A DNA stretch of 64,000 nucleotides from a virus, in IMG/VR virus record IMGVR_UViG_3300027792_000010. One strand, 5' to 3'. The translations under genes and the position numbers were made by a program. The notes beneath the pieces were generated by a model. That model was given only the letters and a program-made list of their open reading frames with translations. It was not told where the DNA came from and ran no database searches. Numbering within the stretch: position 1 is the stretch's first letter; the number at the start of each line of letters is the position of its first letter. Positions 1 through 64,000 of this stretch are shown here, in pieces.

Positions 1-6
1 ATTTAA

Positions 7-79
7 TGGAGCTAGGCGGATTCGAACCGCCGATCTTTTGAATGCCATTCAAACGCGATCCCAGCTTCGCTATAGCCCC
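7..79 (-). tRNA. tRNA-Ala(GGC)
   Basis: Cloverleaf GGGGCTA...TAGCTCC-A, G3.U70, anticodon loop ATGGCAT; CCA not encoded. Confidence 0.95.
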
Positions 80-256
80 TTAATCCTTTAGATACGTACT
101 TATGAATACATTATTATTTTATTTCCATAGCAAAAGATGTGGCAAGTAACTCATAGGGCTCAGTTTCTATAAGTTCATAATATGTGTTCCGTGGTATATA
201 CTGTATCGTTTTTCTATTAAATACTCCTACCTTTTTTGACTTCTTATATTTATCTT

Positions 257-448
257 TTATCTTTTTAGATATACTTCATCTCTTATATCATAAAACGAAT
301 GATATGAAAAAAATCGAGTCCCTTTTATTCTTATAGCCCCTTCTTCTTTTTCTACTGAAACATCCCTCAAGGTTACTTCAACTCTATACTCACTAACAAT
401 AACAGCAGTTGATTCTTTAGTATTATACTTGATATGTAACATAGCCAT
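257..448 (-). CDS. hypothetical protein (~63 aa)
   Basis: ORF track 257..544 runs through tRNA-Ala; the more plausible start is ATG at 448 after AAGGAG. Confidence 0.55.
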   Translation of the reverse strand: MAMLHIKYNTKESTAVIVSEYRVEVTLRDVSVEKEEGAIRIKGTRFFSYHSFYDIRDEVYLKR

Positions 449-462
449 CTCCTTATTTATAG

Positions 463-535
463 TGGAGCCTGAGGGGATCGAACCCTCGACCTTTGGCTTG
501 CAAAGCCAACGCTCTCCCAATTGAGCTAAGGCCCC
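463..535 (-). tRNA. tRNA-Ala(UGC)
   Basis: Cloverleaf, anticodon arm TTGGC-TTTGCAA-GCCAA; CCA not encoded. Confidence 0.95.
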
Positions 536-543
536 ATAATCCA

Positions 544-1083
544 CTATCCTCTTTTAATATTTTTGTACGCCTTTTTTAGCTTATCTTTAAGTACCATATA
601 CTCCCCGCATGATAACTTTTCAATAAAAAGTAAACCTTCAAGATGCTCGTACTCATGCTGTATGACCCTTGCCAAGAGTCCTGCGGCTTTCTCTATTACT
701 ACTTCCTCACCGCTTTCATTAAGAGCTTTGATAGATACTGTGTCGGGTCTCTTGATCCTCAGTTGTAATCCTGGAAAACTTAGGCATCCCTCAAGGTCTT
801 CAACCAGAGTATCTGACTGATAAGTTATCTCTGGGTTAACAAATACCTGAGGACTATCGTGAGCCTCTGAAATATCTATAATGAAGAATCTGGCAGGTAT
901 GCCTATTTGAGGGGCTGCGATACCTATTCCTTTTTTGTCATACATTACTTTCAAAATCTCTGGGAGTACCTCTTTTAGGTCTTCTATATCAGTACTATTG
1001 AGAAGTCCTGCAGTTTTTCGTAAAACAGAAGAACCGTATATCTTAATAGAATAGGGCGGATCTGAAGGAAGCTCTGTTTCCAT
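544..1083 (-). CDS. def: peptide deformylase
   Basis: Motifs GIGIAAPQIG, EGCLS, QHEYEHLEG. Confidence 0.95.
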   Translation of the reverse strand: METELPSDPPYSIKIYGSSVLRKTAGLLNSTDIEDLKEVLPEILKVMYDKKGIGIAAPQIGIPARFFIIDISEAHDSPQVFVNPEITYQSDTLVEDLEGCLSFPGLQLRIKRPDTVSIKALNESGEEVVIEKAAGLLARVIQHEYEHLEGLLFIEKLSCGEYMVLKDKLKKAYKNIKRG

Positions 1084-1122
1084 ATTATCTCCTATGTATG
1101 TGTATATGTTTGTGTATATATA

Positions 1123-1203
1123 AGCCGGATGAGGGACTCGAACCCCCGATGCCTTGCGGCGCTTGATTACAAGTCAAGTGCAGTACCACTCTGCAAATCC
1201 GGC
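1123..1203 (-). tRNA. tRNA-Thr(UGU) with long variable arm
   Basis: Acceptor GCCGGAT/ATCCGGC, U73, arm CTTGA-CTTGTAA-TCAAG, 14-nt variable region containing GCC-GCAA-GGC. Confidence 0.9.
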
Positions 1204-1217
1204 GTATTATTTAATAT

Positions 1218-1457
1218 TTAATATTCTCTGCGTTTGGACTTTCTACGGATACCACTCTGCTCTTCTCTTTCCCGAGTCTCATTCATCTGTACTTTACGAA
1301 TTGCAGCTTTTGTTTTAGCTCTCTTAATAACGCTAGGTTTATCATAGCGCTGTTTGTTTCTTACTTCTGATAGGACACCGGAATCATCCATTGTCCTTGA
1401 GAACCTTTTGAGAGCTTTCTCAATGTTTTCATTGTCTCTAATCTTTACGCCATTCAT
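1218..1457 (-). CDS. rpsU: ribosomal protein bS21
   Basis: VKIRDNENIEKALKRF...EVRNKQRYDKPS pattern; AGGAG upstream of ATG at 1457. Confidence 0.92.
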   Translation of the reverse strand: MNGVKIRDNENIEKALKRFSRTMDDSGVLSEVRNKQRYDKPSVIKRAKTKAAIRKVQMNETREREEQSGIRRKSKRREY

Positions 1458-1585
1458 CTTAAACTTACTCCTGAGGGTTTTCAACCCTCTGTTGTTTTTA
1501 TAAACATATAATTGGACTCGAACAGACGGCTTGATCCTTATTACCAGAATTTTAGCCCTTAACCATAATGGAGGTCTGATCTAAC

Positions 1586-1750
1586 CTATTTTACTACTAA
1601 CCACTTAAATAATCCATAAAAAATAGTAATTACAACTGCTCCCGCCAAGGGAGACTCACTCTTCAATCTCCAGGCTATTAGGGTCGAAAGAATCCAAATG
1701 CATATTAATAGAATATGCGCCCCGGTAATTTGTGAGACGATGTGATCCAT
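1586..1750 (-). CDS. small two-TM membrane protein (54 aa, below ORF-track cutoff)
   Basis: AGGAG RBS; MDHIVSQITGAHILLICIWILSTLIAWRLKSESPLAGAVVITIFYGLFKWLVVK. Confidence 0.6.
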   Translation of the reverse strand: MDHIVSQITGAHILLICIWILSTLIAWRLKSESPLAGAVVITIFYGLFKWLVVK

Positions 1751-1849
1751 AAAGCTCCTGTTTTTAATGTACTACTTGTTCATTTATATTCATAATAAAA
1801 CCTGCATGGTTGGTTCCCATAAGCATCATCAATAGCACCTATGATAAGT

Positions 1850-2047
1850 TTATGCATTTAATACCATATTTACCTTTATATGCTTTAGAGGAGTCGATAG
1901 AGCGACATACGTATGTAACTCTACTTCTCCTGTAAAAGAATTGGCATCTATATCATAGGAAAATCCTTGATTTTTAGTCGTAAAGAACCTTCCTAGTATA
2001 TGTGCTTGTTCTATTTCTTTTTCGAATTTTTTGAGAGCTTCACCCAT
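1850..2047 (-). CDS. hypothetical protein
   Basis: ORF track, co-oriented with neighbours. Confidence 0.5.
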   Translation of the reverse strand: MGEALKKFEKEIEQAHILGRFFTTKNQGFSYDIDANSFTGEVELHTYVALSTPLKHIKVNMVLNA

Positions 2048-2288
2048 ATATCATTTCCTATTCTGATATTCAAAAGTGCATAGTGAAGACATATATAATT
2101 ATGCGTTCAAGCTTATTATGTTTCTAAGTCTATATCTCTAAAGTGTATAGATAGCTGATAAGTGCGCAGTATAAACACTCGTACAGCACTGACGTTTTTT
2201 ATGCTTGGCTTGTTGGTCGCAAGTCTCTTAGGACCCACTTGGTACTCCTATTACGGCGGCACCTACAAGTTGCCAGGGAATCGATTCT

Positions 2289-2671
2289 CCGATCTATAAA
2301 ACTTACTCAAAACCAACAGGAGTTAGTTTTGATGTTTATTTCTTGCTTCATAGAAACAGCTTTTAAGTTTTAGGTCCTTAAAAGTCTTACACTTTCTCCA
2401 CAAGCTTAAGTTCCGGTCGATCTGACCGTACCGATAACTCATATCCCCGAAGGGAAAGGAGGTATCGTTATTCGAAAGGATAAACTCTTACGGTTAAACC
2501 TATTTGATTCTAACCAGCCCTTAAAGTCTATGTCAAAGAACTAATACCTACTTGTTTTTCGTAGGCATACTTAATATACTTCTTGAATAATTAAAAATTA
2601 AATATTTTTATTAATAGCCTTGAGTAAATTTAATTATATTTTGTATAAATTTATGTGACTGTTAGATTCCC
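2289..2671 (-). mobile_element. non-autonomous IS607-like mini-element (left end plus omegaRNA/right end, no tnpB)
   Basis: Shares CTGTTAGATTCCCT (2659-2672) with the tnpB element left end (33280-33293); 2289-2430 aligns with the tnpB 3' end/right end (31931-32068). Confidence 0.75.
2531..2541 (-). promoter_or_regulatory. boxA-like antitermination motif GTTCTTTGACA (exact copies also at 2848-2858 and 10680-10690)
   Basis: Three identical intergenic 11-mers resembling the rrn boxA consensus. Confidence 0.55.
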
Positions 2672-2931
2672 TACATATCTACCTTATAACCGTTGAGGCT
2701 ATAGACTGATACTCCTCTTATGCTCTATTAGCACCACTTCTCATCCGTTTGCATTGAAGCATAGATACATTTTCATAGATGAGATTTATTGCTTCATTTC
2801 CGGGTAGTGTATACCCATGCATCACTATGCACTTTTCAATACCAGAATGTCAAAGAACAGATACTGACTACAGATTCGAACTACCCTAATTTATTAGCCA
2901 ACTTAAGGGTATTCGTATCTTTAAAACTTAA

Positions 2932-3040
2932 CGGAGGGTGAGGGATTTGAACCCCCAAACCCGTAAGGGTGACGGTTTTCGCCGGAACATCTCATGGGTG
3001 TGCCGACAAGACCGTTGACTTACCATTAGCCTAACCCTCC
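2932..3040 (-). tRNA. tRNA-Ser(UGA) with 27-nt insertion in the anticodon (2980-3006)
   Basis: GGAGGGT acceptor, G73, long V arm; removing 27 nt restores ACGGT-CTTGAAA-ACCGT. Confidence 0.85.
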
Positions 3041-3138
3041 GATTATTGAGTCGGAACCGACCACCGAGGTAAACCTCGCCACCAGGGAGTTGGTCCATTT
3101 CTGGAATGATAGCTTTTTTAACGCCCTGCCGACTCCTT

Positions 3139-3576
3139 TTAAACTTTCTCCCAACTCTCTACTACACCTTCAATAGATTTAAAGATAGGGTTTACATCAG
3201 GTACCCCTATATTTTGTATTTTTTGCAATCTATCTGGATCTCTTATCTTCAATTTACTTTTAAGATGGTCAAACTCATACAGAATTTGCCCAGTAGATAC
3301 GGTTATCACACTGCTTTCTTTCACTATCCTCTTTATAACTATTTTATCTACACTATATCTGTATCCCCTTTTTTTAGCTTCATCGTATATGGTATATAGG
3401 TAGTTACAGATAGTATACACAGGATCTGAAGTCTTTTTGAACCTCTCAAGCTGCGGGTGATTTTTATATCCCACGGTTCTACTCAGTAATACATCCTGAG
3501 CTAGAAGTCCCTCTCTCCAGCAAGCTGTTAATCCCTTAACATCCAGATACTTTGGGTGTATACTCCATAGCCTCAT
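3139..3576 (-). CDS. pyrimidine-dimer DNA glycosylase / endonuclease V family
   Basis: MRLWSIHPKYLD...WREGLLAQ...GYKNHPQLERF signature. Confidence 0.88.
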   Translation of the reverse strand: MRLWSIHPKYLDVKGLTACWREGLLAQDVLLSRTVGYKNHPQLERFKKTSDPVYTICNYLYTIYDEAKKRGYRYSVDKIVIKRIVKESSVITVSTGQILYEFDHLKSKLKIRDPDRLQKIQNIGVPDVNPIFKSIEGVVESWEKV

Positions 3577-3957
3577 TTATTTTTCAATCTCCATGCGCCA
3601 GTAAACTATTGGAAGTAATTCTTTTTCTATAGTCCCTAATTCTTTTGGCAGCTGCTCCAAGGATATATCATACATAAGATACTTTAATTTTCTATGAAAG
3701 TCCACACTTGTTTTTGTACTTACTTGTATAGTCTGACCCCTGACTATAACTTTCGAAGTTTTACCAAAGTCAGAAAAGGTTACGTTATCATCAATGACTA
3801 TTTCTGAGATATCTATTAGATATCTCTGGAAGTCCTCATTATCGAACTGCACATGCGTGAGTACTTTTACAAGATTATTCAATTTACTTTCTTCAAGTAT
3901 AGGAATAAGTTTTTTAAAATTTTCTTTAGTGTAGTAAGTAGATATAACTATTTCCAT
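3577..3957 (-). CDS. hypothetical protein
   Basis: ORF track; AGGAG RBS. Confidence 0.65.
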   Translation of the reverse strand: MEIVISTYYTKENFKKLIPILEESKLNNLVKVLTHVQFDNEDFQRYLIDISEIVIDDNVTFSDFGKTSKVIVRGQTIQVSTKTSVDFHRKLKYLMYDISLEQLPKELGTIEKELLPIVYWRMEIEK

Positions 3958-4037
3958 AACAACTCCTTCAGTGGTAACATATTATTAAGTACATAAATCT
4001 GTTGTATATAACAACTATACTGCATGCGCATTAATCT

Positions 4038-4247
4038 CTACCTTGTTACTGCCGAAGTAGCAGTCTCAGTTTTGATGTATTCTATTTCTTCAGGAACGTT
4101 AGTAGTTCCTGTTATAACTACGTTTTTGAGGCAGTTAGTACATTCAAAAACATAGGCTCGAACTCCTATTGCAGTAGGGTAACTTGCTGTTTTCTTCATA
4201 GTACCCTTTTTGCAGGTCATACATGAGTCATTGATCCTAATCGCCAT
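4038..4247 (-). CDS. small zinc-ribbon protein
   Basis: CxxC...CxxC pairs (CMTC, CTNC). Confidence 0.6.
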   Translation of the reverse strand: MAIRINDSCMTCKKGTMKKTASYPTAIGVRAYVFECTNCLKNVVITGTTNVPEEIEYIKTETATSAVTR

Positions 4248-4250
4248 TAT

Positions 4251-4706
4251 TTACCCCTTGGAAAGCTTATCTCTGACTATTTGGTTTATTGTTTTTCCGT
4301 CTGCTCTACCTTTAACAATAGATAAAATCTTACTCATCACCATACCCATTTGTTTAATAGATACGGGCTCAGATATTGATATAACCGTATCAATAATTTG
4401 AGATAGTTCTTCTTCGGTAAGAGGAGTTGGTAGGTAGGACTTATATACCTTTACCTCGTATTCATTAATATCAACCAAATCTTGTCTTGATGCTTTCTTA
4501 AACATCTCTGAAGCATCTTCTCGTTGTTTAATACACCTGGAGATAACAGTAATAGCCATATCGTCTGAAACTTCTTTTCGATTTTTGATAACTTCATTCT
4601 GGATCTCTGAATCGAGAAGACGAAGACAAGAAACTTTAGATGATTCACGGGCTTTCATTGCAGCCTTAATGTCATCCCTAATTTTGATGTAAATATCTGA
4701 AGCCAT
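4251..4706 (-). CDS. yqeY: GatB/YqeY domain protein
   Basis: IKAAMKA...KQREDASEMF...E...YLP..LTEEEL..II...MGMVM...GRADG pattern. Confidence 0.9.
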   Translation of the reverse strand: MASDIYIKIRDDIKAAMKARESSKVSCLRLLDSEIQNEVIKNRKEVSDDMAITVISRCIKQREDASEMFKKASRQDLVDINEYEVKVYKSYLPTPLTEEELSQIIDTVISISEPVSIKQMGMVMSKILSIVKGRADGKTINQIVRDKLSKG

Positions 4707-4728
4707 AAAAGTCCCTTTCTGTAATTAA

Positions 4729-4760
4729 TTATAATATACTTTTTACCAATTTAATTTTAA
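4729..4760 (-). promoter_or_regulatory. recurrent sigma70-like promoter TT(G)NNN-N17-TATATT with AAAAAG just before the -10; copies near 4735, 6405, 11618, 15219, 27785, 34341, 38047, 47093, 50475, 53590
   Basis: Motif AAAAAGTATATT repeated in intergenic gaps; TTGATA, TTGATC or TTGCTA found 17 nt upstream in the copies at 11618, 15219, 47093 and 53590. Confidence 0.8.
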
Positions 4761-4867
4761 AGAAAATTATTATGAATTACTTTTAATAATAAATATTTGA
4801 TAATCTACTAATTAAAGCGGTAAAATATGGGTAAATCTATAACTGCAACTATAGGAGTACAGGCATC

Positions 4868-5677
4868 ATGTGGGTCTTCTTAGCAAATCTCAATCCGTGG
4901 CTTTCTTACAGTCTTCTTGTCTTATGTTTAATAGCACTAGTAGTTATCTCTTTAAGAGGTAAACTTTTTGTGCAGTGGGATAAAGACAAGGTTATAGGAG
5001 TAGGTAGAGGCAGTAAAAAGGATGAAAAAGAATTAGAATCCTCGAATAAAAAGGGGGACCCTGTTAGTAGACACCCAGATACGTATATAGTCCCTAGCTG
5101 CTCTGATTGTATACTCCTTGTATTAGGGATGAGGGAGAAGGCTCAGATGGCTATGGATAAAGTAGAAAATCATATATTGAAAAATCAGATGAACTTTTGT
5201 GAACAAAAGCTTGCCGAATTAACATCTCTAATACTTAATGAATTTTCTAAAGTCATTGGTAATAAGGAGGCTATAATAAGTGAAGCTCTCCGATATGAGA
5301 TTGTTAGGGCATTACTGTCAGAGATCATAGAAAGACTTAAATCTGAGATAAGAAGGTCATTTAAAGAGAATGGCTTCTATGAGTTCGGGGATGGAGAATT
5401 CTCTAATTACGTAAATAATAGATATGACTATCTGGCTACAATCTCTGACCAGCACTATAGCAACAGGTATCTTGCCTATAGTTCTATCCTACCCTTTGAT
5501 TTGATAAGTGGAATTTTTGATAATAATAAGGACAAAATATACTCTATAGTAAGGGAAATATATACAATATCTAAGAGTATAAAAGCAAAAGCTAACGAAG
5601 ATATGGAAGAAGAAAAGAAAGCTTTTGCTGAAGAAGTTAGATCATTCGTAAAATCAAGAGGAGCACCAATATACTAA
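4868..5677 (+). CDS. membrane-anchored hypothetical protein; the only convincing plus-strand gene
   Basis: 269 aa, N-terminal hydrophobic helix, AGGAG RBS, occupies a gap free of minus-strand ORFs. Confidence 0.8.
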   Translation: MWVFLANLNPWLSYSLLVLCLIALVVISLRGKLFVQWDKDKVIGVGRGSKKDEKELESSNKKGDPVSRHPDTYIVPSCSDCILLVLGMREKAQMAMDKVENHILKNQMNFCEQKLAELTSLILNEFSKVIGNKEAIISEALRYEIVRALLSEIIERLKSEIRRSFKENGFYEFGDGEFSNYVNNRYDYLATISDQHYSNRYLAYSSILPFDLISGIFDNNKDKIYSIVREIYTISKSIKAKANEDMEEEKKAFAEEVRSFVKSRGAPIY

Positions 5678-5730
5678 GCCTATGAAAGGGTTATTTTTCC
5701 ATCTTAGATACATAATAAAAATAACCCAAT

Positions 5731-6360
5731 TTAATCTTTTCCAGCAATAAGATTTTCCCAGTTTGGAAGGCGCTCAGTAAACTTGAAGAATGTAGCCCAC
5801 TCTTCTGACTTCTGAGTCTTTCTGGCAAGGTACATACCTCGGATAGCTTGATAAGACACCATAACAGTAGCTCCTAGTAATCTACCAGAAGGCATTCTTT
5901 TTTTTATTCGACGAAGTATCTTAGTCTTTGTACTGGTATCAGCTTTTTGGTACTGACCGATAAGACTATTTAGGTCTGAGATAATATTTTGAAAACTTTC
6001 TCGGTCATCATCGTCTTCATCTACAAAATCTTTTATAGTCAAAGGTCTATCAAAAGACTCCTCATCTACAGGATCTGTTATAACCTCTACACCAGTTCTA
6101 TAGGATTTGAACTCTAACCACCAATGCCTTGGACCTATGATATCTGCATAGACCAGAATAAAACGATTGAATTTACTCTTATCAGGGCCTGCTTTCACAA
6201 AGGTCTTCATGATAGCAAGTTCATTTTTGGTGGGTTGGTATCCTTCAGCAAATGATAAAGCTTGGTTGTCATCCCCTAAATTAGAGTTATGAAATCTACG
6301 AAGACCTCTAAGCGCATGCTGAGTACCGTACACAGCTACATTTGTAATTAATAGTGACAT
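5731..6360 (-). CDS. ThyX/Thy1-like phage protein (divergent)
   Basis: NVAVYGTQHALRGLR and YADIIGPRHWWLEF resemble phage Thy1-like proteins; catalytic motif not evident. Confidence 0.5.
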   Translation of the reverse strand: MSLLITNVAVYGTQHALRGLRRFHNSNLGDDNQALSFAEGYQPTKNELAIMKTFVKAGPDKSKFNRFILVYADIIGPRHWWLEFKSYRTGVEVITDPVDEESFDRPLTIKDFVDEDDDDRESFQNIISDLNSLIGQYQKADTSTKTKILRRIKKRMPSGRLLGATVMVSYQAIRGMYLARKTQKSEEWATFFKFTERLPNWENLIAGKD

Positions 6361-6434
6361 TTCATCCTCTGGTGTATTAGTTCTTTCATGTCCCTTAATA
6401 ACTTAATATACTTTTTGGAAGATAGAATTGAAAG

Positions 6435-8456
6435 CTAATCCTTCTTTTTAGAGTAAGATTTCTTTTTGAACTCCATAGGAGTCCCGTCTATGTTGAACAT
6501 CTGGCGACAGGCCGGGAATTTTGAGCAACCTCCAAACTCTTTACCCGTCTTTGTACTTACTCGTATAGCTATCTTAGCTCCGCATTTATTACACTTTACT
6601 CCATCCAGATATCTTACTTCTTTTTTAGCTATAGGTTGTTTATCCTCACCTATCTGGAACATTGCTTTACATTGGTCTTTTCCTTTAAGGATAAAACCCG
6701 AGCATCCGTAAAATTCTCCAAATTTACTTCTTTTTATAGATAGCTTGTTTCTACCGCAGGTAGGACATACTATGTCTGTTTCAACATTATGTTTGGAACT
6801 TTTACTACTACTTGCCGTATCTAACCTCTTTTTTAGTTCCGTATAAAAGTCACCTACAGTATCGTACCATACCAATTTTCCTTCTGCTATCTCATCTAAC
6901 TTATCTTCTATACGAGCTGTGTATCCTATATCCATAAGCTCTGGAAAAGCACCAACAAGATACTCACATACTATATTACCTAGGTCTGTAGGTTTAAAAG
7001 CCTTACCTTCCCTTGTAACATATGTCCGTAGCGTAAGAGTGTCTATGATACTAGCGTAAGTAGAAGGACGACCTACTCCAGACTCTTCAAGAGTTTTCAC
7101 TAATGAAGCGTCATTAAAAGCCGCTGGAGGTTTGGTAAAGTGCTGTTCCGGGACTACCTCAGTTAGATTAGTATTCTCTTTTTCATGCATCTCCGGCAAT
7201 TCCTCATCTTTCGTATTAGCATAAGGCCATGCTTTAAGGAATCCATCAAATACTATCTTCTGACCGTTAGCCACAAAAAGATGCTTTCCGCTGTTAGATT
7301 GTACTGTTACTTTCCCTGCATCAAATATGGCATCTGCCATCTGACACGAAACAAACTTATAGTATATCGCCTCATAGAGCTTATACTGGTCAGTATCCAA
7401 AGAATTTCTATAGTTAGATAGAGGTTCATCTATATGAGATGGCCTTATACCTTCATGAGCTTCTTGGGCTGACTTATTTTTAGTTTTGTAGAATCGAGGT
7501 TGTGCAGGAAGGTACTTCTGTCCAAAAGCTGATGGGATAAAAGCCCTCACGGAGTCCATGGCTTCCTTACTGATATTTGTGGAGTCCGTTCTGTGGTATG
7601 TAATACACCCTGCCTCATAGAGACTCTGAGCCACGCTCATTGTCTTCTTCCCAGGCCATCCAAAGTTAGTAGCGCAGAATTGCTGCATTGTTGAGGTAGT
7701 AAATAAAGGAGTTGGTTTGCGTATCTTCTCATTCTTTTCGAGAGAGGCGATCTTCCATCCTGATTCTTTATTTATACTCTGTACAAGATTCTCTGATTGA
7801 GTACTATTAGTTATCTTATCTTTAGAACTATACATAGCAGTAAATGGTTTATTTCTTACTGTTTTAAATAGTCCTGTTATATCCCAGTATTCCTCTGGTA
7901 CAAAAGAATCTATTTCCTTCTGCCTATCTACTATAAGTTTCAAGCCTATAGACTGAACTCTACCAGCACTAGTACCTTTCATTACTTTACGCCATAGTAT
8001 CGGTGATACACTATACCCGACTAGTCTATCAAGTACGGCTCTAGCTTGCTGAGAGTGGTACATAGGTTCATTTAGAGTTGTGGCGTTATTGAATGCCCCT
8101 AAGACAGCCGATTTGGTAATTTCATGGAAGGTTACTCTTTTTATCGGAGCACCATTCTTAACAATAAACTTTGCAATATGCCATCCTATGGCCTCTCCCT
8201 CTCTGTCTGGGTCGGAAGCTATATATACTGTTGAACAGGATTTCACAGCATCCTTGAGTTCTTGGATTACTTTTGACTTTTTTAAAGCCGGAACATACTT
8301 AGGTTCAAAGTTATTATCGATATCGATAGAGGTACCTTTTGGGTCTATTTGGAAACAGTGCCCGAAAGAAGCTTTCACTATATAGCCAGAACCTAAAAAA
8401 CCTTGTATCTTATTTACTTTTGCTGGACTTTCGACTATTACTAGACTTTTTCCCAT
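6435..8456 (-). CDS. topA: DNA topoisomerase I (type IA) with C-terminal zinc ribbons
   Basis: LVIVESPAK, ASDPDREGE, SAGRVQS, ITYHRTDS, GVGRPSTYA. Confidence 0.97.
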   Translation of the reverse strand: MGKSLVIVESPAKVNKIQGFLGSGYIVKASFGHCFQIDPKGTSIDIDNNFEPKYVPALKKSKVIQELKDAVKSCSTVYIASDPDREGEAIGWHIAKFIVKNGAPIKRVTFHEITKSAVLGAFNNATTLNEPMYHSQQARAVLDRLVGYSVSPILWRKVMKGTSAGRVQSIGLKLIVDRQKEIDSFVPEEYWDITGLFKTVRNKPFTAMYSSKDKITNSTQSENLVQSINKESGWKIASLEKNEKIRKPTPLFTTSTMQQFCATNFGWPGKKTMSVAQSLYEAGCITYHRTDSTNISKEAMDSVRAFIPSAFGQKYLPAQPRFYKTKNKSAQEAHEGIRPSHIDEPLSNYRNSLDTDQYKLYEAIYYKFVSCQMADAIFDAGKVTVQSNSGKHLFVANGQKIVFDGFLKAWPYANTKDEELPEMHEKENTNLTEVVPEQHFTKPPAAFNDASLVKTLEESGVGRPSTYASIIDTLTLRTYVTREGKAFKPTDLGNIVCEYLVGAFPELMDIGYTARIEDKLDEIAEGKLVWYDTVGDFYTELKKRLDTASSSKSSKHNVETDIVCPTCGRNKLSIKRSKFGEFYGCSGFILKGKDQCKAMFQIGEDKQPIAKKEVRYLDGVKCNKCGAKIAIRVSTKTGKEFGGCSKFPACRQMFNIDGTPMEFKKKSYSKKKD

Positions 8457-8520
8457 ATTTCTCTTTTCTCAAAGGTGTCCTTAAATATACCTTCTGGGCA
8501 AATAAAATTAAAGAAAGAAT

Positions 8521-8595
8521 TGGGGTGAGTAGTCGGTATCGACCCGGCTCTAATGGTTTCACAGACCATCGTGCTACCTTTACACTATACTCACC
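8521..8595 (-). tRNA. tRNA-His(GUG)
   Basis: Encoded G-1:C73 pair, loop CTGTGAA, CCA encoded. Confidence 0.95.
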
Positions 8596-8806
8596 GTAAT
8601 CTGTTTTTATTACCCCATGTATCTGTTTGAGTATGGCAGTTAGGGCATAACATTATTATGTTTTCCAATTTATTATTTTTTTATTTCCATCTTTATGATG
8701 CAGCTGAATAGCTATTTCTATACCATTCCACGAAACTATATTACAATTTTCACACTTATTTGATTTGTAACCATATTCTATAAGTTTATTCTTAAATTTA
8801 TAATTA

Positions 8807-9037
8807 TTACTTATTTGAATACCTATCCGAATACCAATCTAATCTCTTAATAACTTCATCTCTATACTCTGGTCCATAAATATCTCCGACCGAGGTGCTG
8901 ACTCGTTCTCTGGTAGTTTTATATTTCCACTTATGTTTTACTGAAGCATCGTAGAAATGGGTCCAACTTACCATCATGTTATTTTTCTTCAATATCTCCA
9001 GGATATACTCAAGAGGTATACCTAAAATTGAAGACAT
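8807..9037 (-). CDS. hypothetical protein
   Basis: ORF track; GGAG RBS. Confidence 0.6.
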   Translation of the reverse strand: MSSILGIPLEYILEILKKNNMMVSWTHFYDASVKHKWKYKTTRERVSTSVGDIYGPEYRDEVIKRLDWYSDRYSNK

Positions 9038-9187
9038 AGGCTCAAAGACTCCTGATACGATCAGCTTACCATCATCAGTTTCACCTACAACTGTTAAGGT
9101 AACAGTACTCCGTTTGCTTTTAGCATGGGGGTGTCTCCTTTTCTATTTATATTACAAGTTTTTCATATGGATTACAATTATTTTAAA

Positions 9188-9271
9188 CAAGTGCGGAGGG
9201 ACTCGAACCCCCACAGACTCAAAGAGTCACGGTTTTGGAGACCGCTGAACTACCTATTATTCTACGCACTT
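9188..9271 (-). tRNA. tRNA-Trp(CCA) with long variable arm
   Basis: A1-U72, G73, loop CTCCAAA, 16-nt variable region GACTC-TTT-GAGTC. Confidence 0.9.
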
Positions 9272-9552
9272 ATGTTTATTTTCATGTATGTCATGTACAC
9301 TATAGACAATTGTGGTAATTTTTTCTGCTTGATTCAATATTGATATTAATCTTTGTTTTATCTTTTCGTCAGTGGCAGATAGAAGTAATAGTTCAGCATT
9401 TCCGATGATACAGCATAGAGCGTTACAGATATCATGATGTTCTTTCATGATTAACCCCCTCATTAGATGTTAGTAGAGTCACATAGGGGTATTATATGGG
9501 TCTGCGTATAATAGTATTAAATAAATTAATGTATTATTATAAAGTAAAGAAA

Positions 9553-9636
9553 TGGTGTCCGAGGAGGGACTCCAACCCCCATGCCATAAGCGGCAGGGCT
9601 TAAACCTGCTGTGTCTAGCAATTCCACCACTCGGAC
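9553..9636 (-). tRNA. tRNA-Leu(UAA)
   Basis: Class II cloverleaf, loop TTTAAGC, CCA encoded. Confidence 0.92.
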
Positions 9637-9643
9637 AAATATA

Positions 9644-9755
9644 TGGTGGTAGAGAGAGGATTTGAACCTCTGTACCCCGAAGGGAGCGGATTTGCTAAGT
9701 TCACCGCTCGGATGAACTTAACAGTCCGCCGCTTTTTCCACTCAGCCACTCTACC
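9644..9755 (-). tRNA. tRNA-Tyr(GUA) with 27-nt insertion in the anticodon (9694-9720)
   Basis: Tyr-type body (G1-C72, A73, V arm CCC-TTCG-GGG); removing 27 nt restores GCGGA-CTGTAAA-TCCGC. Confidence 0.85.
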
Positions 9756-9770
9756 GTTAATTTAAAAAAT

Positions 9771-9856
9771 TGGTGCGTTCGAGAGGACTTGAACCTCCAC
9801 GGGTATATGCCCAGTAGCTTTTGAGGCTACTGTGTCTACCGTTCCACCACGAACGC
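9771..9856 (-). tRNA. tRNA-Leu(CAA)
   Basis: Class II, loop CTCAAAA, CCA encoded. Confidence 0.95.
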
Positions 9857-9868
9857 AAAAAAGGTTAG

Positions 9869-9951
9869 TGCGGATGATAGGATTCGAACCTACACAGGAT
9901 GACTCCCAATAGAACCTCATTCTATCGTGGCTACCATTACACCACATCCGC
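9869..9951 (-). tRNA. tRNA-Leu(GAG)
   Basis: Class II, loop ATGAGGT. Confidence 0.92.
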
Positions 9952-9970
9952 ATATAAAATATTTTCTAAT

Positions 9971-10195
9971 TTAGAATCCTCTATTAGTTCCTTCTCCAGG
10001 AGGTACAAACATCATCCCCGGCATCCATCCAACATTCTTAGGGGTTTTATTTGTGCCTTTAGGAGCTAAGTCACTATAGGAGGAATGAATAGCTTTAGTG
10101 TTTTGAGTAGGAACTATATCGCTACTCTCAATATTATCTCTTGTTGTTATATTCTGTTTTTGAACCAAATTCATTAATTCCTGTACTTTAGACAT
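9971..10195 (-). CDS. hypothetical protein (~74 aa)
   Basis: Start moved to MSKVQ after AAGGAG; the longer track ORF overlaps tRNA-Leu. Confidence 0.6.
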   Translation of the reverse strand: MSKVQELMNLVQKQNITTRDNIESSDIVPTQNTKAIHSSYSDLAPKGTNKTPKNVGWMPGMMFVPPGEGTNRGF

Positions 10196-10210
10196 CTTAT
10201 ACTCCTTAAT

Positions 10211-10295
10211 TGCTAGTAGAGGGGCTCGAACCCACACGGGGAAAATCCCCACAAACTTCTAAGGCTTGCGCGGCTACCAGTTACGCCATACTAGC
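10211..10295 (-). tRNA. tRNA-Leu(UAG)
   Basis: Class II, loop CTTAGAA. Confidence 0.93.
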
Positions 10296-10322
10296 ATAAA
10301 AGATATTAATCGAAAATTAAGA

Positions 10323-10467
10323 GGGTCTTATACGAGTTATCAGAGCGTTAATGAAAGCTTATAGGCTTTTGCGGTTACCATTTCGCCATCCCTGCGTAAA
10401 GATGCAGGGACCAGGATTCGAACCTGGAAATTTTAATGTATGCTCGTAAAGTTAGAGTATAAAACCC
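10323..10467 (-). ncRNA. circularly permuted tRNA-like RNA (YrlA/Y-RNA-like architecture)
   Basis: Order T-arm (CCAGG-TTCGAAT-CCTGG), TCCCTGC-A, 7-nt linker, GCAGGGA, D-arm, hairpin; all closed by the 11-bp stem GGGTTTTATAC/GTATAAGACCC. Confidence 0.7.
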
Positions 10468-10487
10468 ACTTAATACTCGATTATTTT

Positions 10488-10563
10488 TGGAGGCGGTGAT
10501 GGGCCTCGAACCCACATACTCGGTTTTGCAGACCGATGCATGAACCTATTCTGCTACACCGCC
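10488..10563 (-). tRNA. tRNA-Cys(GCA)
   Basis: U73, loop CTGCAAA, CCA encoded. Confidence 0.95.
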
Positions 10564-10779
10564 CTATTTATAGATGGGCTATATTCCTGCGGAGCAATAC
10601 TGCTCGTACAGGAATGTAGCCATTTATTTAGAAACAGTTATTTCCGTTTCACAAAGTGCTTATTACATCGAACCATGACTGTCAAAGAACTTAAAAACAA
10701 CCTACCAGATCATATAGCACCTTGGCGTAACCTCGCCTACCACAACTCCGATCTGGCCCAGGGGCACTGCCGGGCTATG

Positions 10780-10965
10780 TTATTTCATAGTTTCTGGTTG
10801 TATTTTAATTACTCGTACCCTATCAAGTCTTTTACGTATCTTATCTTCAGGGAGCATAGAAACTAATCTTCGTGCCTCCGCTTTACTCAGACAAATACGT
10901 TTCTCTATAATTCCATCTATCAATTCTTTAGCTTTCTTATCTTCTATATCCATATTATCCTCCAA
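10780..10965 (-). CDS. hypothetical protein
   Basis: ORF track; GGAGG RBS; first gene after attenuator 1. Confidence 0.6.
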   Translation of the reverse strand: MEDNMDIEDKKAKELIDGIIEKRICLSKAEARRLVSMLPEDKIRKRLDRVRVIKIQPETMK

Positions 10966-10973
10966 GTACTAAA

Positions 10974-11010
10974 ACAAAAAACCCCGCTTCAGTTTCCTGG
11001 GCGGGGTTTC
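10974..11010 (-). terminator. attenuator 1 intrinsic terminator
   Basis: AAACCCCGC...GCGGGGTTT hairpin followed by TTTTTGTTTT. Confidence 0.9.
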
Positions 11011-11037
11011 GTATTTTTTCTGGTTTACCAGTTTACG

Positions 11038-11151
11038 TCAAGTTTTCCCACCCACCACTATATTATTACAGAGTAAATATGACAATAACCATGCGGCTGC
11101 TGTATGCAGCTTGGTCATTGTCGAACATAGTGTAGAATGGACTTTTTTCAT
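11038..11151 (-). CDS. attenuator leader peptide 1 (37 aa) MKKVHSTLCSTMTKLHTAAAWLLSYLLCNNIVVGGKT
   Basis: Lies between promoter 11180-11208 and terminator; contains antiterminator TGGGTGGG (11047-11054). Confidence 0.85.
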   Translation of the reverse strand: MKKVHSTLCSTMTKLHTAAAWLLSYLLCNNIVVGGKT

Positions 11152-11179
11152 TTTAAATACCTATTACCTTTCAATTTAT

Positions 11180-11208
11180 AATATACCATTTTGTAGAACC
11201 AAGATCAA
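11180..11208 (-). promoter_or_regulatory. sigma70 promoter of attenuator 1 (TTGATC-N17-TATATT, TGG before -10)
   Basis: Same architecture as the other three attenuator promoters. Confidence 0.85.
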
Positions 11209-11641
11209 GAAAATATTTCAGAATCTTTTTTGAGCCACATTTCCTTTAGGCTTTTTATGGCTTCCGTGCATATAGTGTTGTTTACTGAATTTTTCTCCAT
11301 AAGGGATATGAAATTCCAGGTTGTTTTTAATTCTTCCCTGGTTTTGCTACCAAGGACCATCCGTGCGGCTTTATCGTATAGGTCCTGTTCCATAATGGCT
11401 GTAATTACTCCTCAACTTTTAGATACTTCCTCAGCTTATTTGCTGCCAGGATGTATTGCTCTCTTAACTCATGAAATATTTTATCATTGATTTCTTCGAA
11501 TCTTGAGTAGTGTATAAAGGTATAGTCAAAACCTTCCTGGCCTACTCTCTGTGCTACTTTTTTTCTATCCTCTTCTTTCATAACAGCTCCTTTTAATTTT
11601 AAAATAGGGCTTTAATAATATACTTTTTTAAATGATAGAGA

Positions 11642-13063
11642 TCAAATTTTGTTTTTTATAGTTTCTACTAAATACTTTATCCTTTTCTCCTGAATGTCTC
11701 TAACTTTTGGGTCTGACTCCACTACCGTATTATGTATATAGCAAAACCAAAATAACTCTTCGTGGAACTTCTCCAAGTCTTTATACCACTTTTCTACTTT
11801 TGGATCAACATACTCATGATGTCTTTCCCATTTCAAATCAACATATGAAACCCAGTCATTTAACGATGAAGGCTTTGGCATCCCTCTTTTTACGCATTCA
11901 GTGTATACATCGGTATTGGGAGTAGGTATCAATTTTTTTATATTTACCTGGGCCATCCCATTCTCTAATAACAAATTAATCATTGTAATATACGTGCATT
12001 TTATGTCTTGTAAGGTTTCTTCTGGAAATCCCGCTATGAAATTGTAATTTACTATGATATCAAAATCTCTTAGTCTACGATTGATTGTAAGAACCATATC
12101 TGTTTTGTGCTTCTTACCAATTATTTTTAGCATCCTATCAGAACCAGTTTCAGCACTTATCCCTATAGTTTTTATTCCGCATTTTTGTAAAAGTTCTATA
12201 TGGATAGGTAACATATTATATAGTATCGTAACGGGAATAGATACATATACTTCAAACTTAAGATTAGATGCTATTATTGCTCTAATGTAATTCATAGCAT
12301 TTGTATTAACAAAAAAGTTATCATCAGCTATAACTAATGCTCTAAATCCTATATCCCATATATTCCTTAGATGCCTAATCATATTGTCTATACTCATGCA
12401 TCTGAATTTTGTTCTAAAGTTGTTCTGTACGCAATAGTAGCAGGAGAGGGGACATCCTCTCGTTATTTCTATGGTGGCTACTTTGTCTGAGCTAAATTTG
12501 TAAAAAGGATTTGTAGTAGGATTCTGAAATTTATCTAATGATAAGTCTTCGTAAGACAAAAGTGGTAATTCATCTAAATCAAAGTTCTCTGGATCTGCCT
12601 CTGTCTTTTGTACTTTTCCTTTTACTTTGTAGTAGATACCTGGAATTTTACTCAAATCTTCTTTATGCTGTATACTTAGTACTAACTTTGTTATCGTTCT
12701 TTCAAACTCACCAACACAAACTATATCTATATATTCATTCTCAATAGTTTGTTCTGGGGTGAGTGTCGGATGTATTCCTCCCCAGATTATAGTAATTCCT
12801 GGGTGCTTTTCTCTTATTTGTTTTGAAAGAGTGAGGGCCTCAGATATTTGAGGCCCTGTCATAACGCTAAACCCGCAACATACCGTATCATCTTTTATAT
12901 GGTCCTCAATATCATCTACAAGATCGATATTTGCGAAACCACTTGAAGTACAGTAAATCTCTGAAGATATGTTGCTCTTCTTAAGTATCGAGCTTAGGTG
13001 TAGTAATCCTAATGGAGGAGAACTTAGAGGATTATCTTTACAGGGGTAAATAAATAGTACCAT
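11642..13063 (-). CDS. cobalamin-binding radical SAM protein (class B methyltransferase-like)
   Basis: PLGLLHL and GGIHPTL B12-binding region; TRGCPLSCYYC; DDNF. Confidence 0.9.
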   Translation of the reverse strand: MVLFIYPCKDNPLSSPPLGLLHLSSILKKSNISSEIYCTSSGFANIDLVDDIEDHIKDDTVCCGFSVMTGPQISEALTLSKQIREKHPGITIIWGGIHPTLTPEQTIENEYIDIVCVGEFERTITKLVLSIQHKEDLSKIPGIYYKVKGKVQKTEADPENFDLDELPLLSYEDLSLDKFQNPTTNPFYKFSSDKVATIEITRGCPLSCYYCVQNNFRTKFRCMSIDNMIRHLRNIWDIGFRALVIADDNFFVNTNAMNYIRAIIASNLKFEVYVSIPVTILYNMLPIHIELLQKCGIKTIGISAETGSDRMLKIIGKKHKTDMVLTINRRLRDFDIIVNYNFIAGFPEETLQDIKCTYITMINLLLENGMAQVNIKKLIPTPNTDVYTECVKRGMPKPSSLNDWVSYVDLKWERHHEYVDPKVEKWYKDLEKFHEELFWFCYIHNTVVESDPKVRDIQEKRIKYLVETIKNKI

Positions 13064-13066
13064 TAA

Positions 13067-13510
13067 CTATCTCCACCAAGTTAATAAAATAGGCCCTATA
13101 TGGATGCCCTCACACCATTTGTACACTGTGCCTATATTTTTTCCATCTATAGGGCGTGTTACTATATGACAGCCGAATCCCCAATCAAACGGGGTGAAAT
13201 GGATTCCAACATCATTTATCTTATCATATACCTTATACCACCACTTTTTTTCTTTCTCTTTCCTCTTATTCTCAAACTCTGTATACTTTTTGTCTTCTAC
13301 ATATACATCGGGCTCTGCAGCTTTCATCTTGTCTAGTAACTTAATGATGTCCTCAAGATGGCTGTCAGAGAAGTCAAAACAAATCCCAGTACCCTCATCA
13401 TCCGCATTTCCCTCATCTACTTTAAAAGGCTCCCAGATTGTATATCCAATTCCATCAGGATACTTAACTTTCTCTCCACGCATTTTTCCAGATTTATGTA
13501 TATTTCTCAT
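13067..13510 (-). CDS. hypothetical protein
   Basis: ORF track; coupled to neighbours. Confidence 0.65.
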   Translation of the reverse strand: MRNIHKSGKMRGEKVKYPDGIGYTIWEPFKVDEGNADDEGTGICFDFSDSHLEDIIKLLDKMKAAEPDVYVEDKKYTEFENKRKEKEKKWWYKVYDKINDVGIHFTPFDWGFGCHIVTRPIDGKNIGTVYKWCEGIHIGPILLTWWR

Positions 13511-13734
13511 TTCATCCTAGCTTTATAATAAGGCCAAAAACTCTCATCAGAGGGATTCCACAATCCTTTGTAGTCGCTGATATTCCAGGATTCAAAATAC
13601 TTCCTGTAGGTTTTTCCGTTTGGAATATCGTGAGTATGACGAATAATACGGTTGGCATAGTTTTTAATAAAACGCTTGTAGGAACTCCCTTCATTGCAGG
13701 ATTCCCAGAGATGCTTTTTGTATGAACGAGACAT
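13507..13734 (-). CDS. hypothetical phage protein
   Basis: ORF track; AAGGAG RBS. Confidence 0.65.
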   Translation of the reverse strand: MSRSYKKHLWESCNEGSSYKRFIKNYANRIIRHTHDIPNGKTYRKYFESWNISDYKGLWNPSDESFWPYYKARMK

Positions 13735-13772
13735 ATGAAACTCCTTGTTAAGGTGCTACATATAGTCCTCCT

Positions 13773-14054
13773 TTAGTCAGTTAATGATGTATCTACTTCA
13801 ACACTATGAATAAACCAATTCATATATATATTTAATTCATAAATCATTCTTTCTGTTACCGACGGTACCTTCTCCCGTATTTTGTTAAAGCACTGTTCTT
13901 TATTAATCTTTAACTCCAAATAAGAAAAATGGACCTCGGTATTCGGGTCCTTACATTTAATACAAAATAATTGATTTCTTCTTCTTAGAGAATTATCGAC
14001 GCTTCTATCGTAGTAGGTAAACCAAAAACTTCTATCCCACCGACTGTAGGCCAT
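13773..14054 (-). CDS. hypothetical phage protein
   Basis: ORF track; AAGGA RBS. Confidence 0.65.
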   Translation of the reverse strand: MAYSRWDRSFWFTYYDRSVDNSLRRRNQLFCIKCKDPNTEVHFSYLELKINKEQCFNKIREKVPSVTERMIYELNIYMNWFIHSVEVDTSLTD

Positions 14055-14324
14055 GTCAATCCTTTTTGTATTTTATCTTGATAATATTCATTATGTAGTC
14101 ATATCCGTCTTCTGTATGAGGCAAATTACATTCCGAACAATATTTTATTCCATTATCCAAGGTCTTGTAATTTCCTCCACAATCTGAAAACGGATAACAT
14201 GGACAAAAACAAAATAAACAATTGATTTCTTTAAACTTATGACATGGGTAGTATCCGCATCCCAGATTAGTGAAAAACTAGTAACTACTCATAGTCCTGA
14301 TTCATAGTCCATATGAATAGATCA

Positions 14325-15191
14325 TTAAAATAGAATACTCCCCTCATTATCCCATCTTGTGTATAGTTTACAGTTCGGTCTAAGGACCAGATATTTGACG
14401 GGTCCTACTGCCAACCCTGTACTCATACTATTTGAGTCTATTACCGTTGAGATACCTTTATAGCTATATCTAACAGCCCCAAAAGGCAACTTCTCCAGGG
14501 GTTCACCATTTCTTAGAATAAAGTCATCCAATTCTTTTTTATTTTTATACTGGTGCTCATTGATCCATATATTCTGAGGAAGAGTCTCATCTCCCGAAGT
14601 ATATAGACATCGGAAAGTTATTTGATCTGCTCCTAATCTTTTTGCCCTGTTAAAGAATTCTTCGAAACCCACATAATCATAGACACTACTCATGTTCAGA
14701 GATAGTCTGAGCATAAATCCGTTAGTCTTAATTATGCGACATAAATCTTCCATATCGAATCTAAACGATTGCAGTGTGCCCTCAATCTCGGCATTGCTGT
14801 AACTATCAAATAGGTCAGCTACACTCAAACTGATCGTAGAAACTCCTATATCTTTAAGAAACATGAGCTTTTTTTCATCAAGACCCACACCACTGGTTTG
14901 CAGTTCTATCAAGCGGAAGGGAGATGTAAGCTTATTATTCAGTTGAGAAAACTTATTAAGAAAAGCGGCATTCAAAGCGGCTTCACCCTCTCCTGTGAGT
15001 ATTGCACAGTTACAATGATTGTCACGGGCAAAAGCTAACCTGTACATATACGCTTGTTCATATCTTGCTTGTTCAAGGTGGTGTCCGGTAAGAAGATTAG
15101 TATAAGGACTATCGTGCATCTGACTCACACAGAATTTGCATTTGTTGGGACATTTACCAGGGACACAGATCGACAGACTTTGAATTTCCAT
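14325..15191 (-). CDS. radical SAM protein
   Basis: CPNKCKFC motif; LTGEGEA. Confidence 0.88.
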   Translation of the reverse strand: MEIQSLSICVPGKCPNKCKFCVSQMHDSPYTNLLTGHHLEQARYEQAYMYRLAFARDNHCNCAILTGEGEAALNAAFLNKFSQLNNKLTSPFRLIELQTSGVGLDEKKLMFLKDIGVSTISLSVADLFDSYSNAEIEGTLQSFRFDMEDLCRIIKTNGFMLRLSLNMSSVYDYVGFEEFFNRAKRLGADQITFRCLYTSGDETLPQNIWINEHQYKNKKELDDFILRNGEPLEKLPFGAVRYSYKGISTVIDSNSMSTGLAVGPVKYLVLRPNCKLYTRWDNEGSILF

Positions 15192-15254
15192 TAAGTACTC
15201 CTTAGTTTAATTCCCAGTAATATACTTTTTTGGAATAGGGATATCAAATTTTTG

Positions 15255-17303
15255 TTAAATTTTGTAAGAAGTATAACTGTTCTTCTCTGTTACCACTATG
15301 TGGTCTGTTTTTCCAGCTATCTTCAAGAACTTCTTCCTGCACCTCTCACAAGTGTTGAATCTCACAAAAATTGCGGGTTGATCATCACATCGGATGTTGT
15401 ACCCACTCCAGGCATCCTCTGAATTCAGAAGCTCAGGATCATGTTTTTTTGCAGTCCACCAAGGGTTTACTACCATCTTTAAAGGATCTACATCATTAAG
15501 TATAGAATTTCCATGATATAATGTCCTGTTCTGATTAAGATAGAGTAGCATCTGTTTAGGTATCTCTTTATCTGATACCCCAAAGAAAGCCATAAACTGC
15601 ATAGCATCTATAAATTGCAAATAGTATTTATTCTTAGACTTGAATGGGCACCATCCGCATGTGTCATAGTTTACAGCATAGTTAATTATACGTATATCAT
15701 TATATCTATTACTTAGACCATTAACTTTTCCTATTCTTGTACACTTAGTCCCGCTGGGAAATTTATCAGTAGCCCAAAATAAAATGTTTTCTTCACTGGA
15801 TGGACTTTCATCCTCGCAAAATCCTCCACCTTTTACACCATAGTTTCCCAGAGGGTAGGCAAGGTCTTCAAAAGCTTTTACTATGAATTTGTCTTTATCT
15901 GGTGCCCTATCTCTTACAATCTCTTCTATCCTTTTTATCACACTCGGAAAGTTCTTACCAAAATCCTCCCACAACTCTTTCTCTAAATTTTTCGATTCTT
16001 GTTTCCTCTTCTGATATACCAGATGACCTTGGGCCTGCTTTAGAGAGGAAAGACTTTCTACAGGGAAAACAGTAAGGTCAAGCTTCTCAATGGGTAGCTT
16101 TTGAACGAGAGTCGCTAAGTAGGCTCCAGACCCTTCTGTATAGCTATCATAAGAATCGATAAAGTTTGGACTCCAGGATAGGTCCAAACTGTGAACTGAA
16201 GGTATATGAGGTTTATACTCTGCAGGAAGATTATCATTCACATGTTCAGATAGCTGCGGCAGCAGAAAACCCAAAGATACTGCGGGGGATACTTCATCAA
16301 GTACCCCATCATCTCTGAACTGTCGTATACACTCATCAGCAAAATACTGACTCCATAGTTTTACTATATCTTTTTCATCATCGAACTTCGCTATTACTCT
16401 GAAAGGAAATTCTTTATCCTTAACAGCCACGTCTTTATCTTCTGACTCTTTATTGAAAAACTCTAATACAGTTTCCGCAGGAAGAAAAATGTTCTCAATG
16501 GACATCCACAACCACCTGGCTCTTCCTTCTTCTCCTTTTGAGGAATTACGATATATCTGTTCACGATAGCTGTGTTTACCAAAATCTATCAGGTATCCAT
16601 CTTCTTCTGTTCTAAAAAGAAGATACATGGATAGCTCTTCCATTTTTCCATAGGGGACATTCGCTACGAAATAAACTCCAGGCTTTGCTACATGTGCCAT
16701 CTGTATGATCTTGTCAGGGGAGTTTGTATAGATGATGCGGTTATCAAAGCTCAAAGTCTGCATACGGAAGGGTTTATTCTGTATCGGTATCTTTGAGACT
16801 ATGAAAGCATTTTCCCCAAAATGCTGTAGCTCATAACTCTTAGTATGAGACAGTATCTTAAGGACTTCTAATAAATCTTTATCATCTTCTATAAACTTTG
16901 TATCCTTAACACCTATACTTTCAAGCAATGACTTTGCATGTCCTTTGAGTACATCTCCTGCTTGATACAGTTTATAGAGTTGATCTACTGTTTCTTTCAA
17001 AGCATGGTCATCACTGCCTTTGTAGGTTCTGATGTCTATTTCATATTTAACAGTTTGTGAGAAATGAAGGAGAAAGAGGGATAGGAACAAATCCTCGAAG
17101 ACTTCAGTACAGAATCCCTTATTTAGAAACTCTGATAACTTTTTATAATCATACTCATAGGAACCAATATGAGTAGAAAAAGAGCCAGTAATTTTACTAT
17201 TTTCAATCTTCTTAAGTAGATCTTTGTAGGAGTTTTGAAAATCCTCTTGCACTATTCTTTTTGCTTCCTCAAGGTTCATAACTAATTTATTTATAACTTT
17301 CAT
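15255..17303 (-). CDS. large hypothetical protein (682 aa)
   Basis: Long ORF; no family recognised. Confidence 0.85.
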   Translation of the reverse strand: MKVINKLVMNLEEAKRIVQEDFQNSYKDLLKKIENSKITGSFSTHIGSYEYDYKKLSEFLNKGFCTEVFEDLFLSLFLLHFSQTVKYEIDIRTYKGSDDHALKETVDQLYKLYQAGDVLKGHAKSLLESIGVKDTKFIEDDKDLLEVLKILSHTKSYELQHFGENAFIVSKIPIQNKPFRMQTLSFDNRIIYTNSPDKIIQMAHVAKPGVYFVANVPYGKMEELSMYLLFRTEEDGYLIDFGKHSYREQIYRNSSKGEEGRARWLWMSIENIFLPAETVLEFFNKESEDKDVAVKDKEFPFRVIAKFDDEKDIVKLWSQYFADECIRQFRDDGVLDEVSPAVSLGFLLPQLSEHVNDNLPAEYKPHIPSVHSLDLSWSPNFIDSYDSYTEGSGAYLATLVQKLPIEKLDLTVFPVESLSSLKQAQGHLVYQKRKQESKNLEKELWEDFGKNFPSVIKRIEEIVRDRAPDKDKFIVKAFEDLAYPLGNYGVKGGGFCEDESPSSEENILFWATDKFPSGTKCTRIGKVNGLSNRYNDIRIINYAVNYDTCGWCPFKSKNKYYLQFIDAMQFMAFFGVSDKEIPKQMLLYLNQNRTLYHGNSILNDVDPLKMVVNPWWTAKKHDPELLNSEDAWSGYNIRCDDQPAIFVRFNTCERCRKKFLKIAGKTDHIVVTEKNSYTSYKI

Positions 17304-17472
17304 TGTATCTCTTTAATCTCCTAAAATATAAGTATAATTATCCAAGACCTCATTTACTTCTTCTATGCTCATGCATACATAGTGAGATATCTCAGCTACT
17401 GAAGCACTCTGTAAGTACATAGTAAGTATTTCCTCTATACGCTCTCTGGTATAGAAAGTGCCATAATATATC

Positions 17473-17661
17473 TCACTCATTGTTGCTCACAACTATTCTG
17501 TTTGGTCCATCGAAACACGACCGTTGTAGTAGCACGTTAATATGCGAGTGCTTAAATCCGCGCTCTTGTTCGATAGCTCGTTTTAGCTCATCCAAGTCTA
17601 ATACAACGCGATCTTGGTTGGCATCAACAGAAAGCTTAATAGAAATTGTTTTGTCACTCAT
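17473..17661 (-). CDS. hypothetical protein
   Basis: ORF track; overlaps the upstream stop. Confidence 0.5.
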   Translation of the reverse strand: MSDKTISIKLSVDANQDRVVLDLDELKRAIEQERGFKHSHINVLLQRSCFDGPNRIVVSNNE

Positions 17662-18631
17662 CTTTTTCCATCATGCTGTAAAAGTTATAAATGCCCTCCG
17701 CTGTCGGATATTCGTCTTCTTCCAGTTCGCGATCTTCACTCACTTCTTTTATAACCTCTTCAGTTTTCTTTAATATACCTTTTGCTAGTATAGCGTGTAA
17801 ATCATATTCTCCAAACTGGGAACCTTTACCGCATTGAGGAGCGTACATTACCCGCATAAGGCGAAGTGCCGTGTTAAAAGCGAAAAGGTCTATTACATCT
17901 TTGATAAGCACCACATTACTCATATCTTTCAGTACTGCTTCAAGATACAATATCCCGTCTAAGAACTGATTATTTCTCACTCCTGCTTCTCCGTTAAAGA
18001 AGCTGAATACCTCGTTGTCTTTGGATTCTATCTCTATACTTCTCATTGTCCTTTTTCTGATTATTTCTTCTTCTGTTGAATCAGACCTATCTATTTTATA
18101 GATCACTTCTAATATATCCTTATTTTTCTTAGCCTTTTTAAGGCACTCCTCAATTTCATTTTTAAAAGTGTTATTGTTAGGGATCAGCTTTCTTTTCAGT
18201 ATCCTGTCAGTAATCGCATCATAAAATTCCTCGTGCATAGCCATAAATCCTATGGCTCTTTTACCACCATAAAAAAGCCTTTCGCGCTCTATTAGTTCCT
18301 GCAGACTATATATATCTTTTATCTCAGTGGGACCATCGCTGTCCTTCCAATCTTCTATAGTAAGCTTTTTATCTTCTAATAGCTTTTGAAAGCACTTAAC
18401 AGTCAGGGCCATACTTGAAGTATCATCAACTTTTTCCAGGGTGCCATAGTCATTATAGGTTCCTCGAATGGGAAGCCCTGAGACCTGGAACATATCACTA
18501 GGGTAGTAATAACATATTGGAATTTTGTAATTGCCATAGTGAGCTACTTCTGCAATAGGTAAGTATACGGCTCTATCACCATAAGTAATTGGTAGATGAG
18601 TAAGAGCACAAGTTTCATTCCAGCACCCCAT
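17654..18631 (-). CDS. hypothetical phage protein
   Basis: 325 aa, MGCWNETC start, GGAGG RBS. Confidence 0.8.
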   Translation of the reverse strand: MGCWNETCALTHLPITYGDRAVYLPIAEVAHYGNYKIPICYYYPSDMFQVSGLPIRGTYNDYGTLEKVDDTSSMALTVKCFQKLLEDKKLTIEDWKDSDGPTEIKDIYSLQELIERERLFYGGKRAIGFMAMHEEFYDAITDRILKRKLIPNNNTFKNEIEECLKKAKKNKDILEVIYKIDRSDSTEEEIIRKRTMRSIEIESKDNEVFSFFNGEAGVRNNQFLDGILYLEAVLKDMSNVVLIKDVIDLFAFNTALRLMRVMYAPQCGKGSQFGEYDLHAILAKGILKKTEEVIKEVSEDRELEEDEYPTAEGIYNFYSMMEKDE

Positions 18632-18641
18632 ACGATCCTCC

Positions 18642-19400
18642 TTAAATAGATTTCATTCTTTTGAAACTAAAAGTATCCAATAATTCTTGCCACTTATTTT
18701 TGTACTTTAAACTATATCCTTCATAGAATTTGAAAGGTACACTTTTGTCAGGATCAATTGGTATACCAGAAGCTGCATCTATCCTATATGAATCTTTTGG
18801 TATGTGAGTGTTAAAACCAATGGGACTTCCATGAATGGTATATTTCTGATTGTATTTATACAAAGGGACTATCTCTGCATTAATATCAGGAGTCTGACTT
18901 TGTAAGTGTTGCTCTAATGGGGTATCTCTTAAATCCCCAAAAGGAGCAGGATATAAAATATCTTTTCTATAATAGGCTGTATCTGCAAATCCTTGATCTA
19001 TCTCCGATATGAAGTATTCAAATGGAGATATTAATGTTATATTGCTATGGACACAATTAGCTTTAATAGCATAGTATTGTAAAAAGGGTTTAGTATATAA
19101 CCAGTAACTATATCCTTCAGCCCAAAGAAGATGTTTTCTACTATTTGTGTACCAACATAACTTCTTTATCAAAGAAAGAATTTTATCAGTATATTTATAG
19201 TAATTATTACTATAATCGATAAGAACATAGTGTCGAATAACTAGATTACCTGGGACTAACCTACTGGCTAACTTAACCCAAAGATTATCTTTTAATCTTC
19301 TAATCTCAGATTTTTCGAAAGGTTTCCCTTTCAAAACTTTATTTTCAAATAATTCCTGCTGAAAGCCCGCAAGAGAGTCTCCAGTTTCGAAGTTAATCAT
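18642..19400 (-). CDS. hypothetical protein
   Basis: 252-aa ORF. Confidence 0.75.
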   Translation of the reverse strand: MINFETGDSLAGFQQELFENKVLKGKPFEKSEIRRLKDNLWVKLASRLVPGNLVIRHYVLIDYSNNYYKYTDKILSLIKKLCWYTNSRKHLLWAEGYSYWLYTKPFLQYYAIKANCVHSNITLISPFEYFISEIDQGFADTAYYRKDILYPAPFGDLRDTPLEQHLQSQTPDINAEIVPLYKYNQKYTIHGSPIGFNTHIPKDSYRIDAASGIPIDPDKSVPFKFYEGYSLKYKNKWQELLDTFSFKRMKSI

Positions 19401-19410
19401 CTTTTTTCCC

Positions 19411-19767
19411 CTACACTTTCCAGCTAAATATTTTTTCGGGCTCTCCTAAGAACTCTGTCTCATATTCCCATTCAGAACCTTCATAACTATGACTCAACCA
19501 ACTTCTGCAGTATATTTTACACTTATAGATCCCATGCTCAAATTTGAAGTCGTCATATTCAAAAAAGTATATCAACTCATCCTTCCAAAAAGACATATCT
19601 ACTTGGTCTTTATTTAAGATATCAAGTAGAAAGCACTCACATTCTCCGTTGCACCCGAACACAACAAAAGGGTCTTCATAACTGGGATGATTTTCTTCTT
19701 TAGCATTATCCATAGCTAATATCCCATCTAAATTTAATATGTCACTCATTTTTGATAATCCTCCCAT
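19411..19767 (-). CDS. hypothetical protein
   Basis: Acidic 118-aa ORF. Confidence 0.65.
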   Translation of the reverse strand: MGGLSKMSDILNLDGILAMDNAKEENHPSYEDPFVVFGCNGECECFLLDILNKDQVDMSFWKDELIYFFEYDDFKFEHGIYKCKIYCRSWLSHSYEGSEWEYETEFLGEPEKIFSWKV

Positions 19768-20573
19768 TCTTTAATGGCTAACCTATTAGCTGTTTCTACT
19801 ATAGGTACCAAATCAAGTGCATAGAGCCCACCACAGCTAAAACTATTAATCTCCATGAGGTAGTAGCTACCCCTGCTGAGGCATATATCAACTATGTACA
19901 TAGGATCAGGTTTGTACTCTTCCGCAGCTATTACATCAGCAAGCTCTTTAGCTTTAGGATCATAGCCTTCTTGAAAAGATAGTTTTCCATCCCTTTCATA
20001 CTGACACCCAGTTATTACTTTACCTTCAGCGCAGACGAATCTCCATTCCCCATCGATAATCTTAGGAGTAGAGATAATAACCATACTGTCGGGATCAGAG
20101 AACTCTTCTACCCAACGCCACAAGGAAGGCACATTATATTTGCTATATACTCCAGCTGTCCATGGTTTTAGTCCTGAACTCGGTCTAAAGAAAAGCTCTT
20201 CACGAACGAAACATTTGTCATAAAGCCAATCAAGTCTTCTTAGAACATCGGCTCTTGGGAGCATGACATACTCCCAGTTGAAGAGATATTTCCCGAAGTG
20301 AGCATAGTATCTGGTACATTCATAGTTTTTTGCTGTGAGCCAGGGTCCAGGAATCCATTGTTTTTCACGCTGAAGCTGCTGTGCAAGATTGATTGATCCT
20401 TGGAAGAGAACGCAATCGTTTCCCCCGAATATATCATAGGAGCCAGCCTGGAATGGAGTGTAGGTGATAACTTCAACATCACATCCTTGCCGTCTACATT
20501 CATCGGCAAGAGGACCGAATTTGTTGTCCGGTTCGAAATCTTCGATGACCCATTTTGGTCGTATACTAGACAT
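19746..20573 (-). CDS. ATP-grasp domain protein (DUF4343/R2K-like)
   Basis: FFRPSSGLKPW, EWRFV, YIVDI, MEINSFSCGGLY. Confidence 0.8.
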   Translation of the reverse strand: MSSIRPKWVIEDFEPDNKFGPLADECRRQGCDVEVITYTPFQAGSYDIFGGNDCVLFQGSINLAQQLQREKQWIPGPWLTAKNYECTRYYAHFGKYLFNWEYVMLPRADVLRRLDWLYDKCFVREELFFRPSSGLKPWTAGVYSKYNVPSLWRWVEEFSDPDSMVIISTPKIIDGEWRFVCAEGKVITGCQYERDGKLSFQEGYDPKAKELADVIAAEEYKPDPMYIVDICLSRGSYYLMEINSFSCGGLYALDLVPIVETANRLAIKEWEDYQK

Positions 20574-20705
20574 CCTATGCTCCTACAGTTAAATGATTTT
20601 CTTAGATAATGAGTTTGATATACAGGTTGTACACCACTTGATAAAAAACGGATAATAGGTTTTTCCCAGGGGTCATCTGCTAACCACAGATTACTTCTCG
20701 GAGTT

Positions 20706-20918
20706 TCAAAAAAGTCTTTTATCATTACTTTGTTCATGTAATTTTTTATCCTCTAAAGATTTTAAATACTCCAGATATAGAAAGGATTTCCCAATGATCG
20801 GTGATCCATAAATAGCGTTAAAAGGTGGTACATACCAAGGATCATCTGAACGCCAGGAACGAGCACTCTCTCGATCCATTATAACTAATTGCCTACCTTC
20901 AGTATCTACATAGACCAT
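20706..20918 (-). CDS. small protein with WxSDDPW motif
   Basis: SWRSDDPWY; AGGAG RBS. Confidence 0.65.
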   Translation of the reverse strand: MVYVDTEGRQLVIMDRESARSWRSDDPWYVPPFNAIYGSPIIGKSFLYLEYLKSLEDKKLHEQSNDKRLF

Positions 20919-21001
20919 TCGTAATCTCCTATATGATGGATATTTTCGTAGTGTTCCATTAATTCTTCTATTGTTTTTTTATATCATAGGAATCTATTAT
21001 C

Positions 21002-21061
21002 CTATTCAAAATCTTTCCTATCCCCCCAAGGATCATCGCTGTCCCAGGTTTCTTGAAGCAT
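21002..21061 (-). CDS. 19-aa micro-ORF MLQETWDSDDPWGDRKDFE
   Basis: GGAGG upstream; carries the repeated motif; overlaps the end of 21033..21329. Confidence 0.5.
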   Translation of the reverse strand: MLQETWDSDDPWGDRKDFE

Positions 21062-21329
21062 CTCTCCAGCCTCCTAAAGCCTCTACTAACTTTTTGGCTT
21101 CTTGATTTGATACTGACATCTCAAAAGTACTTGTATGCCCCCCATGAAAGTATCTAAAATCTACCAAGAACCAAGGATCGTCAGAGTACCACGGGGTCGA
21201 TAAATTGACAGTCATCGGAAAGGTGCTGAACCCATGATACTTCGAAAAATGAGGGACCTGTGCCACACCTGTGCCACAATCTACTCTTATAATCAACCAG
21301 GGGTCATCTGCTAACCACACTTGATCCAT
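21033..21329 (-). CDS. small protein with two Wx[AS]DDPW motifs
   Basis: VWLADDPWL and PWYSDDPWF. Confidence 0.7.
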   Translation of the reverse strand: MDQVWLADDPWLIIRVDCGTGVAQVPHFSKYHGFSTFPMTVNLSTPWYSDDPWFLVDFRYFHGGHTSTFEMSVSNQEAKKLVEALGGWRDASRNLGQR

Positions 21330-21507
21330 ACTTACTCTCTAATATTAAGGGATCTTTCCTTAACTCCTCCATAGTAACATTTATTTCTTCCATCGAAGGC
21401 ATAGGAGGAACAATAATTGGCTTAAACCATCCCCAAGGATCATCAGAAAACCAAATATCGTGATTATAAACACATAAGGTTGGTTTAGATAACTTAATAG
21501 AACTCAT
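21304..21507 (-). CDS. small protein with WxSDDPW motif
   Basis: IWFSDDPWG. Confidence 0.65.
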   Translation of the reverse strand: MSSIKLSKPTLCVYNHDIWFSDDPWGWFKPIIVPPMPSMEEINVTMEELRKDPLILESKYGSSVVSR

Positions 21508-21558
21508 AAAACTAATATACTATTTGGAAAACTCAAATTAAATAAGTTTCCAAAAGTC

Positions 21559-21852
21559 TTAGTTAGGGATACGAAATTTAGGAGGGCAATCTTGCTGGGA
21601 GGCACATAACTTTTTTTCAAACTCTTCTGCTTCTTTATCCCAATCTCTACCATCATATTGATGAAGTTTATCATAGGCACATGAAGCACAATAATATTCG
21701 AACTCATCCTCTCCTGTTGGAGAAGCCCATATCGGCTCCCCAATTACTGCTTCCTTGCACATACAATCGTAAGGATCTTCTACCTTGAAATTACACCTTA
21801 GAAAGTGCTCATCTAATTCTTCTTCCCTCGTGGTCATAATCCTTTCCTCCAC
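21559..21852 (-). CDS. hypothetical protein, Cys-containing
   Basis: CMCKE and YYCASC. Confidence 0.6.
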   Translation of the reverse strand: MEERIMTTREEELDEHFLRCNFKVEDPYDCMCKEAVIGEPIWASPTGEDEFEYYCASCAYDKLHQYDGRDWDKEAEEFEKKLCASQQDCPPKFRIPN

Positions 21853-21860
21853 ATCTTTGC

Positions 21861-22073
21861 TCAGCCTCCTGAAGTCTCAAAGTACATAGCTAACATAGCT
21901 TCTTCAGTTATCCAAGGATCGTCAGAAATCCAGATAACTTTAGTACTACCTAATAGATCTATAACTTTTGCTACCGCAGGATCTACTGAGCTATACATTT
22001 TTCTATAGTACCTTCTCTTCTTTAGCTCCTCTGATATCAAAGAATCGTCAGAATCCTGTAGTTTCATTAGCAA
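21861..22073 (-). CDS. small protein with WxSDDPW motif
   Basis: IWISDDPWI. Confidence 0.65.
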   Translation of the reverse strand: MLMKLQDSDDSLISEELKKRRYYRKMYSSVDPAVAKVIDLLGSTKVIWISDDPWITEEAMLAMYFETSGG

Positions 22074-22389
22074 AAGCCTTTATATCATTATATGTTTCTT
22101 CATCTAAATATATAGTATTAGGTACTAAAGGAAAATTAGTAATACGATCAAAAGCTTCCATAATGTCGTTTATAACCCAAGGGTCATCTGAGTACCATAT
22201 CTTACCACATAGCGTATCTACTTTTATCAAATCACGATCTTTTAATAGGTCGTGATAAGAACCGTCATTAGACTTTGCTGTATCTAAGTTCCAATCAGCA
22301 TTTACGCCATATACAGAATAATCGCTAGGGCAGTTTCGCTTTGCTTCCTCATAGTTGTCCCACACTGTCCCTCCAGCATAATCTTTCAT
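22048..22389 (-). CDS. small protein with WxSDDPW motif
   Basis: IWYSDDPWV. Confidence 0.7.
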   Translation of the reverse strand: MKDYAGGTVWDNYEEAKRNCPSDYSVYGVNADWNLDTAKSNDGSYHDLLKDRDLIKVDTLCGKIWYSDDPWVINDIMEAFDRITNFPLVPNTIYLDEETYNDIKAFANETTGF

Positions 22390-22516
22390 GCGTCATGCGC
22401 CCCTTTTTCTTTGGTGTGCCTTGCTCTTTAAAGTAGGTTTCATAGTTTGTAGTGTGACCGATAGTGTAAATCATAGCAATAATATACTAATTAGGAAGGA
22501 AGTTTTAAATATAAAA

Positions 22517-22605
22517 CGGAAGGTACAGGATTTGAACCTGTGAAGGTATTTAAACTCCCTGACGGTTTAGCAAACCGTTGCAATAGGCCGCTCTGCCAAC
22601 CTTCC
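22517..22605 (-). tRNA. tRNA-Ser(GCU)
   Basis: Class II, G73, loop TTGCTAA. Confidence 0.95.
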
Positions 22606-22645
22606 ATTATTTTTTCTTTATGTTTCTTTTGTCCATAATCGAAAA

Positions 22646-22722
22646 TGGTGGGAGTATCACGAATTGAACGTGAGACCTTTCGGTTATCAGCCGAACGCTC
22701 TAACCATCTGAGCTATACTCCC
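22646..22722 (-). tRNA. tRNA-Ile(GAU)
   Basis: Loop CTGATAA, CCA encoded. Confidence 0.95.
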
Positions 22723-22737
22723 TATAAGCTATTAGGT

Positions 22738-22813
22738 TGGTAGCGGAATGTTGGAGTTGAACCAACTTAACCAAGTTTATGAGACTCGGTGAGATGCCGA
22801 CCTCCCACCCGCG
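22738..22813 (-). tRNA. tRNA-Met(CAU), initiator-like
   Basis: C1 mismatch, CGCGGG start, loop CTCATAA; acceptor stem imperfect. Confidence 0.8.
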
Positions 22814-22825
22814 ATGTATTTAAAA

Positions 22826-22896
22826 TAGTGAGAATCAGAATCGAACTGATCTAAACAGGATATGAGCCTGTTGAGGGGCCACTCCTCAATCTCACT
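22826..22896 (-). tRNA. tRNA-Met/Ile2(CAU), identity uncertain
   Basis: AGTGAGA/TCTCACT acceptor, loop CTCATAT. Confidence 0.8.
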
Positions 22897-22905
22897 GTAT
22901 GTTTA

Positions 22906-22981
22906 TGGCGGGGACGACGGGTTACGATCCCGCTCTCTTTGGCTTGACAAGCCAATGCTTTCCCGATTAAGCTACGTCCCC
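22906..22981 (-). tRNA. tRNA-Asp(GUC)
   Basis: G73, loop TTGTCAA, CCA encoded. Confidence 0.93.
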
Positions 22982-22991
22982 TAATATTTAA

Positions 22992-23474
22992 TTAATCCTC
23001 ACCTTCATAATCTATGATAGGTACTATTCTTACGTTCCTATCCTTATTGCCCCTAAGTATACGCTCAGCCTCTTTGTAACTATCGAATACTGTACTATCT
23101 ACAGTTCCTATTAAGGGGTCCAAAAATACATACCCTACTTTAAGACCTTGTTTCTTTAGATTCTCCAAAGCTGTATCTAAGTATTCTATCTTCTGCTTCT
23201 GTAATACAAATCCTATATTCAAATCAAAGACACGAACTAATTCATCATACTCTTTGTCTGGTAGGAATCCCTTCAAAAGGCATAAAGAACCTACGCAGCT
23301 TTCTAAGTATTTTCCGATTTTCAGAGAATGAAGTACATAGTAATAGCCATCCTCGTCTTCATCGAATCCTACTAATCTCACAACTTCGTGGAAGTCTATA
23401 AGTAGTTCTCCTTTATGTTTCTCTATAAACTCTAAAATCTCTGGCTTAGGATCTTTAAACTCTGATATGTCCAC
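22992..23474 (-). CDS. hypothetical protein
   Basis: 160-aa ORF between tRNAs, AGGAG RBS. Confidence 0.7.
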   Translation of the reverse strand: MDISEFKDPKPEILEFIEKHKGELLIDFHEVVRLVGFDEDEDGYYYVLHSLKIGKYLESCVGSLCLLKGFLPDKEYDELVRVFDLNIGFVLQKQKIEYLDTALENLKKQGLKVGYVFLDPLIGTVDSTVFDSYKEAERILRGNKDRNVRIVPIIDYEGED

Positions 23475-23495
23475 TATATACTCCTAAGAAAAATA

Positions 23496-23571
23496 TGGTG
23501 CCGCCTTTCGGAGTTGAACCGAATTCTTTAGCTCTTCAGGCTAACGCAATCACCGGACTTGCTCAAGCGGC
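23496..23571 (-). tRNA. tRNA-Phe(GAA)
   Basis: Loop CTGAAGA, CCA encoded. Confidence 0.95.
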
Positions 23572-23621
23572 ATATAATTTGCCTTTGTAATTCTCTTACA
23601 TCAGATAGGCTATATTAAAAT

Positions 23622-23657
23622 AAAAAAGCCCCCGAACTTCTCAGTCCGGGGGCTTTT
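23622..23657 (-). terminator. attenuator 2 intrinsic terminator
   Basis: AAAAGCCCCCGGAC...GTTCGGGGGCTTTTTT. Confidence 0.92.
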
Positions 23658-23680
23658 ATAAGCTACTTGTTTACCCGGAC

Positions 23681-23758
23681 CTATACAATACTATCAAACA
23701 TACTATCAAAACTGATAGTATCGCTGTTGATGATAATGCTGAAAGTAGAGGTACACAT
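23681..23758 (-). CDS. attenuator leader peptide 2 (25 aa) MCTSTFSIIINSDTISFDSMFDSIV
   Basis: AAGGA RBS; antiterminator GTCCGGG (23674-23680) directly after the TAG. Confidence 0.88.
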   Translation of the reverse strand: MCTSTFSIIINSDTISFDSMFDSIV

Positions 23759-23798
23759 TGAAAATAGTTTTCCTTGAAAAAGTTTTTGTTCTGTCTTT

Positions 23799-23827
23799 AA
23801 TATACCACTTTGTAATACAAAGATCAA
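23799..23827 (-). promoter_or_regulatory. sigma70 promoter of attenuator 2
   Basis: TTGATC-N17-TATATT with AAGTGG before -10. Confidence 0.85.
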
Positions 23828-23834
23828 ATAAATT

Positions 23835-24110
23835 TTAAGAATACATCAAAGTATCTGAAAGAGACTTAGGCATAGACATACTCCTCAGGTACCCACCACC
23901 ACCTGTCCCCTGGTGCTGAGTAGGCTTAATCGGGGCGTGAGTGCTATCACCCTGCACAACTGGATTGTAGTTCTGAGAGTTGTCTACAACGTTACCGCTA
24001 GTATTACCCATCTTTTGATCTCTTGGACTAGTTGTCCCCCGTCCTGTATTATTCTGCGTAAAACTTGCCATACCAGCAAAGACTACATCTACTGATTTAT
24101 CTGCTGCCAT
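23835..24110 (-). CDS. hypothetical low-complexity protein
   Basis: AAGGAG RBS; G/T/N/S-rich. Confidence 0.65.
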   Translation of the reverse strand: MAADKSVDVVFAGMASFTQNNTGRGTTSPRDQKMGNTSGNVVDNSQNYNPVVQGDSTHAPIKPTQHQGTGGGGYLRSMSMPKSLSDTLMYS

Positions 24111-24279
24111 AATTATACTCCTTTACTAAACAAAAATTCAATACAATCACTTATATAATATATATTAAAAGATTATATGATTCAATTTATTTTGCTATAT
24201 CTAAAACTTTATTAACATCCTCATATGGAGTATCTTGACCTTATATTTCATCAGAGAACAAATTATTAGATAGGTCTTA

Positions 24280-24474
24280 TTAAACTAAAGGTTGAGGCTT
24301 GTTAATAGGCTCAATTAAAACGTAGGTACTATCCTCTTCAGTATTGTACCAAAAAATGAGTTTGCCATGATGCTCCGTAAAACAATCTAAAAGAGATGCC
24401 TTATTTCCACAAGGTTTTATCTTCTGATGCTTTTTTAAAGCCCTTTCAATTAACTCTTGTTTCAATTTATCCAT
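24280..24474 (-). CDS. hypothetical protein
   Basis: ORF track. Confidence 0.55.
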   Translation of the reverse strand: MDKLKQELIERALKKHQKIKPCGNKASLLDCFTEHHGKLIFWYNTEEDSTYVLIEPINKPQPLV

Positions 24475-24566
24475 CTTGGTATCCTTACATAGTATACTTA
24501 AAAATTATCTGTATAAGTAGATAATTATAGTATTAGTCTAATTCTACCATTATCATCTCTAATATC

Positions 24567-25088
24567 TTATTGCCAACATTTTTCATAGTCTTTATTTATA
24601 CCAGAGATATATGCAAGTATATCATAAATATAGCTGTTAGGATTAATATATCTATTTACTTTTCTAAACTCTTTTTCGTCTAATCCTAAAAGTCTATTTA
24701 TGAATAAACCAACGGCACCACTTCTTGAAGTACCTGCGTCACAATGTACTACTAGTACACCTACATGTTCATCATTAAGTAACTTTACGAAATCTAGTAT
24801 CTTATGAGCATCTGTTTCATCAAACAAACGTAACCCAGAATCTAATTTTTTTGGGGTAATAGATTTTATTCTTTCAAACTGTTCTTTAGATATATCACCA
24901 AAACAAAGATTTAAAATGCTTTTGCAATTCATCCTATGCATGAGTTCTACTTTATCATCTGTAATTAGTTTCTCTGCAGGGGTGCTATATATAGAGATGA
25001 GCGCCCAACTTAGAGATGATATAGTCTCCTGATTCGTTATCACATCCGTAATAACTTTCCTCGGAAAAACACGTATATGCCTTATCAT
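24567..25088 (-). CDS. protein-tyrosine/dual-specificity phosphatase-like protein
   Basis: VVHCDAGTSRS (CX5R). Confidence 0.85.
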   Translation of the reverse strand: MIRHIRVFPRKVITDVITNQETISSLSWALISIYSTPAEKLITDDKVELMHRMNCKSILNLCFGDISKEQFERIKSITPKKLDSGLRLFDETDAHKILDFVKLLNDEHVGVLVVHCDAGTSRSGAVGLFINRLLGLDEKEFRKVNRYINPNSYIYDILAYISGINKDYEKCWQ

Positions 25089-25870
25089 ACTGTTTTTACT
25101 TTCACTTTATAGGTTTTGTAGAAATCTCTGGTGATATTATGAAACTCTTCCGGTAGTAATTCTACAGTTTTTTGAGCAATATCTTTAGGGATTTCTTTAT
25201 AGAAAGCCTGAGCTATACCTCCGGCAATACATGCCATAGTATCCGCATCGCCATTAAGTCTTATAGCTTTTTTGATCGCGTCTATAAAGGAATCGGACTC
25301 AAGAAAACAAATGATAGATTCAGGTACTGACCCCTGACACGTCGCATCGAATTTGTAGGTCGGTGCGATATCTACCAGAGTACGATTAAGGTCATATCCA
25401 AAACTTTTTGATATGACTCTCTTAATCTCTTCTTTGGATTTCCCAATGCGTGCCATATAAACTGCTAAAGCTGTAGCTTGAGCACCTTTGATACCTTCTG
25501 GATGACTATGAGTACACTCTGCGCTTTTTTTAGCCTCTTCTAAGACCTTCCTAGGGTTATCAAAAGCATACCCTATAGGACTTACCCTCATGGCAGAACC
25601 ATTGCCAAAACTATTAAAAGGGGCATTAGAAGAAGAATCTAACCAATCTTGAAACATCCCGCCATATCCCCGACCTGGGTATCTATTACCGAAGTCTTTG
25701 TAACACTCACCATAGCTCTTCCCCGTTAGGATGGCTGAGCAGGTAGCGAAAGACATTACAGAGTCATCCGTGTAATCAGTCCCATCTGCAAACAATTCAA
25801 AATCATATACTTCTGTTTTCTTCCATTCATATGCACTCCCGATCACGTCACCTATGCAGGCACCCAGCAT
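25085..25870 (-). CDS. ADP-ribosylglycohydrolase (DraG/ARH family)
   Basis: GACIGDVIG, YTDDS, GNGSAMRVSP, NGDADT; start moved to MLGAC. Confidence 0.92.
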   Translation of the reverse strand: MLGACIGDVIGSAYEWKKTEVYDFELFADGTDYTDDSVMSFATCSAILTGKSYGECYKDFGNRYPGRGYGGMFQDWLDSSSNAPFNSFGNGSAMRVSPIGYAFDNPRKVLEEAKKSAECTHSHPEGIKGAQATALAVYMARIGKSKEEIKRVISKSFGYDLNRTLVDIAPTYKFDATCQGSVPESIICFLESDSFIDAIKKAIRLNGDADTMACIAGGIAQAFYKEIPKDIAQKTVELLPEEFHNITRDFYKTYKVKVKTV

Positions 25871-26802
25871 GATATACCGCCTTTCACTCTTTCTTTTTCG
25901 TATCCCAACCATTCTTTCCACGATATCCAACCTTTATTTAGATATGTACGGCTAGGAAAAGAAGGTATAGTGATTGGTCTACTACCACTTTTACAAAAAC
26001 ATTCCCATTCGGTTTTACTTTGTATATTAAATTTTTTAATATATTCTTTAGCTTCTGAATAGGGCATAAAACCTGTTTTTAAGACTATTATACCTTTTAT
26101 TTTATAAAATTTATTATATTTTCTTAACAATTTTAAGCTACTATCTCTATACATGAAATCTCTTAATAGTATTGAATTATTGTTAGAAAACCTTGTGCTA
26201 TAATAAATGCTGTCTTTAGGTCTTGTATAGTCAAATAACTTTTCACCCTTTTTTCTAACTTTTATGTAAATAATACCGTGTATACCTTTTATGCTACTTT
26301 CTATTGCTTCTAATAATTTATATGCTAACTCTTTGCTCCCTGAAGTGAAATCTGTTTCAAGATTATTATTATCTTTTAGAATGCTCACGCTCCCATCTCC
26401 GTCAAAGTACCCTCTAATAAAGTCTGGTAAATATTCCTGAGGGACTGTTGGAAATCCAATATCTAAACTTTTTCTTTCTTTTCCTCCAAGATTTTTTATA
26501 TCTTCAATTATTTCTTTTGAGTAAATACATATAAAATAATTATTTTTACAAGTTTTCTTTATAGGATGATTAGATTCCATAACTTTTAAAATATTTTCTA
26601 ATATATATTTGTCATTTTTATGCTGGCTTATTCCAAAGCATTCTTTATCTATAAATCCATCGGCCCACCAAAATCCTAAAACATAGGCCATATCTTTAGT
26701 CCAAATTTTAAAAAAATCTTGATTAACGTTATATCTTCTTGCCCCCTGATTCCACTTATTTTTCCAACGTTCCAATTTTTCTGATTGTGCTTCTTTGCTC
26801 AT
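25852..26802 (-). CDS. LAGLIDADG homing-endonuclease-like protein with extra C-terminal domain
   Basis: YVLGFWWADG and FIRGYFDGDG motifs. Confidence 0.85.
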   Translation of the reverse strand: MSKEAQSEKLERWKNKWNQGARRYNVNQDFFKIWTKDMAYVLGFWWADGFIDKECFGISQHKNDKYILENILKVMESNHPIKKTCKNNYFICIYSKEIIEDIKNLGGKERKSLDIGFPTVPQEYLPDFIRGYFDGDGSVSILKDNNNLETDFTSGSKELAYKLLEAIESSIKGIHGIIYIKVRKKGEKLFDYTRPKDSIYYSTRFSNNNSILLRDFMYRDSSLKLLRKYNKFYKIKGIIVLKTGFMPYSEAKEYIKKFNIQSKTEWECFCKSGSRPITIPSFPSRTYLNKGWISWKEWLGYEKERVKGGISCWVPA

Positions 26803-26947
26803 CTTTCCCTCTATTTTCTTCCTCTATATAGCTATCAATTATCCTTCTTAAAAATTCTGCTTTAGAGATTCCCATCTCTTCAGATTTGTTTTTAAGAAAC
26901 TCTTGCTCTTTATCTGATAGACATATTTGAGTCCTGTTAAGTTTCAT
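26756..26947 (-). CDS. ribbon-helix-helix (CopG-like) DNA-binding protein
   Basis: RTQICLSDKEQEFL...GISKAEFLRRII. Confidence 0.75.
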   Translation of the reverse strand: MKLNRTQICLSDKEQEFLKNKSEEMGISKAEFLRRIIDSYIEEENRGKDEQRSTIRKIGTLEK

Positions 26948-26989
26948 CTTACATCTCCATTACATCAAGTAGATGTTATTAATAGGTTA

Positions 26990-27691
26990 TTAAAGTTTAA
27001 CTATATTTTCATATAACATGTGGTATTTTCCAAAATCTATATTATCGTGCCAATGCCCACACCACAGGCTATTGAATGTAGTGTTTTGACAGACATGTTC
27101 TAAATATTTCTCGGTAGGATCAACCCTACCAATTTCACGACATAATCCTATAGACTTCAGGTATGTTTCGGCTATACTTGATGGAGCGGTATGAGCCAAA
27201 ATATAATCTACAGAATATTGGTGCTGCTCCAGATTCTGTAGCCCTAAATCCATCTCAGACCAACTTGGTATTTCTTCAGGCCACCATGACTTTCCTTCTG
27301 TCCTTGTAGCTTTATCTATACTTTGCGCGCCACCCATAACAAAGAATTTTTTACCCTCTATGGTATAGATGTGCCCTCTTTTAAGGTGAAAGATACTATC
27401 TGAGACCTTACCTACTTTACTCCCAAACATATCTATTTGTTCGAGGGCATATAGTCTGGGATGGTTCTCATGGTTACCACAAACAAATAATGTTGTAAAA
27501 GGTTTATTAGATAGCCACCAAGTCCAATAACTCTCTGTAGGGCTAGGGGTATTATCCCACACCAGCCCAAAGTCACCGAGAATGATTAGATAATCATTCT
27601 TGGTGAGCTTTACTCCTTCAGGCCACCTCTTTGCTGATAGCTTATGTATGTCGGTGTCACCGTGAGTGTCACCAGTTAAAAACGTCGCCAT
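26990..27691 (-). CDS. calcineurin-like metallophosphoesterase
   Basis: GDTHG, LGDFG, GNHEN, GHWH. Confidence 0.92.
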   Translation of the reverse strand: MATFLTGDTHGDTDIHKLSAKRWPEGVKLTKNDYLIILGDFGLVWDNTPSPTESYWTWWLSNKPFTTLFVCGNHENHPRLYALEQIDMFGSKVGKVSDSIFHLKRGHIYTIEGKKFFVMGGAQSIDKATRTEGKSWWPEEIPSWSEMDLGLQNLEQHQYSVDYILAHTAPSSIAETYLKSIGLCREIGRVDPTEKYLEHVCQNTTFNSLWCGHWHDNIDFGKYHMLYENIVKL

Positions 27692-27794
27692 TTTTATATA
27701 CCGCCTTAAGTATCATAGGATAAGGAGAACTTATTTTAATCACGTCACGCCAGGGGTCGTCTGCTTCCCTCACATCATCAGATAATATACTTTT

Positions 27795-27992
27795 TTACAA
27801 ATTAGTTCTACAAAGATTATAAGAGCGCTGGATAAAGTCAAAACGTCTTTCCTTAACCTGAGTCAAAGGGATCATTGGATTTTTACAGATTTCAAACAAA
27901 GGAGGTTTAAATCTATACAGCCTATTACCAAATAAATCATATATCCCATCAAACCAAGGGTCATCTACTTCCCAGACTTTATTATCTTTCAT
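27795..27992 (-). CDS. small protein with WxVDDPW motif
   Basis: VWEVDDPWF. Confidence 0.65.
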   Translation of the reverse strand: MKDNKVWEVDDPWFDGIYDLFGNRLYRFKPPLFEICKNPMIPLTQVKERRFDFIQRSYNLCRTNL

Positions 27993-28150
27993 TTATACTT
28001 TAACTCTAATGAGAATATACTACTATGTTCTATACGCATAGGTACACACTACATCACCTATAATAAATAAAGGAACTTTATCTCGTATAAAACCATGATC
28101 ACTACACCAGGGGTCATCTGCTAACCATACTTTATTCGCTAATAGTTCAT

Positions 28151-28357
28151 CTATTGTTTTGATATATGACTCCTAGTAGTATTATCTTTATTATACATAG
28201 GTATCATTCCTTCAGGCAACTGTTGCACTAAAAAACATTTTCTGGCTATGGAACTATAGTCCATACGATTCATGAGAGGGGCTACCATTGCTTGTGCCAA
28301 CTTTGAAAAGTCTGGCATAGCCCAGGGATCATCAGCAAACCACAAATTTGTTTTCAT
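28151..28357 (-). CDS. small protein with WxADDPW motif
   Basis: LWFADDPWA; GAGG RBS. Confidence 0.65.
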   Translation of the reverse strand: MKTNLWFADDPWAMPDFSKLAQAMVAPLMNRMDYSSIARKCFLVQQLPEGMIPMYNKDNTTRSHISKQ

Positions 28358-28630
28358 ACATCCTCTTTATTATCTTTACAATTATCCGGCTTAGCAACAC
28401 TAGCTAACGCGATTAGATATCGATACAATTCATCGGGTGTTCGATTTGGTAAAGATTCTTGCAATCGAGTTAATTCTTTTGTAAAGTAGGCGACATCGAC
28501 ACCGAATCGATTTTTCATTGCTCAAGCTCCCGCAGCCGTTGCTGCATTTCCCGATATTTTCGTAGTTTTCGTTTTAGTATTATCAATCGAATAACTGAGA
28601 TAATGGATCTGATCATATGATACCTTCGAA

Positions 28631-29119
28631 TTATTTTGTTAGAAAAATAGCAGTTTTACAATCTTTTGTTATCGATTTTATGGTATCCAGCACATCACTA
28701 GGACAGTGTAAGAAGATTGCTGTATTTATTGAACCTGATGTTAACCATTCTTCTGCTTTATCTAAGGTAGCTGTTTGCAACGCAATAGTTTCGGATTCTT
28801 TGATAGGAACAATACATTGTTCAAAATCCCTTATAGAAAACCAATGAATATCTGAAGGGGAGATATCCAAACAAATACCGATGAGTCTATCTGCAAAATG
28901 CTCTACAATTCTTCCCCGTTCCCATAAAGGTGCGTTTGCAGGTACACCATTAACGATGCATGCTATAGGCTGGATAATTTTAACAGCGGTTCCTATTGGA
29001 TACTGTAAGGGAGCTACTCGAATATTAGGTTTGGATATTTTGATTTTGATATAGACTATACAGACAAGAATACTAATAATACCTAAGCTTACTACCAATG
29101 GATACGAAAAACTCAGCAT
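28631..29119 (-). CDS. membrane-anchored hypothetical protein
   Basis: N-terminal TM helix; AAGGAG RBS. Confidence 0.7.
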   Translation of the reverse strand: MLSFSYPLVVSLGIISILVCIVYIKIKISKPNIRVAPLQYPIGTAVKIIQPIACIVNGVPANAPLWERGRIVEHFADRLIGICLDISPSDIHWFSIRDFEQCIVPIKESETIALQTATLDKAEEWLTSGSINTAIFLHCPSDVLDTIKSITKDCKTAIFLTK

Positions 29120-29128
29120 ACGATCTCC

Positions 29129-29641
29129 TTATTTATAACTATTTACATTTTCAGACACGTAAGTAACAGGAATACCTGCTTGTTTGAGCATTTCTTCGCT
29201 TTCTTGTGCGCATTGGTATTTCGATTCACAATGTACTGCAACTATACCAACAGAGATAATAAACATTGTGCATACCCGACAAGGTGTCATGCTGCAATAT
29301 AATGTACTGCCTGCTAAGCTAATACCAAGTTTGGCTGCTTGTAATATTGCGTTCTGTTCTGCATGAATTGTTCGGATACAATGCACAGTATATTCATCCG
29401 GCTCTAGCCGCAAAGAAACTTTTTGCTTAGTTAAAGGTGTAAGGTCGCCGTGAAATCTACCTTCATATCGATGACCTACCTCATCGCAATGACTTAATCC
29501 AGGAGGAGCACCAGCATATCCCGTTACTAAAATACGATTATCCCGAATGATTACACATCCTACTTTCCCTCGATCACATGATGACCTATCAGATATTGCT
29601 CGCATTACGGAAAAGAAATATTCATGCCATGTCGGTCGCAT
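29129..29641 (-). CDS. dCMP deaminase family protein
   Basis: SSCDRGKVG, HAEQNA, PCRVC. Confidence 0.92.
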   Translation of the reverse strand: MRPTWHEYFFSVMRAISDRSSCDRGKVGCVIIRDNRILVTGYAGAPPGLSHCDEVGHRYEGRFHGDLTPLTKQKVSLRLEPDEYTVHCIRTIHAEQNAILQAAKLGISLAGSTLYCSMTPCRVCTMFIISVGIVAVHCESKYQCAQESEEMLKQAGIPVTYVSENVNSYK

Positions 29642-29695
29642 ACATACTCCTGGAGGTTAACCAAGGTAGCTAGCAGATGCCAGCTACCCATTTTG

Positions 29696-31546
29696 TTACG
29701 GTAAATAGACAATTGATTCTTTAACAGTAAATCGATTATTTAGATTTTCCGTCCAAACTACTTTAGCATAATCAGAGTACCTACCAACTTTAGGGTACTG
29801 ATAAGCAAAACCTGGGGACGTACCTAATGTTTGGGTAACCCAGCCACTTGTTTTATAGTATCCGAATTTAATACTGATGCTAGAATCTGGGTTCATCTTT
29901 TCCCAAGTAGCATTAAGGGATACACCAAAATTATTAATCGCATTAATAGAGCATGATTCTGTATCGATAGTATCCCGAAAGGATTTCCAGGAATTATTTA
30001 CATATTTTCTATGCACTAAGTACCCACGCTCGTCACCCACACCCATATTTTCCTTACCAGTCCAATATAAAAGATGAAGGGTATCAGATACCCGATTAAC
30101 GCTTACACCCATTACCCGAGTATTAGCATCTAGGGTTGTCACTGCTCCCCACGAAGTACCATTAAATATTCGATATCTAATAGGTTGCTTCCACTCACTG
30201 CAATCTTGGTTTATATACACCAACATCAGACTCTTTGTTGCAGGAGTTTGGCATACACTGAAAATGTATTGATTAGTTTTTCGAATATTATCGTATGCAG
30301 GATCTAATGTAATGTTGTCACCCGCTTGCTGTAATTCTAAGACTGGGCTAAATACACCATTCTTGTAAAACGTAGTCTGTATTTTAACTCCTACTTGTGA
30401 CTGAGATGCCCAAAAAACATGTGGAATACCCGAGGTCAAAATAACTTGACCTTGTTTTATGGAAGTATTTGGGGTGTTATATTCATAGACAAGAAGTCGG
30501 TTAGTCACAGTTAAAGAAAGAGAATCAATAGTAGTTAAATATAACTGTATGTTAGGAGGTGCATCAGTTTTCCAGAGCACATAAACAGTCGATGCCACTT
30601 TTATTGAATGTAAAAAAGTACTAGCCTTACCTGAATCGTAGCATAACGGACCATACCATAAAGAATTGTACCCATCTACTGACTTCCCTCGGTAGGAGTA
30701 GAATGTTAAGTCTGTTCGATTAGTTACAGAAGGATCATAGGTATTGGTAAAATTACAAACAGGGGTAGTTGGGGTGGGAGGTTTAATTAAGTCCAGCCTT
30801 TCAATTGATTGAATGGATGGAACACAATTATTTACTGCAAATGTTACAAGGGGGCCTGCTTGGTTTGTGGCATACCCACCAAATATAATTCTGCCTATGT
30901 TTGATAGCATTAGAGTGGAATTACAAGGTATAGACCAATGCATACCTATGATGATAATACTATTCGATTGGGGCTCAATAAAAATCCAATTATTTACGAG
31001 CGTAGGGTCGTCCCCAACAAGAATGGCATTTATACTATGATAAAATCCTTGTGAAGCCAAAGACACGGGATAAACAGGTAAATTAAATCGATTTGTTCCG
31101 TAATATGGCTCTGATAGGTCATTATAGTATCCGGTAAAATTGACATAAAACTGAATAGCAAAATTCCCACAAACATAATAAGGAAGATAAGGGTGATACT
31201 GTGTAAGGGATAGACATTTACTGACCCAAGATATCTTTTGCGCCTTGGTTAAATTATCCCAATCTCCTGGTAAATTACCTGATTGTAGTATTTGAATATC
31301 GGTTGAGGTAAGATAGTTATCAGCATCTACATCACCAAACCGATTAAACATCCCAAGATTAATTAATGATACGGCGGAATCAATGTCTAACTGATTAACT
31401 GACCCATCTTGATTAACATCACCCGATCCCCAATATGCTGTAGTTGGGTAAGGTCGATGAAAGGGATCATTTCCTTGCCATAAATCGTAGGCAATCGAAT
31501 AGCTCATTACTGGTAACAGGCATAAAAAGATAAGCACATTTTTCAT
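29696..31546 (-). CDS. secreted protein with dockerin/EF-hand-like repeats
   Basis: Signal peptide; GDVNQDGSVNQLD and GDVDADNYLTSTD. Confidence 0.75.
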   Translation of the reverse strand: MKNVLIFLCLLPVMSYSIAYDLWQGNDPFHRPYPTTAYWGSGDVNQDGSVNQLDIDSAVSLINLGMFNRFGDVDADNYLTSTDIQILQSGNLPGDWDNLTKAQKISWVSKCLSLTQYHPYLPYYVCGNFAIQFYVNFTGYYNDLSEPYYGTNRFNLPVYPVSLASQGFYHSINAILVGDDPTLVNNWIFIEPQSNSIIIIGMHWSIPCNSTLMLSNIGRIIFGGYATNQAGPLVTFAVNNCVPSIQSIERLDLIKPPTPTTPVCNFTNTYDPSVTNRTDLTFYSYRGKSVDGYNSLWYGPLCYDSGKASTFLHSIKVASTVYVLWKTDAPPNIQLYLTTIDSLSLTVTNRLLVYEYNTPNTSIKQGQVILTSGIPHVFWASQSQVGVKIQTTFYKNGVFSPVLELQQAGDNITLDPAYDNIRKTNQYIFSVCQTPATKSLMLVYINQDCSEWKQPIRYRIFNGTSWGAVTTLDANTRVMGVSVNRVSDTLHLLYWTGKENMGVGDERGYLVHRKYVNNSWKSFRDTIDTESCSINAINNFGVSLNATWEKMNPDSSISIKFGYYKTSGWVTQTLGTSPGFAYQYPKVGRYSDYAKVVWTENLNNRFTVKESIVYLP

Positions 31547-31686
31547 TGTTGGCTCCTTGATTGTGGTTTAGAGGTGTTATCTTGCGCTCATAATTGAAAA
31601 TTTTTAGTCATTTGTCGGTCTCCTTTTTAATAGTATTTCGTATGCCCTTTATTACTATCAGCATAAAAATTATATGGTTTCTAATA

Positions 31687-31800
31687 TTATAACCTTATTG
31701 TTTTTATAATAGCTAAGGGATTAACTATACCAATACCTATGTTATCTCTAATAACAAATCCAATCGGTCTACCCCAAGGATCATCAGCTTGCCATATCAT
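31687..31800 (-). CDS. 37-aa protein MIWQADDPWGRPIGF...
   Basis: Motif-bearing; ATGA-coupled to the upstream 43-aa ORF (31797..31928). Confidence 0.55.
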   Translation of the reverse strand: MIWQADDPWGRPIGFVIRDNIGIGIVNPLAIIKTIRL

Positions 31801-31930
31801 GAACGTAGTTGCCTTTTTTTGAAGAAGCCCTCAAAAGAAGTATCTTTTTCTTCTAATAAACGAACATATCGGCTAGTATAGTTGTTATTTATTTTGAAAG
31901 GTTCGTTGTTTATATTAGTCACTATCATCT

Positions 31931-33292
31931 CCGTTCTGAAAAACTTATAAAATCTTTGCAAGACTCATGTTTTCTTCCTGCTTCATAGAAACAGCTTCTT
32001 GACCTATACAAGCATCTTGAAGTCTTATACTTTCTCCACAGGCTTTAATTCCCGACGAACTATCGGTATTTTTAAGTTTAATTAATACATACTTTTCAAG
32101 ATTAATAGATGCATTTAAGTCTCTATCTATGACATTTCCACAATCACATATATAAATCCTATCTTCTAAAGTAAGGTCTTCTTTCAAACAACCACAAACA
32201 GAACACGTCTTACTTGAAGGAAAGAACCTATCTACTTTAATTATGGAACCTCCATACCAAGAGGTCTTATAGGTTAGTTGCCTTTTAATTTCATTAAAAG
32301 AAGCATCTCCTATAGCACCTGCAAGTTTATGATTTTTCATCATACCAGAGACGTTTAAATCTTCTAAAACGATGTATCTTGGTTTGGTTTTCGCCAAAAT
32401 ACTTGTCATCTTATGAAGAGTATCTTTTCTTTGACTACTAATTCTTTTATATATCTTTTGTACTTTTAATTTACTCTTTAATCTATTATTACTTGATCTT
32501 TTAGTTTCTTTATCAAACTTTTTACGAGCTAAATCCTTTTGAGCATGAGCTAACTTTTTCTTTGATTTTTTAAGATACTTAGGATTTTCAAATATTTGAC
32601 AATTAGAACATGTAGCTAATGTTTTAATGCCTACATCAACACCTAAAACAGATTCTATTTGGTTTACTGGTTCTGGTATATCTTGTTCTACTTGAACAGA
32701 TATATACCATCTATCAGCTTCTTTGGAGACTGTCATAGAGTTTATTTTAACATCTTTAGTTGTTATATAACCTTTTTCTTTAAGTTTTACATAACCGACT
32801 TTAGGAATATTGATTGTTGAATTAGTTATATAGAACCCAAAGGAAATCCTAAAAGAATCTTTGTCTTTATGTTTTGACTTGAACTTAGGGAAACCTACTT
32901 TTTTACCTTGTTTCAAACCTCTAAAAAAGTTTTTGAAAGCTGTATCTAAATCCCTTAATGCTTCTTGAGGAGCCATTTTGGATATATCATACATCCAATG
33001 ATAATCAGTTTTCTTCTTACTACATAAAATTTTATGTTGATCTATAGCAGTTAAGGTTTTCTTTTCTGACTTATAAAGTTCTATACGTTCATTTAATCCC
33101 CAATTATAAGCAAAACGAGCACATCCAACACTCTTTTCTAAAAGAGTACGTTGTTTATTATTAGGATTAAGTTCTACTTTATATGCTCTATTTATCTTCA
33201 TTTTCTTTATTCTTCTTAGTCATATGACTTCTTCTACCATAAATTTTAGCTGAATAACAAGACATAATAGTTAAGATATCTGTTAGATTCCC
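31931..33292 (-). mobile_element. IS607-family element carrying only tnpB (no tnpA)
   Basis: Left end GGGAATCTAACAG, right end TAAGTTTTTCAGAACGG, GG at both junctions. Confidence 0.75.
31945..33201 (-). CDS. tnpB: RNA-guided endonuclease TnpB
   Basis: RAYKVELNP HTH; RuvC D (GVDVG), E (VLEDL), D (DRDLNA) intact; zinc finger CSVC...CDC. Confidence 0.95.
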   Translation of the reverse strand: MKINRAYKVELNPNNKQRTLLEKSVGCARFAYNWGLNERIELYKSEKKTLTAIDQHKILCSKKKTDYHWMYDISKMAPQEALRDLDTAFKNFFRGLKQGKKVGFPKFKSKHKDKDSFRISFGFYITNSTINIPKVGYVKLKEKGYITTKDVKINSMTVSKEADRWYISVQVEQDIPEPVNQIESVLGVDVGIKTLATCSNCQIFENPKYLKKSKKKLAHAQKDLARKKFDKETKRSSNNRLKSKLKVQKIYKRISSQRKDTLHKMTSILAKTKPRYIVLEDLNVSGMMKNHKLAGAIGDASFNEIKRQLTYKTSWYGGSIIKVDRFFPSSKTCSVCGCLKEDLTLEDRIYICDCGNVIDRDLNASINLEKYVLIKLKNTDSSSGIKACGESIRLQDACIGQEAVSMKQEENMSLAKIL

Positions 33293-33296
33293 TTAA

Positions 33297-34118
33297 TCAA
33301 ATACCTATTTTTAACCCATAGTATTTGAGCTTTAAAGAAGGTTCGTATATATTAATCTTATTATACAATTTTATATGCTCAAGAAATCTTTTATGTTCAA
33401 GTTTCCAGGCTTCCAAAGATTTATGGTTGAAGGTTAATTCTTTTTCTAGCTTTTTGATAGTTAACTCATTCCATTTAAAATGATGAATTTCTATACCAAA
33501 AGAATGAGGGGATAGCTCCTCAAAGTAGGGTTCTGTGTTGCAACCTTTAAAATAGACTCCACCTCTATTTATAAATACGTGACGACCTCCCCCAATATCT
33601 CTACTCATCTTAGCGCATACTATCTTTTTATCCCAACCTTTTAATATTTCTTTTGTTATATATCCACCTATTGGGTACTGGACTTCCAAAGGTATATCTT
33701 TGATTATAGGCGTTAATTCACCAGTAATACATATTCTATCTATCAGCCTGCCCTCAAGGTAATCAAATCCAAGGCGTTTTGCGTTTTTAATGGATGACCT
33801 AATATCTTTAGGATAAAATTGAAATTCATCTATATCCGCATATATAGCCCAGTCGCTATCTTTACGGTAATGGCTACTTATAAGTTTTTCCTGAGCTACC
33901 TTTTCGTCCTCAGAAAATTCTCCTGGCCATTCTTGGAGGACACACAGATTTCTATACTTTTTAACTTTTTCTTTTACAGTATTGTAGGTCTCAGAGTCCT
34001 TTGATGCATTCACTACAATAAGTATCTTTTTAGGTCTAAACTTTTCATAGTGCTGTAAAAACATATCTAATAAGGGAGTATCGAAACAACTTATTGTAGT
34101 TATTACATAGATTCTCAT
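33297..34118 (-). CDS. GT-A fold glycosyltransferase (GT2/GT92-like)
   Basis: YADIDEF DxD motif; IHHFKW. Confidence 0.75.
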   Translation of the reverse strand: MRIYVITTISCFDTPLLDMFLQHYEKFRPKKILIVVNASKDSETYNTVKEKVKKYRNLCVLQEWPGEFSEDEKVAQEKLISSHYRKDSDWAIYADIDEFQFYPKDIRSSIKNAKRLGFDYLEGRLIDRICITGELTPIIKDIPLEVQYPIGGYITKEILKGWDKKIVCAKMSRDIGGGRHVFINRGGVYFKGCNTEPYFEELSPHSFGIEIHHFKWNELTIKKLEKELTFNHKSLEAWKLEHKRFLEHIKLYNKINIYEPSLKLKYYGLKIGI

Positions 34119-34153
34119 ATTGTTCCTATCTATGTGTAGCCTATAAAGACTTA

Positions 34154-34330
34154 TTATAGTCGAACATTAAAAACCTCTAATTTAGAGATATCTATTCTTA
34201 AACCTAAATATTGCATACGCTGTACTAGCTTCCCCAAGCACATATCTATATCTATATCTACCCATGGGTCGTCAGCTTTCCATAGATAGGTTGAAGCAGT
34301 CTGGGTTAAAGTTAAAGTTAAATCTTCCAT
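34154..34330 (-). CDS. 58-aa WxADDPW protein, paralog of 37776..38036
   Basis: MEDLTLTLTQTASTYLWKADDPWVD. Confidence 0.65.
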   Translation of the reverse strand: MEDLTLTLTQTASTYLWKADDPWVDIDIDMCLGKLVQRMQYLGLRIDISKLEVFNVRL

Positions 34331-34376
34331 CATAAAAATAATATACTTTTTGGAAGTATGAGTTTAAAGTGTAAAA

Positions 34377-34452
34377 TGGCTGGGACACAGGGACTTGAAC
34401 CCCGAACACCCAGAGTCAGAGTCTGGTGCTCTACCAATTGAGCTATGTCCCA
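34377..34452 (-). tRNA. tRNA-Gln(CUG)
   Basis: U1-A72, G73, loop CTCTGAC, CCA encoded. Confidence 0.95.
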
Positions 34453-34537
34453 CTATATGTCTGTTTATTACTCTTAGCTAATCCTTAAAACTATATAATA
34501 ATAAACTTCTTATTGAGAGTTCTATATTAATAAGTTA

Positions 34538-34608
34538 TGCCCCTAATTGGTCTCGAACCAATGACTCCTGTTTTAGAGACAGTTGTTTTACCACTAAACT
34601 ATAAGGGC
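34538..34608 (-). tRNA. amber-suppressor tRNA (anticodon CUA)
   Basis: GCCCTTA/TAGGGGC acceptor, A73, arm (A)CTGT-CTCTAAA-ACAG(G). Confidence 0.85.
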
Positions 34609-34614
34609 ACATAA

Positions 34615-34884
34615 TCACTCTATCACATAGATACCAGTTACGTTGGTTATCCAGTTCTTAGGGTCCTGAATAACTTCAATAGTCCACTGGTCTTCCTTCT
34701 GAATATGATCTCTCTGCCACTCGTAAAACATCTTCTGAGCCATTTTCAGGTCATACGAAGTTTTTACAAGATATGTATGCTCTGAACTTTCTGGTGATAC
34801 GAATTGATATAGCTTGCTAACCATACCATCTCCTTTTGTTATACTAAATGTAGATCTTTGAATATAACTCCTAAATCGAAACAT
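34615..34884 (-). CDS. hypothetical protein
   Basis: ORF track; true start may be MVSKL. Confidence 0.55.
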   Translation of the reverse strand: MFRFRSYIQRSTFSITKGDGMVSKLYQFVSPESSEHTYLVKTSYDLKMAQKMFYEWQRDHIQKEDQWTIEVIQDPKNWITNVTGIYVIE

Positions 34885-35150
34885 GCTATCGCTGTCTCTT
34901 GACCATCTAAGTCTGGTTCACGGAATACAGAAAAATACTTGCCTACTGTGGTAAGCTTTTCGTTCCAGGCTCTGAGAGCCAGTAGATTACTGACTCCCAG
35001 AAATACAATCGTCTGATTGCCCCAAATACTGAAAAGACCAGAGTGTTCTAAGGCAAACTGAGAAACCGCATGACACCCTTGGACACAGCGATAAGTTTCT
35101 GCCAGGTCCTTACGGACAAGGACATACATTCGCGGTGTTCGCGTACTCAT
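34839..35150 (-). CDS. PTH2-like (peptidyl-tRNA hydrolase fold) protein
   Basis: MYVLVRKDL...QGCHA...FREPDL...TAIA pattern; start moved to MSTRTP. Confidence 0.65.
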   Translation of the reverse strand: MSTRTPRMYVLVRKDLAETYRCVQGCHAVSQFALEHSGLFSIWGNQTIVFLGVSNLLALRAWNEKLTTVGKYFSVFREPDLDGQETAIACFDLGVIFKDLHLV

Positions 35151-35409
35151 TTTGGATCTCCTGAACAAGTTTGAAATTAGGATAGTTACCTTCCCTTGTA
35201 TATCTTTCAATTTTATCATAACTTCTACCTCTCATTAGACAGTAAGCTATATGCTTATGTCTGGTTATCCAACTTGTACGCCCAATTTCATTATCCAGGT
35301 CTTCTATTTTCCAGGTACCTCTATTACCCTGAGGTCTGTGAGACTTAAGTTCTCTAATCGTTACAGATAACGCTTTCAATTCATTCTTTAATTCACTTAA
35401 TGGTTTCAT
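35110..35409 (-). CDS. hypothetical phage protein
   Basis: AGGAG RBS; RHKHIAYCLMRGR. Confidence 0.7.
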   Translation of the reverse strand: MKPLSELKNELKALSVTIRELKSHRPQGNRGTWKIEDLDNEIGRTSWITRHKHIAYCLMRGRSYDKIERYTREGNYPNFKLVQEIQNEYANTANVCPCP

Positions 35410-35670
35410 TTCAATCTCCTTAAATTTAGTTGTTATTGTCTTCTTATAGAATAATAGAAAGGCAATAACTTTTAAGGGGGCTTGAAAACCTATGGGAAAT
35501 TAAGAACCTACAGCATACCTACTCCTTAGTCTGTTTTTGAAGGAACTAAAATATATTTACACAATTTCCTCTATACATTTTTAAGTATCCAATTATTTTA
35601 ACACCACGATCTAACTAAAGCTATATTTGCACTAATAATAATTATTTCTAAGTCAGAAAATTAAGTTCCT

Positions 35671-36087
35671 TTACTTAGTTATCCATATTACAGTAAAATC
35701 GGTATCTAATTTAAAGGGCTCTTGACTTACAATGTTTAACTTTGTAGCTCTGACAAGCTTGCTTGTAAAATTGAATAAAAATGCGTATAAATTACCAGCA
35801 TCGGATTTAGCTAAAACTTCCATAAATCCTGAATCGGGAACCATTTTTAAAGTACTTTGCACTAAATAATATTTACTCGCTATTTCAGGCGTTTGATGTA
35901 AAAAGTACCAAGAATCAGACGTATCATTGGTTATATAAAAAGTGTATGTCGAACTCTCCATTACAGTACCCACATACTTCGAATCCTTATCAATAACTAC
36001 CCGGTGGGTAGTAGTAATAGGAGAAATATTTCCTCCAGCAAATAAGAAAGAAAAACCTAACGCAATCAACATCAGAAACTTACTCAT
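35671..36087 (-). CDS. secreted hypothetical protein
   Basis: Signal-peptide-like N-terminus. Confidence 0.65.
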   Translation of the reverse strand: MSKFLMLIALGFSFLFAGGNISPITTTHRVVIDKDSKYVGTVMESSTYTFYITNDTSDSWYFLHQTPEIASKYYLVQSTLKMVPDSGFMEVLAKSDAGNLYAFLFNFTSKLVRATKLNIVSQEPFKLDTDFTVIWITK

Positions 36088-36162
36088 ACCATTCTCCTTG
36101 ATTAGATTAATATTATACCTATACCCAACAAATCATAAAAAATTACTACTCAATAGCTACCT

Positions 36163-36396
36163 CTAAATATCTATAATATTCTTTTTCCATACATAACCCA
36201 CCCTCGGATTCCAAGGATCATCACTGAATATCCTTCTATCTTTATATAAGGGATCGATACATAGTGTGAAAATCCAGGCGCTGATATATAGTTTATGATT
36301 TCCAAAGATCATTCTTAATCTCAGTTTGAAAAACAAGTCCAGAGAGATATAAAAATATGATTCTCTACTTTTGTTAAAAGTTATTCCAAATACCAT
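36163..36396 (-). CDS. small protein with FSDDPW motif
   Basis: RIFSDDPWN; start moved downstream of tRNA-Pro. Confidence 0.6.
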   Translation of the reverse strand: MVFGITFNKSRESYFYISLDLFFKLRLRMIFGNHKLYISAWIFTLCIDPLYKDRRIFSDDPWNPRVGYVWKKNIIDI

Positions 36397-36422
36397 AGTC
36401 AATTTATCCCCAACAAAAAAAT

Positions 36423-36499
36423 TGGTCGGCAATACTGGATTTGAACCAGTGATCCCTTGCTCCCAAAGCAAGTGCGTTACCAGACTACGCTAATTGCCG
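36423..36499 (-). tRNA. tRNA-Pro(UGG)
   Basis: C1-G72, A73, loop TTTGGGA, CCA encoded. Confidence 0.95.
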
Positions 36500-36509
36500 A
36501 TAGATAAAC

Positions 36510-36643
36510 AGTAAACCGAACCCAGCCCACATTCAACACCATCTTTTCATTTAAAGGTTACAATTTCCTGCCACCCCGCGAGTAACCACAGGTGGTTGAG
36601 CGATTGCTGGCTGGGTCTTGTTTCTTCGTCAGGTCCGGTTTAC
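36510..36643 (-). ncRNA. unidentified structured RNA (long irregular hairpin)
   Basis: GTAAACCG/CGGTTTAC, GACCCAGCC/GGCTGGGTT, TCAAC-CACC/GGTG-TTGA; G.U pairs favour the minus strand. Confidence 0.5.
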
Positions 36644-36651
36644 TTTTTATT

Positions 36652-37638
36652 TTATAAGTTATTATCCAAATAGCTCATCCAAAATATTCTAGCTTTATTG
36701 GATATAAACGATCCCATCTTTTTAGGATCTATACCATTTTTAATAATGGTATCCTGTTCTTCCTTCATTACATCACTATATACCCACCTTATGTATTCTC
36801 CGGTGGTAGATTTATCCAGAGGATTCCCAAGTTCTTTCATTTTGTCGATGCCTTGCTGCATCCTATTTTCAGTTACAGCATATTCAACAAACTCTTTTAC
36901 ATTTTCTACCTCTTCGGTGTCGATAGAGGCAAGTTTCTTAACTTTACTATTCTGATGCTTCTCACCTTTCACCTTAAAGATATATCTTTTGGTATCATCT
37001 ATATATTCCCAAACTATTCCTTCCCCCAAACCACCTATCCCAAAGTATTTACCCACAGGGCATTCTTCTTCTACTTTTATAGTAAGCTCTACTAGTTTAT
37101 TCTGAGCTATTTCTGGCTTATTGAAGTCTATATCCAGTTCATAGTTCTCAAACTGAAGAATATTGAATATCTTTTTATCCTCATTCTTAAGATGCTTGAA
37201 TTGCTCTATAGGCTTATAGACATCATCTATTCTAATTGCAAAAATTACCCACATGACAGGTAGTTTACTTATAGCTACACATTTTTGTATGCCAGAACCA
37301 CACCACTCTCCATAGATAGCACAACTGTCATTAAATTCTATACCTTCAAAAATCTTGTCTATGTCTCTATTCGTCATGGTAAGCATAAAACGGTAATTAT
37401 CAGATTCTATGCTCAACAACCTATCTTTACTTTGATATTCATAATGTCCATCTTTATATTTAACAATGGCTGAGTTTGTGCCGTGAAGTTTTATGGTCCC
37501 ACGGAACTTTAGAATAGGATAATCAGTCTCATGCCTATAGACAGGAGCACCTGTTTTATCCTCACCTTTATAATCATGGTGAGATTTAACTGCTCTGATA
37601 ACTTCTCTGAATTGTCCTATATCGGTAAATTTTTTCAT
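36652..37638 (-). CDS. ATP-dependent RNA ligase (Rnl2-like)
   Basis: TIKLHGTN (motif I), YGEW, GEGIVW, FKVKGEKH. Confidence 0.85.
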   Translation of the reverse strand: MKKFTDIGQFREVIRAVKSHHDYKGEDKTGAPVYRHETDYPILKFRGTIKLHGTNSAIVKYKDGHYEYQSKDRLLSIESDNYRFMLTMTNRDIDKIFEGIEFNDSCAIYGEWCGSGIQKCVAISKLPVMWVIFAIRIDDVYKPIEQFKHLKNEDKKIFNILQFENYELDIDFNKPEIAQNKLVELTIKVEEECPVGKYFGIGGLGEGIVWEYIDDTKRYIFKVKGEKHQNSKVKKLASIDTEEVENVKEFVEYAVTENRMQQGIDKMKELGNPLDKSTTGEYIRWVYSDVMKEEQDTIIKNGIDPKKMGSFISNKARIFWMSYLDNNL

Positions 37639-37775
37639 ATCATATACTCACATTCTGTTTCGTCTTTGAATCTGGTTTTTTAACATTATCTTTTACGAGC
37701 CCGTAGTTAGCATTATTAAACTCACCCATCATTTCAGATAAGATTTCATCAGATACCACAAAAAATCTTTACCTG

Positions 37776-38036
37776 TCATAGGTATCCTCCAAAATGTATA
37801 GGTTTTTGTACATTCATTACACTAACTCCAGATGGATATACTAGCAGGTTTCGGAATATTTTATCTTCTTCTTCTTCCTGTATTTGTTGTACGTGCATGG
37901 ATATTATTTGATCGCTAGCTTCCATCATTTTTTGCCCATATAAAAACCAATCACGCCACGGGTCATCAGCTTCCCACAGGTATTCAGCTTCCCACAGGTA
38001 TGTTGATGTGGTCTGAGTTAAAGTTAAATTTTCCAT
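37776..38036 (-). CDS. WxADDPW protein, paralog of 34154..34330
   Basis: MENLTLTQTTSTYLWEAEYLWEADDPWRD. Confidence 0.7.
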   Translation of the reverse strand: MENLTLTQTTSTYLWEAEYLWEADDPWRDWFLYGQKMMEASDQIISMHVQQIQEEEEDKIFRNLLVYPSGVSVMNVQKPIHFGGYL

Positions 38037-38084
38037 CGTAATGATAATATACTTTTTGGAAGTATGAGTTTAAAGTAAAAAGAG

Positions 38085-38156
38085 CTGGAGTGCAGGGATT
38101 TGAACCCCGATACTTAGATCCAAAATCTAAGATCCTAACCGTTGGATGACACCCCA
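38085..38156 (-). tRNA. tRNA-Gln(UUG)
   Basis: U1-A72, G73, loop TTTTGGA. Confidence 0.95.
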
Positions 38157-38207
38157 GTAAAGTTGATGGCGACTGCGCTCATGATTGGTATCGCCACCGC
38201 TGAAGAT

Positions 38208-38285
38208 TGGTCTAGATGGAGGGATTCGAACCCACGACCCTCGCGCCCCAAACGCGATGCTCTAGCCGGACTGAGCTACATCTAG
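38208..38285 (-). tRNA. tRNA-Pro(UGG), second copy
   Basis: C1-G72, A73, loop TTTGGGG, CCA encoded. Confidence 0.93.
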
Positions 38286-38296
38286 AGTTATTAAGG

Positions 38297-38380
38297 CTGA
38301 CACGGAGGGACTTGAACCCCCAAGCTCCTTACGGAGCGAACGGTTAACAGCCGTTTTCCTTGCCATTAGGATACGTGTCA
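38297..38380 (-). tRNA. tRNA-Asn(GUU) with long variable arm
   Basis: U1-A72, G73, loop CTGTTAA, 17-nt variable region GCTCC-GTAA-GGAGC. Confidence 0.9.
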
Positions 38381-38430
38381 GTAAAAACAAATGTTCTGCA
38401 TTCATCTGTTATATTTAAAAGAACAAAAAT

Positions 38431-38475
38431 AAAAAAGCCTCAGCGATCCTTGGTTCGGTTCGCTGAGGCTCTTTT
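38431..38475 (-). terminator. attenuator 3 intrinsic terminator
   Basis: AGAGCCTCAGCGA...TCGCTGAGGCTTTTTT. Confidence 0.92.
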
Positions 38476-38494
38476 CAGAGATTTTGGCTGTTAC

Positions 38495-38581
38495 CTAATG
38501 CAAAACAACCACCTTCAGCGAAACCTTATTAGGTTGCTGTGGATTAGGGTTCGGGTTATTTTGATTAGTAACAATAAACAT
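38495..38581 (-). CDS. attenuator leader peptide 3 (28 aa) MFIVTNQNNPNPNPQQPNKVSLKVVVLH
   Basis: AAGGA RBS; antiterminator TTCGCTGAAGG (38512-38522). Confidence 0.88.
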   Translation of the reverse strand: MFIVTNQNNPNPNPQQPNKVSLKVVVLH

Positions 38582-38610
38582 AATTTTTAATCCTTTTAAT
38601 GCTTAACTTT

Positions 38611-38639
38611 AATATACCACTTTGGTATAAGAAGATCAA
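38611..38639 (-). promoter_or_regulatory. sigma70 promoter of attenuator 3
   Basis: TTGATC-N17-TATATT with AAGTGG before -10. Confidence 0.85.
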
Positions 38640-38653
38640 GAAAAATTATAGTT

Positions 38654-39046
38654 TTATTTTAATTCTTGATATTTAACAATTTTCATTTCCTCTTTTGAGA
38701 CCACTAAAGATTTTTCCAGTAGAAGATTTGACTTCTGTATAACTGTTCCTGCTCCAAGCCAAGGAGCTATTAATTTATATTTCGTTCCTTTTGAGTTCTC
38801 AAAAACAGCCATACAAAAAATTGAATCTATACTAAATCTTATTTCGTCTCTATATATAAACTTCATTACACTACATGTATCATTTACTGGTATGCTGCTT
38901 TTTAATCTCCATCCGTTATTATCTAACTGAGTATTATTCTTATATACCATCATTTGAGGGGTACTATATTGTTTTTCAAAACCCTTATTATTACCACAAG
39001 ACGCTATTACAATAATAGTTGATAATATTAATGCTTTGTATTTCAT
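38654..39046 (-). CDS. putative lipoprotein
   Basis: Signal peptide ending IASC. Confidence 0.7.
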   Translation of the reverse strand: MKYKALILSTIIVIASCGNNKGFEKQYSTPQMMVYKNNTQLDNNGWRLKSSIPVNDTCSVMKFIYRDEIRFSIDSIFCMAVFENSKGTKYKLIAPWLGAGTVIQKSNLLLEKSLVVSKEEMKIVKYQELK

Positions 39047-39975
39047 ATGCCCATTTCCTTTACTTCTTTTTTACCATCTTCAGTAAATTTCTCTACATCT
39101 TTATCATATTTTTTTAGTAATTCTTCTAATTCTGAAACATGTATTTTTTCTTCATTAGCTATGTCCTGTAATACTTTTTTAACCTTACTGTCATCAGTTG
39201 AGTCTACAATTATCTCATACAGATGTATTGCATCCAACTCAGCAGCTATAGATTGTCTAATAACTCTTGTTATCTCTCTTGGATCTAGTTTATTTTCTGG
39301 AGTAAGCGTTGGGGCTATAGTCGAGAAATCCATAGCTTTCTTTTCAATACCCTTTTCCATCTTATCTAATCTATCATAGTAATCAGGTAACTCTTTTAGA
39401 TGCGCTTTTGCTATAACTTTATAAAAATTTTCTTTCGTGATTGGCATCTTTATCTCCAACTTTTTAAAGAACTTACAAAAGAGTTCATATAAATCCTTAT
39501 GCTCTTTTTCTACATTTATCCCTTCTTGAATTTGAGAAGATGCTGAAAGATACATATGTGCTACCTTAAGAGCCATACCAGACTTTTTAATTGAGTTTTT
39601 GTCGGCTGTGTCCATTTGTTGTACCACCTTTCTTGCCCAGGTAAACCCAGGGTCACCTCCCCAAATTAACCAAGCTACGTAACCCCTATCTTTCCAGGGC
39701 TCGTCTTTATGTTTAGGGTCTATGCTTTTGTTCTTTTCGTGTCTTGAAAAGAAACTGAACATTCTTTTGATAGTATCTGGGGAAATCTTATCACGGTTCT
39801 TTAAATTTACAGCTCGTTGAACACCGGAACCTATGCCTTCTTTAGCAGCTTGTTGGGTATTTAGCCCCCCTTTACCTCCAGCTTTTTGACGGTATTCTAA
39901 TCCCTTGTTTGCTGCAGAAGCAACTTCTTTAGGAGGGACAAAATCAATATGTTTGTACTTCTCAAGAATAGACAT
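39043..39975 (-). CDS. multidomain protein: phage head-associated-type N-terminal domain plus C-terminal ferritin-like domain
   Basis: FVPPKEV...WLIWGGDPG N-terminus; GINVEKEH...HLKELPDYY middle; AELDAIHLY...IANEEKIH di-iron motifs. Confidence 0.6.
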   Translation of the reverse strand: MSILEKYKHIDFVPPKEVASAANKGLEYRQKAGGKGGLNTQQAAKEGIGSGVQRAVNLKNRDKISPDTIKRMFSFFSRHEKNKSIDPKHKDEPWKDRGYVAWLIWGGDPGFTWARKVVQQMDTADKNSIKKSGMALKVAHMYLSASSQIQEGINVEKEHKDLYELFCKFFKKLEIKMPITKENFYKVIAKAHLKELPDYYDRLDKMEKGIEKKAMDFSTIAPTLTPENKLDPREITRVIRQSIAAELDAIHLYEIIVDSTDDSKVKKVLQDIANEEKIHVSELEELLKKYDKDVEKFTEDGKKEVKEMGI

Positions 39976-40030
39976 AGAAACTCCCTTAATACTTTTAGTA
40001 AGTATTAAGGGATTCTATATTGAAAGATTA

Positions 40031-40318
40031 TTAAGAGGAAGGTTCTATCGCTGTTTTTAGTTTGAGAGGAGGGCCGGAGAGAATGGAGTCTACAACCTCA
40101 CAACGTTCCCTATGCCCAGTAAAAGCTATGGTTTTTCCTTTTGTATGAGCCTTCAAAGTAATATCCATAGCTTTTTCGGGGGTACATCTTGTGGCCTTCA
40201 TTACTTGAGCTACAACAGCATCGAATGGGTTTACATCGTCATTGAACAAAATGACATTATAAGGCTTACCAAGGATATTAGCAACTTTACTTAAATCTTT
40301 GTTTACTGTTAATTCCAT
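40031..40318 (-). CDS. clpS: ClpS-like N-degron adaptor
   Basis: YNVILFNDDVNPFDAV...AHTKGK. Confidence 0.85.
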   Translation of the reverse strand: MELTVNKDLSKVANILGKPYNVILFNDDVNPFDAVVAQVMKATRCTPEKAMDITLKAHTKGKTIAFTGHRERCEVVDSILSGPPLKLKTAIEPSS

Positions 40319-40482
40319 AACTACTAAACCTTGTCCATCGTTACTTCTGGTTTATCCTCTGGAATTTTTTCAGACTTCTTTTTCTCTGCCTCTTCCATCT
40401 TTCTCACAAGGAAATTATAGATCACTTTTATAGTGATAACTACAGCAACAACAATTGTAATCTTTTTCCACATACTTACTCC

Positions 40483-41424
40483 TTATTCAAAGTGAATACG
40501 TTTGATTGCATCTACAAACATACTTGATACATCGATTGTTTGAATGAACTCCTCTGAGTAATCTATTCCTGGTCTCCAAACTGTATTTGTAACATGTACT
40601 TTATTTATTGGGGATCTCTTCATATCCCATATAGCATCCTTAGTTAGTATTCCGTGTATAGCACAAGCATGAATTTCTATCGCTCCATTTGACTTAAGAA
40701 CTTCTGCAGCCTTTATCATGGACTTACCCGAGGCTATCTCGTCATCAATAATAATGCATATTCTACCTTTAACATTTCCAACTAGACTTGTAATTTGAGG
40801 ATTCTCCGTATCATCAACACGAATTTTACTCATGTATGCTACGGGAAGCTGACATAGCTCAGCGTACTCTGTAACCATTTTAGAGCTACCAGAGTCCAGG
40901 GCAACTAAAGTGGTCTTGTTGAAGGATACCTCTTTCTTAAGGTATTGATAGATTATCTCTTTCGGTACAAGATGATCTGTAGGAATCCTAAAAAATCCCT
41001 GAGTTTGCGGAGAATGTAAATTCATGAACATTGCACGGCTGGCACCTGCGGTTTGAAGAAGATCCGCCAGAAGACGAGCAGTGATAGATGTTCTGGACTC
41101 CCCCCGTTTGTCTGACCTGCAGTACGGATAATAAGGAAGAACGACTGTGATACGTCCGGCGCTTGCGTGCTTGAGAGTATCGATCATTATGAGCAGTTCC
41201 ATTATTCGTTCATTCTGATTAGGATAATTAGGCTGTATGATAAAGATATCATCACCGCGAACAGACTCTTCCACCTTAAATTTGATGTTGTCATTAGAAA
41301 ATATCAAAGAAGTTGTTTTCAATCTGGGAAGATAACTTTCTGTCACCAAATATTCTAACAATTTCGATTCAATCATATTATATAAGGGAAGTTGCTCACA
41401 TCCTGTCATGATGCGAAGTCTCAT
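40483..41424 (-). CDS. prs: ribose-phosphate pyrophosphokinase
   Basis: MELLIMIDTLKHASA, PYYPYCRSD, IIIDDEIASGKSM. Confidence 0.93.
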   Translation of the reverse strand: MRLRIMTGCEQLPLYNMIESKLLEYLVTESYLPRLKTTSLIFSNDNIKFKVEESVRGDDIFIIQPNYPNQNERIMELLIMIDTLKHASAGRITVVLPYYPYCRSDKRGESRTSITARLLADLLQTAGASRAMFMNLHSPQTQGFFRIPTDHLVPKEIIYQYLKKEVSFNKTTLVALDSGSSKMVTEYAELCQLPVAYMSKIRVDDTENPQITSLVGNVKGRICIIIDDEIASGKSMIKAAEVLKSNGAIEIHACAIHGILTKDAIWDMKRSPINKVHVTNTVWRPGIDYSEEFIQTIDVSSMFVDAIKRIHFE

Positions 41425-41438
41425 GCCTACCTCCTATT

Positions 41439-42410
41439 TCAATTAACTCTAAAAAGGTTGTCTCCTGATCCAGGCGAAACTTCACATCCTGAATTTTTTT
41501 CACTTGCACTATTAGACCGATTATTTGTTACATCAGTAAGCTTTTCTTCTGGTTTATTAGATTCAGTTTTCTTTTCATCATCTACATGGTTCTGTATACT
41601 GATCAGAATATCTTCTACTTCATAGACTATATTTTGAAACTTTGGAGTTCTTTTCAATTCCGCACTTCTATCACAGGGCAAATCAACGGTCATCTTTTGT
41701 ACAATCTTTCCTGGATTTGCCCTCATAAAGAATATTTCATCCCCGAGGTATACAGCCTCTGAAATGTCGTGCGTAACAAATATAATCGTTGTGCGTATCT
41801 TTGACCAAATTTCACATAACAAATCTTGCATTTTTAAGCGAGTATTCACATCTAGAGCGCCGAAAGGTTCATCCATCAGAAGTATCTCAGGTGCTGAAAC
41901 TAAGCTACGGGCAATAGCTACACGCTGAAGCTGACCACCAGACAATGTGGGGTATTTAGCATATTTACTTTCATGTCCCTCCAGACCTACTAACTTAATC
42001 ATCTCCATAGCTTTTTCATGACGTTCTTTTTTTGGTACCCCTTTGAACTTAAGCCCAAGGGCTACGTTGTCGAGCACACTAAGCCAGGGAAATGAACTAT
42101 ACTGCTGGAACACCATTCCTACTTTGATGCTCTTTTCGATAGTTTTTCCACTAATGAGCACTTCTCCCGACGTAGGTTTTTGCAATCCTGATATATATCT
42201 GAGTAGAGTAGATTTACCAGATCCTGATACGCCTAATATAACTACGAACTTGCCTTTTTCGGAGTTATCCTCTATAAGCAGGTTGAGATCTTGTATAATG
42301 CTGGCACTGCTACCATTATACCTCTGAGATATATCCTTAAGTTCTATAATATCGTGGGCATTTGTATTCGTAAAAATAACATTATCATTGTACATACTAT
42401 ACCTCTTCAT
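41439..42410 (-). CDS. ABC transporter ATP-binding protein (NitT/TauT type)
   Basis: GVSGSGKS, LSGGQLQR, LMDEPF, VTHD. Confidence 0.93.
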   Translation of the reverse strand: MKRYSMYNDNVIFTNTNAHDIIELKDISQRYNGSSASIIQDLNLLIEDNSEKGKFVVILGVSGSGKSTLLRYISGLQKPTSGEVLISGKTIEKSIKVGMVFQQYSSFPWLSVLDNVALGLKFKGVPKKERHEKAMEMIKLVGLEGHESKYAKYPTLSGGQLQRVAIARSLVSAPEILLMDEPFGALDVNTRLKMQDLLCEIWSKIRTTIIFVTHDISEAVYLGDEIFFMRANPGKIVQKMTVDLPCDRSAELKRTPKFQNIVYEVEDILISIQNHVDDEKKTESNKPEEKLTDVTNNRSNSASEKNSGCEVSPGSGDNLFRVN

Positions 42411-42648
42411 CGGTAGGGTATAAAAGTGTAAAAGTTTTAGCAGTTTTTTTAGCAGTTTTTAAAGCTATAAGAATTTTATCTACAGACTCTATTACTTGAA
42501 TTGTATCTCTATTTGTTAATATTGTCGTATACCCATGCCCCTCTGATATGTAGTCTATTTTATCTATAGGTATAATAACCCTTAATCCTTTATCTATTTT
42601 ACCTGTAATAAGTCTTGAGCAAATAAGAAAACCAGAATTTTTACCCAC
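42397..42648 (-). CDS. hypothetical protein (FlbD/LytTR-like fold possible)
   Basis: IPIDKIDYI...TTI...IQVIES pattern. Confidence 0.5.
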   Translation of the reverse strand: MGKNSGFLICSRLITGKIDKGLRVIIPIDKIDYISEGHGYTTILTNRDTIQVIESVDKILIALKTAKKTAKTFTLLYPTDEEV

Positions 42649-42659
42649 TTAGTCACCTC

Positions 42660-43469
42660 TCAAATATATTTGTAAGGGAATAGTTTTTTGTCCAACCACA
42701 TAAAGATCCTATCCTGCACAAACCCAATCAAAACTATCATGATCAGGACAGCAAACACTTTGTCGATACGACTCTGACGGGCAGCTGTATAGGCTAATGC
42801 CCCGATACCACCTGACCTATTTACTAGTTCAGCTACAATGATGTATGTCCAGGAAATCGCTACAAGCACTCTAATGTCATCTGATATTTTGGCGAATACT
42901 GAGGGAAAGAAAACACTGAAAATCATCTGCCACCTATTAGCTCCGAGAGTTTTAGCAGTTTGTTGATGAACAACTTCTACTTCATCTATCCTTTGAACAA
43001 CTACTGGAAGCATATAGACTATGATACCGAAAGCCAAGAACTGAACCTTCATATTAGTATCGATACCGAACCATGCAATAAAAACACCAACCACAGCGGT
43101 AAGCGGTATGAATCTGGAAGCACTGATATATCTACTGAAGAGACTACGGAAGAAAGGAAACAATCCGATAGGAAAACCTATCAGGACGGCTATTATTACT
43201 GCTTCTACATATCCTAAGATATTAAGTTTGATAGAAAACAGAGTATTTGTGAATATACTATCTTTAATATACAATTCTTTGAAAGAAGTTATTACCATCC
43301 ACGGCGAAGGAAGCAAGGACTCAGGTATGAGCTTGAGGGATGTTATGATACCCCATATACCCAACAGAACTACAAATCCTGCTATTTCGATAATAAGCAT
43401 TGTTTTCTTGGGGAGTGCTCCACGAATTTCAAACAGATTATCAAGATCTTTCATATAAGTATTCTCCAA
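42660..43469 (-). CDS. ABC transporter permease (NitT/TauT type)
   Basis: Multiple TM helices; AKTLGA EAA-like loop; IVAEL...GIG. Confidence 0.9.
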   Translation of the reverse strand: MENTYMKDLDNLFEIRGALPKKTMLIIEIAGFVVLLGIWGIITSLKLIPESLLPSPWMVITSFKELYIKDSIFTNTLFSIKLNILGYVEAVIIAVLIGFPIGLFPFFRSLFSRYISASRFIPLTAVVGVFIAWFGIDTNMKVQFLAFGIIVYMLPVVVQRIDEVEVVHQQTAKTLGANRWQMIFSVFFPSVFAKISDDIRVLVAISWTYIIVAELVNRSGGIGALAYTAARQSRIDKVFAVLIMIVLIGFVQDRIFMWLDKKLFPYKYI

Positions 43470-43758
43470 GGGCTCAAATTTTGTCTGATAAAGTAATTAC
43501 AGTTACCTCTGAACCTTTTTCTACCTCAGAAGAAACAGCCTGTCCATAATTATAATATTGAGTACCATACTTAGTAATTAAATTTCTCTTATGTTCTATT
43601 GTAGCAGAAGCATAAGATTCTTTTATAACTTCTTCCCCATCTATTGTGATTGAAACTTGTACTACTGACATTATTTACCTCAATTTTTTATAAGATATAC
43701 GGTGAGCTAAAGAAAAGCTCCCCAAGCAAAAGTGCATGGGGAGTTTCCAAGGTGGGAC

Positions 43759-45324
43759 TTACTCCCCGAGCAACTCAAACGCTGTATTACGATTCTGCGC
43801 TCGTCCATCCTCAGTATCATTGGTGGCAACAGGCTTATCAGGGCCATTACCTACAACAATGAACCTATTTTTGTCGAAACCCCATCGACTAGTGAGATAC
43901 CCTACAACTGATTTGGCACGGTTCAGGGAAAGAGTTTTATTCATGGTATAGTCACCTGTGTTATCTGTATTGCCTTCCACACGGATACGACACTTTGCAA
44001 AGCTCTTGGCTATATCTGCAAATTCCTTATCAATTTTGTAACGGCACTCATCACATAGTACGTAGGCACCAGTTTCGAAGTTTACGGTAACACGCTTAGT
44101 TGCAAATGCTTCCTTACTTGCTATTGCCGCAGTGGGCTTGGTGAAAGTAGCCGACGCTTCTGCAACTTGTTCTGGCCCGGTTAAGTTAAGGATACTTTTT
44201 AGAATTATTGTGCTAGACACGGTGCGCCATGATGGAACAGTAGACTGGTCGGGCAGTGATTCCTTGAATACTAAGGAAATCTGCGGGATGGCAGTCGCTG
44301 TTTTTTCGTATAAGTCTTCGCCCTTGATGCCATTATAATCACCATTGAGGTTGAAGAACTGAACATTGTCTCCGTAGGTGCAGAGACGGGCATTCAAGAT
44401 ATTCATGACTTCCTCTGGCTGATTAAATGCTGTAGACATTAGTTTCTGAGCAGAAGCGCGTACTGCATCAGAGCTATTGATTTCGGCAGCTGCTTTGAAC
44501 CAACCTTCGGCAAATTTTCTCAAATCATCCTGTCTAGTCAGAAGGACGGAATTTTTGACATAGAAAATATCAGCAATGGTATTGGACGCATCTTTTGTGC
44601 TTCGAAGGATTTTTGAACCTGCGACACTTTTGATACAATCCTGGTCATCAGGTGACCATACAACAGCGGCATCCACTTTACCTGCCTTGAAATAGGAGGC
44701 GGCATCCAAAGCTGTAGGCGCTTTGATTACTTCGATGTCACTATACTTCAGACCGCCTGCAGAGAGTACCCACAAGAGGAGTGTCTGAGAGGGAGTACCA
44801 AAAGCAACAGCAATGCGCTTACCCTTAAGGTCTTGAACATTATTGATACCAGAGGCTACGACGATGACATCACCACCACGGGACCAGTCGATCTGCATGA
44901 AGACTTTTGGTTCTAAATTAACTATGTTCGGGAAGAATGTTGATAGCACATCAGCGGTATTGCATACCACATCGTACTGATCGGCTTTCCAACCGTCGAG
45001 AATGTTCTGGAAGTCGTCATTAATACTGAACTCTACTTCCACACCATCCTGAGTGAATCGGGATGTCGAAGAGGGTTTCAGACCTCCATTGTAGTATACG
45101 CCAGGGGCGAATCCTACCCAGGTATTCAAGCATACCCGGAGTGCTTTGGACTTGCTGCCGCCAAACAGACCTTTGGACGGGGTTTCCGAAGCTGCTTTTG
45201 GTGCAGGTTTTGGAATCCAACCTTGTTTGTTAGCGAACTGGTAGCCGAAGAAACCACCGCCTATTACAAGGGCAATAATGAGAATCTTCGCAAACGGGGT
45301 AAGTTGAGGGGCTTTGTTAGCCAT
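43759..45324 (-). CDS. ABC substrate-binding protein (NMT1/THI5-like) fused to an OmpA/Pal-like C-terminal domain
   Basis: N-terminal TM; DWSRGGD; IRVEGNTD...LSLNRAKSV...GNGPDKP...NRNT. Confidence 0.85.
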   Translation of the reverse strand: MANKAPQLTPFAKILIIALVIGGGFFGYQFANKQGWIPKPAPKAASETPSKGLFGGSKSKALRVCLNTWVGFAPGVYYNGGLKPSSTSRFTQDGVEVEFSINDDFQNILDGWKADQYDVVCNTADVLSTFFPNIVNLEPKVFMQIDWSRGGDVIVVASGINNVQDLKGKRIAVAFGTPSQTLLLWVLSAGGLKYSDIEVIKAPTALDAASYFKAGKVDAAVVWSPDDQDCIKSVAGSKILRSTKDASNTIADIFYVKNSVLLTRQDDLRKFAEGWFKAAAEINSSDAVRASAQKLMSTAFNQPEEVMNILNARLCTYGDNVQFFNLNGDYNGIKGEDLYEKTATAIPQISLVFKESLPDQSTVPSWRTVSSTIILKSILNLTGPEQVAEASATFTKPTAAIASKEAFATKRVTVNFETGAYVLCDECRYKIDKEFADIAKSFAKCRIRVEGNTDNTGDYTMNKTLSLNRAKSVVGYLTSRWGFDKNRFIVVGNGPDKPVATNDTEDGRAQNRNTAFELLGE

Positions 45325-45354
45325 AAGTAAAACTCCTTAATAGATTGTGATTAG

Positions 45355-46380
45355 TTATTTGAATAATGTATTATACTGATTTATATGATCTGTATAGCTT
45401 CCAGCTTGTGCCTCTGTATCAAGATTAATAACTTCTTTATCGTCATTGGCCTTATTGATGAGATTGCTCTTATCATCCCCTAGGATAAAGGAATCAGCAT
45501 TCTTTTCCCATTCCTCAAGCATTTTAAGACCCTTCTCCTCAAATACACCATTCTGTAGGTCAATACCTTCCATGAAGTTCTTTGAGACATCCATAAATCT
45601 TTCCATCTCACCAATCTTATTGCTGAGATCAGTTGCCATGAATTCTAAAGCTTGCTCAAATATAGCTCTCTGGTCAGCATTACCATTGACTACGCTCATT
45701 GCAGACTTGATAGCCTTGTGGCTCTGTCGTATGACATTCCACTCGACCTCTTTTTGTTTGATCTGGTCTTCGGTGTCCTCATAGAGGATACCACAGTTTT
45801 CGTACATTTTACTCAACACTCGATAGATGACTTCCATCTTCGTATATAGCTTTTTGTACGTTACGTTGGAGTCACTCATACGACCAGCTTTTCGAGTCTT
45901 AAGAACCATGACGTTCTTCTGACCTCCCTTTTGCGCACGAGCTGCCAGATCAAGATTGTCTTTGATTTCCTTCTCGTTTGCTTCTATAATACTTTGAAGC
46001 TTTCGCATCTGCCCTTTTAGTAGTCCGATCTGCTCATTCATATTCTGAAGATTATCGTATAGCTGTCGAAGATAAGTCTTCAGGATAGAGATAGGATCTA
46101 GTTCAATGATCATCCCAGTCATCTTTCGAATGATTGTCTTGTAGAGATACGAGACAGCGGTACGGAACTTTGGGTCCATAACCAGAACTGCGATACCACC
46201 AATAACTCCAAGAAGTAGCAATAGGTGGAGAGTATTCTGCGCCAAGATGAGAAGAAACGGGAGTGCTTTTGCAAAAGCGTACACACCGCCGACGGCTAGT
46301 AGGGCAGCGATTACTGCACCTACCTTACCTTCTGGCTTTTGCCAAAATGATTTTAGATTCTGAGCATTAACCGGGTCCAT
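45355..46380 (-). CDS. membrane-anchored coiled-coil protein (PspA/IM30-like)
   Basis: Two N-terminal TM helices then a long heptad region. Confidence 0.65.
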   Translation of the reverse strand: MDPVNAQNLKSFWQKPEGKVGAVIAALLAVGGVYAFAKALPFLLILAQNTLHLLLLLGVIGGIAVLVMDPKFRTAVSYLYKTIIRKMTGMIIELDPISILKTYLRQLYDNLQNMNEQIGLLKGQMRKLQSIIEANEKEIKDNLDLAARAQKGGQKNVMVLKTRKAGRMSDSNVTYKKLYTKMEVIYRVLSKMYENCGILYEDTEDQIKQKEVEWNVIRQSHKAIKSAMSVVNGNADQRAIFEQALEFMATDLSNKIGEMERFMDVSKNFMEGIDLQNGVFEEKGLKMLEEWEKNADSFILGDDKSNLINKANDDKEVINLDTEAQAGSYTDHINQYNTLFK

Positions 46381-46389
46381 CCCTACCTC

Positions 46390-47064
46390 CTATTTTGTCC
46401 CTTGTGGGGTTAGATATGTTTTAATTTTGTCAATATCTGTGGTGATTTTATCTCTGAATGCTTTAAGCATGTTACTGAAGTTCACAGCTGTTCTTTCTAT
46501 TTTGGCTTTGTTATCATTAATTTCAGAAGAGAGCTTAGTCTTATTTTGCTGTAACGTATTAATCTGATTAGAGAGAGCCTGGATCTGACTGGCTACTTTT
46601 GCGATCTCACCATCAATACCATTAAGCTCAGTTTCTTTATCAGTTACATTATATTTCAACTGTTGGGCGGCAGCATCAGAAAACTTCTTATCCTCCTCAT
46701 CTAATACCTTAAGATATGCCTTGGCACTATTTATCAAGGTACCTACTGTAACACCCATTACAGCTGCCGTACTGCCTACGACTTGAAATCGAACACCCTC
46801 TGCTGGAACAGCTACCTTCTGTGCCTCTACTGCATTGATGAACTTCAGATAATCAAACCCAGGGGCGCTCGCACTTTCCATTGCGGTAGCCAGATGGATT
46901 CGAATACTCTCACTATCTTTATCACTCACCATAACAGGGGCTGAAGGTACCGCTGAGACTTGTGATAGTTGTGACGGTTGTACCGCTTTGACAGGCTCTG
47001 CTACTTGGGGACCTTTTTCCTCATCCCCACCTGTCACAAATAGCCCTTTCAGATTGAAAGCCAT
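46390..47064 (-). CDS. coiled-coil hypothetical protein, first gene of the transporter operon
   Basis: AAGGAG RBS at MAFNL; promoter at ~47093. Confidence 0.75.
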   Translation of the reverse strand: MAFNLKGLFVTGGDEEKGPQVAEPVKAVQPSQLSQVSAVPSAPVMVSDKDSESIRIHLATAMESASAPGFDYLKFINAVEAQKVAVPAEGVRFQVVGSTAAVMGVTVGTLINSAKAYLKVLDEEDKKFSDAAAQQLKYNVTDKETELNGIDGEIAKVASQIQALSNQINTLQQNKTKLSSEINDNKAKIERTAVNFSNMLKAFRDKITTDIDKIKTYLTPQGTK

Positions 47065-47116
47065 AAGTATCTCCTTTTTAATATTCAAAATAATATACTT
47101 TTTTGAAAATCTATTA

Positions 47117-47479
47117 TCAAATATTTTTGTTATCATCAGCAGGCATAGTCAGGTCAAGCATATCCAATATACGAAAAAGGGATTCTTTTTCCTGTTCTTT
47201 CTCTTTTGAGGTCTTTATATCAAAAGCTGGAGGAACATAGGACGTAGTAGTATTTGCTTCTGATACCCCAAACATTTCTGTAAGGGCTTCTCTACCCCGA
47301 ATAATGGTTGGATGCTGGTTGGCCTCTTTAATTTCAGAAAGAAGCTCTTCTTTGGTGACCATACCTTTTTGTAGAAGTATCTTCTGAATTGCATAATTAG
47401 TAGCCATTACAGAAGTAACTCTTTTGATCGTGGCTTCCATAAATTTCAAAAGAACATTACTTTCAGAACTGGAGAGCAT
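47117..47479 (-). CDS. hypothetical protein
   Basis: ORF track; GAGG RBS. Confidence 0.65.
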   Translation of the reverse strand: MLSSSESNVLLKFMEATIKRVTSVMATNYAIQKILLQKGMVTKEELLSEIKEANQHPTIIRGREALTEMFGVSEANTTTSYVPPAFDIKTSKEKEQEKESLFRILDMLDLTMPADDNKNI

Positions 47480-47702
47480 AATTACCTCAACATTTTTTTA
47501 TAATTGTTATTCAATAGTGGCTCTTTAGCATAGAAGATTTTGTACTCTAAGATGCCACCGCCAACTACTAACCGAGTCGTGTGAAACTGCTTCGACTCAA
47601 CTTCATTTATAGCGTAGTACTGCATTGCAAAATATCCTTATAATAAGGTTCTCGAAGACTCTCGCAAAAACTGGTATATAACTTTTGACAAATGTGAGCC
47701 GT

Positions 47703-48014
47703 CTACACCAGCACTTCACCGCATTTTGGGCAGTGATTATAACTCGAAGGCCACTCAACCCCACAGCACTCTGGTATAAATGAGGCAATAGGCTTATTAG
47801 ATGCTATAACCGAATCTTTGCCATTTAAGGTAGATAAAGAGTATCCATCTTTTTTACCTTGCTCGCCCCTTGTTAAATGCCATAAAACTCGCTGAGCAGT
47901 AATATCTAATAAAACAGTCATGTGATAGTCAAAATCGTCAGAAACATTATCTTTTGCGAGCAAAACAAATTCGTTAATTGTTTTTATCGCTTTAAAAAGC
48001 TTATTAAAATTCAT
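47703..48014 (-). CDS. cassette-like hypothetical protein with C-terminal CxxC
   Basis: ORF track; ends in a degenerate attC-like fold. Confidence 0.6.
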   Translation of the reverse strand: MNFNKLFKAIKTINEFVLLAKDNVSDDFDYHMTVLLDITAQRVLWHLTRGEQGKKDGYSLSTLNGKDSVIASNKPIASFIPECCGVEWPSSYNHCPKCGEVLV

Positions 48015-48498
48015 AAATCCCCAATTTAAAAGTGGTTATTTCGTGGCTGTTATGGATGGTGCTCACTATTTCCCTTGCTTTTTATTAATGCAATCTTCTC
48101 TTTAAATGCGTCATAGGTATGTCCTGATACACCACCGTGTAATGATAGATAACCTGCTAAAAGTTCAAAGTTAGATATCTCTGATAAAGTCCAGCCCCTA
48201 ACTTTTATATATTTAAACAACATAGAAAAGAAATATCTATAATCTTTTTTAATTTCACGTACCCACCACGGTATCTTATTTTTTCTTAATGCAGACTTCT
48301 ATAGCACGAGGCTGTTGTGCATTGTTTGGATGAATTTCCGTAATTTTAGAGATGCAAGATGATTTATAGCACCATACGTTGTCTGGACATTTTATACCAT
48401 GCTGCTCCCCACAATAACTATAACGAAATGGACACTCTTTCATAAGCACCTCCTATTAAATAAAAACTCAAAAAATTATGTCATGTACTGATAATTAC

Positions 48499-48678
48499 TT
48501 AAGAATAAGTACAAAATACATAATCCTTAATGTAAAGCCGTTCCGAGCTGCGGCTGTTGTGCTCGGCCTGTTGTTCGGTGTGGAGCACAGGTTCTGCCAG
48601 TTTAACGCATCCCGGCTCCTTTAGGCACCGATGCCCTGGACTATAAAGTTTGCCACAATAAATACATGGATGCTGCAT
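48499..48678 (-). CDS. cassette-like small protein MQHPCIYC...
   Basis: AGGAGG RBS; follows an attC-like site. Confidence 0.6.
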   Translation of the reverse strand: MQHPCIYCGKLYSPGHRCLKEPGCVKLAEPVLHTEQQAEHNSRSSERLYIKDYVFCTYS

Positions 48679-48724
48679 TTTACCTCCTGCCGCGCCTATC
48701 TGTAAAGACTCAGCGCAGCATTTC

Positions 48725-48816
48725 TTACAACGTCTCTGCAACTGGTGCTGGAAACGCCTATAATAGAAATCAATCCTTAGTGTCTTGCGTTTCTGGCATC
48801 CCTTGCTGTGTTGGCT
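48725..48816 (-). repeat. attC-like site
   Basis: GCCAAC...AAACGC/GCGTTT...GTTGTAA. Confidence 0.6.
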
Positions 48817-48841
48817 GCTGTCTGCCGGTTCTCCGCAATTT

Positions 48842-49222
48842 TCAGGCGCGGCATCTTCCGTAATCCACATGATGTATTGATTTCTCTTTAGTTGGGCCTA
48901 CGTCATACGTACATGATACGCACCCAAATAAAAAATTACCAGATTTTCCGTGAAGAGCGTCTTCAAGAGTTAACATTTTAGATGGTGGAAACTTTTTATC
49001 TATGGAACTATCACTCCACGAGAGTCCCACTTCTATAAGTTCCCTTATAGGGCAATCCTGTAAAGCCTGACGTGCTTTTCCAAATCCATTAGTTTTTGAT
49101 TTATTAATATTTAGTGTTACGCATAAAAGATTGGGCCATCTCCTCATAATATGAGAATCCTCTATAGAATACCCAGCATCCTTGATAATCTTTAATACTG
49201 TATGTCTGGATTTTAATTTCAT
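48842..49222 (-). CDS. cassette-like hypothetical protein
   Basis: Start moved to MKLKSRH after AAGGA. Confidence 0.6.
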   Translation of the reverse strand: MKLKSRHTVLKIIKDAGYSIEDSHIMRRWPNLLCVTLNINKSKTNGFGKARQALQDCPIRELIEVGLSWSDSSIDKKFPPSKMLTLEDALHGKSGNFLFGCVSCTYDVGPTKEKSIHHVDYGRCRA

Positions 49223-49271
49223 GGTTTCCTTTCTTGCCGCGCCCCACCAGTTCCAAAAACAGGCAGATTTC

Positions 49272-49332
49272 AGCCAACGTGTTTCCGCATTGTGCAGTGA
49301 GCTTTGGCATTGCATAATGCGGCTGTTGTAAG
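49272..49332 (-). repeat. attC-like site
   Basis: TTACAAC-AG-CCGCATT...AATGCGG-AAACAC-GTTGGCT. Confidence 0.7.
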
Positions 49333-49342
49333 ATGTAAATTT

Positions 49343-49597
49343 TTATTCATTAGTGCCTTGCGGCGCGTCTTCGTCTGTAATAATCATATGCACCTTTGGT
49401 TCTCCAATAACGGTTATTTTCCTCTGGTGGTGCTTAATTCCACCAATAACGCTTTCTGCATTGATAAATCGCATCTCTGTTTTGAAATCATCCAACGCTT
49501 GCTTGTGTACCTGAGATACCGACGTGCTACCATCCCACACAGAATCGCCGGGAATTTCTAATTCAACAGTTACTGTTGCACGGACTCTTGTTTTCAT
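49343..49597 (-). CDS. cassette-like hypothetical protein
   Basis: ORF track; bounded by attC-like sites. Confidence 0.65.
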   Translation of the reverse strand: MKTRVRATVTVELEIPGDSVWDGSTSVSQVHKQALDDFKTEMRFINAESVIGGIKHHQRKITVIGEPKVHMIITDEDAPQGTNE

Positions 49598-49637
49598 CTT
49601 AGCGCCGCCTATAATTTAAGGTTTAAAAATTTATTTC

Positions 49638-49776
49638 TTACAACGTTTACTAAACGGCTGATAGTTTTGCGTCGATCTGCTCCAAAAGCCCCTTGACACT
49701 ACCCATATCATCAGCACACGCACACTGTTTGGTACGCTGAATAAGCAGCAAAATTTCAGCCTTTAGCTGTTGTAGG
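49638..49776 (-). repeat. attC-like site overlapping an ORF C-terminus
   Basis: CTACAAC-AG-CTAAA-GGCTGA...TCAGCC-G-TTTAG-TAAAC-GTTGTAA with an extrahelical G. Confidence 0.7.
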
Positions 49777-49895
49777 CTGTTACCGTTTTCTTCCACTGAT
49801 TTTATGGCGGCATCCCATATATTTTGAGACCCCGGTTGAAAACTGTGTTTTGCGTACCATTCGCTACGGAACTCATCCAATGTTTTGGCCGCCAT
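49650..49895 (-). CDS. cassette-like hypothetical protein
   Basis: GGAGG RBS at MAAKT. Confidence 0.65.
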   Translation of the reverse strand: MAAKTLDEFRSEWYAKHSFQPGSQNIWDAAIKSVEENGNSLQQLKAEILLLIQRTKQCACADDMGSVKGLLEQIDAKLSAV

Positions 49896-49924
49896 GTTAT
49901 ACCTCCAGAAAAAACGGTAATTGA

Positions 49925-50061
49925 CTACAACGGTTGACAAATGGCAGTAGTTTGCCCTACCACCAAAAATCGCAATACTCACAATGTTTAGACCCATTAC
50001 GCATATCCTTACCTTCACCAGAGCAATTAGGGCAAATTATTGCCTTTGTTTGTTGTTGGCT
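49925..50061 (-). repeat. attC-like site overlapping an ORF C-terminus
   Basis: GCCAAC...GGCA..TTTGCCCTA/TAGGGCAAA..TGCC...GTTGTAG. Confidence 0.65.
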
Positions 50062-50187
50062 GTTAAAATTTTCTTCCAATGGTTTTAAAGGCGAAGGCTT
50101 ACAATTCCTTTCCTCTTCAAAATCTGGCATTGGCGAATTTCTAAATGTTTCTTTAAGACGCTTTTTTATCTCTTCTGAGCCTGACAT
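49957..50187 (-). CDS. cassette-like small protein with CxxC pairs
   Basis: CPNC...CEYC; AAGGA RBS. Confidence 0.6.
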   Translation of the reverse strand: MSGSEEIKKRLKETFRNSPMPDFEEERNCKPSPLKPLEENFNSQQQTKAIICPNCSGEGKDMRNGSKHCEYCDFWW

Positions 50188-50227
50188 ATAATATCCTTTC
50201 AAAATTTTAATGGCCTACAACTATCTA

Positions 50228-50467
50228 TTATACGACAGTACCTTGTGTAACTCTTTGATTTTCTTTTAGATAAAATTTTTGAAATTTTCCTGTTATTCTA
50301 CTTAAAGGATAGCCGTCTTGTATTAAAGCTCTAATTACAGCATATCTAATATATTTAGAACGTGAAATTTTTAATTTTCTGCCTTGATGCTCACACCCAT
50401 AAGCTAAAATAGGCTCCAGATAAATCTTATAATCACACCGTATTTTATCAGATAATTTTGCTATCAT
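50228..50467 (-). CDS. ribbon-helix-helix-like protein
   Basis: ISRSKYIRYAV pattern; promoter upstream. Confidence 0.55.
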   Translation of the reverse strand: MIAKLSDKIRCDYKIYLEPILAYGCEHQGRKLKISRSKYIRYAVIRALIQDGYPLSRITGKFQKFYLKENQRVTQGTVV

Positions 50468-50508
50468 ACATATAATATACTTTTTTGAAAGACTTTTATA
50501 AAAAATTA

Positions 50509-50877
50509 TTATTCAAAAATCTTAAAGAGTTGTGGGGATGCTGTAGCTATATGCTTAGGAAGGTCTGTAAATTCTATAGGAGTAATTGTATATAGATTCA
50601 TGTTAACATAATCCAATCTGAAATACTCTATTTCCTCACCAAACCATTTATTCAGAGGAACATATTGTCTTCGCATTCTTTTTTTATGAAAAGTCTTTAG
50701 TATAGATTTTCTGTTTGGATTAGATAGCACTTTAAATCTGATATGATCCTTATAGAAATGAGTAAGCTGTACGGGTATACCAGAAATCTCACTATCATTC
50801 TTTCTAAACATATAAAAGGATTCTCTTTTAAGACCATGAATCTCTGGGTGTAAAATAAGGGCAATATTGTACTTCAT
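50509..50877 (-). CDS. hypothetical protein
   Basis: AAGGAG RBS. Confidence 0.65.
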   Translation of the reverse strand: MKYNIALILHPEIHGLKRESFYMFRKNDSEISGIPVQLTHFYKDHIRFKVLSNPNRKSILKTFHKKRMRRQYVPLNKWFGEEIEYFRLDYVNMNLYTITPIEFTDLPKHIATASPQLFKIFE

Positions 50878-51049
50878 AAGCTCTCCTTAAAATAAGAGCC
50901 GGACTAATCCGGCTTCATATACCTTTGTTGCACTATTAATTTATAACTCAGTTTGAGTATTTTGCCACCCTACCCCTCGATTAGTCTATAAAGGCCGAAG
51001 GACATATCTACAGTAGAGCAATTGGCTACACGCTACATACCCTCCTCCT

Positions 51050-52336
51050 TTATTTAGTGAATGGAAATATAGAAGATAGTGCCGATCTCCTGTTCAAGGA
51101 GGACGGACTATGGTTATTATCGTCAAGATCGTAGTGATCATCACTTGGAATTGTTATCTTTTTGCCCCACGGAACAGAACAGTATTTATTATCAATCAGT
51201 ATCCAAATAACTTCTTTTACACCTATAGGATACTCTACAGTATCCCCCTGACCATCTGTAAGCATAATCAAAGCATTGTATCTACCTTTCACAGCCACAT
51301 CCATAGTAGGTTTGAAAGAAGTCCCACCTCTTCCATGCATCTCAAATTTGATAGCTTTATGCTCAAAAGGTTCAGGCCCGTATGATAAGGCAGCATCATG
51401 CATAACAAGATCTACGGCATAGTGCTCTCTGATAGCATTTACCTCTGCAAGTATTTGAGAAAGCTGTACGTCACTTACCGAGGCTGAGGTATCTACACTT
51501 ACTAGTACCCTATCCATATATTGAGGGCGCATGCCTGGAAAAGGCCATCCATACCGTCTATCAAAAGTCTTTAGATATGGGGTGTTTTTTGCAGATACCA
51601 TCATACCAAGGTACTGTCTTAGTTGATTCTGCCATTGTACTTTAGACCTCTGAGCAGCTCTTATGATAGACTGGCAGTTAGAGGGGACTTTTCCCCATAC
51701 TGCTTCATCCTTCATTAGCTTCTGTACAAGAGACCTTATCTCTGCTTGCGCAGCAGGGCATTCATCCCAATTATCGTGGGTATCAAAACTACCACCCTTT
51801 CCATCTCCGTACCCTATACCAATCTGTGGAAACTGATCATCTTTCAATAGCTTGAAATAGTACTCTAATGGCATATTTTCAGGGAATGGCTTCTTTTTTC
51901 CTAAAGAATCAACTTCATCTAAGTGATAATCGGAAGGTCGTATCCCTTTAAACTTACCCTCAGGCATTTTTCTATAGGTACCATCTGTGAGAATGGAGTT
52001 GATAGCGAGATCCCCCGCTATGTTATGCTTACGTCTACGTGTGACCTCTTCTGACTTTCTATGGGTGCAATGCCCCAGTACAACATGGTAGGTTTCATGT
52101 GTTAGGATATAGCGTACATAAGCGTCATTAAGATTGGAAAGTTCCTTTATAAATTCTGGGTTATAGGTAAGGACGATCTTATTACTGCCCTTTTCTACAT
52201 ATACCCCCATAGTATCTATTTTCGTTGACGGTACTTTCTCTAACCGAAGAAGTATCCGATGTACGAAAGGATCTGATGTAACGAGGAACTGGAGGTTGTA
52301 ATCCAGTATGTCTTCTCCTGTTATACCCTTCTTCAT
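51050..52336 (-). CDS. metallopeptidase-like (HExxH) plus VWA-like domain protein (DUF2201 type)
   Basis: HETYH, AGDLAINS, VDTSASV MIDAS, GRGGTSF, LTDG. Confidence 0.88.
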   Translation of the reverse strand: MKKGITGEDILDYNLQFLVTSDPFVHRILLRLEKVPSTKIDTMGVYVEKGSNKIVLTYNPEFIKELSNLNDAYVRYILTHETYHVVLGHCTHRKSEEVTRRRKHNIAGDLAINSILTDGTYRKMPEGKFKGIRPSDYHLDEVDSLGKKKPFPENMPLEYYFKLLKDDQFPQIGIGYGDGKGGSFDTHDNWDECPAAQAEIRSLVQKLMKDEAVWGKVPSNCQSIIRAAQRSKVQWQNQLRQYLGMMVSAKNTPYLKTFDRRYGWPFPGMRPQYMDRVLVSVDTSASVSDVQLSQILAEVNAIREHYAVDLVMHDAALSYGPEPFEHKAIKFEMHGRGGTSFKPTMDVAVKGRYNALIMLTDGQGDTVEYPIGVKEVIWILIDNKYCSVPWGKKITIPSDDHYDLDDNNHSPSSLNRRSALSSIFPFTK

Positions 52337-53547
52337 TTCACTTCCTTCGGCTTCATCATTGTATTTATGATCATAGCCACTACTTTGTCGTCACCATCAT
52401 ACCAAGCATCAGCAACATCTCTATTTTTGCTGTTAAAGTTGGTCCAAAAATTCATTAGTATCTCTCTAGGAAGAAGAGTACAAAACTTAAAAAGATTGTC
52501 CGATTGTTTCTTATCAAGTTTTTTCTTTGTTTTTAGAGTCAATTCTATAATTTTATCGTTATAATAGGATAACTCTACTGCCCTTCCACCATCATTAACA
52601 AGAGATTTGATTTGTTCTTCTACCTTATTATCCCATCCATTAATAATCATCTCTGCTGTGAGAGCCTTATATTCTGTGACCACATAGTTCCTCCAAACTT
52701 CCCCGGCATCATCCCCGACGTGGGCGCAAGCAACTTTCAATATAGCAGTTTCTGAAACCTTATCAGACTTATCAATGGGATGTCTTGGCCTTCTTCCCTG
52801 AAGAAAGTCCTGTTCCAACTTTTTGATCGTCATTGAGAGTTTTTCCCAGGCACGTCTGTCATGGACCTTTTTACCTAAGTGCGCCTTAAGAAAGTCATCG
52901 GTAGGGTCCAACCATTCATAATCATTAGCTTTGTGAAATTCTATGATTGAATCATGCACTCCTGCTTCTTTGTAGTACGCCATAGCCTCCTCATGAGAAG
53001 GAGCAAAGTCTAAGTATGCAAAACGGGACATAATAGCAGATTCCATGACCTGTGCTCTATATATCTCCATGTTTGAGTTAATGGCTGAAATCACTCTCCA
53101 ACCATCTGGCATCCTAAAACCGTTCAGAGTCTTCTCTTCGATAAGCTGCATACCCATCTGTTGGATTTCCATGATGGCCCTGTTCCACTCATCAAGAAAC
53201 AGATACCCGTTTTCTCCGAACTCCCCGATAGAAATTTTCTTTGTTACATTGCCGAATAGGATGCGGAGTCTTTCATTATCATCTGACCTGAGAGGAAACC
53301 AATCGGGCGGAGCAAATACAGTTCTACCATCGACTTGATAGGGCATCCCTATGATATCACCAGCCATCTTTTGACTGAGCCGGAGAACTATAACGGGACA
53401 AGGTTCTCCGATAATTTGGCTGCGGACTTTACCTGCCTTGTAACAGCATGAGGTTTTACCCAAACCTTGGTTGCCTCCAAGCATGATACTGATATCAAGG
53501 GGCCAATTGACTATGGCATCGAGACTTTCTTCAAATGTCATTTCCAT
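52333..53547 (-). CDS. MoxR-like AAA+ ATPase
   Basis: GNQGLGKT, FLDEWNRA; adjacent to the VWA partner. Confidence 0.88.
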   Translation of the reverse strand: MEMTFEESLDAIVNWPLDISIMLGGNQGLGKTSCCYKAGKVRSQIIGEPCPVIVLRLSQKMAGDIIGMPYQVDGRTVFAPPDWFPLRSDDNERLRILFGNVTKKISIGEFGENGYLFLDEWNRAIMEIQQMGMQLIEEKTLNGFRMPDGWRVISAINSNMEIYRAQVMESAIMSRFAYLDFAPSHEEAMAYYKEAGVHDSIIEFHKANDYEWLDPTDDFLKAHLGKKVHDRRAWEKLSMTIKKLEQDFLQGRRPRHPIDKSDKVSETAILKVACAHVGDDAGEVWRNYVVTEYKALTAEMIINGWDNKVEEQIKSLVNDGGRAVELSYYNDKIIELTLKTKKKLDKKQSDNLFKFCTLLPREILMNFWTNFNSKNRDVADAWYDGDDKVVAMIINTMMKPKEVK

Positions 53548-53625
53548 GCTAACGTTTCTCCTTCTACGGTGATATTCCCTTCTGCAGTAATATACTTTTT
53601 TAGAAAAAGATTAGCAAGTAAAAAG

Positions 53626-54813
53626 TTAATTAAAAAATGAGCCCACCCAATCAGAGGATTCTTTTTTATACGCCTGAGTAGATAGTGCTTGAAAAATCAT
53701 ACCTAAGTTAGACCAATCAACAAGATTATCCGATAATATTTCTTTTAGTGTTTTTACTTCTACATATGTTCTTTCTGTATCCTCTTCTACACCGTGAATA
53801 TTTTTATCATTTTTCATCTCATTAATTTCTTTATCAGTAAGTTCTACTTTATATAGAAAAGACTTGTGACTGCTTAGAGTTGCTACTAATTGTCTACTTT
53901 CTAGTTTTTCTAACCTATTTTTATTTATTTTTAATCCTGTCTCTTCTTCTAATTCATGTACTATAACTTCTGACATAGATTCTGTACTATCTTTTGATGA
54001 TCCGCCAGGTATCTCATATACATAACCTTCTTTATTAGACACAGTGGTTCTAAATTCTTTAATAAGTAATATTTCTGTACTAAAAATATCATAACTAGGT
54101 TTGTAGGCTACTAAAGAAGATATATTTGTTCTTGAAAAAACAAACTCATTTGTTTTTTGTCTTTTTTCTTTAGTAATATAGATGTCTGCGTGTAATATGT
54201 AGCTAAGTAGTAATTCCTTATTTTTGCCTACTTTAAAAACCCACTCTAAGTAAGCACTTTCAAGTCTGTTTCCTCCTGCTTTAAGGTCACTATACCAGCT
54301 TTTAAATTGATTAGATTTCCATACTTGTATAGGTATAAACCTTTCTCCATCTTTCCTATAACTACCATCACCTATATAGTTTAAAACAGAATTTATAGTT
54401 TCTTCTAAAGTATTTTCTATTGGTACCTTGTATTTTTTAGCCTTATAGTCTAGGTACCTCATTTTATAAGCATCTTTAGGATAACCTAAAATAACCTTAC
54501 CAGATTTCATCCACTCTCCAAATTCTACATTAGTAGTAAAACCTGGAAGTTTTTCATTACGAGGTACCCAAAATAGTATACAATCAGCCATGTTAAGACA
54601 AGTCTGCTCCCATTCTATTTGGTCTTTATAATCTCCTTTAAAAGGTTCTGGTATAAAAACTACTCCATCATAGCCTTTTCTATTTAATATATTACAGGTT
54701 TCTTTTCTCCAATCCGTAATATCTTCTATACTGTCTCTGCTTGAGGGGCCTGCTAAAAAAATTGACTTGCTCCAGCTTTCTGGTATTTTGTCTTTTGTTG
54801 TTATTATTTTCAT
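53626..54813 (-). CDS. nucleoside 2-deoxyribosyltransferase-like / NUDIX hydrolase fusion
   Basis: SIFLAGPS...QIEWE...TNVEFG; EIPGG...HELEEETG. Confidence 0.8.
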   Translation of the reverse strand: MKIITTKDKIPESWSKSIFLAGPSSRDSIEDITDWRKETCNILNRKGYDGVVFIPEPFKGDYKDQIEWEQTCLNMADCILFWVPRNEKLPGFTTNVEFGEWMKSGKVILGYPKDAYKMRYLDYKAKKYKVPIENTLEETINSVLNYIGDGSYRKDGERFIPIQVWKSNQFKSWYSDLKAGGNRLESAYLEWVFKVGKNKELLLSYILHADIYITKEKRQKTNEFVFSRTNISSLVAYKPSYDIFSTEILLIKEFRTTVSNKEGYVYEIPGGSSKDSTESMSEVIVHELEEETGLKINKNRLEKLESRQLVATLSSHKSFLYKVELTDKEINEMKNDKNIHGVEEDTERTYVEVKTLKEILSDNLVDWSNLGMIFQALSTQAYKKESSDWVGSFFN

Positions 54814-54823
54814 ACTATCTCCT

Positions 54824-55438
54824 TTATAATAGTTTCTGATAAAGAACTTCATTATCTTTACAATAATTTTTTAGTTTATCTAACCATGCCTGAGTTTTGC
54901 ATTTAAACATTCTCGGCATCTCAAACTTCTTTTCTTTCTTTATTTTACATACCAACCCTTCAAAGGTGATCCCAGGCAACTCACTCTTACGGACCTGCTG
55001 CTCTATCTCACGATTAAAGTTACCCCGGAATAGCAGCTTAGCTATATCCAAATGCCCGAACAGCCTAAGGAAATCATCAGGGCCTAGTATCCCTTGTTTA
55101 TAGGGGCTTACATCTATTAAATTCATTATGTGGGGCTCGTTAACATGCTGACCTGCAAAAGAGTTCGGTCCCCAAAATTCAAAGAAAGCCACAGCACTTT
55201 CATATCTCTGCTTAGTGAAGATATCGCTGAGATCTTTTTCCCAGTTACCTTTTATCAAAGGTATAGCTTCGCCCAGATGAGGATGATCCTCACCGAGGAG
55301 TTGGTGACGAGTCCCGAACTTGTAGAATGCTTTTTTCTTGGACCACTCTACACGGATATTGGACCCATCCAACTTATCAAAACCATAAACCAAGGTACCG
55401 TGCTGTTGGTCACGACTTAGCGATGGATATTCCTTCAT
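54824..55438 (-). CDS. RNA ligase-like nucleotidyltransferase
   Basis: FDKLDGSNIR (KxDG), FFEF, FEGLV, FKCK. Confidence 0.72.
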   Translation of the reverse strand: MKEYPSLSRDQQHGTLVYGFDKLDGSNIRVEWSKKKAFYKFGTRHQLLGEDHPHLGEAIPLIKGNWEKDLSDIFTKQRYESAVAFFEFWGPNSFAGQHVNEPHIMNLIDVSPYKQGILGPDDFLRLFGHLDIAKLLFRGNFNREIEQQVRKSELPGITFEGLVCKIKKEKKFEMPRMFKCKTQAWLDKLKNYCKDNEVLYQKLL

Positions 55439-55444
55439 GTACTC

Positions 55445-55597
55445 TTAAATCCTATCTTGGGGTGAATATACTTCATAATACCTGTCCCAATCAAAGGTAC
55501 ATGGTTTTGTACTTCCTAAGGGATCATCTGCAAACCATTCATATCTTAACAGATCACATAGTCCCCTAGTATTATCATCTTCTATGCTTTCATACAT
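55445..55597 (-). CDS. 50-aa protein with WFADDPL variant motif
   Basis: MYESIEDDNTRGLCDLLRYEWFADDPLG... Confidence 0.5.
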   Translation of the reverse strand: MYESIEDDNTRGLCDLLRYEWFADDPLGSTKPCTFDWDRYYEVYSPQDRI

Positions 55598-55608
55598 ACA
55601 TAATCCGG

Positions 55609-56238
55609 TCATGCACATACTATAATCTTTTTGTCTATCTTTTGAAATACCCAGAAGTAGCTATGAAATTTTCGTGCATGTTTCTGACTACGTAACTGCC
55701 AGTCCGCTACTATTCGATTTTTTGCCAATAGTATGAAAAGGTCTTTAGCATACCAACCCTTCTCTATGGCTTTATCATGTATGAAGCAGTGACAGAAATA
55801 TTGCTTCCCACTACTTACTTTATCCTGACATTTGAATATTAATATTCCATCTTTTTTACAAACCCTATACAACTCAGATAGAGCTTTGTTGTAGAACTCG
55901 TGGAGTGCCTTCTCATTAGGGTACACCCCGAATCTTTTGTTTATCTTATTGCTATCATTATCTTTTTTCAAAGACCCCCCTGTAGTAGCCAAGAATGGAG
56001 GATCAAACATAATTACTTCTACAGATTCATCCGGTAGAGGAAGACTCTCGGCATTAGCTTGTCTGACTCCCTCAATCTGTGGGTCTATATCAAACTTGAA
56101 CTTTGGAGGATTGAGACCTTGCTTATAGAAGTTTCCTTTGCTATAAGTAGGGTCTAGCTCTATGTCCTTCCCACCGCAGTGAAGGCTAAGTAGTGCGCGT
56201 AATAATAGTTGTTCATTATTGTATGTACTTTTAACCAT
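55609..56238 (-). CDS. putative N6-adenine/N4-cytosine DNA methyltransferase
   Basis: LDPTYSKG SAM-binding-like motif and FDPPF catalytic motif. Confidence 0.75.
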   Translation of the reverse strand: MVKSTYNNEQLLLRALLSLHCGGKDIELDPTYSKGNFYKQGLNPPKFKFDIDPQIEGVRQANAESLPLPDESVEVIMFDPPFLATTGGSLKKDNDSNKINKRFGVYPNEKALHEFYNKALSELYRVCKKDGILIFKCQDKVSSGKQYFCHCFIHDKAIEKGWYAKDLFILLAKNRIVADWQLRSQKHARKFHSYFWVFQKIDKKIIVCA

Positions 56239-56239
56239 A

Positions 56240-56473
56240 TTAGTATTTTCCTGTCTTTTCCGTTATCGTATCTAAATTAATAGGGAAAGATACCTCTTCT
56301 TCTTCTGGGCCATCAGGAACCTCGCATCCTATGTAAAAGGTACCGAAGGGATCATCAGCTTCCCATATCCCTTTTGCTGCCAAGTATGCCCATTTGCGAG
56401 AATGAGGATGTAAGCATTCTCCTACACTATCTCCAGAGCTAACTTCCCACCTGCATCTACCTGTATAGCACAT
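56240..56473 (-). CDS. small Cys protein with WEADDPF variant motif
   Basis: MCYTGRC...IWEADDPFG. Confidence 0.6.
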   Translation of the reverse strand: MCYTGRCRWEVSSGDSVGECLHPHSRKWAYLAAKGIWEADDPFGTFYIGCEVPDGPEEEEVSFPINLDTITEKTGKY

Positions 56474-56477
56474 CTTG

Positions 56478-56729
56478 TTATCTATTTTTAAAATCAGGGC
56501 ATAAATCTGCTACTGTATAACCTAATTCCATAAATTCATTTTCTCCATCTCCTGACCATATATGAATATCAGAATATATCTTACATCTTCTGTTTGGCAT
56601 TGAACCAAATTGCATATAATAACAATTAAACATGCAGCTTTTGTGCTCTAAAGTTGGATTTTTAAAATCTACCGGGGCATTATGCCAGTAAGTATTATAA
56701 GGATCTTCTGATCGTATTATTTTAAACAT
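56478..56729 (-). CDS. hypothetical protein
   Basis: ORF track. Confidence 0.55.
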   Translation of the reverse strand: MFKIIRSEDPYNTYWHNAPVDFKNPTLEHKSCMFNCYYMQFGSMPNRRCKIYSDIHIWSGDGENEFMELGYTVADLCPDFKNR

Positions 56730-57258
56730 AATCTGGATATTTTTTCTTCATCTCAATATCTTCCCAGTTCACAGGAGTACCTTTTTCGTATATAGGTAAA
56801 ACGCTCAAATCTATATAGCACCCCTCACCTAACTGAATAGCCCAAGCCCATCTCCCATGAGGTTTTGGACCTGGATAATCTTTTTCTATCGTACCATTAC
56901 AAGCACCTATAAAAGATTTAACAAATGTTAAAGTATCTGAAGCCTTTTCTGTCCAGGGTACTGCTATCAGGTCAAAATCTCTCTTCATACTACCGTGGAT
57001 CGCCAGGGCATACCCGTGTTCTTTCGATACCTGAGATAGCCATGGATACATCTGAGCATAAAACCAGGGTAGTACCTTTGTATTGTTGACTATTTTAGGC
57101 TGTCCTCTAAGTTGATCTGCCCAAGCTATAGCATCAGACGCATCTTCATGACATTTTTTACAATCCTGTTTTACTGCTTCATATCCTCTATCTCGGCATC
57201 TTTTAAAACCACCACAGACATTGCCTTCGGACGGAGAAACATCTTTTTCACCTACCAT
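56722..57258 (-). CDS. hypothetical phage protein
   Basis: GYALAIHGSMKRDFDLIAVPW; nucleotidyltransferase-like DxD. Confidence 0.7.
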   Translation of the reverse strand: MVGEKDVSPSEGNVCGGFKRCRDRGYEAVKQDCKKCHEDASDAIAWADQLRGQPKIVNNTKVLPWFYAQMYPWLSQVSKEHGYALAIHGSMKRDFDLIAVPWTEKASDTLTFVKSFIGACNGTIEKDYPGPKPHGRWAWAIQLGEGCYIDLSVLPIYEKGTPVNWEDIEMKKKYPDYV

Positions 57259-57267
57259 CTTTACTCC

Positions 57268-58608
57268 TCAGTTGATACTGTAGTTTGCCCTAATATACAA
57301 CAATGCTTGTTCTTTTGTTGTAACAGTACCTTCCAATTGTTCAGTGTCTACTGCTTCAAGAATCTCTTTGAATTTAGGTCCGGGTTTGAAACCCATAGCA
57401 ATAAGGTCATTACCATCTACCAATCTATCTGGAAGGATGACCTTACCTCCTGGTTCCTCTGCAAAAGAATCCATAGCTTCTTTAACAAACTGCAAATTAT
57501 CTAATCCTCCATGAGAAGACAAACAATCAGCCTTGTGAAGTTGCAAGTGCTCTTCAAATCTATCCATAGCTATAAATCTCTTAAGCGTGGACTTCCTCAT
57601 GTCCCGTATTACACAGAACTTCATATGGTTCTCAATTAGGGAACAAACCCTATCTATAAAATAATTTGAAAACTTCAACCTGGTTAATAGCTCTCTGGCT
57701 ATATGAGAGCCTTTAATATCATGTCCATTGAACACTAACCGACCTTTCCTATCATCCCAAGCTTTAGTAGTGGGCTTTCCCACATCATGCAACAAAGTAG
57801 CCCACAAAAGCTCTGGGGAGGCTTCTTTTGGGAGGTAATTCAAGGTGAGACAGGTGTGTTTACCGACGCACCCTTCTGGATGAAAGTCCACAGGCTGCTC
57901 ACACCCAAACATATCTTGAATTTCTGGCAGGATATGCTTTAGTATACCAAAATGTTCCAAATCCTTAAGAGCTTCTCCTCTGACTTTACTTTGTTCCAAT
58001 ATTTTTGTCAACTCATCTGCTATTCTCTCTACAGATATTTTCTTGATAAGGATACTATTATCCATTATAGCTTTCTCTGTATCGGAGTCCATAGAGAACC
58101 CCAAACGGTGTTTGAACCTTATGGCCCTCATTAATCTTAAGTGGTCTTCCAATATTCTCTCTTCAGGATCACCTATGAACCTAATTAATTTATCTTCTAT
58201 ATCTTTTCTACCGCCTACGTAATCATAGTACTCCTCAAGGGTAGGGTCATAAAAGATACCATTGATAGTGAGGTCTCTCCTGTTAGCATCCTCTTCCATA
58301 GTAGAAAACTCAACACTTGAAGGATGTCTACCATCCAAGTAAATACCTGCGTCTCTTCTAAAAGTAGCGACCTCAAATTGAATCCCATCAAGTATAACAA
58401 TTATTACGCCAAAAGCTTTCCCTACTTCTATATTATTAGGGAACAGTTCCTGAACTTGGTGAGGAAAAGCAGAGGTAGCTATATCATAATCATGCGGCAT
58501 AACACCCATAATTTGGTCACGATTGCAACCGCCAGCAAATACCGCTTGATATCCTGCGCTCTGTAGAATTTTAATAATACCTACAGCAAGTTCTTTTTGC
58601 TTATCCAT
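57268..58608 (-). CDS. cca: CCA tRNA nucleotidyltransferase with HD domain
   Basis: AGGCNRD, HDYDIAT, RRDLTING, DHLRLMRAIRF, LLHDVGK. Confidence 0.93.
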   Translation of the reverse strand: MDKQKELAVGIIKILQSAGYQAVFAGGCNRDQIMGVMPHDYDIATSAFPHQVQELFPNNIEVGKAFGVIIVILDGIQFEVATFRRDAGIYLDGRHPSSVEFSTMEEDANRRDLTINGIFYDPTLEEYYDYVGGRKDIEDKLIRFIGDPEERILEDHLRLMRAIRFKHRLGFSMDSDTEKAIMDNSILIKKISVERIADELTKILEQSKVRGEALKDLEHFGILKHILPEIQDMFGCEQPVDFHPEGCVGKHTCLTLNYLPKEASPELLWATLLHDVGKPTTKAWDDRKGRLVFNGHDIKGSHIARELLTRLKFSNYFIDRVCSLIENHMKFCVIRDMRKSTLKRFIAMDRFEEHLQLHKADCLSSHGGLDNLQFVKEAMDSFAEEPGGKVILPDRLVDGNDLIAMGFKPGPKFKEILEAVDTEQLEGTVTTKEQALLYIRANYSIN

Positions 58609-59165
58609 TAGTTAAGTCCTATTGTACTTTTCAAATATTGTTTAGAGGGTATCCACTCTTTAATATCCATAGAGAATACCTCATCTACATTCCGTATGAT
58701 CTGATATGAATGCGTCGTTAATACTATCTGACAGTTTCGCTCTATAACCTCCTCAAATATTTTAAGCACTTTGACCTGATTAGTCAAAGACAACCCAGCT
58801 TCCGGTTCATCTATAATAAGAATAAGGTCTTTAAACTCTATTGCGGCCTTTAATAATGGCAATATAGCTTCACCATGAGACATAAAATGAGAAGTCACGG
58901 TAAAACGTGCGTTTTTAGAGGACGCCACACTCTGAAACCGAGGATTCATTTTCTCGGTATCCAGGAATCTGGTTTGGACTTTATCTGCCTCTATTCTCTT
59001 TAGCTTCTTATCTGGTTCAGAATTCAACAAGTGTAAAAGGGATGATTTACCTGAGCCATTCTCTCCTACAATTACATTCATCCCAGGATGGAATTTTACC
59101 TCGAATGGAGAAATACCCCGGTAAGGAACCTCTAGGGTAAATGACTTTAAAAAATGGGCGTACAT
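58608..59165 (-). CDS. ABC/AAA-type ATPase (cytoplasmic, single domain)
   Basis: GENGSGKS, MSHGE, IDEPE, TTHS. Confidence 0.85.
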   Translation of the reverse strand: MYAHFLKSFTLEVPYRGISPFEVKFHPGMNVIVGENGSGKSSLLHLLNSEPDKKLKRIEADKVQTRFLDTEKMNPRFQSVASSKNARFTVTSHFMSHGEAILPLLKAAIEFKDLILIIDEPEAGLSLTNQVKVLKIFEEVIERNCQIVLTTHSYQIIRNVDEVFSMDIKEWIPSKQYLKSTIGLN

Positions 59166-59306
59166 AAAAAATCCTCCCTTATTAGGAAGTAATATACTAT
59201 TTGGGAATTAAAATTGAAAGTAGGATAAAGATACAGGTCTCTGTAGTTTATATAATCTGCTATGTTTGCTGCAGCTCCGCCTACATAAAGGTATTACAGA
59301 AATAAA

Positions 59307-59380
59307 TACGCTAGGCAAGATTCGAACTTGCGTTGTAGCTTTCGTAGAGCTATGCCTTTAATCCAATAGGCTACTAGCGC
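59307..59380 (-). tRNA. tRNA-Arg(ACG)
   Basis: Loop CTACGAA. Confidence 0.92.
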
Positions 59381-59386
59381 ATATTT

Positions 59387-59875
59387 TCAATACCCTAATA
59401 ATAGTAAAGCTTTATCTATGTCTAAATCAGAAAGCCCTATTAAGCTATCTGTTAGTACTAAATGATCTTTTAAATCTCCCAAATCATGATCCTCATCATC
59501 TATTATTATGTACTTACCCTTAAACTTGTTAGACCTTAACCAACTTTTTATTTCATCACTTCTATTATGGCTTATACGATTAGTATTTTTTAGTCTTACA
59601 CCGCAAGGGATCATTCCTATTATTTTATCTATGGGTACTGTTATAGCATCTACTGCAAAAGGATTGACACCATGTATAGCTCCATTTATCCTAAATATAT
59701 CTTTTAGCTTTTCCAATCCTGTTACATCTGACATCCAGCTACTTGTTATTACTAAGTTAGCATCTGTTATATCAATAAGTCTATTTAGTCTTTTTATAGT
59801 ATCTAAATCAAAATATAAATAGTCAGTATTTGCGGTACACAGCACCCCATCAATGTCTAAAAAGATAATATTCAT
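59387..59875 (-). CDS. HAD-family phosphatase (RNA-repair 'Swiss army knife' type)
   Basis: IFLDIDGVL, VITSSW, IIIDDE; start moved off tRNA-Val. Confidence 0.85.
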   Translation of the reverse strand: MNIIFLDIDGVLCTANTDYLYFDLDTIKRLNRLIDITDANLVITSSWMSDVTGLEKLKDIFRINGAIHGVNPFAVDAITVPIDKIIGMIPCGVRLKNTNRISHNRSDEIKSWLRSNKFKGKYIIIDDEDHDLGDLKDHLVLTDSLIGLSDLDIDKALLLLGY

Positions 59876-59895
59876 GTTATCACTTTCTATTTTAA

Positions 59896-59968
59896 TAGGC
59901 TTATTCGGATTCGAACTGAAGACCTCCTGCACGTCGAGCAGGCGCTCTTCCAATTGAGCTATAAGCCC
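59896..59968 (-). tRNA. tRNA-Val(GAC)
   Basis: Loop TCGACGT; one T-stem mismatch. Confidence 0.88.
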
Positions 59969-60244
59969 AACTAATCTATTTTTTCATGTCTAGATTGTTT
60001 TACTATTTTATAATGACTCCTCGAAGGGTCATAGCTACTTCTAGCCTCTCCGGGCTTACCGACCTCAGCAGCGTAAGACCGTTCAAGTCTATCATACCCA
60101 CGTTTAACAATCTCATCAATTTTCTGGCTACTCATAAATACCTCTACTAAGATTAAAGGTTACTGTTTACTCTTCATATTGTCCTATAAGGTCTTTTGGA
60201 AGGTTTAGTTATCTATAACATCAAAATTCAGTATACTTAAAGAA

Positions 60245-60820
60245 CTAAAGCCCACTATTATTACCCCATAAATAATAACTAAGCATATCGGCGCTATTTA
60301 AAATAACAGATAGTGTAGTCATACTAGTACCTTTGCTATACACTGAGGATAAATCAAAACTATACCCTCCATGATGGTGATCTATAGCCTCAATATGTTT
60401 ATCTGTAAGCTGTATCCCATTCCTAAAGCACTCTGCTACTGCCTTACTATTCTCCGCGTAGGGAGGAATATCTTTTCTATACTCGAATAGTTGATTACTC
60501 TTAGGCTCTTTAAGAAGTTCGTATCGCCATAGTTTATCCAGGTCATGCACAAAGGACACTAAAACTACATCGTCTATGTTAAAATCCTTTATTTCTTCAT
60601 AAGAGGAAGCTGTCTTGTATAAAGAGATGCCTAATTCCATTACTTGTGCTGTATGGTCACCCCACCCAGCTCTCCACCAGTGGTGATACTTTCTGGCTGA
60701 AGGATAGAAATCTATCTTATCCTTCAGGGTATAGTACGCACCTATCAAACTATCAAGGAGCGTACTACTCGTAATGTTATCTTCAAAGATCTTAGGTATG
60801 TCTGTTCCGCGTGGAATCAT
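60245..60820 (-). CDS. HD-domain phosphohydrolase
   Basis: HT...FVHDLDK...HHGG...AD. Confidence 0.82.
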   Translation of the reverse strand: MIPRGTDIPKIFEDNITSSTLLDSLIGAYYTLKDKIDFYPSARKYHHWWRAGWGDHTAQVMELGISLYKTASSYEEIKDFNIDDVVLVSFVHDLDKLWRYELLKEPKSNQLFEYRKDIPPYAENSKAVAECFRNGIQLTDKHIEAIDHHHGGYSFDLSSVYSKGTSMTTLSVILNSADMLSYYLWGNNSGL

Positions 60821-60847
60821 TGTTATCCCTACCTTTCAAAAATGTAA

Positions 60848-60920
60848 TAGACGTTGAGGGATTCGAACCCCCGACATCCGCGATGTAAACACGGCACTCT
60901 ACCAACTGAGTTAAACGTCC
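60848..60920 (-). tRNA. tRNA-Val(UAC)
   Basis: Loop TTTACAT. Confidence 0.93.
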
Positions 60921-61120
60921 ATCAGTTTCTTATTTATTTCTGCGATTTCTTCCTCTTTTTTTCTTTTCTCCCTAACACACTCTCTTCTGGTATGAGTAAG
61001 CCATTCCGGGGCATCTGTAAAAGAATCATCCCAGGTATACCCCTCAATAGAATGATTCAGACTTAGTATTTCATCATATAGCTCACTCTTACGCTCTAAT
61101 AGCTGCTTTCTTTTTTTCAT
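60911..61120 (-). CDS. hypothetical coiled-coil protein
   Basis: AAGGA RBS; 3' end overlaps the tRNA-Val 5' end by 10 nt. Confidence 0.55.
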   Translation of the reverse strand: MKKRKQLLERKSELYDEILSLNHSIEGYTWDDSFTDAPEWLTHTRRECVREKRKKEEEIAEINKKLMDV

Positions 61121-61144
61121 TACAATTTTTCCTTAATTATATTG

Positions 61145-61216
61145 TGGGACCGGAGAGATTCGAACTCTCGGTACCCGTATTAAAAGTACGGGGCCTTACC
61201 ACTTGGCTACGATCCC
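61145..61216 (-). tRNA. tRNA-Lys(UUU)
   Basis: Loop CTTTTAA. Confidence 0.95.
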
Positions 61217-61331
61217 AGAATTTAATCCTGAGTTCGTATAATGGTAACTACAAACTCAGGCTATCGTTTATACCTTTTTAGACGTTTCATAAACAAAACT
61301 ACTTTCATATATAGTTAAATTTTTAAATTAA

Positions 61332-61404
61332 TACCCCTGGAAGGACTCGAACCTTCAACTCCTTGCTTAAGAGGCAAGTACTCTAACCATTGAGTTACAG
61401 AGGC
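61332..61404 (-). tRNA. tRNA-Lys(CUU)
   Basis: Loop CTCTTAA. Confidence 0.93.
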
Positions 61405-61455
61405 GATTTTAGACGTTTCTTATTTTTACTACTTTTCCACACGACCCCATAAAAC

Positions 61456-61490
61456 AAAAAAGCCCCAGAGAAAAATCTCCTGGGGCCTTT
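61456..61490 (-). terminator. attenuator 4 intrinsic terminator
   Basis: GGCCCCAGGAGA...TCTCTGGGGCTTTTTTG. Confidence 0.92.
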
Positions 61491-61514
61491 ATCTAAAGCT
61501 ATTTAGCTTCATGT

Positions 61515-61595
61515 TCAGATAAAAGAACCCCAGGGGCTACCTTTATGGCGCTTTGCTACGACTTTTACCTTTACCACAAACAAACTCATAAACAT
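61515..61595 (-). CDS. attenuator leader peptide 4 (26 aa) MFMSLFVVKVKVVAKRHKGSPWGSFI
   Basis: AAGGAG RBS; antiterminator CCTGGGGT (61527-61534). Confidence 0.9.
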   Translation of the reverse strand: MFMSLFVVKVKVVAKRHKGSPWGSFI

Positions 61596-61614
61596 AATAT
61601 ACTCCTTGTATCAT

Positions 61615-61643
61615 AATATACCACTTTGCCGGGTAAAGATCAA
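61615..61643 (-). promoter_or_regulatory. sigma70 promoter of attenuator 4
   Basis: TTGATC-N17-TATATT with AAGTGG before -10. Confidence 0.85.
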
Positions 61644-61652
61644 AATATTTTT

Positions 61653-62126
61653 TCACTTTTTATATCGCTCAGGTATATTCAAACTTTTAGTACTCTTGGT
61701 AAGCTTTACTTTTGCATCATCATAAGCACGAGCGGCATCGATCTCATCAGGAAATACTCCCAATTCATAATTTTTACCTTTGAAGTGTAAACGGGCTCTC
61801 CACTTAGTCCCATCCTGTTTGGTGACACCACGAAATTTAGATACTGAGGATGTGTGCTTTTTATGGCCTATACCCTGTTTTTTAAGGATAGGTTGTTTTG
61901 TTACAAGATTAAAAGGTTGGGGAGTATCCCCGCTGACGCTATTTAGTATTCCATCAGGAACTACCTCTTCTTTTATATCTGTTTCTAAAGCGTTTCTTAC
62001 TATACAGTCCCCATCATACCCCAACCCATCCAGATAGTCCTGTATACTTTTAATCTCAGTCACACATGCAACTAATCTGCTTTCCAAGGCCGTTTTTACT
62101 ACATCTTTCACGTTTTGCGGTATCAT
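61653..62126 (-). CDS. AP2 DNA-binding domain protein
   Basis: SKFRGV...KWRARL...LGVFPDEIDAARAYD. Confidence 0.85.
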   Translation of the reverse strand: MIPQNVKDVVKTALESRLVACVTEIKSIQDYLDGLGYDGDCIVRNALETDIKEEVVPDGILNSVSGDTPQPFNLVTKQPILKKQGIGHKKHTSSVSKFRGVTKQDGTKWRARLHFKGKNYELGVFPDEIDAARAYDDAKVKLTKSTKSLNIPERYKK

Positions 62127-62146
62127 ACGCCATCCTTATTGTTAAT

Positions 62147-62758
62147 TTATCCTATAAATACGTAGAACTCATCTTCTGATCGTACCAAAGCCTCTTTCTG
62201 GGACATAGAATAATAACTTCCACGATCTACAAGGATTATCCCAGGTTTTACGCTCCCGCTATCTTCGGAATTGAAGATGTTACTTAGAAGTCTATCCTTA
62301 AGGGGGGAAGAAGCTACCTCACTATCGATTATCGTCTTTATATCGGAAAATAATGCACTACTATTGCACAGAATCCTTGCATTCTGATAATACTTCGCAA
62401 GGTGCAAAAGAAGGCTTGTATTACATGTCCTTCTCGGGAGAGATAAAGAAATACAGCAGAATTCTTTAATATAAGATAGTTTTCCCTTATAACTCTCAAA
62501 CTCTGCCCTACGAGGGCTTGTCAATACTGCCCCGATAGTGGTAGTTATGAGGTCAAAAGCAGATTCATGCATCCCATCTAAGATACTGGATGAGATCCAT
62601 GAGTCAGAGTCATCCTCATTTATTTTATCCATAGTCTTCTCTAAGATACCTATAGTACCCTTGATTAAATTTCTTGCAGCGGTCAAACCTGACTTTGTTA
62701 AATCTGGTATTATTTCGTCTGTAATTTTATTAAGTATCTTATCAGAATTAACTCCCAT
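62147..62758 (-). CDS. hypothetical protein
   Basis: AAGGAG RBS; 203 aa. Confidence 0.7.
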   Translation of the reverse strand: MGVNSDKILNKITDEIIPDLTKSGLTAARNLIKGTIGILEKTMDKINEDDSDSWISSSILDGMHESAFDLITTTIGAVLTSPRRAEFESYKGKLSYIKEFCCISLSLPRRTCNTSLLLHLAKYYQNARILCNSSALFSDIKTIIDSEVASSPLKDRLLSNIFNSEDSGSVKPGIILVDRGSYYSMSQKEALVRSEDEFYVFIG

Positions 62759-62763
62759 ACCGA

Positions 62764-63297
62764 TTACTCCTTGTTATAAAATTTTTCCCATAGTTCTTTT
62801 ATGGCTATGATATGTAGACTTATAGCTTGAGGGGTCATACCTAACGCCTCTGCTATCTCTACACCACTCATACCTTTTGCCGTAAGATCTAATATCTTCT
62901 TTCTTTTACCTGAGACACCACCTGACCTTTGAATTTTATTATAAAAGACTTTCCAATCTATCTCTATATCGGATAGCTCAGAGATAAGATCTTCCTCCCC
63001 GTGAAGAATTTCATCATACTCTATTTTAGTTATGTTATAACCACTCTTATCGCTAGTTTCTCTCTTATGCTCATTCTGCATGAATCTAAACATACAAGTA
63101 GATATGTAGGTTTTAAAGGTTCCCTGTTTCTTGTCAAACCTCGTAAGGACATCATTCTCCAGCATATGAATAATAAGTTTACTAATAAAGTCTTCAATGA
63201 AATCTTGGTTTTTGATGCCAGTCTTCCATATTAACATCTTTCTAAGATCGCCTACGTTCTCTCGGAAGAAAATTTCGTAGTTAGTTGTTTCTTTCAT
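62764..63297 (-). CDS. sigma70-family (ECF-like) sigma factor
   Basis: Region-2-like FDKKQGTFKTYI; C-terminal HTH GMSGVEIAEALGMTPQAI. Confidence 0.7.
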   Translation of the reverse strand: MKETTNYEIFFRENVGDLRKMLIWKTGIKNQDFIEDFISKLIIHMLENDVLTRFDKKQGTFKTYISTCMFRFMQNEHKRETSDKSGYNITKIEYDEILHGEEDLISELSDIEIDWKVFYNKIQRSGGVSGKRKKILDLTAKGMSGVEIAEALGMTPQAISLHIIAIKELWEKFYNKE

Positions 63298-63344
63298 TAA
63301 GGTACTCCGAGAGAATATATAATTAGTATCTTCACTATATTAGT

Positions 63345-63995
63345 TTAGAACTTATTTTTTTTCATAGGTGCTGATAACTTATACTCATCTATAAATCTAT
63401 CATATACCATATTGTATATCTGACCATTCTTCGGGTTACGAAGAAGTTCAAACTCTTCTACAGTCCAATGAAACCACCTCATCAAAAATACTCTAATAGC
63501 AATCCCATGAGATACTATAATTACATTATTTGGAAAGTCTCTTTTCTCAAAGTCTCTATGTAAGGTTCCAAAGAATGAAGAGATACGATCAAATACGTCT
63601 GCTCCTGATTCTCCATTTTTTATTCTATAGAAAAAGGTACCATATGAGTCTCTCTCCTTATCTATTTCTCTTAATTCGCTAATATTTCCATAATTACCCC
63701 ATCCCTGTTCTCTTAATCTAGGGTCTTCGTGATATTTTGAAATAATAACTTTTTTATCTTCAAGAGTATCTCTTATAATTTTTGAAGTCTGCTGCGCTCT
63801 GAGCCAGGGAGATATATAAAAAGCAACAGAGATACCGTGAAGGTCAGAATAAAGTTTTTCTGCGGCAGCCTGAGCTTGCGTTATCCCTTTTTCAGTGAGG
63901 GGGACTTTCCAATCAGGTGTGGTCTCATAGATATTTTTATCTACATTGCCTACTGATTCACCATGACGTACTAAAAAAATGTTATAAGGCTTCAT
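63345..63995 (-). CDS. histidine phosphatase (phosphoglycerate mutase family)
   Basis: LVRHGES, SPWLRAQQT, LREQ, VSHG. Confidence 0.92.
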   Translation of the reverse strand: MKPYNIFLVRHGESVGNVDKNIYETTPDWKVPLTEKGITQAQAAAEKLYSDLHGISVAFYISPWLRAQQTSKIIRDTLEDKKVIISKYHEDPRLREQGWGNYGNISELREIDKERDSYGTFFYRIKNGESGADVFDRISSFFGTLHRDFEKRDFPNNVIIVSHGIAIRVFLMRWFHWTVEEFELLRNPKNGQIYNMVYDRFIDEYKLSAPMKKNKF

Positions 63996-64000
63996 TTATA

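Follow-up and report, generated by a model that had tools for sequence, protein, structure and literature searches.

A short peptide of the form (hydrophobic)-W-x-(A/S)-D-D-P-W is encoded repeatedly on one strand of the window, i.e., the whole stretch of 64,000 nucleotides analysed from a contig of about 202 kb, the virus record IMGVR_UViG_3300027792_000010. Judged from its sequence contexts, it is a portable peptide module that heads, or lies close to the beginning of, small modules of about 20-70 residues, which are encoded either as separate tiny genes or as two or three fused in one ORF, with about 18 motif-bearing microproteins lying within 36 kb of a tRNA-rich region. The explanation that we put forward as a whole, tentatively although it may well hold, is that of a tag spread by recombination, selected as a peptide and acting as a docking or recognition element for one common partner. 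A single short peptide signal on unrelated phage proteins is known in very few cases, of which the capsid targeting sequence of T4 is the classic one, and the biology of linear motifs in phages is almost unexplored.

The motif and its carriers

GAYGAYCCNTGG occurs 16 times in the window, with every copy on the minus strand and each of its three frames used, compared with 0.02 occurrences expected from shuffles. All 16 DDPW copies listed in the preliminary description are in place, as are its two variants, DDPL and DDPF (Table 1), while a plus-strand DDPF at 20544 was discarded as a chance occurrence. The proposed pattern W-x-[AS]-D-D-P-W is strict in 13 of the 16 DDPW copies and has to be relaxed for the remaining ones, two of which deviate at the first W (R at 27761, I at 36222) and one at position -1 (V at 27965). 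The residue before the first W is usually hydrophobic. The synonymous variation described earlier is also present: GAT and GAC are used 12:4 and 8:8, all four CCN codons occur, and the A/S position is written as GCA, GCT, TCA, TCT, AGC or AGT. In parallel, the same 21-mer is found three times, at 20677, 21308 and 28118, as had been reported. Downstream of the motif x-K/R-P-I/Y is common, with x-K/R-P-I in about a third of the copies, which may mean that some of them contain a somewhat larger structural unit, and an amphipathic helix-like stretch often lies 3' of the motif.

Table 1. Motif carriers and promoter-like sites in the window (L074 is a relative).
Feature	First D codon	Coordinates	Strand	Remarks
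c20677	20677	20240..20737	-	Motif DNA 20666-20686; orthologue in L074
c20846	20846	20706..20918	-	70 aa; orthologous to second half of P0011
c21037	21037	21002..21061	-	19 aa; AGGAGG Shine-Dalgarno; no counterpart in L074
Two-module carrier (c21308/21182)	21308, 21182	21033..21329	-	No counterpart in L074
c21444	21444	21304..21507	-	Leaderless: start 7 nt after -10 element
Cys-rich ORF in array		21559..21852	-	Degenerate V-E-D-P-Y, then zinc-ribbon-like CxC...CxxC
c21923	21923	21861..22067	-	Decayed D-S-D-D-S-L (about 22027-22053), then intact motif
c22188	22188	22048..22389	-	Complete conserved N-domain + motif + 42-aa tail
c27761	27761	27669..27794	-	No ATG; first W replaced by R; promoter-like element 27783-27791
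c27965	27965	27795..27992	-	Motif + MCP residues 87-124
c28118	28118	28023..28172	-	No ATG in window; N-K-V-W lead-in paralogous to that of c27965
c28333	28333	28151..28357	-	Motif + MCP residues 24-69
c31785	31785	31687..31800	-	37 aa; MCP C-terminal fragment 250-284
c34273	34273	34154..34333	-	Leaderless; promoter 34339-34347; directly after tRNA-Gln(CTG)
c36222	36222	36163..36312	-	First W replaced by I; downstream of tRNA-Pro
c37967	37967	37776..38036	-	Paralogue of c34273 up to motif; after tRNA-Gln(TTG)
DDPL carrier	55528	55445..55618	-	Cys-rich N-terminus; ends 7 nt before RNA-ligase-like gene
DDPF carrier	56356	56240..56473	-	N-terminus MCxTGxC, paralogous to 55528; ends 2 nt before methyltransferase-like gene
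GTATATTA promoter-like site		22480..22488	-	One of 23 such sites on the minus strand
Other promoter-like sites before carriers		21513-21521, 27783-27791, 34339-34347, 38045-38053	-	GTATATTA matches

The carriers measure 19-113 aa, with tails of 7-56 residues, and the 19-aa example noted beforehand (21061-21002, with its Shine-Dalgarno sequence) is indeed there. In most of them the motif starts at residue 2-25, but in c22188 (113 residues) it begins at about residue 65 and in c21923 (68 residues) at about residue 49, its placement thus varying from N-terminal through internal to the C-terminal third, and more than one motif is found in the c21308/21182 ORF as well as in P0006, P0011 and P0013. 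The two copies said to lack an ATG, at 27761 and 28118, do lack it within this window; their orthologues in the relative L077 are translatable, the former as the second motif of the 95-aa ORF P0006 and the latter with its own ATG. The ORF of c20677 overlaps the R2K ATP-grasp gene (19746-20573) by about 330 nt in a different frame, the tail of c20846 holds a decayed Walker-A-like stretch, and c37967 carries a half-motif duplication of 18 nt. c22188 is a fusion of a complete LR756508.1-type gene with the motif and a tail. The most conserved module is c21444, found also in the relatives L074 and L126, while the Cys-rich ORF is kept in L074 and L078. Carrier models are of very low confidence (pLDDT 0.41-0.45, with 0.45 for the Atlas model of c21444), a weak indication of disorder where orphan microproteins are concerned. 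In Pfam and PHROGs the carriers had no match to a toxin or immunity family.

Selection, recombination and capsid-protein fragments

Comparison of 11 orthologous pairs with metagenomic relatives shows that the motif is maintained by strong selection at the amino-acid level and not as a DNA word, in agreement with the peptide-level selection claimed in the preliminary description. Indeed, the D-D-P codons show no non-synonymous change, while 17 of the 44 A/S-D-D-P codons differ synonymously and all six replacements fall at the A/S position; overall pS is 0.5-0.8, with synonymous sites saturated. In carriers and tails pN (0.23-0.38) is lower than pS (0.44-0.82) and higher than the pN of neighbouring ordinary genes (0.09-0.18), a pattern that points to tails that are fast-evolving yet still constrained. 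Together with Shine-Dalgarno sequences, starts and promoters, pN<pS argues that the carriers are real genes. The possibility raised earlier that they are untranslated and the motif conserved only as DNA was not borne out: purifying selection acts on the carriers as proteins.

The DNA nevertheless bears the marks of exchange. Neighbouring copies share codon haplotypes, a Ser haplotype is clustered in array 1, and the L074 orthologues of the array 1 copies have GCA throughout; the clustered Ser haplotype and the three identical 21-mers indicate DNA-level exchange between copies. Carriers 34273 and 37967 are about 90% identical from the promoter to the last TGG of the motif and unrelated beyond it, and the motif's 3' edge is where homology breaks off. 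The module is thus spread and rearranged by duplication, by gene conversion and by illegitimate recombination with junctions at this edge. Of the earlier idea of a recombination or insertion module, the recombination at the motif is therefore real, whereas the motif is conserved as a peptide and not as a DNA word. Similarly, the claim that flanks are not homologous holds in so far as the tails of several carriers share no common ancestry, but some carriers are paralogous upstream of the motif (34273/37967, 55528/56356, and the MKxN..VW starts of 28333, 28118 and 27965) and at least four tails come from one major capsid protein (MCP). A single recent duplication family, the other explanation that had been named as a challenge, does not fit either, because conservation in diverged relatives makes the family old.

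The source of these tails is an HK97-fold MCP of the phage G type (Gp27, PDB 6WKK; PHROG 2522; Pfam PF25209), to which four tails match significantly as fragments of residues 24-69, 87-124 and 250-284 and, in relatives, 9-46. In a 3528-peptide database the matches have E values of 6e-13 for c28333, 8e-12 for c27965 and 9e-7 for c31785, and of 5e-6 and 3e-5 for the fragments in L074 and L078; the match to PHROG 2522 has an E value of 7e-6. The short tail of c21923 is orthologous to the 9-46 fragment of L074 and L078, while the resemblance of the c22188 tail to MCP residues 165-198 is weak and not significant. Since the tails map to different, non-overlapping MCP regions, they are not diverged paralogues of each other. 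In c31785 the motif is aligned with the MCP's native A-D-D-P loop; this A-D-D-P / A-D-K-P loop precedes the last strands of the phage-G-type protein, and the capsid protein's own loop near the C-terminus is probably the source of the motif. Recombination has brought the motif before unrelated sequence, such as pieces of a duplicated MCP gene or zinc-ribbon peptides, and has also placed it where a complete conserved gene ends. The full-length shell-forming fold of about 280-320 aa is not found among the carriers, which, in contrast to the MCP itself, hold only 25-46-residue pieces, out of order, headed by the motif and in separate ORFs. A small ORF with the same capsid segment is present in the unrelated jumbo phage Tunturi_5, which hints that such fragments recur.

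Promoters, neighbouring genes and relatives

On the minus strand GTATATTA is found at 23 sites, 15 of which also match AGTATATTA, and the intergenic sites resemble sigma-70 promoters, with a TTGAYC-like -35 element, a spacing of about 17 nt and TG-n-TATATT. Several carriers are leaderless by sequence, with about 7 nt separating the -10 element from the start codon, and such promoter-like sequences suggest early expression of the carriers. The statement that carriers follow tRNA genes is correct after 22516-22981, 34377-34452, 36423-36499 and 38084-38156, and does not extend to any tie with tRNA function: carriers follow these tRNAs because promoters sit directly after them, and the association is thus one with promoters and plastic DNA. 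Larger enzyme genes lie directly downstream of eight carriers, some of them 2-7 nt away or overlapping, and those that often follow carriers encode ATP-grasp, phosphoesterase, glycosyltransferase, RNA ligase and methyltransferase proteins. c31785 is located just downstream of a TnpB gene (31945-33201), with 145 nt between the end of that gene and the start codon of the carrier. Array 2 has a LAGLIDADG gene at a distance of 0.9 kb.

An exhaustive profile search of 1.84 billion representatives returned 10 matches, all of 50-127 aa and five of them outside the window. By this distribution the motif module is confined to a single rare lineage, made up of huge phages that are rich in tRNA genes and connected to phage G through their capsid protein; it is absent from the four other huge phages examined, three of which have the same MCP family. 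The relatives L074-L078 hold 4-7 motif copies within 1.4-2.6 kb, while the more distant L126 has a variant in which D-D-P-W/Y is kept and the flanking residues are changed. Relatives differ in whether modules are fused or separate, as P0006 corresponds to c27965 plus c27761, and P0011 to c21444 and c20846. L074 is without three modules found here, with boundaries at motifs, and has the R2K ATP-grasp gene deleted while the carriers are retained.

Possible roles and comparison with known systems

The motif would most likely serve as a short linear element for recognition or docking, through which all carriers meet one common partner, which would be a host protein or a phage assembly, with the tails being the variable part or nearly dispensable. 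Indeed, as is typical of short linear motifs, it is short and often multivalent, is conserved as a peptide and depends neither on position nor on the fold of the carrier. It could also have a role in folding, processing or turnover instead of docking. As to folding, the carriers may represent one old paralogous microprotein family with the motif as its structural nucleus (for example turn and helix cap, Trp-Pro-Trp packing) and with the rest diverged beyond recognition, in keeping with the tandem arrays, the duplicates 34273/37967 and 55528/56356, the c21308 and c20846 tails, and the weak x-K/R-P-I pattern and helix-like stretch after the motif. This is unlikely, as the tails stem from four mutually non-homologous MCP regions, c22188 has the motif fused onto a complete unrelated gene, and tails range from 7 to 56 residues, with one carrier of just 19 aa and models of low confidence.

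A still smaller chance is given to a processing or turnover signal, either a protease cut that frees modules or removes an N-terminal propeptide, or a degron shared by early proteins that would limit how long they last. An N-terminal Trp is a bacterial N-end-rule residue, and a cut before the first W would expose it. A cleavable linker would suit modules that are interchangeably fused or separate between relatives, and many copies lie 1-10 residues from the start, like the cleaved T4 capsid targeting sequence (PMC3012670), but the arrays have no protease associated with them, either in the window or in the relatives' short contigs, the motif is not followed by a residue pattern of the prohead-protease type, and the promoters look early and not late. 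Similarly improbable is that the carriers form a panel of early MCP-derived peptides and microproteins whose capsid-loop tag docks on the loop's usual target, in counter-defence or exclusion. The target would be either a host immune sensor of capsid proteins, for which the panel would be a decoy or inhibitor, or the assembling capsid lattice, its own or a competitor's. In an early accessory region one would not expect domesticated capsid fragments kept by purifying selection, and they may bear on capsid-sensing bacterial immunity; if true, such mimicry would represent a new class of counter-defence or exclusion peptides.

It is very improbable that the DNA or RNA is the signal and the peptide incidental, as for a recombination or insertion site, a TnpB or LAGLIDADG nuclease target or a translational coupling element. 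The three identical 21-mers with unrelated flanks, the linked codon haplotypes, the breakpoints exactly at the motif's 3' edge and the nearby TnpB and LAGLIDADG genes would agree with it. In addition, GATGAY holds ATG and TGA in other frames, and three upstream ORFs stop at a TGA within the next motif (two GA-TGA-Y and one TC-TGA-C of a decayed copy). In the tRNA regions of T6, nuclease-driven segmental amplification with microhomology junctions has been described (PMC13096335). By contrast, third positions and the -2 codon are free while the D-D-P amino acids never change, both TCN and AGY codons are used for Ser, every copy is in frame with its ORF, L126 keeps D-D-P-W/Y between different flanking residues, and no Rfam family or conserved structure was found for the repeated unit. 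Least credible are regulatory leader or arrest peptides, in which nascent W-x-x-D-D-P-W would stall ribosomes and control downstream enzyme genes: eight carriers do lie directly upstream of such genes and the spacing of W and D residues is TnaC-like, but the motif-to-stop distance varies from 7 to >140 codons, the spacing to the following ribosome-binding site is likewise variable, the tails are under protein-level constraint, and in the arrays the next gene is mostly another carrier. A RiPP precursor family was rejected, with the ATP-grasp gene deleted in L074 where carriers are kept, and with the motif N-terminal and the C-terminus variable.

The motif offers a direct way to test what an entire block of ORFan microproteins does in huge phages, and the sequence itself allows the tag's evolutionary source, a capsid-protein loop, and its spread through recombination at the motif to be traced. 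In how it is shuffled, the module recalls the PeSL cassettes of T4-type phages, in which short repeats at gene borders of plastic early regions shuffle small ORFs (PMC2839356, PMC4122927). In the DDPW region, likewise, many modules have a promoter in front of them, and the differences between relatives involve entire modules. PeSL, however, is a non-coding promoter plus stem-loop conserved as DNA, whereas the DDPW unit is coding, conserved as peptide with free wobble positions and located inside ORFs, and its promoters come with no conserved structure that we could find.

Polymorphic toxins have junction motifs, VENN in CdiA and PxxxxDPxGL in Rhs, at the border of constant and hypervariable sequence, and their orphan modules stand in tandem, may lack start codons and swap the downstream part by recombination at the junction motif. 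In both systems a short conserved peptide marks a border at which recombination changes what follows, and modules further along a tandem can be without a start codon, although large constant delivery domains, toxin-sized tails and immunity genes are absent here. As for linear motifs built of Trp, Asp and Pro, eukaryotic and viral DPW/DPF bind the AP-2 appendage, and the bacterial SSB C-terminus is DDDIPF. The likeness to them is one of type only and not of sequence family: 4-8 aromatic, acidic and proline residues, context-independent, often multivalent and in poorly structured proteins.

The T4-type capsid targeting sequence of internal proteins differs in lying at the very N-terminus of each carrier, whereas the DDPW motif can also lie further inside and is sometimes present twice per ORF, with internal second copies in c21182, P0006 and P0011. 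In addition, the promoters here are sigma-70-like and early-looking, not late, the motif has no associated scaffold or core protein, and no pattern of a T4-type prohead-protease site (L/I-x-E) was found, with no fixed Glu or other residue after the motif in 38 instances. Nonetheless, both systems consist of diverse small proteins encoded at a plastic locus with one short peptide signal, which is also here the only shared feature, and the parallel extends to the capsid, as the motif matches an MCP loop.

Copies, conservation and distribution of the motif

The pattern GAYGAYCCNTGG is found 16 times in the window against 0.02 occurrences expected, always on the minus strand and in all three frames, and with the two variants in DDPL and DDPF it confirms the repeated DDPW motif claimed in the preliminary description. 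The consensus is a hydrophobic residue followed by W-x-(A/S)-D-D-P-W, a pattern that 13 of the 16 copies follow strictly; every degenerate codon position varies, with both TCN and AGY used for Ser. In most of the small ORFs that hold it (carriers, named here by the coordinate of the motif's first Asp codon) it lies 1-25 residues from the start codon, and Shine-Dalgarno sequences are present at many of them. Internal copies are found in c22188, in c21923 and as the second copy of the ORF at 21329-21033.

Synonymous sites are saturated in comparisons of the window with its relatives (pS 0.5-0.8). Neighbouring ordinary genes have a pN of 0.09-0.18, the carriers one of 0.28-0.38, and the carrier tails (the sequence after the motif) taken alone one of 0.23-0.36 versus a pS of 0.44-0.82. 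Since pN is below pS in both carriers and tails, the carriers appear to be translated and are constrained small proteins, less tightly held than enzymes. Across 11 orthologous motif pairs there are no amino-acid changes at the D, D and P codons; synonymous differences affect 17 of the 44 A/S-D-D-P codons, and all six replacements fall at the A/S/V position. The comparison of motif codons thus favours selection on the peptide, as had been proposed.

A profile built from the 18 motif regions and searched exhaustively against 1.84 billion cluster representatives (E below 0.001) recovered only ten proteins, all of 50-127 aa, five from the window and five new. The metagenomic contigs of the new ones (L074-L078), at 33-35% G+C, show synteny with the window and are motif-dense (for example, seven copies in 2 kb of L077). 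A more distant relative, L126, carries the variant (I/L)-x-L-D-D-P-W/Y. Because these relatives are motif-dense and four other huge or jumbo phages (LR745208.1, phage G, Tunturi_5 and LR756508.1) hold 0-2 copies each of the motif DNA word, the motif system is lineage-specific but not limited to one genome. In L074 (1991-2482) and L126 (363-857) a NADAR-domain gene comes after the DDPW array, at a place where the window has none.

Broader searches added little. In IMG/VR, the exact 21-mer had no match, the Ala variant of the motif was found in 70 contigs with one chance-level copy each, and a double-motif pattern gave four matches, all irrelevant. A double-motif scan of metagenomes returned at least 118 stretches; among the 80 loci listed, all but L126 are simple tandem DNA repeats holding the 12-mer by chance. 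Neither a tblastn search of phages with the relative protein P0011 nor a search for longer homologues of c28333 returned anything. P0010, a 127-aa protein from a bacterial-looking JGI 3300047160 contig, has three tandem E-W-Y-A-D-D-P-L-V-K repeats, then K-W-F-F-I-D-N-K, seven of whose eight residues match the TnaC leader core (Pfam Tna_leader, E 0.1); it may be unrelated to the phage motif.

Capsid-protein tails and recombination

The tail of c28333 matches a major head protein family of PHROGs and, by tblastn, the major capsid proteins (MCPs, of the HK97 fold) of phage G, Tunturi_5 and LR745208.1; these three jumbo or huge phages have the same capsid protein family as the carrier tails, and the huge phage LR756508.1 gave no MCP match. 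An HMM of the three MCPs was run on the stop-to-stop peptides of window and relatives (3,528 in all), with the results listed in the table. In c31785 the alignment places the motif itself on the native MCP segment that precedes the last strands (L-S-A-D-D-P-K in LR745208.1, I-P-A-D-K-P-E in phage G); the A-D-D-P loop lies at about residues 256-261 of the phage G-type MCP. The capsid protein is the probable origin of the motif. Of the other tails, some are zinc-ribbon-like, some Walker-A-like and some unidentifiable. Apart from the MCP matches, the carriers had no hit in Pfam or PHROGs, and Atlas gave no relatives and low-confidence models only. A search for MCP homologues yielded nothing but near-identical MCPs from other huge phages and did not pick out the phage's own. 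Tunturi_5 gp172 (PP885688.1 122430-122723; L202 931-1224) is a 97-aa ORF adjoining the DnaB helicase gene, in which a twin-arginine-like hydrophobic N-terminus precedes a close copy of about residues 92-120 of its own MCP, the same region as in c27965. Microproteins with MCP fragments may recur in jumbo phages.

As the tails correspond to different stretches of a single protein, they cannot share homology, and the motif has thus been placed repeatedly before unrelated sequence. The N-domain of c22188 is a complete 93-aa gene of LR756508.1, which stops exactly where the c22188 ORF runs on into motif and tail. The loci at 34273 and 37967 are about 90% identical through the tRNA 3' end, promoter and N-terminus to the motif's last TGG, past which they are unalignable. 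P0011 (L074) joins in one ORF modules of the c21444 and c20846 types, between which the window has three extra modules, and P0006 (L077) is a single ORF over a region that in the window is divided by a TAA, giving c27965 and c27761, the latter without an ATG. An identical 21-mer is common to three motif copies. In the first array (eight copies, c20677-c22188), Ser codons are found in six copies and Ala in the other two, and the L074 orthologues available for the Ser copies have GCA in four of four, a pattern suggestive of gene conversion between neighbouring copies. The TGA of GA-TGA-Y, read in another frame, ends two upstream ORFs, and a third stops at a TGA within a decayed copy (TC-TGA-C); such stops inside motifs help to keep modules separate. 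All in all, these alignments indicate that recombination moves the motif. An established precedent for array growth comes from a phage tRNA region, where nuclease-driven amplification of segments left microhomology junctions (PMC13096335), and the LAGLIDADG gene 0.9 kb from the second array (c27761-c28333) may be tied to a process of this type.

Two other ways of linking reading frames were rejected. A frameshift fusion of c20677 to the R2K ATP-grasp gene is discarded as the 275-aa ORF, read in its own frame, matches PHROG 7313 over its full length, and stop-codon recoding as a means of joining the modules is discarded as coding density under code 11 is normal and TAA is the stop that separates c27965 from c27761. 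Within the ATP-grasp gene the c20677 frame, which is not that of the gene, has no stop for about 110 codons (20240-20573, minus strand), a length unusual at 37% G+C; the overlap is conserved in L074, in which the body of the ATP-grasp gene is deleted.

Promoters and genome setting

A sigma-70-like promoter recurs on the minus strand (TTGAYC-like -35, about 17 nt, TG-n-TATATT), with 23 GTATATTA sites on that strand, mostly intergenic, and a variant TTTAAA...AAAAAGTATATTA. It stands directly after several tRNA genes, which is why carriers seem to follow tRNAs. In four ORFs the ATG lies about 7 nt past the -10 element, implying leaderless transcripts; leaderless 5' ends are predicted at 21507, 22474, 34333 and 38036. 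The carriers, as small proteins under constraint, lie behind such promoter-like elements. An Rfam search found tRNAs only. The start of c31785 is about where the omega-RNA guide of the TnpB would lie; no RNA model matched near tnpB and nothing in Rfam was credible.

The window has 37% G+C, with nearly all ORFs of at least 150 aa on the minus strand, and 27 tRNA genes, among them one whose anticodon, CTA, reads amber. The coding density of the window does not require TAG to be recoded; in L078, TAG occupies the exact first-W position of one motif copy (about 1337-1339). Topoisomerase I, CCA-adding enzyme, two RNA-ligase-family proteins, dCMP deaminase, peptide deformylase, PRPP synthetase, radical-SAM enzymes, a TnpB and a LAGLIDADG endonuclease are encoded, and a 202,460-bp contig is recorded as carrying a protein of the window. 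The source is a huge, tRNA-rich phage, with no close relative among GenBank phages or in IMG/VR; a 682-aa neighbour protein has two relatives only in a homologous-protein search and none in IMG/VR. A K-D-E-P-W stretch in the 310-aa DUF5661 protein is probably due to chance.

Features of the window and matches of carriers to the MCP
Feature	Position	Strand	Remarks
DDPL variant	55528
DDPF variant	56356
Strong sigma-70-like consensus TTGATC-N17-TGGTATATTA	23 sites, e.g. 61621, 38617, 23805, 11186	-
TnpB / IS605 OrfB-type gene	31945-33201	-	c31785, carrier of an MCP C-terminal fragment, starts 145 nt past its stop codon
Free-standing LAGLIDADG homing endonuclease	25852-26802	-	between ADP-ribosylglycohydrolase gene and phosphoesterase gene after second array
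CTA-anticodon tRNA (amber suppressor; ARAGORN label Pyl)	34537-34609	-	adjoins tRNA-Gln(CTG)
310-aa protein, DUF5661 + encapsulated-ferritin-like / rubrerythrin domain	39043-39975	-
Auxiliary genes	544-1083, 4251-4706, 40483-43469, 43759-45324	-	peptide deformylase, YqeY, PRPP synthetase, ABC-transporter ATPase + permease, NMT1/OmpA-domain protein
c28333		-	MCP 24-69, E 6e-13
c27965		-	MCP 87-124, E 8e-12
c27965 orthologue in L077			MCP 89-121, E 2e-10
c31785		-	MCP 250-284, E 9e-7
c31785 orthologue in L077			MCP 249-285, E 9e-4
c21923-type module in L074			MCP 9-46, E 5e-6
c21923-type module in L078			MCP 9-35, E 3e-5
c22188 tail		-	MCP about 165-198, E 0.9, not significant

Putative function and known systems

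By sequence comparison, the motif peptide is conserved independently of position and carrier, and several copies per ORF are possible. The likeliest role of the motif is that of a short linear recognition element, which would bring all carriers to one partner. None of the alternatives fits as many observations, whether the motif is taken as the structural nucleus of one diverged family, as a processing or degron signal or as a nucleic-acid signal, or the carriers as arrest peptides. RiPP precursors modified by ATP-grasp or radical-SAM enzymes are rejected, since L074 has lost the ATP-grasp gene and the layout does not fit. Collectively, the motif is real, strongly non-random, selected as a peptide and recombinationally mobile, and its function is putative.

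The closest analogue is the capsid targeting sequence of T4, the single conserved feature shared by internal proteins that are otherwise diverse (PMC3012670), although the DDPW motif is without its defining strict N-terminal position and following protease site. PeSL cassettes, which shuffle small ORFs (PMC2839356, PMC4122927), act in the same kind of region as the carriers but, unlike the DDPW motif, are non-coding DNA elements. Polymorphic-toxin junction motifs share with it the logic of a border between constant and variable parts, but not the architecture.

Follow-up and report, generated by a model that had tools for sequence, protein, structure and literature searches.

The leaders of amino-acid operons in E. 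coli and Salmonella, such as trpL, hisL, pheL, leuL, thrL and ilvL, are similar in several respects to a leader unit that we describe here from the genome of an uncultured large phage. Like the phage unit, they possess a short ORF close to the promoter that contains a run of control codons, 1:2, 2:3 and 3:4 pairings that exclude one another, and a terminator upstream of the regulated genes. In these leaders, a ribosome at the stop codon of the short ORF covers the antiterminator strand, as is also proposed for the phage unit. Moreover, thrL and ilvL are multivalent, and the phage leader likewise samples several amino acids. Different from the amino-acid operon leaders, which regulate biosynthetic enzymes, the phage unit would regulate tRNAs; it is also phage-borne, its codons match tRNAs at the isoacceptor level and it occurs in one copy per tRNA block. 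Ribosome-mediated attenuation requires that transcription and translation are coupled, which is not the case in all bacteria. In Rfam searches, His_leader (RF00514) and Thr_leader (RF00506) aligned full-length to positions 23620-23742 on the correct strand. The scores for His_leader, Thr_leader and Phe_leader (RF01859) were 36.1, 32.9 and 19.7 bits, respectively, below the gathering thresholds of 49, 55 and 55 bits. Thus, the phage unit is not a member of these sequence families.

Two other systems act on the translation apparatus. The pheM leader of E. coli pheST, which encodes phenylalanyl-tRNA synthetase, uses attenuation at Phe codons to feed the supply of an aminoacyl-tRNA back on itself. 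While pheM controls the charging enzyme for one amino acid, the phage leader would control tRNA genes, with five specificities in one leader. T-box riboswitches resemble the phage unit in that they respond to tRNA status at the anticodon level and switch between a terminator and an antiterminator before genes of the translation apparatus. However, T-box RNAs bind uncharged tRNA directly, via a specifier codon and the T-box sequence, and need no ribosome, whereas the phage unit contains a translatable ORF. No match to the T-box covariance model (RF00230) was found in positions 22400-23900 at E-values up to 10.

To our knowledge, little is known about how the expression of phage tRNAs is controlled. 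No description of leader-peptide attenuation of tRNA genes was found in a literature search, which covered few subscription journals and does not prove absence. What is new in comparison with the known attenuators is the regulated product, i.e., tRNA genes that are matched to the leader by anticodon, in a phage and separately for each tRNA block. We interpret the locus as a ribosome-mediated leader-peptide attenuator that gates a phage tRNA operon, so that tRNAs are made when ribosomes lack them, and put the probability of this reading at roughly 0.7. The same reading had been proposed in an earlier note on this DNA, and it is supported here by the conservation of its parts, both in four orthologous variants and in three paralogues, as well as by predicted folding.

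The leader unit and its tRNA operon

The sequence analysed, called the window below, comprises 64,000 nt of IMG/VR record IMGVR_UViG_3300027792_000010. The locus was found where the earlier note had placed it, with the whole unit on the minus strand (Table 1). From the promoter sequence, transcription would start near position 23792. The distance between AAGGA and AUG is long when compared with that of neighbouring genes, where AGGAG is found 6-7 nt upstream of the start codon. Thus, initiation at the leader ORF may be weak. In the orthologues, the AAGG core was retained at 11-13 nt from AUG. An alternative start in another frame behind AAGGA was rejected, as that frame contains an in-frame stop in the orthologues. 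The unit therefore has a short ORF with a start codon and AAGGA just behind a promoter and upstream of tRNA genes, which is the arrangement expected of an attenuator.

Table 1. Features of the leader unit, the tRNA operon behind it and the paralogous units of the window
Feature	Position	Strand	Remarks
-35 hexamer TTGATC	23827-23822	minus	
Extended -10 TGgTATATT, 17-nt spacer from -35	23807-23799	minus	Invariant in 5/5 orthologous variants
Shine-Dalgarno-like AAGGA, 12 nt upstream of AUG, in 5' UTR of ~35 nt	23775-23771	minus	
Leader ORF, 25 sense codons plus TAG	23758-23681	minus	ATG 23758; TAG 23683-23681
Region 1, 5' strand of long leader hairpin, codons 2-15	23713-23753	minus	Two compensatory pairs in helix
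Region 2, 3' strand of leader hairpin, antiterminator strand	23674-23708	minus	Ends with G-GTCCGGG, 23681-23674
GTCCGGG, immediately 3' of TAG	23680-23674	minus	
CCCGGAC in 5' arm of terminator	23650-23644	minus	Exact reverse complement of GTCCGGG
Region 3 core CCCGGACU	23643-23650	minus	Alternative partners: region 2 (antiterminator) or region 4
Intrinsic terminator hairpin (regions 3:4)	23657-23624	minus	15 pairs, 8 of them G-C; -26 kcal/mol
U-tract of terminator	23627-23617	minus	
tRNA-Phe(GAA), first gene behind terminator	23496-23571	minus	ARAGORN
160-aa ORF with its own AGGAG ribosome-binding site	22992-23474	minus	Position conserved in relatives
tRNA-Asp(GTC)	22906-22981	minus	ARAGORN
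tRNA(CAU), first copy	22826-22896	minus	ARAGORN
tRNA(CAU), second copy	22742-22812	minus	ARAGORN
tRNA-Ile(GAT)	22646-22722	minus	ARAGORN
tRNA-Ser(GCT)	22516-22606	minus	ARAGORN
Paralogous unit, leader rich in His/Leu/Cys/Trp/Thr/Ala codons	11208-10972	minus	Ahead of matching tRNA block
Paralogous unit, leader rich in Asn/Pro/Gln codons	38639-38428	minus	Ahead of matching tRNA block
Paralogous unit, leader rich in Val/Lys/Arg codons	61643-61440	minus	Ahead of matching tRNA block

Codons 6-24 of the leader ORF form the control run, which is composed of three Phe, five Ser (all AGY), five Ile (all AUY), three Asp and one Met codons together with one Asn and one Thr codon. The earlier note had listed these codons, with GAT AGT occurring twice, and the list was correct on re-reading. 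Under strict wobble rules, the six downstream tRNAs define a cognate set of nine codons. The cognate codons accounted for 17 of the 24 sense codons after AUG, compared with a fraction of 0.20 in the long ORFs of the window (binomial P ~1e-7), where the 19 codons of the run are partly non-independent because of a 12-nt direct repeat and an inverted repeat, GAU and AUC being mutual reverse complements. When the 254 ORFs of the window that start with AUG and span 20-40 codons were ranked by cognate fraction, the leader ORF came first (0.71, next 0.52). In addition, a scan of every 19-codon window in the six frames of the 64 kb returned a stretch with 17 cognate codons only here. The lone Thr or Ala codon in the run is explained by its position as the pairing partner of a Ser AGY codon across the hairpin.

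The match extends to the choice among synonymous codons. In the control run, Ser is encoded five times and always by AGY, which accounts for 37.5% of the Ser codons in the phage genes (P 0.007). Ile is likewise encoded five times and always by AUY, despite a 49% share of ATA among the Ile codons of the phage genes (P 0.035). Hence, the codon match is at the level of the anticodon, or isoacceptor, and not of the amino acid alone. The tRNA-level reading of the Ser AGY codons in the earlier note is thereby supported on the sequence side and is extended to Ile. These codons also bear on what the leader may sense. Any shortage of a charged tRNA stalls ribosomes, amino-acid starvation included, as in trp- and his-type attenuators, and an attenuator that senses general translation speed or starvation for Phe, Ser, Ile and Asp, rather than tRNA species, would have the same architecture as a tRNA-sensing one. 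The operon would then be tied to the translational state. With such a sensor, however, Ser and Ile codons would not be expected to be confined to AGY and AUY in a phage whose genes are dominated by UCN and AUA. Moreover, four leaders in the window each match the anticodons of their own tRNA block, and an extra tRNA is of no help when the amino acid itself is missing. We therefore regard starvation or translation speed as an unlikely signal and favour the scarcity of particular tRNAs.

Behind the terminator, the 160-aa ORF lies among the six tRNA genes (Table 1). It matched no Pfam family, gave no usable match in a protein atlas and had zero matches in IMG/VR. Its AlphaFold model had a pLDDT of 59.7, too poor for a structure search. 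Eight homologues were found in a large protein collection, on contigs from freshwater sediment, soil and other metagenomes. Metatranscriptome contigs from two runs matched the region perfectly only at 22422-22572 and 22874-23024, with none on the leader, and these matches are uninformative on transcript starts, transcript ends or attenuation.

Alternative pairings of the leader transcript

The leader transcript has three predicted pairings of which neighbours are mutually exclusive. In the 1:2 hairpin (-24 kcal/mol), codons 2-15 pair with codons 16-25 and GUCCGGG; the z-score for the fold of the full leader was -5.4. In the full-length minimum free energy structure as well as in the alifold consensus, GUCCGGG is paired with codons 2-5. 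The 2:3 antiterminator is formed by GGUCCGGG with CCCGGACU, which gives 8 bp and -12 to -14 kcal/mol. The complementarity between GTCCGGG and CCCGGAC in the terminator, pointed out in the earlier note, is exact, and a spacer of 23 nt separates GTCCGGG from the terminator hairpin. The 3:4 hairpin is the second strongest intrinsic terminator of the window. When random 42-nt windows were compared with the segment next to the stop codon, 98.6% of them paired less well than this segment with the terminator arm of the unit (P 0.014). The 2:3 helix is much weaker than the terminator and can thus act only kinetically. When the transcript was folded at equilibrium up to a point before region 4 and without a ribosome, 2:3 formed rather than 1:2. 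Among the orthologues, the 2:3 helix is invariant and shows no covariation. Its sole comparative support thus comes from the paralogous units.

To model the effect of a ribosome, a 29-nt footprint was masked around each A-site codon in turn, and the RNA was folded as far as the terminator loop. Region 3 had 8-11 bases paired with region 2 when the A site was placed at codons 3-21. When it was placed at any of the last three codons or at the stop codon, only 0-3 bases of region 3 were so paired. The same pattern was obtained in all five variants. The earlier note had suggested that a ribosome at the stop codon masks GTCCGGG and that a stalled one frees it, and the modelled folding is consistent with this suggestion.

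The proposed attenuator may work as follows. The host RNA polymerase would initiate at the TTGATC-17-TGgTATATT promoter, and a ribosome coupled to the polymerase would translate the 25-codon leader. When charged tRNA-Phe, tRNA-Ser(GCU), tRNA-Ile(GAU), tRNA-Asp and tRNA-Met are plentiful, the ribosome would arrive at the stop codon and cover GTCCGGG. With GTCCGGG covered, the 5' arm of the terminator would pair with its 3' arm, and transcription would end at the U-tract, before tRNA-Phe. When any of the cognate tRNAs is scarce, the ribosome would stall within codons 6-21 and open the 1:2 hairpin, and GTCCGGG would pair with CCCGGAC. Once 2:3 has formed, no terminator would be made, and transcription would read through into tRNA-Phe, the 160-aa ORF, tRNA-Asp, the two tRNA(CAU), tRNA-Ile and tRNA-Ser(GCU). 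The newly made tRNAs would relieve the stall, which amounts to a regulatory response by negative feedback.

Orthologous variants and paralogous units

Four further variants of the unit (L002/L014 type, L011, L010 and L012) were identified in other metagenomes via homologues of the 160-aa ORF and one pattern match. The latter came from a metagenome scan with a pattern of the leader apex and GTCCGGG, which returned one contig (L014), identical to the L002 type. A megablast search of INPHARED phages with positions 20000-28000 returned nothing beyond a 50-nt match to tRNA-Ile. In IMG/VR, a strict promoter pattern had no match, and a loosened one had 40 matches, mostly by chance, with no attenuator-like unit among them.

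Across the orthologues, the fixed elements are the promoter hexamers, the eight bases up to and including AUG, the control run, the stop codon position, the GTCCGGG/CCCGGAC pair and the terminator. Sequence drift is unrestricted in the 5' UTR and in the 2:3 loop. The leaders of L002 and L010 contain 19 cognate codons out of 24, as counted by hand from the peptides. Each substitution in the control run is either synonymous, a change that keeps the codon in the cognate set or brings it there (Phe to Ile, Asn to Asp), or a change compensated across the hairpin. In the orthologue alignment, 98% of the cells were paired, compared with 33-46% in slid controls. Compensatory changes were found at four pairs among the orthologues, evenly divided between helix 1:2 and the terminator. 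Comparison of L012 (347-581) with L010 (1509-1732) further revealed an in-frame 12-nt repeat, encoding Phe-Asp-Ser-Met, with three copies in L012 and two elsewhere. The extra unit contributes four more cognate codons. The repeat also indicates that the control run can lengthen by slippage with the frame intact.

The substitutions are spread over codon positions 1, 2 and 3 as 6, 3 and 5, respectively. Given this spread without third-position bias, they carry no protein-type signal of translation. It might thus be the RNA structure alone that is selected, as in a pause or processing site or a riboregulator that binds a protein or a tRNA, with an ORF that is incidental to hairpin-building repeats. 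Such an RNA would account for the conserved leader hairpin of -24 kcal/mol with its compensatory changes, for a codon run made of direct and inverted repeats, for the missing third-position bias and for the poor Shine-Dalgarno spacing. It would not account for a start context and a stop position that are constant in all variants despite a change between TGA and TAG with a 1-nt indel, nor for the fact that the sole indel within the ORF is 12 nt long and in frame. In addition, four unrelated leaders each spell their own tRNA set, and no match of the unit to T-box or another riboswitch family was found even at E-values up to 10. Taken with these observations, a function of the structure alone appears quite unlikely, and a leader that is translated remains the preferred reading.

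All four orthologues have TGA as the stop codon of the leader; the 1-nt indel follows the stop and leaves frame and codon position unchanged. In the window, two of the four leaders end in TAG (23683-23681 and 38497-38495). ARAGORN identified a tRNA with a CUA anticodon at 34537-34609, which is inside the operon that one of these leaders would gate. TAG is the ordinary stop of 12 of the 82 ORFs in the window, and the standard code 11 fits the window genes. The earlier note had mentioned the amber stop together with the CUA tRNA. Both are real, but a link between them is not conserved, as the orthologues all use TGA, and the amber stop was dropped as a part of the mechanism. If TAG were suppressed, the frame would run on through the terminator as far as a TAA in the U-tract, save for one TAG six codons on.

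In all four orthologues, tRNA-Phe starts 2-3 nt past the U-tract. A separate promoter would not fit in between, so that the gene can be expressed only via readthrough of the terminator. The tRNA-Phe genes of L002 (2904-2979) and L014 (6623-6698) start 3 nt after the U-tract and are very different from that of the window, which indicates replacement of the tRNA-Phe gene behind a retained leader in this lineage. Two of the orthologous loci also carry insertions. The one in L002 (3665-4268) contains an unusual tRNA, for which the ARAGORN call was Tyr(ATA), and an HNH-like ORF of 168 aa, and the one in L011 (1128-1934) contains an ORF of 268 aa between tRNA-Phe and the 160-aa ORF.

The 64 kb contain exactly four copies of the 29-nt promoter design, at 11208, 23827, 38639 and 61643, all on the minus strand. 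A short ORF, a terminator and a tRNA block come after each of them (Table 1). When the four leaders were compared with the four tRNA blocks, the diagonal of the matrix held 17, 17, 11 and 10 cognate codons, while the off-diagonal values were 0-7. The true assignment of leaders to blocks was the best of the 24 permutations (55 vs. 41). Likewise, each unit has a stop-proximal segment that is complementary to the 5' terminator arm of the same unit (empirical P 0.002-0.014 each; Fisher combined P 1.3e-6), and the cross-matrix is again diagonal. Given that the four unit sequences are mutually unrelated, this diagonal match represents covariation at the level of design. In ribosome-mask folding of the other three units (A1, A3 and A4), the control runs end where the formation of 2:3 is lost. 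The same logic was found in two A4 orthologues, whose run of Val, Lys and Arg codons is even purer.

The terminators of the four units are the four strongest intrinsic terminators in the window on either strand. Strong stops at the starts of operons are hard to explain except as regulated stops. However, sRNA genes also have the anatomy of a strong promoter with a strong terminator behind it, and the unit could thus encode a stand-alone sRNA of ~175 nt or contain a constitutive, leaky terminator, with a coincidental codon match. Coincidence at P ~1e-7 would have to be repeated in three paralogues and in the orthologues. Moreover, the operon needs readthrough where tRNA-Phe abuts the U-tract, as in the four orthologues, and the complement of the antiterminator adjoins the stop codon in all four units. 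An sRNA gene or an unregulated terminator is thus very improbable, and the four terminators are better explained as parts of attenuators.

Two observations were made on related loci in other contigs. Between an A4-type terminator and the next ORF and tRNA-Lys, L055 (4190-4410) possesses a G+C-rich stretch of ~230 nt that is probably structured and is the same in L056. The stretch is present neither in the window nor in L057, and it matched no Rfam family at the gathering score. L049 (9338-9620), from the 131-kb record IMGVR_UViG_3300027792_000292, contains two copies of a promoter very similar to that of the units, TTGATC-N17-aTGGTATATTAG, each ~70 nt before a tRNA gene. No recognisable leader ORF or terminator lies between these promoters and the tRNA genes, which indicates that in another phage this type of promoter drives tRNAs directly.

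Possible role in tRNA supply and neighbouring genes

Phage tRNAs have been discussed as supplements to codon usage and, recently, as replacements for host tRNAs that were destroyed by defence nucleases (PMC10264068, PMC11555353, PMC11464382). Such an answer of phage tRNAs to tRNA-cleaving defences provides a plausible selective reason for the unit. It is conceivable, as a tentative extension of the attenuator reading, that the four units are isoacceptor-specific tRNA homeostats. Each operon, together with embedded genes such as that for an RNA ligase, might be switched on only when its own tRNAs are missing, for instance after the action of anticodon nucleases or other tRNA-targeting defences. 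The units might then constitute a counter-defence that is inducible and limits itself, and would be the first example of tRNA genes controlled by leader-peptide attenuation. If the attenuator reading as such is right, the phage would measure decoding capacity anticodon by anticodon and top up only the missing tRNAs, and attenuation would be extended from the supply of amino acids to that of tRNAs. The leader would also serve as a readable label that predicts the tRNAs of one transcription unit, and its codons make the hypothesis of tRNA depletion directly testable by codon swaps.

Two genes related to tRNA metabolism lie close to tRNA genes of the window, both on the minus strand. An RNA ligase gene (phrog_548, 36652-37638) is inside the Asn/Pro/Gln tRNA operon, and a gene for a CCA-adding tRNA nucleotidyltransferase (phrog_2244, 57268-58608) is near the Lys/Val/Arg block. 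Judged from their annotations, the two enzymes form a kit for tRNA repair and maturation that adjoins the tRNA genes. In addition, Rfam tRNA matches of 109 nt at the gathering score were found at 9647-9755 and 2932-3040 on the minus strand. They were not called by ARAGORN and may be tRNA genes with an insertion or an intron.

The window also contains a transposase-like gene (phrog_506, 31945-33201, minus strand). Its best match, at 78%, was to a 5-kb contig in an Altiarchaeales MAG, which is probably a misbinned relative of the phage. Its other matches, at 32-59%, were in cyanobacteria and others and indicate no host. Finally, an ADP-ribosylglycohydrolase gene is located at 25085-25930 and a gene similar to those for ribose-phosphate pyrophosphokinase, with a weaker match to nicotinamide phosphoribosyltransferase, at 40483-41424, both on the minus strand. 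Host-takeover or NAD-related functions are possible for these two genes.

Follow-up and report, generated by a model that had tools for sequence, protein, structure and literature searches.

We predict with good confidence that a short unit on the minus strand of a genome fragment from a large uncultured phage (38639-38425, here unit C) is a ribosome-mediated leader-peptide transcription attenuator of a phage tRNA operon. The window, the whole 64,000-nt stretch analysed here from the IMG/VR virus record IMGVR_UViG_3300027792_000010, is contained in a 190,913-bp metagenome contig. It has a GC content of 36.9% and 27 tRNA genes called by ARAGORN, all on the minus strand. In phages, tRNA genes are commonly seen as aids to codon usage or as substitutes for tRNAs that host defence systems destroy, and to our knowledge little is known about how their expression is controlled. 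A preliminary description had read unit C as an attenuator; our computational analysis supports this reading by the topology and geometry of the unit, the match between leader codons and downstream tRNAs, and the recurrence of the design in three more units of the window and three of an unrelated phage family.

The anatomy given in that description was correct on the minus strand in each of its sequence statements, positions included (Table 1). The promoter consists of TTGATC and a TG-extended TATATT separated by a 17-nt spacer. Directly 3' of it come a Shine-Dalgarno sequence, a start codon and a short ORF, the arrangement of the attenuator class, and the leader contains the cluster of regulatory codons typical of that class. 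The thirteen consecutive Asn/Pro/Gln codons that had been reported, with both CAA and CAG among them, are codons 6-18 (38566-38528): AAT CAA AAT AAC CCG AAC CCT AAT CCA CAG CAA CCT AAT. Asn and Gln are thus each represented by both of their codons and Pro by three, and Pro-Pro pairs are absent. As a peptide, NQNNPNPNPQQPN is the longest run made of three amino acids among the 1056 ORFs of at least 15 codons in the window, the runner-up having 10 residues. The unit's own tRNA block is cognate to 13 of 27 leader codons, where the codon usage of the window's long ORFs predicts 3.2 (P=3.3e-6; counting CCT and CCG as cognate to tRNA-Pro(UGG) presumes the usual U34 wobble). Codons belonging to the remaining three tRNA blocks of the window were not enriched in the leader.

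Table 1. Positions of the elements of unit C, the genes behind it and the related features of the window.
Feature	Position	Strand	Remarks
-35 hexamer TTGATC	38634..38639	minus	Within 30-nt block common to all four window units
-10 element TGGTATATT	38611..38619	minus	TG-extended
Shine-Dalgarno AAGGA	38591..38595	minus	9 nt 5' of ATG (ATG at 38581)
Leader ORF MFIVTNQNNPNPNPQQPNKVSLKVVVLH	38495..38581	minus	28 codons + TAG stop (38497-38495)
Control run, codons 6-18	38528..38566	minus	13 consecutive Asn/Pro/Gln codons; 6-16 productive in model
Region 1, codons 3-9	38554..38574	minus	Pairs with 38513-38488 when free of ribosome
Antiterminator 5' arm TTCGCTGAAGG	38512..38522	minus	Within codons 20-24
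Nested hairpin TGGTTGTT...AACAGCCA	38485..38511	minus	Inside antiterminator; spans TAG stop
Intrinsic terminator hairpin	38436..38470	minus	-22 to -28 kcal/mol
Terminator 5' arm CCTCAGCGAA	38459..38468	minus	Partner of antiterminator arm
U-tract TTTTTTATTTTT	38425..38436	minus	Contains T6 run
tRNA-Asn(GTT)	38295..38380	minus	86 nt, long variable arm
tRNA-Pro(TGG) copy 1	38208..38285	minus	ARAGORN, Rfam
tRNA-Gln(TTG)	38084..38156	minus	ARAGORN, Rfam
RNA ligase gene (PF09414)	36652..37638	minus	Between gated tRNAs
tRNA-Pro(TGG) copy 2	36423..36499	minus	Sequence diverged from copy 1
tRNA anticodon CTA, amber suppressor	34537..34609	minus	ARAGORN label Pyl
tRNA-Gln(CTG)	34377..34452	minus	ARAGORN, Rfam
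Sister unit A	10976..11208	minus	Shared promoter, 37-codon leader rich in His/Thr/Leu/Cys/Ala/Trp/Tyr, terminator
Sister unit B	23622..23827	minus	Shared promoter, leader MCTSTFSIIINSDTISFDSMFDSIV, terminator
Sister unit D	61451..61643	minus	Shared promoter, leader MFMSLFVVKVKVVAKRHKGSPWGSFI, terminator
CCA-adding tRNA nucleotidyltransferase gene	57268-58608		Operon D
Ribosomal protein S21 gene	1218-1484		Among gated tRNA blocks
Peptide deformylase gene	544-1083		Among gated tRNA blocks

The tRNA order proposed for the operon (Asn, Pro, Gln(UUG), Pro, Sup(CUA), Gln(CUG)) was called by both ARAGORN and Rfam. An 86-aa ORF lies between tRNA-Gln(UUG) and the RNA ligase gene, and four small ORFs separate the second tRNA-Pro from the suppressor; Pfam returned no matches for the small ORFs 3' of unit C. 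The distal genes, Pro copy 2, Sup(CUA) and Gln(CUG), are 2-4 kb downstream behind protein genes. Their co-transcription is probable, since neither a strong terminator nor a strong promoter intervenes, and weak promoter-like sites are present along the way. Just downstream of the operon C region lies an IS605 OrfB/TnpB-type gene (31945-33201; HTH_OrfB_IS605, OrfB_IS605 and Cas12f1-like TNB domains). GC-rich stretches with long-range complementarity occur on the minus strand 5' of tRNA-Cys (10700-10790) and 5' of the second tRNA-Pro (36510-36650); they found no match in Rfam and may be structured RNAs or processing signals.

An intrinsic terminator separates the leader ORF from the first structural gene, 25 nt past the leader stop and about 45 nt before tRNA-Asn. 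Promoter, Shine-Dalgarno sequence, ORF and terminator would also make a complete small gene, a stand-alone unit for a 28-residue peptide, with the tRNAs served by another promoter that the A/T-rich 45-nt spacer before tRNA-Asn could conceal in weak form. We found no promoter-like site between the terminator and tRNA-Asn, and an independent micro-gene would leave unexplained both a peptide composition that mirrors the downstream tRNAs in seven units of two lineages (see below) and the terminator-complementary arm inside each ORF. We therefore regard such a gene as highly improbable.

The antiterminator pairing proposed earlier, TTCGCTGAAGG with CCTCAGCGAA, comprises 8+2 bp with one bulged A. 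Its duplex has a predicted energy of -15.9 kcal/mol, which was equalled by 1 of 1000 shuffles of the upstream sequence. The antiterminator fold of minimum energy likewise contains the proposed nested hairpin, TGGTTGTT with AACAGCCA. For the free leader, the predicted fold (-56.5 kcal/mol; z=-6.9 relative to shuffles) comprises a 1:2 hairpin, the terminator and an additional pairing of CAGCAACCU with AGGUUUCGCUG. When the terminator 3' arm is unavailable, the minimum-energy fold becomes the antiterminator, a junction with two nested hairpins; terminator and antiterminator are mutually exclusive. The 1:2 hairpin, also characteristic of the attenuator class, joins codons 3-9 to 38513-38488. Because region 1 pairs in this way when no ribosome is present, it would act as an anti-antiterminator and possibly as a pause hairpin. 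This hairpin is weaker or missing in some sister units. The three contigs that bear unit C are identical, so covariation is unavailable for this unit.

To model the effect of a translating ribosome, we masked the RNA up to 13 nt beyond the A-site codon's first base and computed the probability of the 10 antiterminator pairs. It reached 0.85-0.91 for A-site stalls at codons 2-16, fell to 0.65 at codon 17 and 0.04 at codon 18 with everything 5' masked, and was ~0 further on. The gate-opening stall positions hold 11 of the 13 matched codons. In the model, then, the antiterminator excludes the terminator, is free when the ribosome stalls and is blocked when it progresses. This bears out the caution in the preliminary description that the last control codons are only about 5 nt from the antiterminator: 5 nt separate the end of the run from the arm, and the antiterminator is lost when the modelled stall is at codons 17-18. 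The preference expressed there for codons 6-14 as sensors agrees with the model, which yields codons 6-16. Without a ribosome, the antiterminator scored 0.32 in unit C and was dominant in several sister units; since it is at least partly populated in the ribosome-free state, default termination would depend on tight coupling of transcription and translation. In a model with the ribosome footprint only, a ribosome on the TAG masks just the 3' edge of the arm (antiterminator 0.48), so that the off state needs ribosomes crossing codons 17-28 or refolding into the 1:2 hairpin.

From these folds, we infer how the unit would switch in the cell, provided that its promoter, ORF and terminator are used as their sequences suggest. 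A sigma-70-type promoter would start a transcript whose first element is the 28-codon ORF. If the Asn/Pro/Gln run is read fast, the ribosome would advance to codons 17-28, where it would mask the arm (38522-38512) or push it aside; the terminator (38470-38436) would then form, and transcription would end ahead of tRNA-Asn. Slow decoding of Asn, Pro or Gln codons would instead stall the ribosome within codons 6-16 and leave the arm free to pair with the terminator 5' arm, aided by the two nested hairpins. RNA polymerase would then read into tRNA-Asn, Pro and Gln(UUG), and readthrough would probably continue to the RNA ligase gene and the Pro, Sup(CUA) and Gln(CUG) tRNAs. Since the sensor codons are read by the very tRNAs produced, the loop would be a negative feedback on decoding capacity, and the phage probably makes its Asn, Pro and Gln tRNAs only when the matching codons are read slowly.

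Unit C is one of four such units in the window. Its 30-nt promoter block (TTGATCTT, 8 nt, AAA(G/A)TGGTATATTA) occurs in 4 copies and nowhere else in the window, and each copy precedes a short ORF, a terminator and a tRNA block. Behind unit A lie tRNAs for Cys, Leu (four), Tyr-like, Trp, His ... Thr and Ala (two). The leader of unit B is rich in Phe/Ser(AGY)/Ile/Asp/Met codons and is followed by tRNAs Phe, Asp, Met (two), Ile and Ser(GCT), and that of unit D is rich in Val/Lys/Arg codons and is followed by tRNAs Lys (two), Val (two) and Arg(ACG). Scoring the four leaders against the four tRNA sets gave a diagonal matrix, with own-set P values of 4.7e-4, 9.8e-8, 3.3e-6 and 3.8e-3 and no enriched off-diagonal entry. 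Phage-type genes for ribosomal protein S21, peptide deformylase, RNA ligase, a CCA-adding enzyme and ClpS are found among the window tRNAs. Searching IMG/VR with the promoter motif yielded no relative in which the window's promoter block is present.

Searches based on the RNA ligase retrieved 2 viral and 80 metagenomic loci. Among them, a distant phage lineage (RNA ligase 41% identical; contigs of 205-236 kb) has three units with a shared promoter of its own. In unit 1 of this lineage, a 31-nt promoter block, the leader MRNSTLNLVLVLCLLVADWVGYVC and a terminator precede tRNAs Cys, Val and Val. From the six Leu codons of MRNSTLNLVLVLCLLVADWVGYVC, we predicted Leu tRNAs further downstream before fetching the DNA, and four were then found, Leu(UAA), Leu(CAA), Leu(UAG) and Leu(AAG); an operon terminator comes after them. 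Unit 2, on the same contig, has MRTFANIFDFAFEFAAEADCAPARSTIVKS before tRNAs Phe, Glu, Asp, Ser and Ala. Unit 3, from IMG/VR relatives found via the lineage's promoter block, has MKKTSIHMHSINSWRRNSNPLESAMSVSFFDDY before tRNAs Trp, Ser, His, Ile, Met, Asn, Arg and Ser. The IMG/VR relatives also hold variant copies of units 1 and 2, in which the terminators are altered and the antiterminator is retained. Own-set P values for the three units were 2.7e-5, 3.1e-4 and 3.2e-4.

When the seven leaders were compared with the seven tRNA sets, the true pairing was the unique best of 5040 permutations (107 matched codons; next best 97, mean 46). Fisher combination over six units gave 3.6e-20. In each of seven units that were modelled, the on/off boundary falls at the end of the matched run, and 23-31 nt separate the stop from the terminator arm. 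The antiterminator persists as long as the A site is within the matched run and disappears over the last 6-10 codons. The on/off boundary was also found in three further modelled units.

These results bear on two further explanations. Terminator and antiterminator alternatives exist whatever the ORF encodes, and the ORF could be incidental to a translation-independent RNA switch, T-box-like or controlled by a bound protein. A T-box likewise attenuates transcription and, by codon-anticodon interaction, senses the state of a specific tRNA; it differs in binding uncharged tRNA directly without a ribosome and in controlling synthetase, biosynthesis and transport genes, while the codons of unit C lie in a translatable ORF. 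Neither the T-box family (RF00230) nor another riboswitch family matched the window at gathering score or 38400-38660 at E up to 10. Such a switch would also leave unexplained the codon-tRNA match in seven units and a boundary that tracks the end of the matched run, and we judge it very unlikely.

The terminator might alternatively do nothing but end an upstream operon, with ORF and complementarity arising by chance. Predicted terminators below -14 kcal/mol number only six on the minus strand of the 64 kb; the attenuators supply four of them and the sole ones with a TTTTTT run. Along the whole minus strand, short GC-rich hairpins with a T6 run behind them are nearly confined to the four attenuators. 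Given this rarity, each attenuator may also stop transcription arriving from the upstream block. The promoter, however, sits upstream of the terminator and not downstream, and chance would have to account for the codons (P=3e-6), the arm (1/1000) and the pairing (1/5040). Coincidence is scarcely credible as an explanation.

To determine how specific the signal is, we ran a blind scan for a terminator at most 300 nt upstream of a tRNA gene and a short ATG ORF ending just before that terminator. Over 86 sources (864 kb), only the attenuator units had P<0.005, and the remaining candidates had P>0.05. The tRNA regions of Xanthomonas phage XacN1, Vibrio phages V07 and D479 and Alishewanella phage Slicko01 contained no such unit, and no clear unit was seen in L002, L064, L082 or G001 (a 200-kb phage, 51% GC). 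With four cultured tRNA-rich phages and one 200-kb relative lacking it, the design is not general; it is real and restricted to some lineages. In G001, a mini-ORF, MTHHHHHSY, lies upstream of tRNA-Tyr (L103, ~2560-2590, minus strand), and an Arg/Glu-rich 30-codon ORF followed by a 17-bp hairpin without a U-tract (L102, ~4900-5050, minus strand) precedes tRNAs Glu, Gly, Asp and Arg. Both may be attenuator variants that a scan based on T-runs could not score.

In the closest relative, L001 (RNA ligase 73% identical), 24 tRNAs follow a 44-codon leader and a strong terminator. This tRNA set covers 71% of codon usage, so the codon match is uninformative there (P=0.37). At 1500-1640 and 1659-1778 of L001, a promoter-like site precedes a structured segment of ~90 nt, and a tRNA-Met is located before the leader ORF and is not part of the gated segment.

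Enterobacterial leaders such as trpL, hisL, pheL and leuL share with unit C the promoter-proximal ORF, the run of regulatory codons, the mutually exclusive hairpins, the 1:2 hairpin and readthrough upon stalling. The thrL leader (Thr and Ile) and that of ilvGMEDA (Leu/Val/Ile) each sense several amino acids, as unit C does, and among leader-peptide attenuators it is these multivalent leaders that unit C most resembles. The enterobacterial leaders differ in controlling biosynthetic enzymes, whereas the phage units control tRNAs and tRNA-repair-type enzymes. The output of the phage units feeds back on the decoder itself, and they are phage-encoded, with one promoter type common to the four units of the window. 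At gathering scores, Rfam matched only tRNAs in the window. A permissive search of 38400-38660 gave full-length matches to Thr_leader (RF00506; 23.7 bits against a cut-off of 55, E=0.017) and Phe_leader (RF01859; 15.5 bits against 55, E=3.9), and the other leader families (Trp, His, Leu) were not listed for this interval. Unit C was rejected as a member of an Rfam amino-acid leader family, as it scores below the gathering thresholds and the downstream genes neither make nor charge the sensed amino acids.

The same device could respond to amino-acid starvation, that is, to uncharged tRNA-Asn, tRNA-Pro or tRNA-Gln, and not to a shortage of the tRNA molecules. Absent and uncharged tRNAs are indistinguishable to a stalled ribosome, the unit is built like an amino-acid attenuator, and Thr_leader ranks first among the sub-threshold Rfam matches. 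Starvation, however, is not relieved by extra tRNA; biosynthetic and synthetase genes are absent from the gated genes, which are tRNAs, RNA ligase and, in unit D, the CCA-adding enzyme; and the leaders sample codons of particular isoacceptors (CAA and CAG in unit C; AGY for Ser(GCT) in unit B). We consider an amino-acid signal unlikely. The tRNA output, the isoacceptor-specific codons and the presence of repair-type enzymes with no biosynthetic genes together favour tRNA supply as the signal.

A related cellular system is pheM-pheST of E. coli, in which a leader peptide controls phenylalanyl-tRNA synthetase. There too, a translation component is controlled by the decoding rate of its own codons through ribosome-mediated attenuation. 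The product in that case is a synthetase that raises charging, whereas unit C yields tRNA, and the leader of unit C samples three amino acids as well as synonymous codons. Full-text literature searches found no description of leader-peptide attenuation of tRNA genes, phage or cellular, and no account of demand-driven control of phage tRNA expression was found. We rejected E. coli pheV as an attenuator-bearing tRNA gene, as just 105 nt lie between pheV and yqgA.

Sensing of tRNA supply may be connected with host defence. Phage tRNAs are reported to replace host tRNAs cleaved by defence nucleases, with T5 tRNAs acting against PARIS (PMC11464382) and phage tRNAs acting against retron effectors (PMC11555353). 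In these cases, as in our reading of unit C, phage tRNAs are a supply line when host tRNAs are lost, which would be a plausible reason for sensing decoding capacity; by this analogy, the attenuators may be linked to tRNA-targeting defence. We tentatively suggest, as a possibility more doubtful than the attenuator itself, that the units are a tRNA-damage response in which the leader TAG and the CUA suppressor provide positive feedback for that tRNA. A nuclease that cuts or depletes tRNAs would cause a stall on the matching leader and switch on that block alone, and the replacement tRNAs would be delivered with RNA ligase (operon C) and the CCA-adding enzyme (operon D), which could mend broken tRNAs.

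The suppressor part of this proposal is speculative. The leader of unit C contains no sense codon for the suppressor and has TAG solely as its stop. Suppression at this TAG would carry ribosomes across the terminator and give positive, not negative, feedback for the suppressor tRNA. TAG ends two of the four window leaders, compared with 10 of 58 long ORFs on the minus strand. Within the 64-kb window, neither ORF statistics nor Pfam reads across in-frame TAGs supported TAG recoding. No derivation of the suppressor from the phage's Gln tRNAs is visible, and the sequences are not close.

The units suggest that some large phages gauge decoding capacity codon by codon through a translated probe and activate only the block that runs short, thereby applying a classic bacterial mechanism to the translation machinery. 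If this reading is confirmed, the units would be compact, modular and reprogrammable sensors of the availability of individual tRNA species, and their sequences would reveal which tRNAs a phage expects to lose during infection. They would also offer a testable link between tRNA-targeting immunity and phage counter-measures.

Several tRNAs of the window and its relative are unusual in form. Rfam reported two 109-nt tRNA matches on the minus strand that ARAGORN missed (9647-9755 and 2932-3040). The match at 9647-9755 is a cloverleaf with a hairpin of ~30 nt inserted in the anticodon loop and looks like a phage tRNA with a small intron or insert; minus the insert, it would be a type-II tRNA bearing the anticodon GTA (Tyr). 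In the gap between tRNA-Cys and tRNA-Leu(TAG) (10297-10487, minus strand), where no tool called a tRNA, a T-arm and 3' acceptor-like segment is followed by a 5' acceptor, a D-arm and an anticodon-like segment, the order expected of a permuted or split tRNA. Long variable arms are unusual outside Leu, Ser and Tyr tRNAs. In the window, they occur on tRNAs Asn (38295-38380), Trp (9187-9272) and Thr (1123-1203), which are 81-95 nt long, and in L001 (3283-3833) on Lys, Asn, His, Pro and Cys tRNAs too.

Follow-up and report, generated by a model that had tools for sequence, protein, structure and literature searches.

The integron is viewed as a device of bacteria, and more recently also of archaea, that is defined by a single integrase family; its canonical attC sites are 57-141 bp long with the cores RYYYAAC and GTTRRRY. 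Each arm of a canonical attC has an unpaired central spacer of 5-6 nt (PMC5027507), the extrahelical bases stand 6 bp apart on the R''-L'' arm (PMC2727003, PMC5027507) and the bottom strand is the more stable by 2.12 kcal/mol (PMC5027507); with classical integrases, bulges on the other arm would direct recombination to the other strand (PMC2727003). Clusters of attC sites without an adjacent integrase (CALINs) have also been published from phages, where they are recombined by IntI1 (Qi et al. 2023, PMC9892861). Two further systems are pertinent. The attP site of CTX phage and the pdif modules of Acinetobacter plasmids depend on a Xer-family tyrosine recombinase, which can be supplied in trans and whose substrate is either a folded single strand or a set of short inverted sites flanking the modules. 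In T4-type phages, cassettes are shuffled at promoter-stem-loops, PeSLs (PMC2839356, PMC4122927), promoter-plus-terminator motifs thought to act through homology.

The locus described here lies in a 64-kb stretch of DNA from a giant, uncultured phage, referred to below as the window, and is best explained, with good though incomplete support, as a mobile, integron-like cassette array of a non-classical kind, moved in trans by a Xer-like tyrosine recombinase. The part from 48.7 to 50.2 kb has the appearance of an active array, and decayed cassettes continue from it to 47.7 kb, with all genes of the region on the minus strand (Table 1). The four complete sites, A to D, whose limits in gene sense are the 7-mer that closes with AAC and the 7-mer that opens with GTT, share one layout: AAC is set off by a 2-nt spacer from an imperfect stem, which leads through a loop into the return stem, and a second spacer of 5-6 nt precedes GTT. 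When both strands of the window were scanned for this geometry (128 kb of scanned strand), only B, C and D scored 11 or more, with zero matches at that score on the plus strand. Site A, in which the stem is interrupted, was missed by the scan, but is recovered by folding (z = -3.2) and by homology: it is 86% identical to positions 706-807 of contig L015, where its counterpart is a scoring site. The motif GGCTGTT occurs seven times on the plus strand of the window, six of them within 47-51 kb. The last 35-42 codons of ORFs C and D lie within their respective sites, and the loop of site C encodes the C-terminal half of ORF C. Reading TAG as a sense codon leaves the array essentially unchanged.

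Table 1. Features of the putative cassette array in the window, in gene order; the last column gives the segments by which the two ends of a cassette pair.
Feature	Coordinates	Strand	Contents	Paired ends
Array entry	50215..50232	-	TATAAT box, 5 nt, first GTTG core; attI-like position	
Cassette 1	49931..50220	-	Leader, ribosome-binding site, ORF D (49957-50187, 76 aa, CxxCxGxG zinc knuckle), site D (49925-50058)	50201-50221 with 50052-50072 (21 nt, 86%)
Cassette 2	49644..49930	-	ORF C (49650-49895, 81 aa), site C (49638-49775)	49911-49931 with 49769-49789
Cassette 3	49278..49643	-	ORF B (49343-49597, 84 aa), short site B (49272-49331)	49617-49644 with 49325-49352 (28 nt, 82%)
Cassette 4	48731..49277	-	ORF A (48842-49222, 126 aa), site A (48725-48816)	49235-49278 with 48810-48853
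Truncated fifth cassette	48499..48730	-	Normal 5' end, ORF z (48499-48676), 5' half-site (48510-48560)	
Decayed tail	47703..48449	-	ORFs y (48276-48449), x (48050-48223) and w (47703-48014); half-sites only	

An initial annotation, made from sequence alone, had anticipated much of this layout. Its four complete AAC...inverted repeat...GTT sites held, with coordinates agreeing to within 3 nt, as did the asymmetry of 2 nt versus 5-6 nt between spacers (in all four sites) and the placing of two sites inside the coding tail of their ORF (C and D). The half-sites it reported are present near 48552-48574, 48310-48318 and 48045-48053. The fifth cassette is taken to end in a truncated site because 48510-48560 matches, at 90% identity, the 5' half of a complete site of L025 (142-191) but lacks the 3' arm and GTT; for the half-sites at 48310-48318 and 48045-48053, the geometry scan of the window found no pairing partner. 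The claim of an extrahelical G held only in part, the bulged base being G in site C alone and either G or A (gene sense) across the family, and a degenerate site proposed at 47685-47800 was not confirmed.

To characterise the family, 82 sites were gathered from relatives with a custom scanner that selects paired stems. They are 52-161 nt long including the 7-mers, and all of them, like the four window sites, have the AAC and GTT triplets at their ends. The commonest cores are CTACAAC, GTACAAC or AACCAAC with GTTGTAG, GTTGTAC or GTTGGTT, giving the general form NNNCAAC/GTTGNNN; most sites do not meet the canonical RYYYAAC/GTTRRRY pattern, which a minority fit (e.g. GTCTAAC with GTTAGAC, and GCCTAAC with GTTAGGC in some relatives). 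In the window, reading by eye gave a spacer of 2 nt on the AAC arm and one of 5-6 nt on the GTT arm; the family counts for the GTT arm (5 nt in 59 sites, 6 nt in 23) are not independent, as the scanner fixed the former at 2 nt and allowed only 5 or 6 for the latter. Bulges fall at stem positions 6 and 13, 6 bp apart, on the GTT-side arm of the gene-sense strand, and the outer stem adds 13-23 bp with a conserved mismatch. The five outer stem pairs are 97.5% paired, with two-sided changes at all five, but this covariation is not an independent test because the sites had been selected for pairing; further pairs were not counted, MAFFT having shifted the register between bulged and unbulged stems. 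In 64 of the 82 sites, the ORF reads into its own site and stops inside it.

Selection has favoured folding of the strand opposite the genes, in agreement with the bottom-strand folding that the initial annotation had put forward as a check. That strand exceeds the gene strand in stability by 1.87 kcal/mol, being the more stable in 66 of 82 sites (p = 7e-10), and stem mismatches comprise 124 A.C on the gene strand, equivalent to G.T on the other, as against 20 gene-strand G.T. Wobble bias and fold stability both suggest that the bottom strand is the one opposite the genes, which would place the bulges on the arm opposite that of canonical attC. Because of this displacement, identification of the reactive strand and of the side of the crossover rests on indirect evidence.

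The ends of each cassette complement each other and not those of its neighbours. In 36 of 45 adjacent pairs of sites, the four bases that follow GTT match, reverse-complemented, the four that precede the next AAC, against a mean of 4.9 and a maximum of 14 in 10,000 permutations; across all 60 pairs of sites no more than 1.3 kb apart, 39 match the next AAC exactly and two match the AAC of the same site. Complementarity continues for 20-30 nt (mean score 16.7 versus 7.0 in the control). A demand for core-to-core pairing within a single site misses A and B because the bases on the GTT side belong to the next cassette. Taken alone, end complementarity is compatible with crossover at either core.

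The same sites occur in co-oriented arrays of up to 18 on 12 viral contigs, and the family has so far been found on viral contigs only; exact matches to the 21-base site motif present on these contigs are lacking from 185,579 prokaryote genomes. A complete 213-kb phage, G001, carries 18 sites: 16 of its 24 plus-strand matches at score 10 lie inside 8 kb, and the remaining 16 matches, on both strands, are dispersed over the rest of the genome. It has almost no genes in common with the window, yet shares an identical 29-nt junction. Across unrelated phages, junction arms are 90-100% conserved and interiors differ, and homologues of ORF C are mosaic, with one half common, the other half different and the breakpoint at site C. 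The cargo is phage-like, consisting of ORFans. In L011 and L015 the arrays are flanked by DNA methylase genes, and in L014 one site adjoins a tRNA gene.

Related phages vary in cassette content from the first GTT onwards. L132 and L019 have flanks 76-81% identical but entirely different cassettes, with homology ending exactly at the first GTT after the recombinase gene and resuming at the DNA polymerase gene. Fixed gene order or an absence of excision in relatives, together with a lack of attC-model matches, had been named in the initial annotation as grounds for refutation: the order of sites differs between the window and L015, but no excision product or order polymorphism was seen for the window phage itself, for which only 100% identical copies, from three other samples, could be compared and showed no variation. 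Searches with flanking proteins for close relatives returned no more than distant or very short contigs, GenBank phages yielded no match by megablast or blastn, and IMG/VR contains no exact copy of the 31-nt entry sequence.

No recombinase was found in the window, where ORFs of at least 150 aa matched no recombinase family save for one TnpB, and complete G001 has no Pfam match to tyrosine or serine recombinases, Y1 transposases, type IA topoisomerases or TnpB; arrays thus persist without a linked enzyme. In phages of about 45-50 kb, a Xer-like tyrosine recombinase of 266-289 residues directly precedes the array. Its gene, co-oriented with the array, stops 5-30 nt short of the first core in L019 (on contig G006, a true phage), L132, L049, L050 and L051, with 83% identity to the L019 protein in L132 and 45-54% in the other three. 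After the recombinase stop codon, L019, L050 and L051 have TATAAT-N5-GTTGT, and L049 the same with TATAGT, a layout matching the array entry of the window. These proteins lack the integron-integrase insert, the IntI-specific domain around patch III: they score 101-126 bits on TIGR02249, below its cut-off of 265, and align to IntI4 (2a3v) in two pieces that skip ~50 residues, but collinearly to XerA (4a8e). In 658 kb around 80 Xer- or integrase-like genes of viral contigs, sites were met at six loci (arrays at L052 and L091, and four single sites), and other Xer-like clades (L091, L054) accompany divergent arrays that obey the same end rule. A 373-aa recombinase of a different family lies ~1.4 kb after an array in G010.

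Other candidates for the enzyme were considered and rejected. A 79-aa ORF before the window array was dismissed as a recombinase remnant, tblastn with 33 members of the clade finding nothing in the window. None of the five array-bearing records G001-G005 contains a type IA topoisomerase, which the window does encode, and TnpB is matched in just one; neither was kept as a candidate for the shared enzyme.

The initial proposal of a cassette array with no integrase in view, served in trans by a tyrosine recombinase, has thus gained support from independent tests: end complementarity, the folding signature of the opposite strand, the same arrays in other phages, the divergence of two related phages from the first GTT, and the tyrosine recombinase beside arrays in smaller phages. 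Two corrections apply. The sites are not canonical attC, given their unequal spacers and bulges that probably lie on the opposite arm, and the array-linked enzyme is Xer-like, without the insert that defines integron integrases.

Read in gene sense, every cassette begins immediately behind the G of a GTTG core, brings its own ribosome-binding site and small ORF, and terminates in an imperfect hairpin site of ~50-160 nt, ordered as a 7-mer ending in AAC, 2 nt, stem, loop, a return stem with one or two bulges 6 bp apart, 5-6 nt and G. A tyrosine recombinase is inferred to excise and insert cassettes on the folded single strand with crossover in GTT, as in integrons, and this enzyme would be the small Xer-like recombinase found beside arrays in the phages of about 45-50 kb. 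For the giant phage it may come in trans from a co-infecting phage, from the two-thirds of the genome outside the window, or from the host; its action on the window's own array is an inference that no result shows. Since most ORFs continue into their site, its loop may double as an exchangeable C-terminal piece of protein. A bolder reading is that phages possess their own analogue of the integron, with a Xer-like recombinase free of the IntI domain and folded single-stranded sites of mirrored geometry, whose cassettes circulate among unrelated phages from 45 kb to >200 kb, the recombinase-less arrays of giant phages being serviced in trans; taken jointly, these propositions seem to us as likely to fail as to hold. 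Were they true, recombination would also swap C-terminal protein modules, the sites being translated.

Three rival explanations must be weighed against this one. An ordinary bacterial integron fragment, that is, a cluster of attC sites without an integrase, taken from the host and recombined by the host's integron integrase, would account for AAC...GTT hairpins, end complementarity and bottom-strand stability; it has a published precedent in the phage clusters recombined by IntI1 (PMC9892861), and canonical cores do occur in some relatives (GCCTAAC with GTTAGGC). It is nonetheless unlikely in view of the null search of prokaryote genomes for the 21-base motif, spacers that are not 5-6 nt on both arms and bulges on the opposite arm (PMC5027507, PMC2727003), adjacent recombinases without the integron-integrase insert, and the phage-like cargo, with its ORFans and the methylase and tRNA genes noted above.

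Dispensing with a dedicated recombinase altogether, the conserved ~30-nt junctions could supply the short homology on which general recombination between co-infecting phages relies, in the manner of PeSLs, whose shuffling is documented (PMC2839356, PMC4122927). Conserved junction arms around differing interiors, proteins whose mosaicism breaks at the junction, and the lack of a recombinase in both the window and G001 all favour this view. Homology alone, however, does not explain why the four core-adjacent bases vary between cassettes and yet stay complementary within each, nor a left breakpoint between L132 and L019 exactly at GTT; it gives no role to strand-specific wobble selection or regularly placed bulges, and in five phages the array has a recombinase gene directly beside it. 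We consider it improbable. Least credible of all, indeed very unlikely, is that the hairpins are mRNA signals (terminators, processing or translational control), or that the region is a decayed tandem duplication of one small gene. Units C and D do align, in three conserved islands with a period of ~287 nt, and some stems overlap ribosome-binding sites. Against these readings, the A.C mismatches predominate on the mRNA-sense strand, where they would be unpaired, no Rfam family matches 47-51 kb, and terminator-like matches are near the shuffled expectation; moreover, unit interiors are unrelated and the same junctions recur in phages sharing almost no genes with that of the window. The Xer-served cassette array remains the preferred explanation. 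If true, it would account for the assembly and exchange of ORFan-rich variable regions in large phages, and would add a second, independently testable structure-specific recombination system in which recombination sites double as coding sequence.

How this array stands beside known systems can now be stated. With the PeSL cassettes of T4-type phages it shares small ORFans in hyperplastic regions of large phages and conserved, structured motifs at the points of exchange, but PeSLs have no AAC/GTT cores, cassette-specific end complementarity, antisense-strand folding or linked recombinase. CTX and pdif elements use host XerC/D and dif-like sites of 28 bp, whereas the phage arrays are long and co-oriented, with long AAC/GTT hairpins and a phage-encoded recombinase. 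The closest likeness is to integrons and CALINs, including those reported in phages: co-oriented small cassettes end in imperfect AAC/GTT hairpins, the opening bases of a cassette are complementary to the inverse core of that same cassette, folding favours the strand opposite the genes by ~2 kcal/mol, a pair of bulged bases is separated by 6 bp, and arrays occur with or without an adjacent tyrosine recombinase. They differ in that the phage sites are mainly NNNCAAC/GTTGNNN, with spacers of 2 and 5-6 nt, bulges on the GTT-side arm of the gene strand, an additional outer stem of 13-23 bp and, in most cases, an ORF translated through the site, and in that the linked recombinase is a protein of 266-289 aa without the IntI insert, in a system known so far from viral contigs only. 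Integron logic is thus met here with a different type of recombinase and a different site geometry, and whilst the phage integrons reported previously look like captured bacterial pieces, the present form seems native to phages.

The small-ORF region of the window is likely to be a genuine array of gene cassettes belonging to an integron-like system, with recombination itself remaining an inference. Read in gene sense, each GTTG core is followed by a leader with a ribosome-binding site, an ORF, a site and the next GTTG core, and in each site an imperfect stem-loop stands between a 7-mer ending in AAC and the GTTG core, spaced by 2 nt on the AAC side and by 5-6 nt on the GTT side. Folding of the four complete sites puts the cores at the stem base. 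A scanner purpose-written for this exact geometry was run over the 64 kb on either strand with a threshold score of >=11 and matched sites B, C and D only; site A was accepted because of its fold (z = -3.2) and because a site in the related locus L015 that does score is 86% identical to it. Six of seven occurrences of GGCTGTT fall in the array region. ORFs downstream retain 5' half-sites only, one of them the truncated counterpart of a site that L025 has in full, so the array decays towards 47.7 kb. The four complete attC-like sites and the decay claimed by the initial annotation thus both held. The array opens with TATAAT, 5 nt and GTTGT, a layout shared with recombinase-linked arrays. The array of G001, a complete phage, opens (L017 3798-3849) not with this entry but with a short terminator-like hairpin between ACAAC and GTTGT. 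Contigs of the window's phage from other samples end near array repeats (L006 at 50284; L007 at 49678/48688; L008 at 50227/49238), possibly through assembly-graph branching at repeated or variable junctions.

Features of the array and its surroundings (window positions)
Feature	Position	Strand	Remarks
Site A	48725-48816	-	complete; interrupted stem; fold and L015 homology
Site B	49272-49331	-	complete; geometry scan
Site C	49638-49775	-	complete; geometry scan
Site D	49925-50058	-	complete; geometry scan
Half-site	48510-48560		truncated relative to L025 site
VWA/metallopeptidase gene	51050-52336		one flank of small-ORF region
PspA/ABC-transporter block, host-like	below 47.1 kb		other flank of small-ORF region
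Suppressor tRNA gene	34537-34609	-	CUA anticodon
TnpB gene	31945-33201	-	OrfB_IS605 with Cas12f-like TNB domain and HTH domain
LAGLIDADG homing-endonuclease ORF	25852-26802	-	overlaps end of ADP-ribosylglycohydrolase gene (25085-25930)

The window is one part of a 202-kb contig; its 27 tRNA genes (one a suppressor), its G+C of ~37% and the placing of nearly all genes on the - strand give it a huge-phage profile. Between the two flanks lie ~10 small - strand ORFs, none of which reaches Pfam's own cut-off; PHROGs yielded one weak match and nothing more, and ORF D matches a DnaJ-type zinc knuckle below threshold. The neighbouring block (40483-47136, -) resembles a bacterial operon, encoding a PspA-like 341-aa protein, an NMT1/OmpA protein, an ABC permease and ATPase, and a PRPP synthetase; the nearest relatives of the block come from Bacteroidota, Saprospiraceae among them, and hint at the host. 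Reading TAG as sense merges ORFs 45355-46380 and 46390-47136 into a single 593-aa frame, and in relatives many cassette ORFs end at a TAG inside the site.

Homologues of ORF C are mosaics that break at the core: five have the C-terminal half (the site loop) in common with it but carry unrelated N-terminal halves, and six have the N-terminal half in common but carry different loops. The contigs of these homologues are built in the same way, with the site types of the window following one another in a different order. A 21-base motif of site C occurs in 12 IMG/VR contigs (8-467 kb), which carry arrays of co-oriented sites, and was matched exactly in none of 185,579 genomes of bacteria and archaea; within the searches made, the system is found so far on viral contigs only. 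In G001, which is terminally redundant, one 8-kb locus holds 16 sites if the score is set at >=10 and 18 if it is lowered to 9; outside this locus, the 213-kb genome gives only 16 more matches, scattered over both strands. G001 and the window have almost no genes in common, yet share a 29-nt identical junction. In L014, a tRNA-Gln(UUG) gene (675-748) directly follows a type-C site, so tRNA genes may travel as cassettes.

No integrase had been noted in the window, and this held: among ORFs >=150 aa no recombinase family was matched except one TnpB, and no Y1 transposase. No trace of the array-linked recombinase gene was found at the window's array, and G001-G005 contain no tyrosine or serine recombinase, Y1 transposase or type IA topoisomerase. 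G006, a 47.6-kb phage contig (portal, DNA polymerase, helicase), carries a tyrosine recombinase gene of 268 aa (266 aa in the protein database) whose end is separated by 5 nt from the first GTTG of an adjoining five-site array, a layout repeated in clade members at 83%, 54%, 53% and 45% identity. The alignment of this protein to archaeal XerA (4a8e; E = 6e-29) is collinear; to IntI4 it aligns only in two pieces with ~50 residues skipped, and it scores far under integron-integrase cut-offs. In two more Xer-like clades (L091, L054) the arrays are divergently oriented and obey the same end rule; among viral contigs, 80 loci with a gene for an Xer/integrase-like recombinase were scanned and 74 had no site.

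Stem statistics were drawn from 82 sites collected with a purpose-written scanner. The hairpins might instead serve as mRNA structures, but mismatches comprise 124 A.C on the gene strand (G.T wobbles on the opposite strand) against 20 G.T, and the opposite strand is more stable by 1.87 kcal/mol (DNA parameters; 66/82 sites; p = 7e-10); the published advantage of attC bottom strands is 2.12 kcal/mol (PMC5027507). Since wobble bias and stability both favour the strand opposite the genes, the mRNA role was dropped as very nearly ruled out. Pairing at the five outer stem positions is 97.5%, with changes on both sides at all five, a figure that is not independent evidence because sites had been chosen for pairing. 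At 64 of the 82 sites the ORF runs in and stops within, often 5-11 nt ahead of GTT, and at 53 bulged bases occupy stem positions 6 and 13 of the GTT-side arm, 6 bp apart.

In a repeat search, the region's longest and best inverted repeats fell outside the sites; in I1, I2, I7 and I8 the cassette start pairs with the bases immediately preceding the AAC of the same cassette. Alignment of units C and D is confined to three islands, the junction elements, and a change in one arm is accompanied by a change in the other. In 36 of 45 adjacent pairs (permutation control: mean 4.9, maximum 14), the four variable bases that follow GTT are reverse-complementary to the four that precede the next site's AAC, exact end matches occur in 39/60 over all pairs <=1.3 kb apart, and the same-site AAC matches the GTT-following bases in 2/60 only. 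The two ends of each cassette therefore belong together. This complementarity extends over 20-30 nt, in which positions 10-11 hold a conserved A.A and A.C pair, and is by itself compatible with crossover at either core. Loci L132 and L019 (the latter in G006) have flanks 76-81% identical; homology stops precisely at the first GTT, 12 nt past the stop codon of the recombinase gene, and restarts at the DNA polymerase gene, the intervening sequence being wholly unrelated. From this breakpoint, gene orientation and the strand signature, we infer that crossover probably lies on the GTT side and that the folded substrate is the strand opposite the genes, on indirect evidence that leaves the mirrored bulges unexplained.

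The initial reading of an integron-like cassette array therefore held, but as a non-canonical system whose recombinase is not in view in the window. It is not described in the literature searched, the nearest published cases being integron fragments and attC clusters in phages (PMC9892861) and PeSL cassettes (PMC2839356). It departs from canonical integrons in site geometry and recombinase type: bulge spacing is shared with canonical attC (PMC2727003), whereas the bulge-bearing arm is the opposite one, and the array-linked Xer-like recombinase lacks the insert present in all known integron integrases (PMC9668308). That insert, in classical integron integrases, contacts the bulged bases; the mirrored bulges may, by inference, relate to its absence. 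As in integron cassettes, where crossover is at G|TT, both ends of one cassette belong together.
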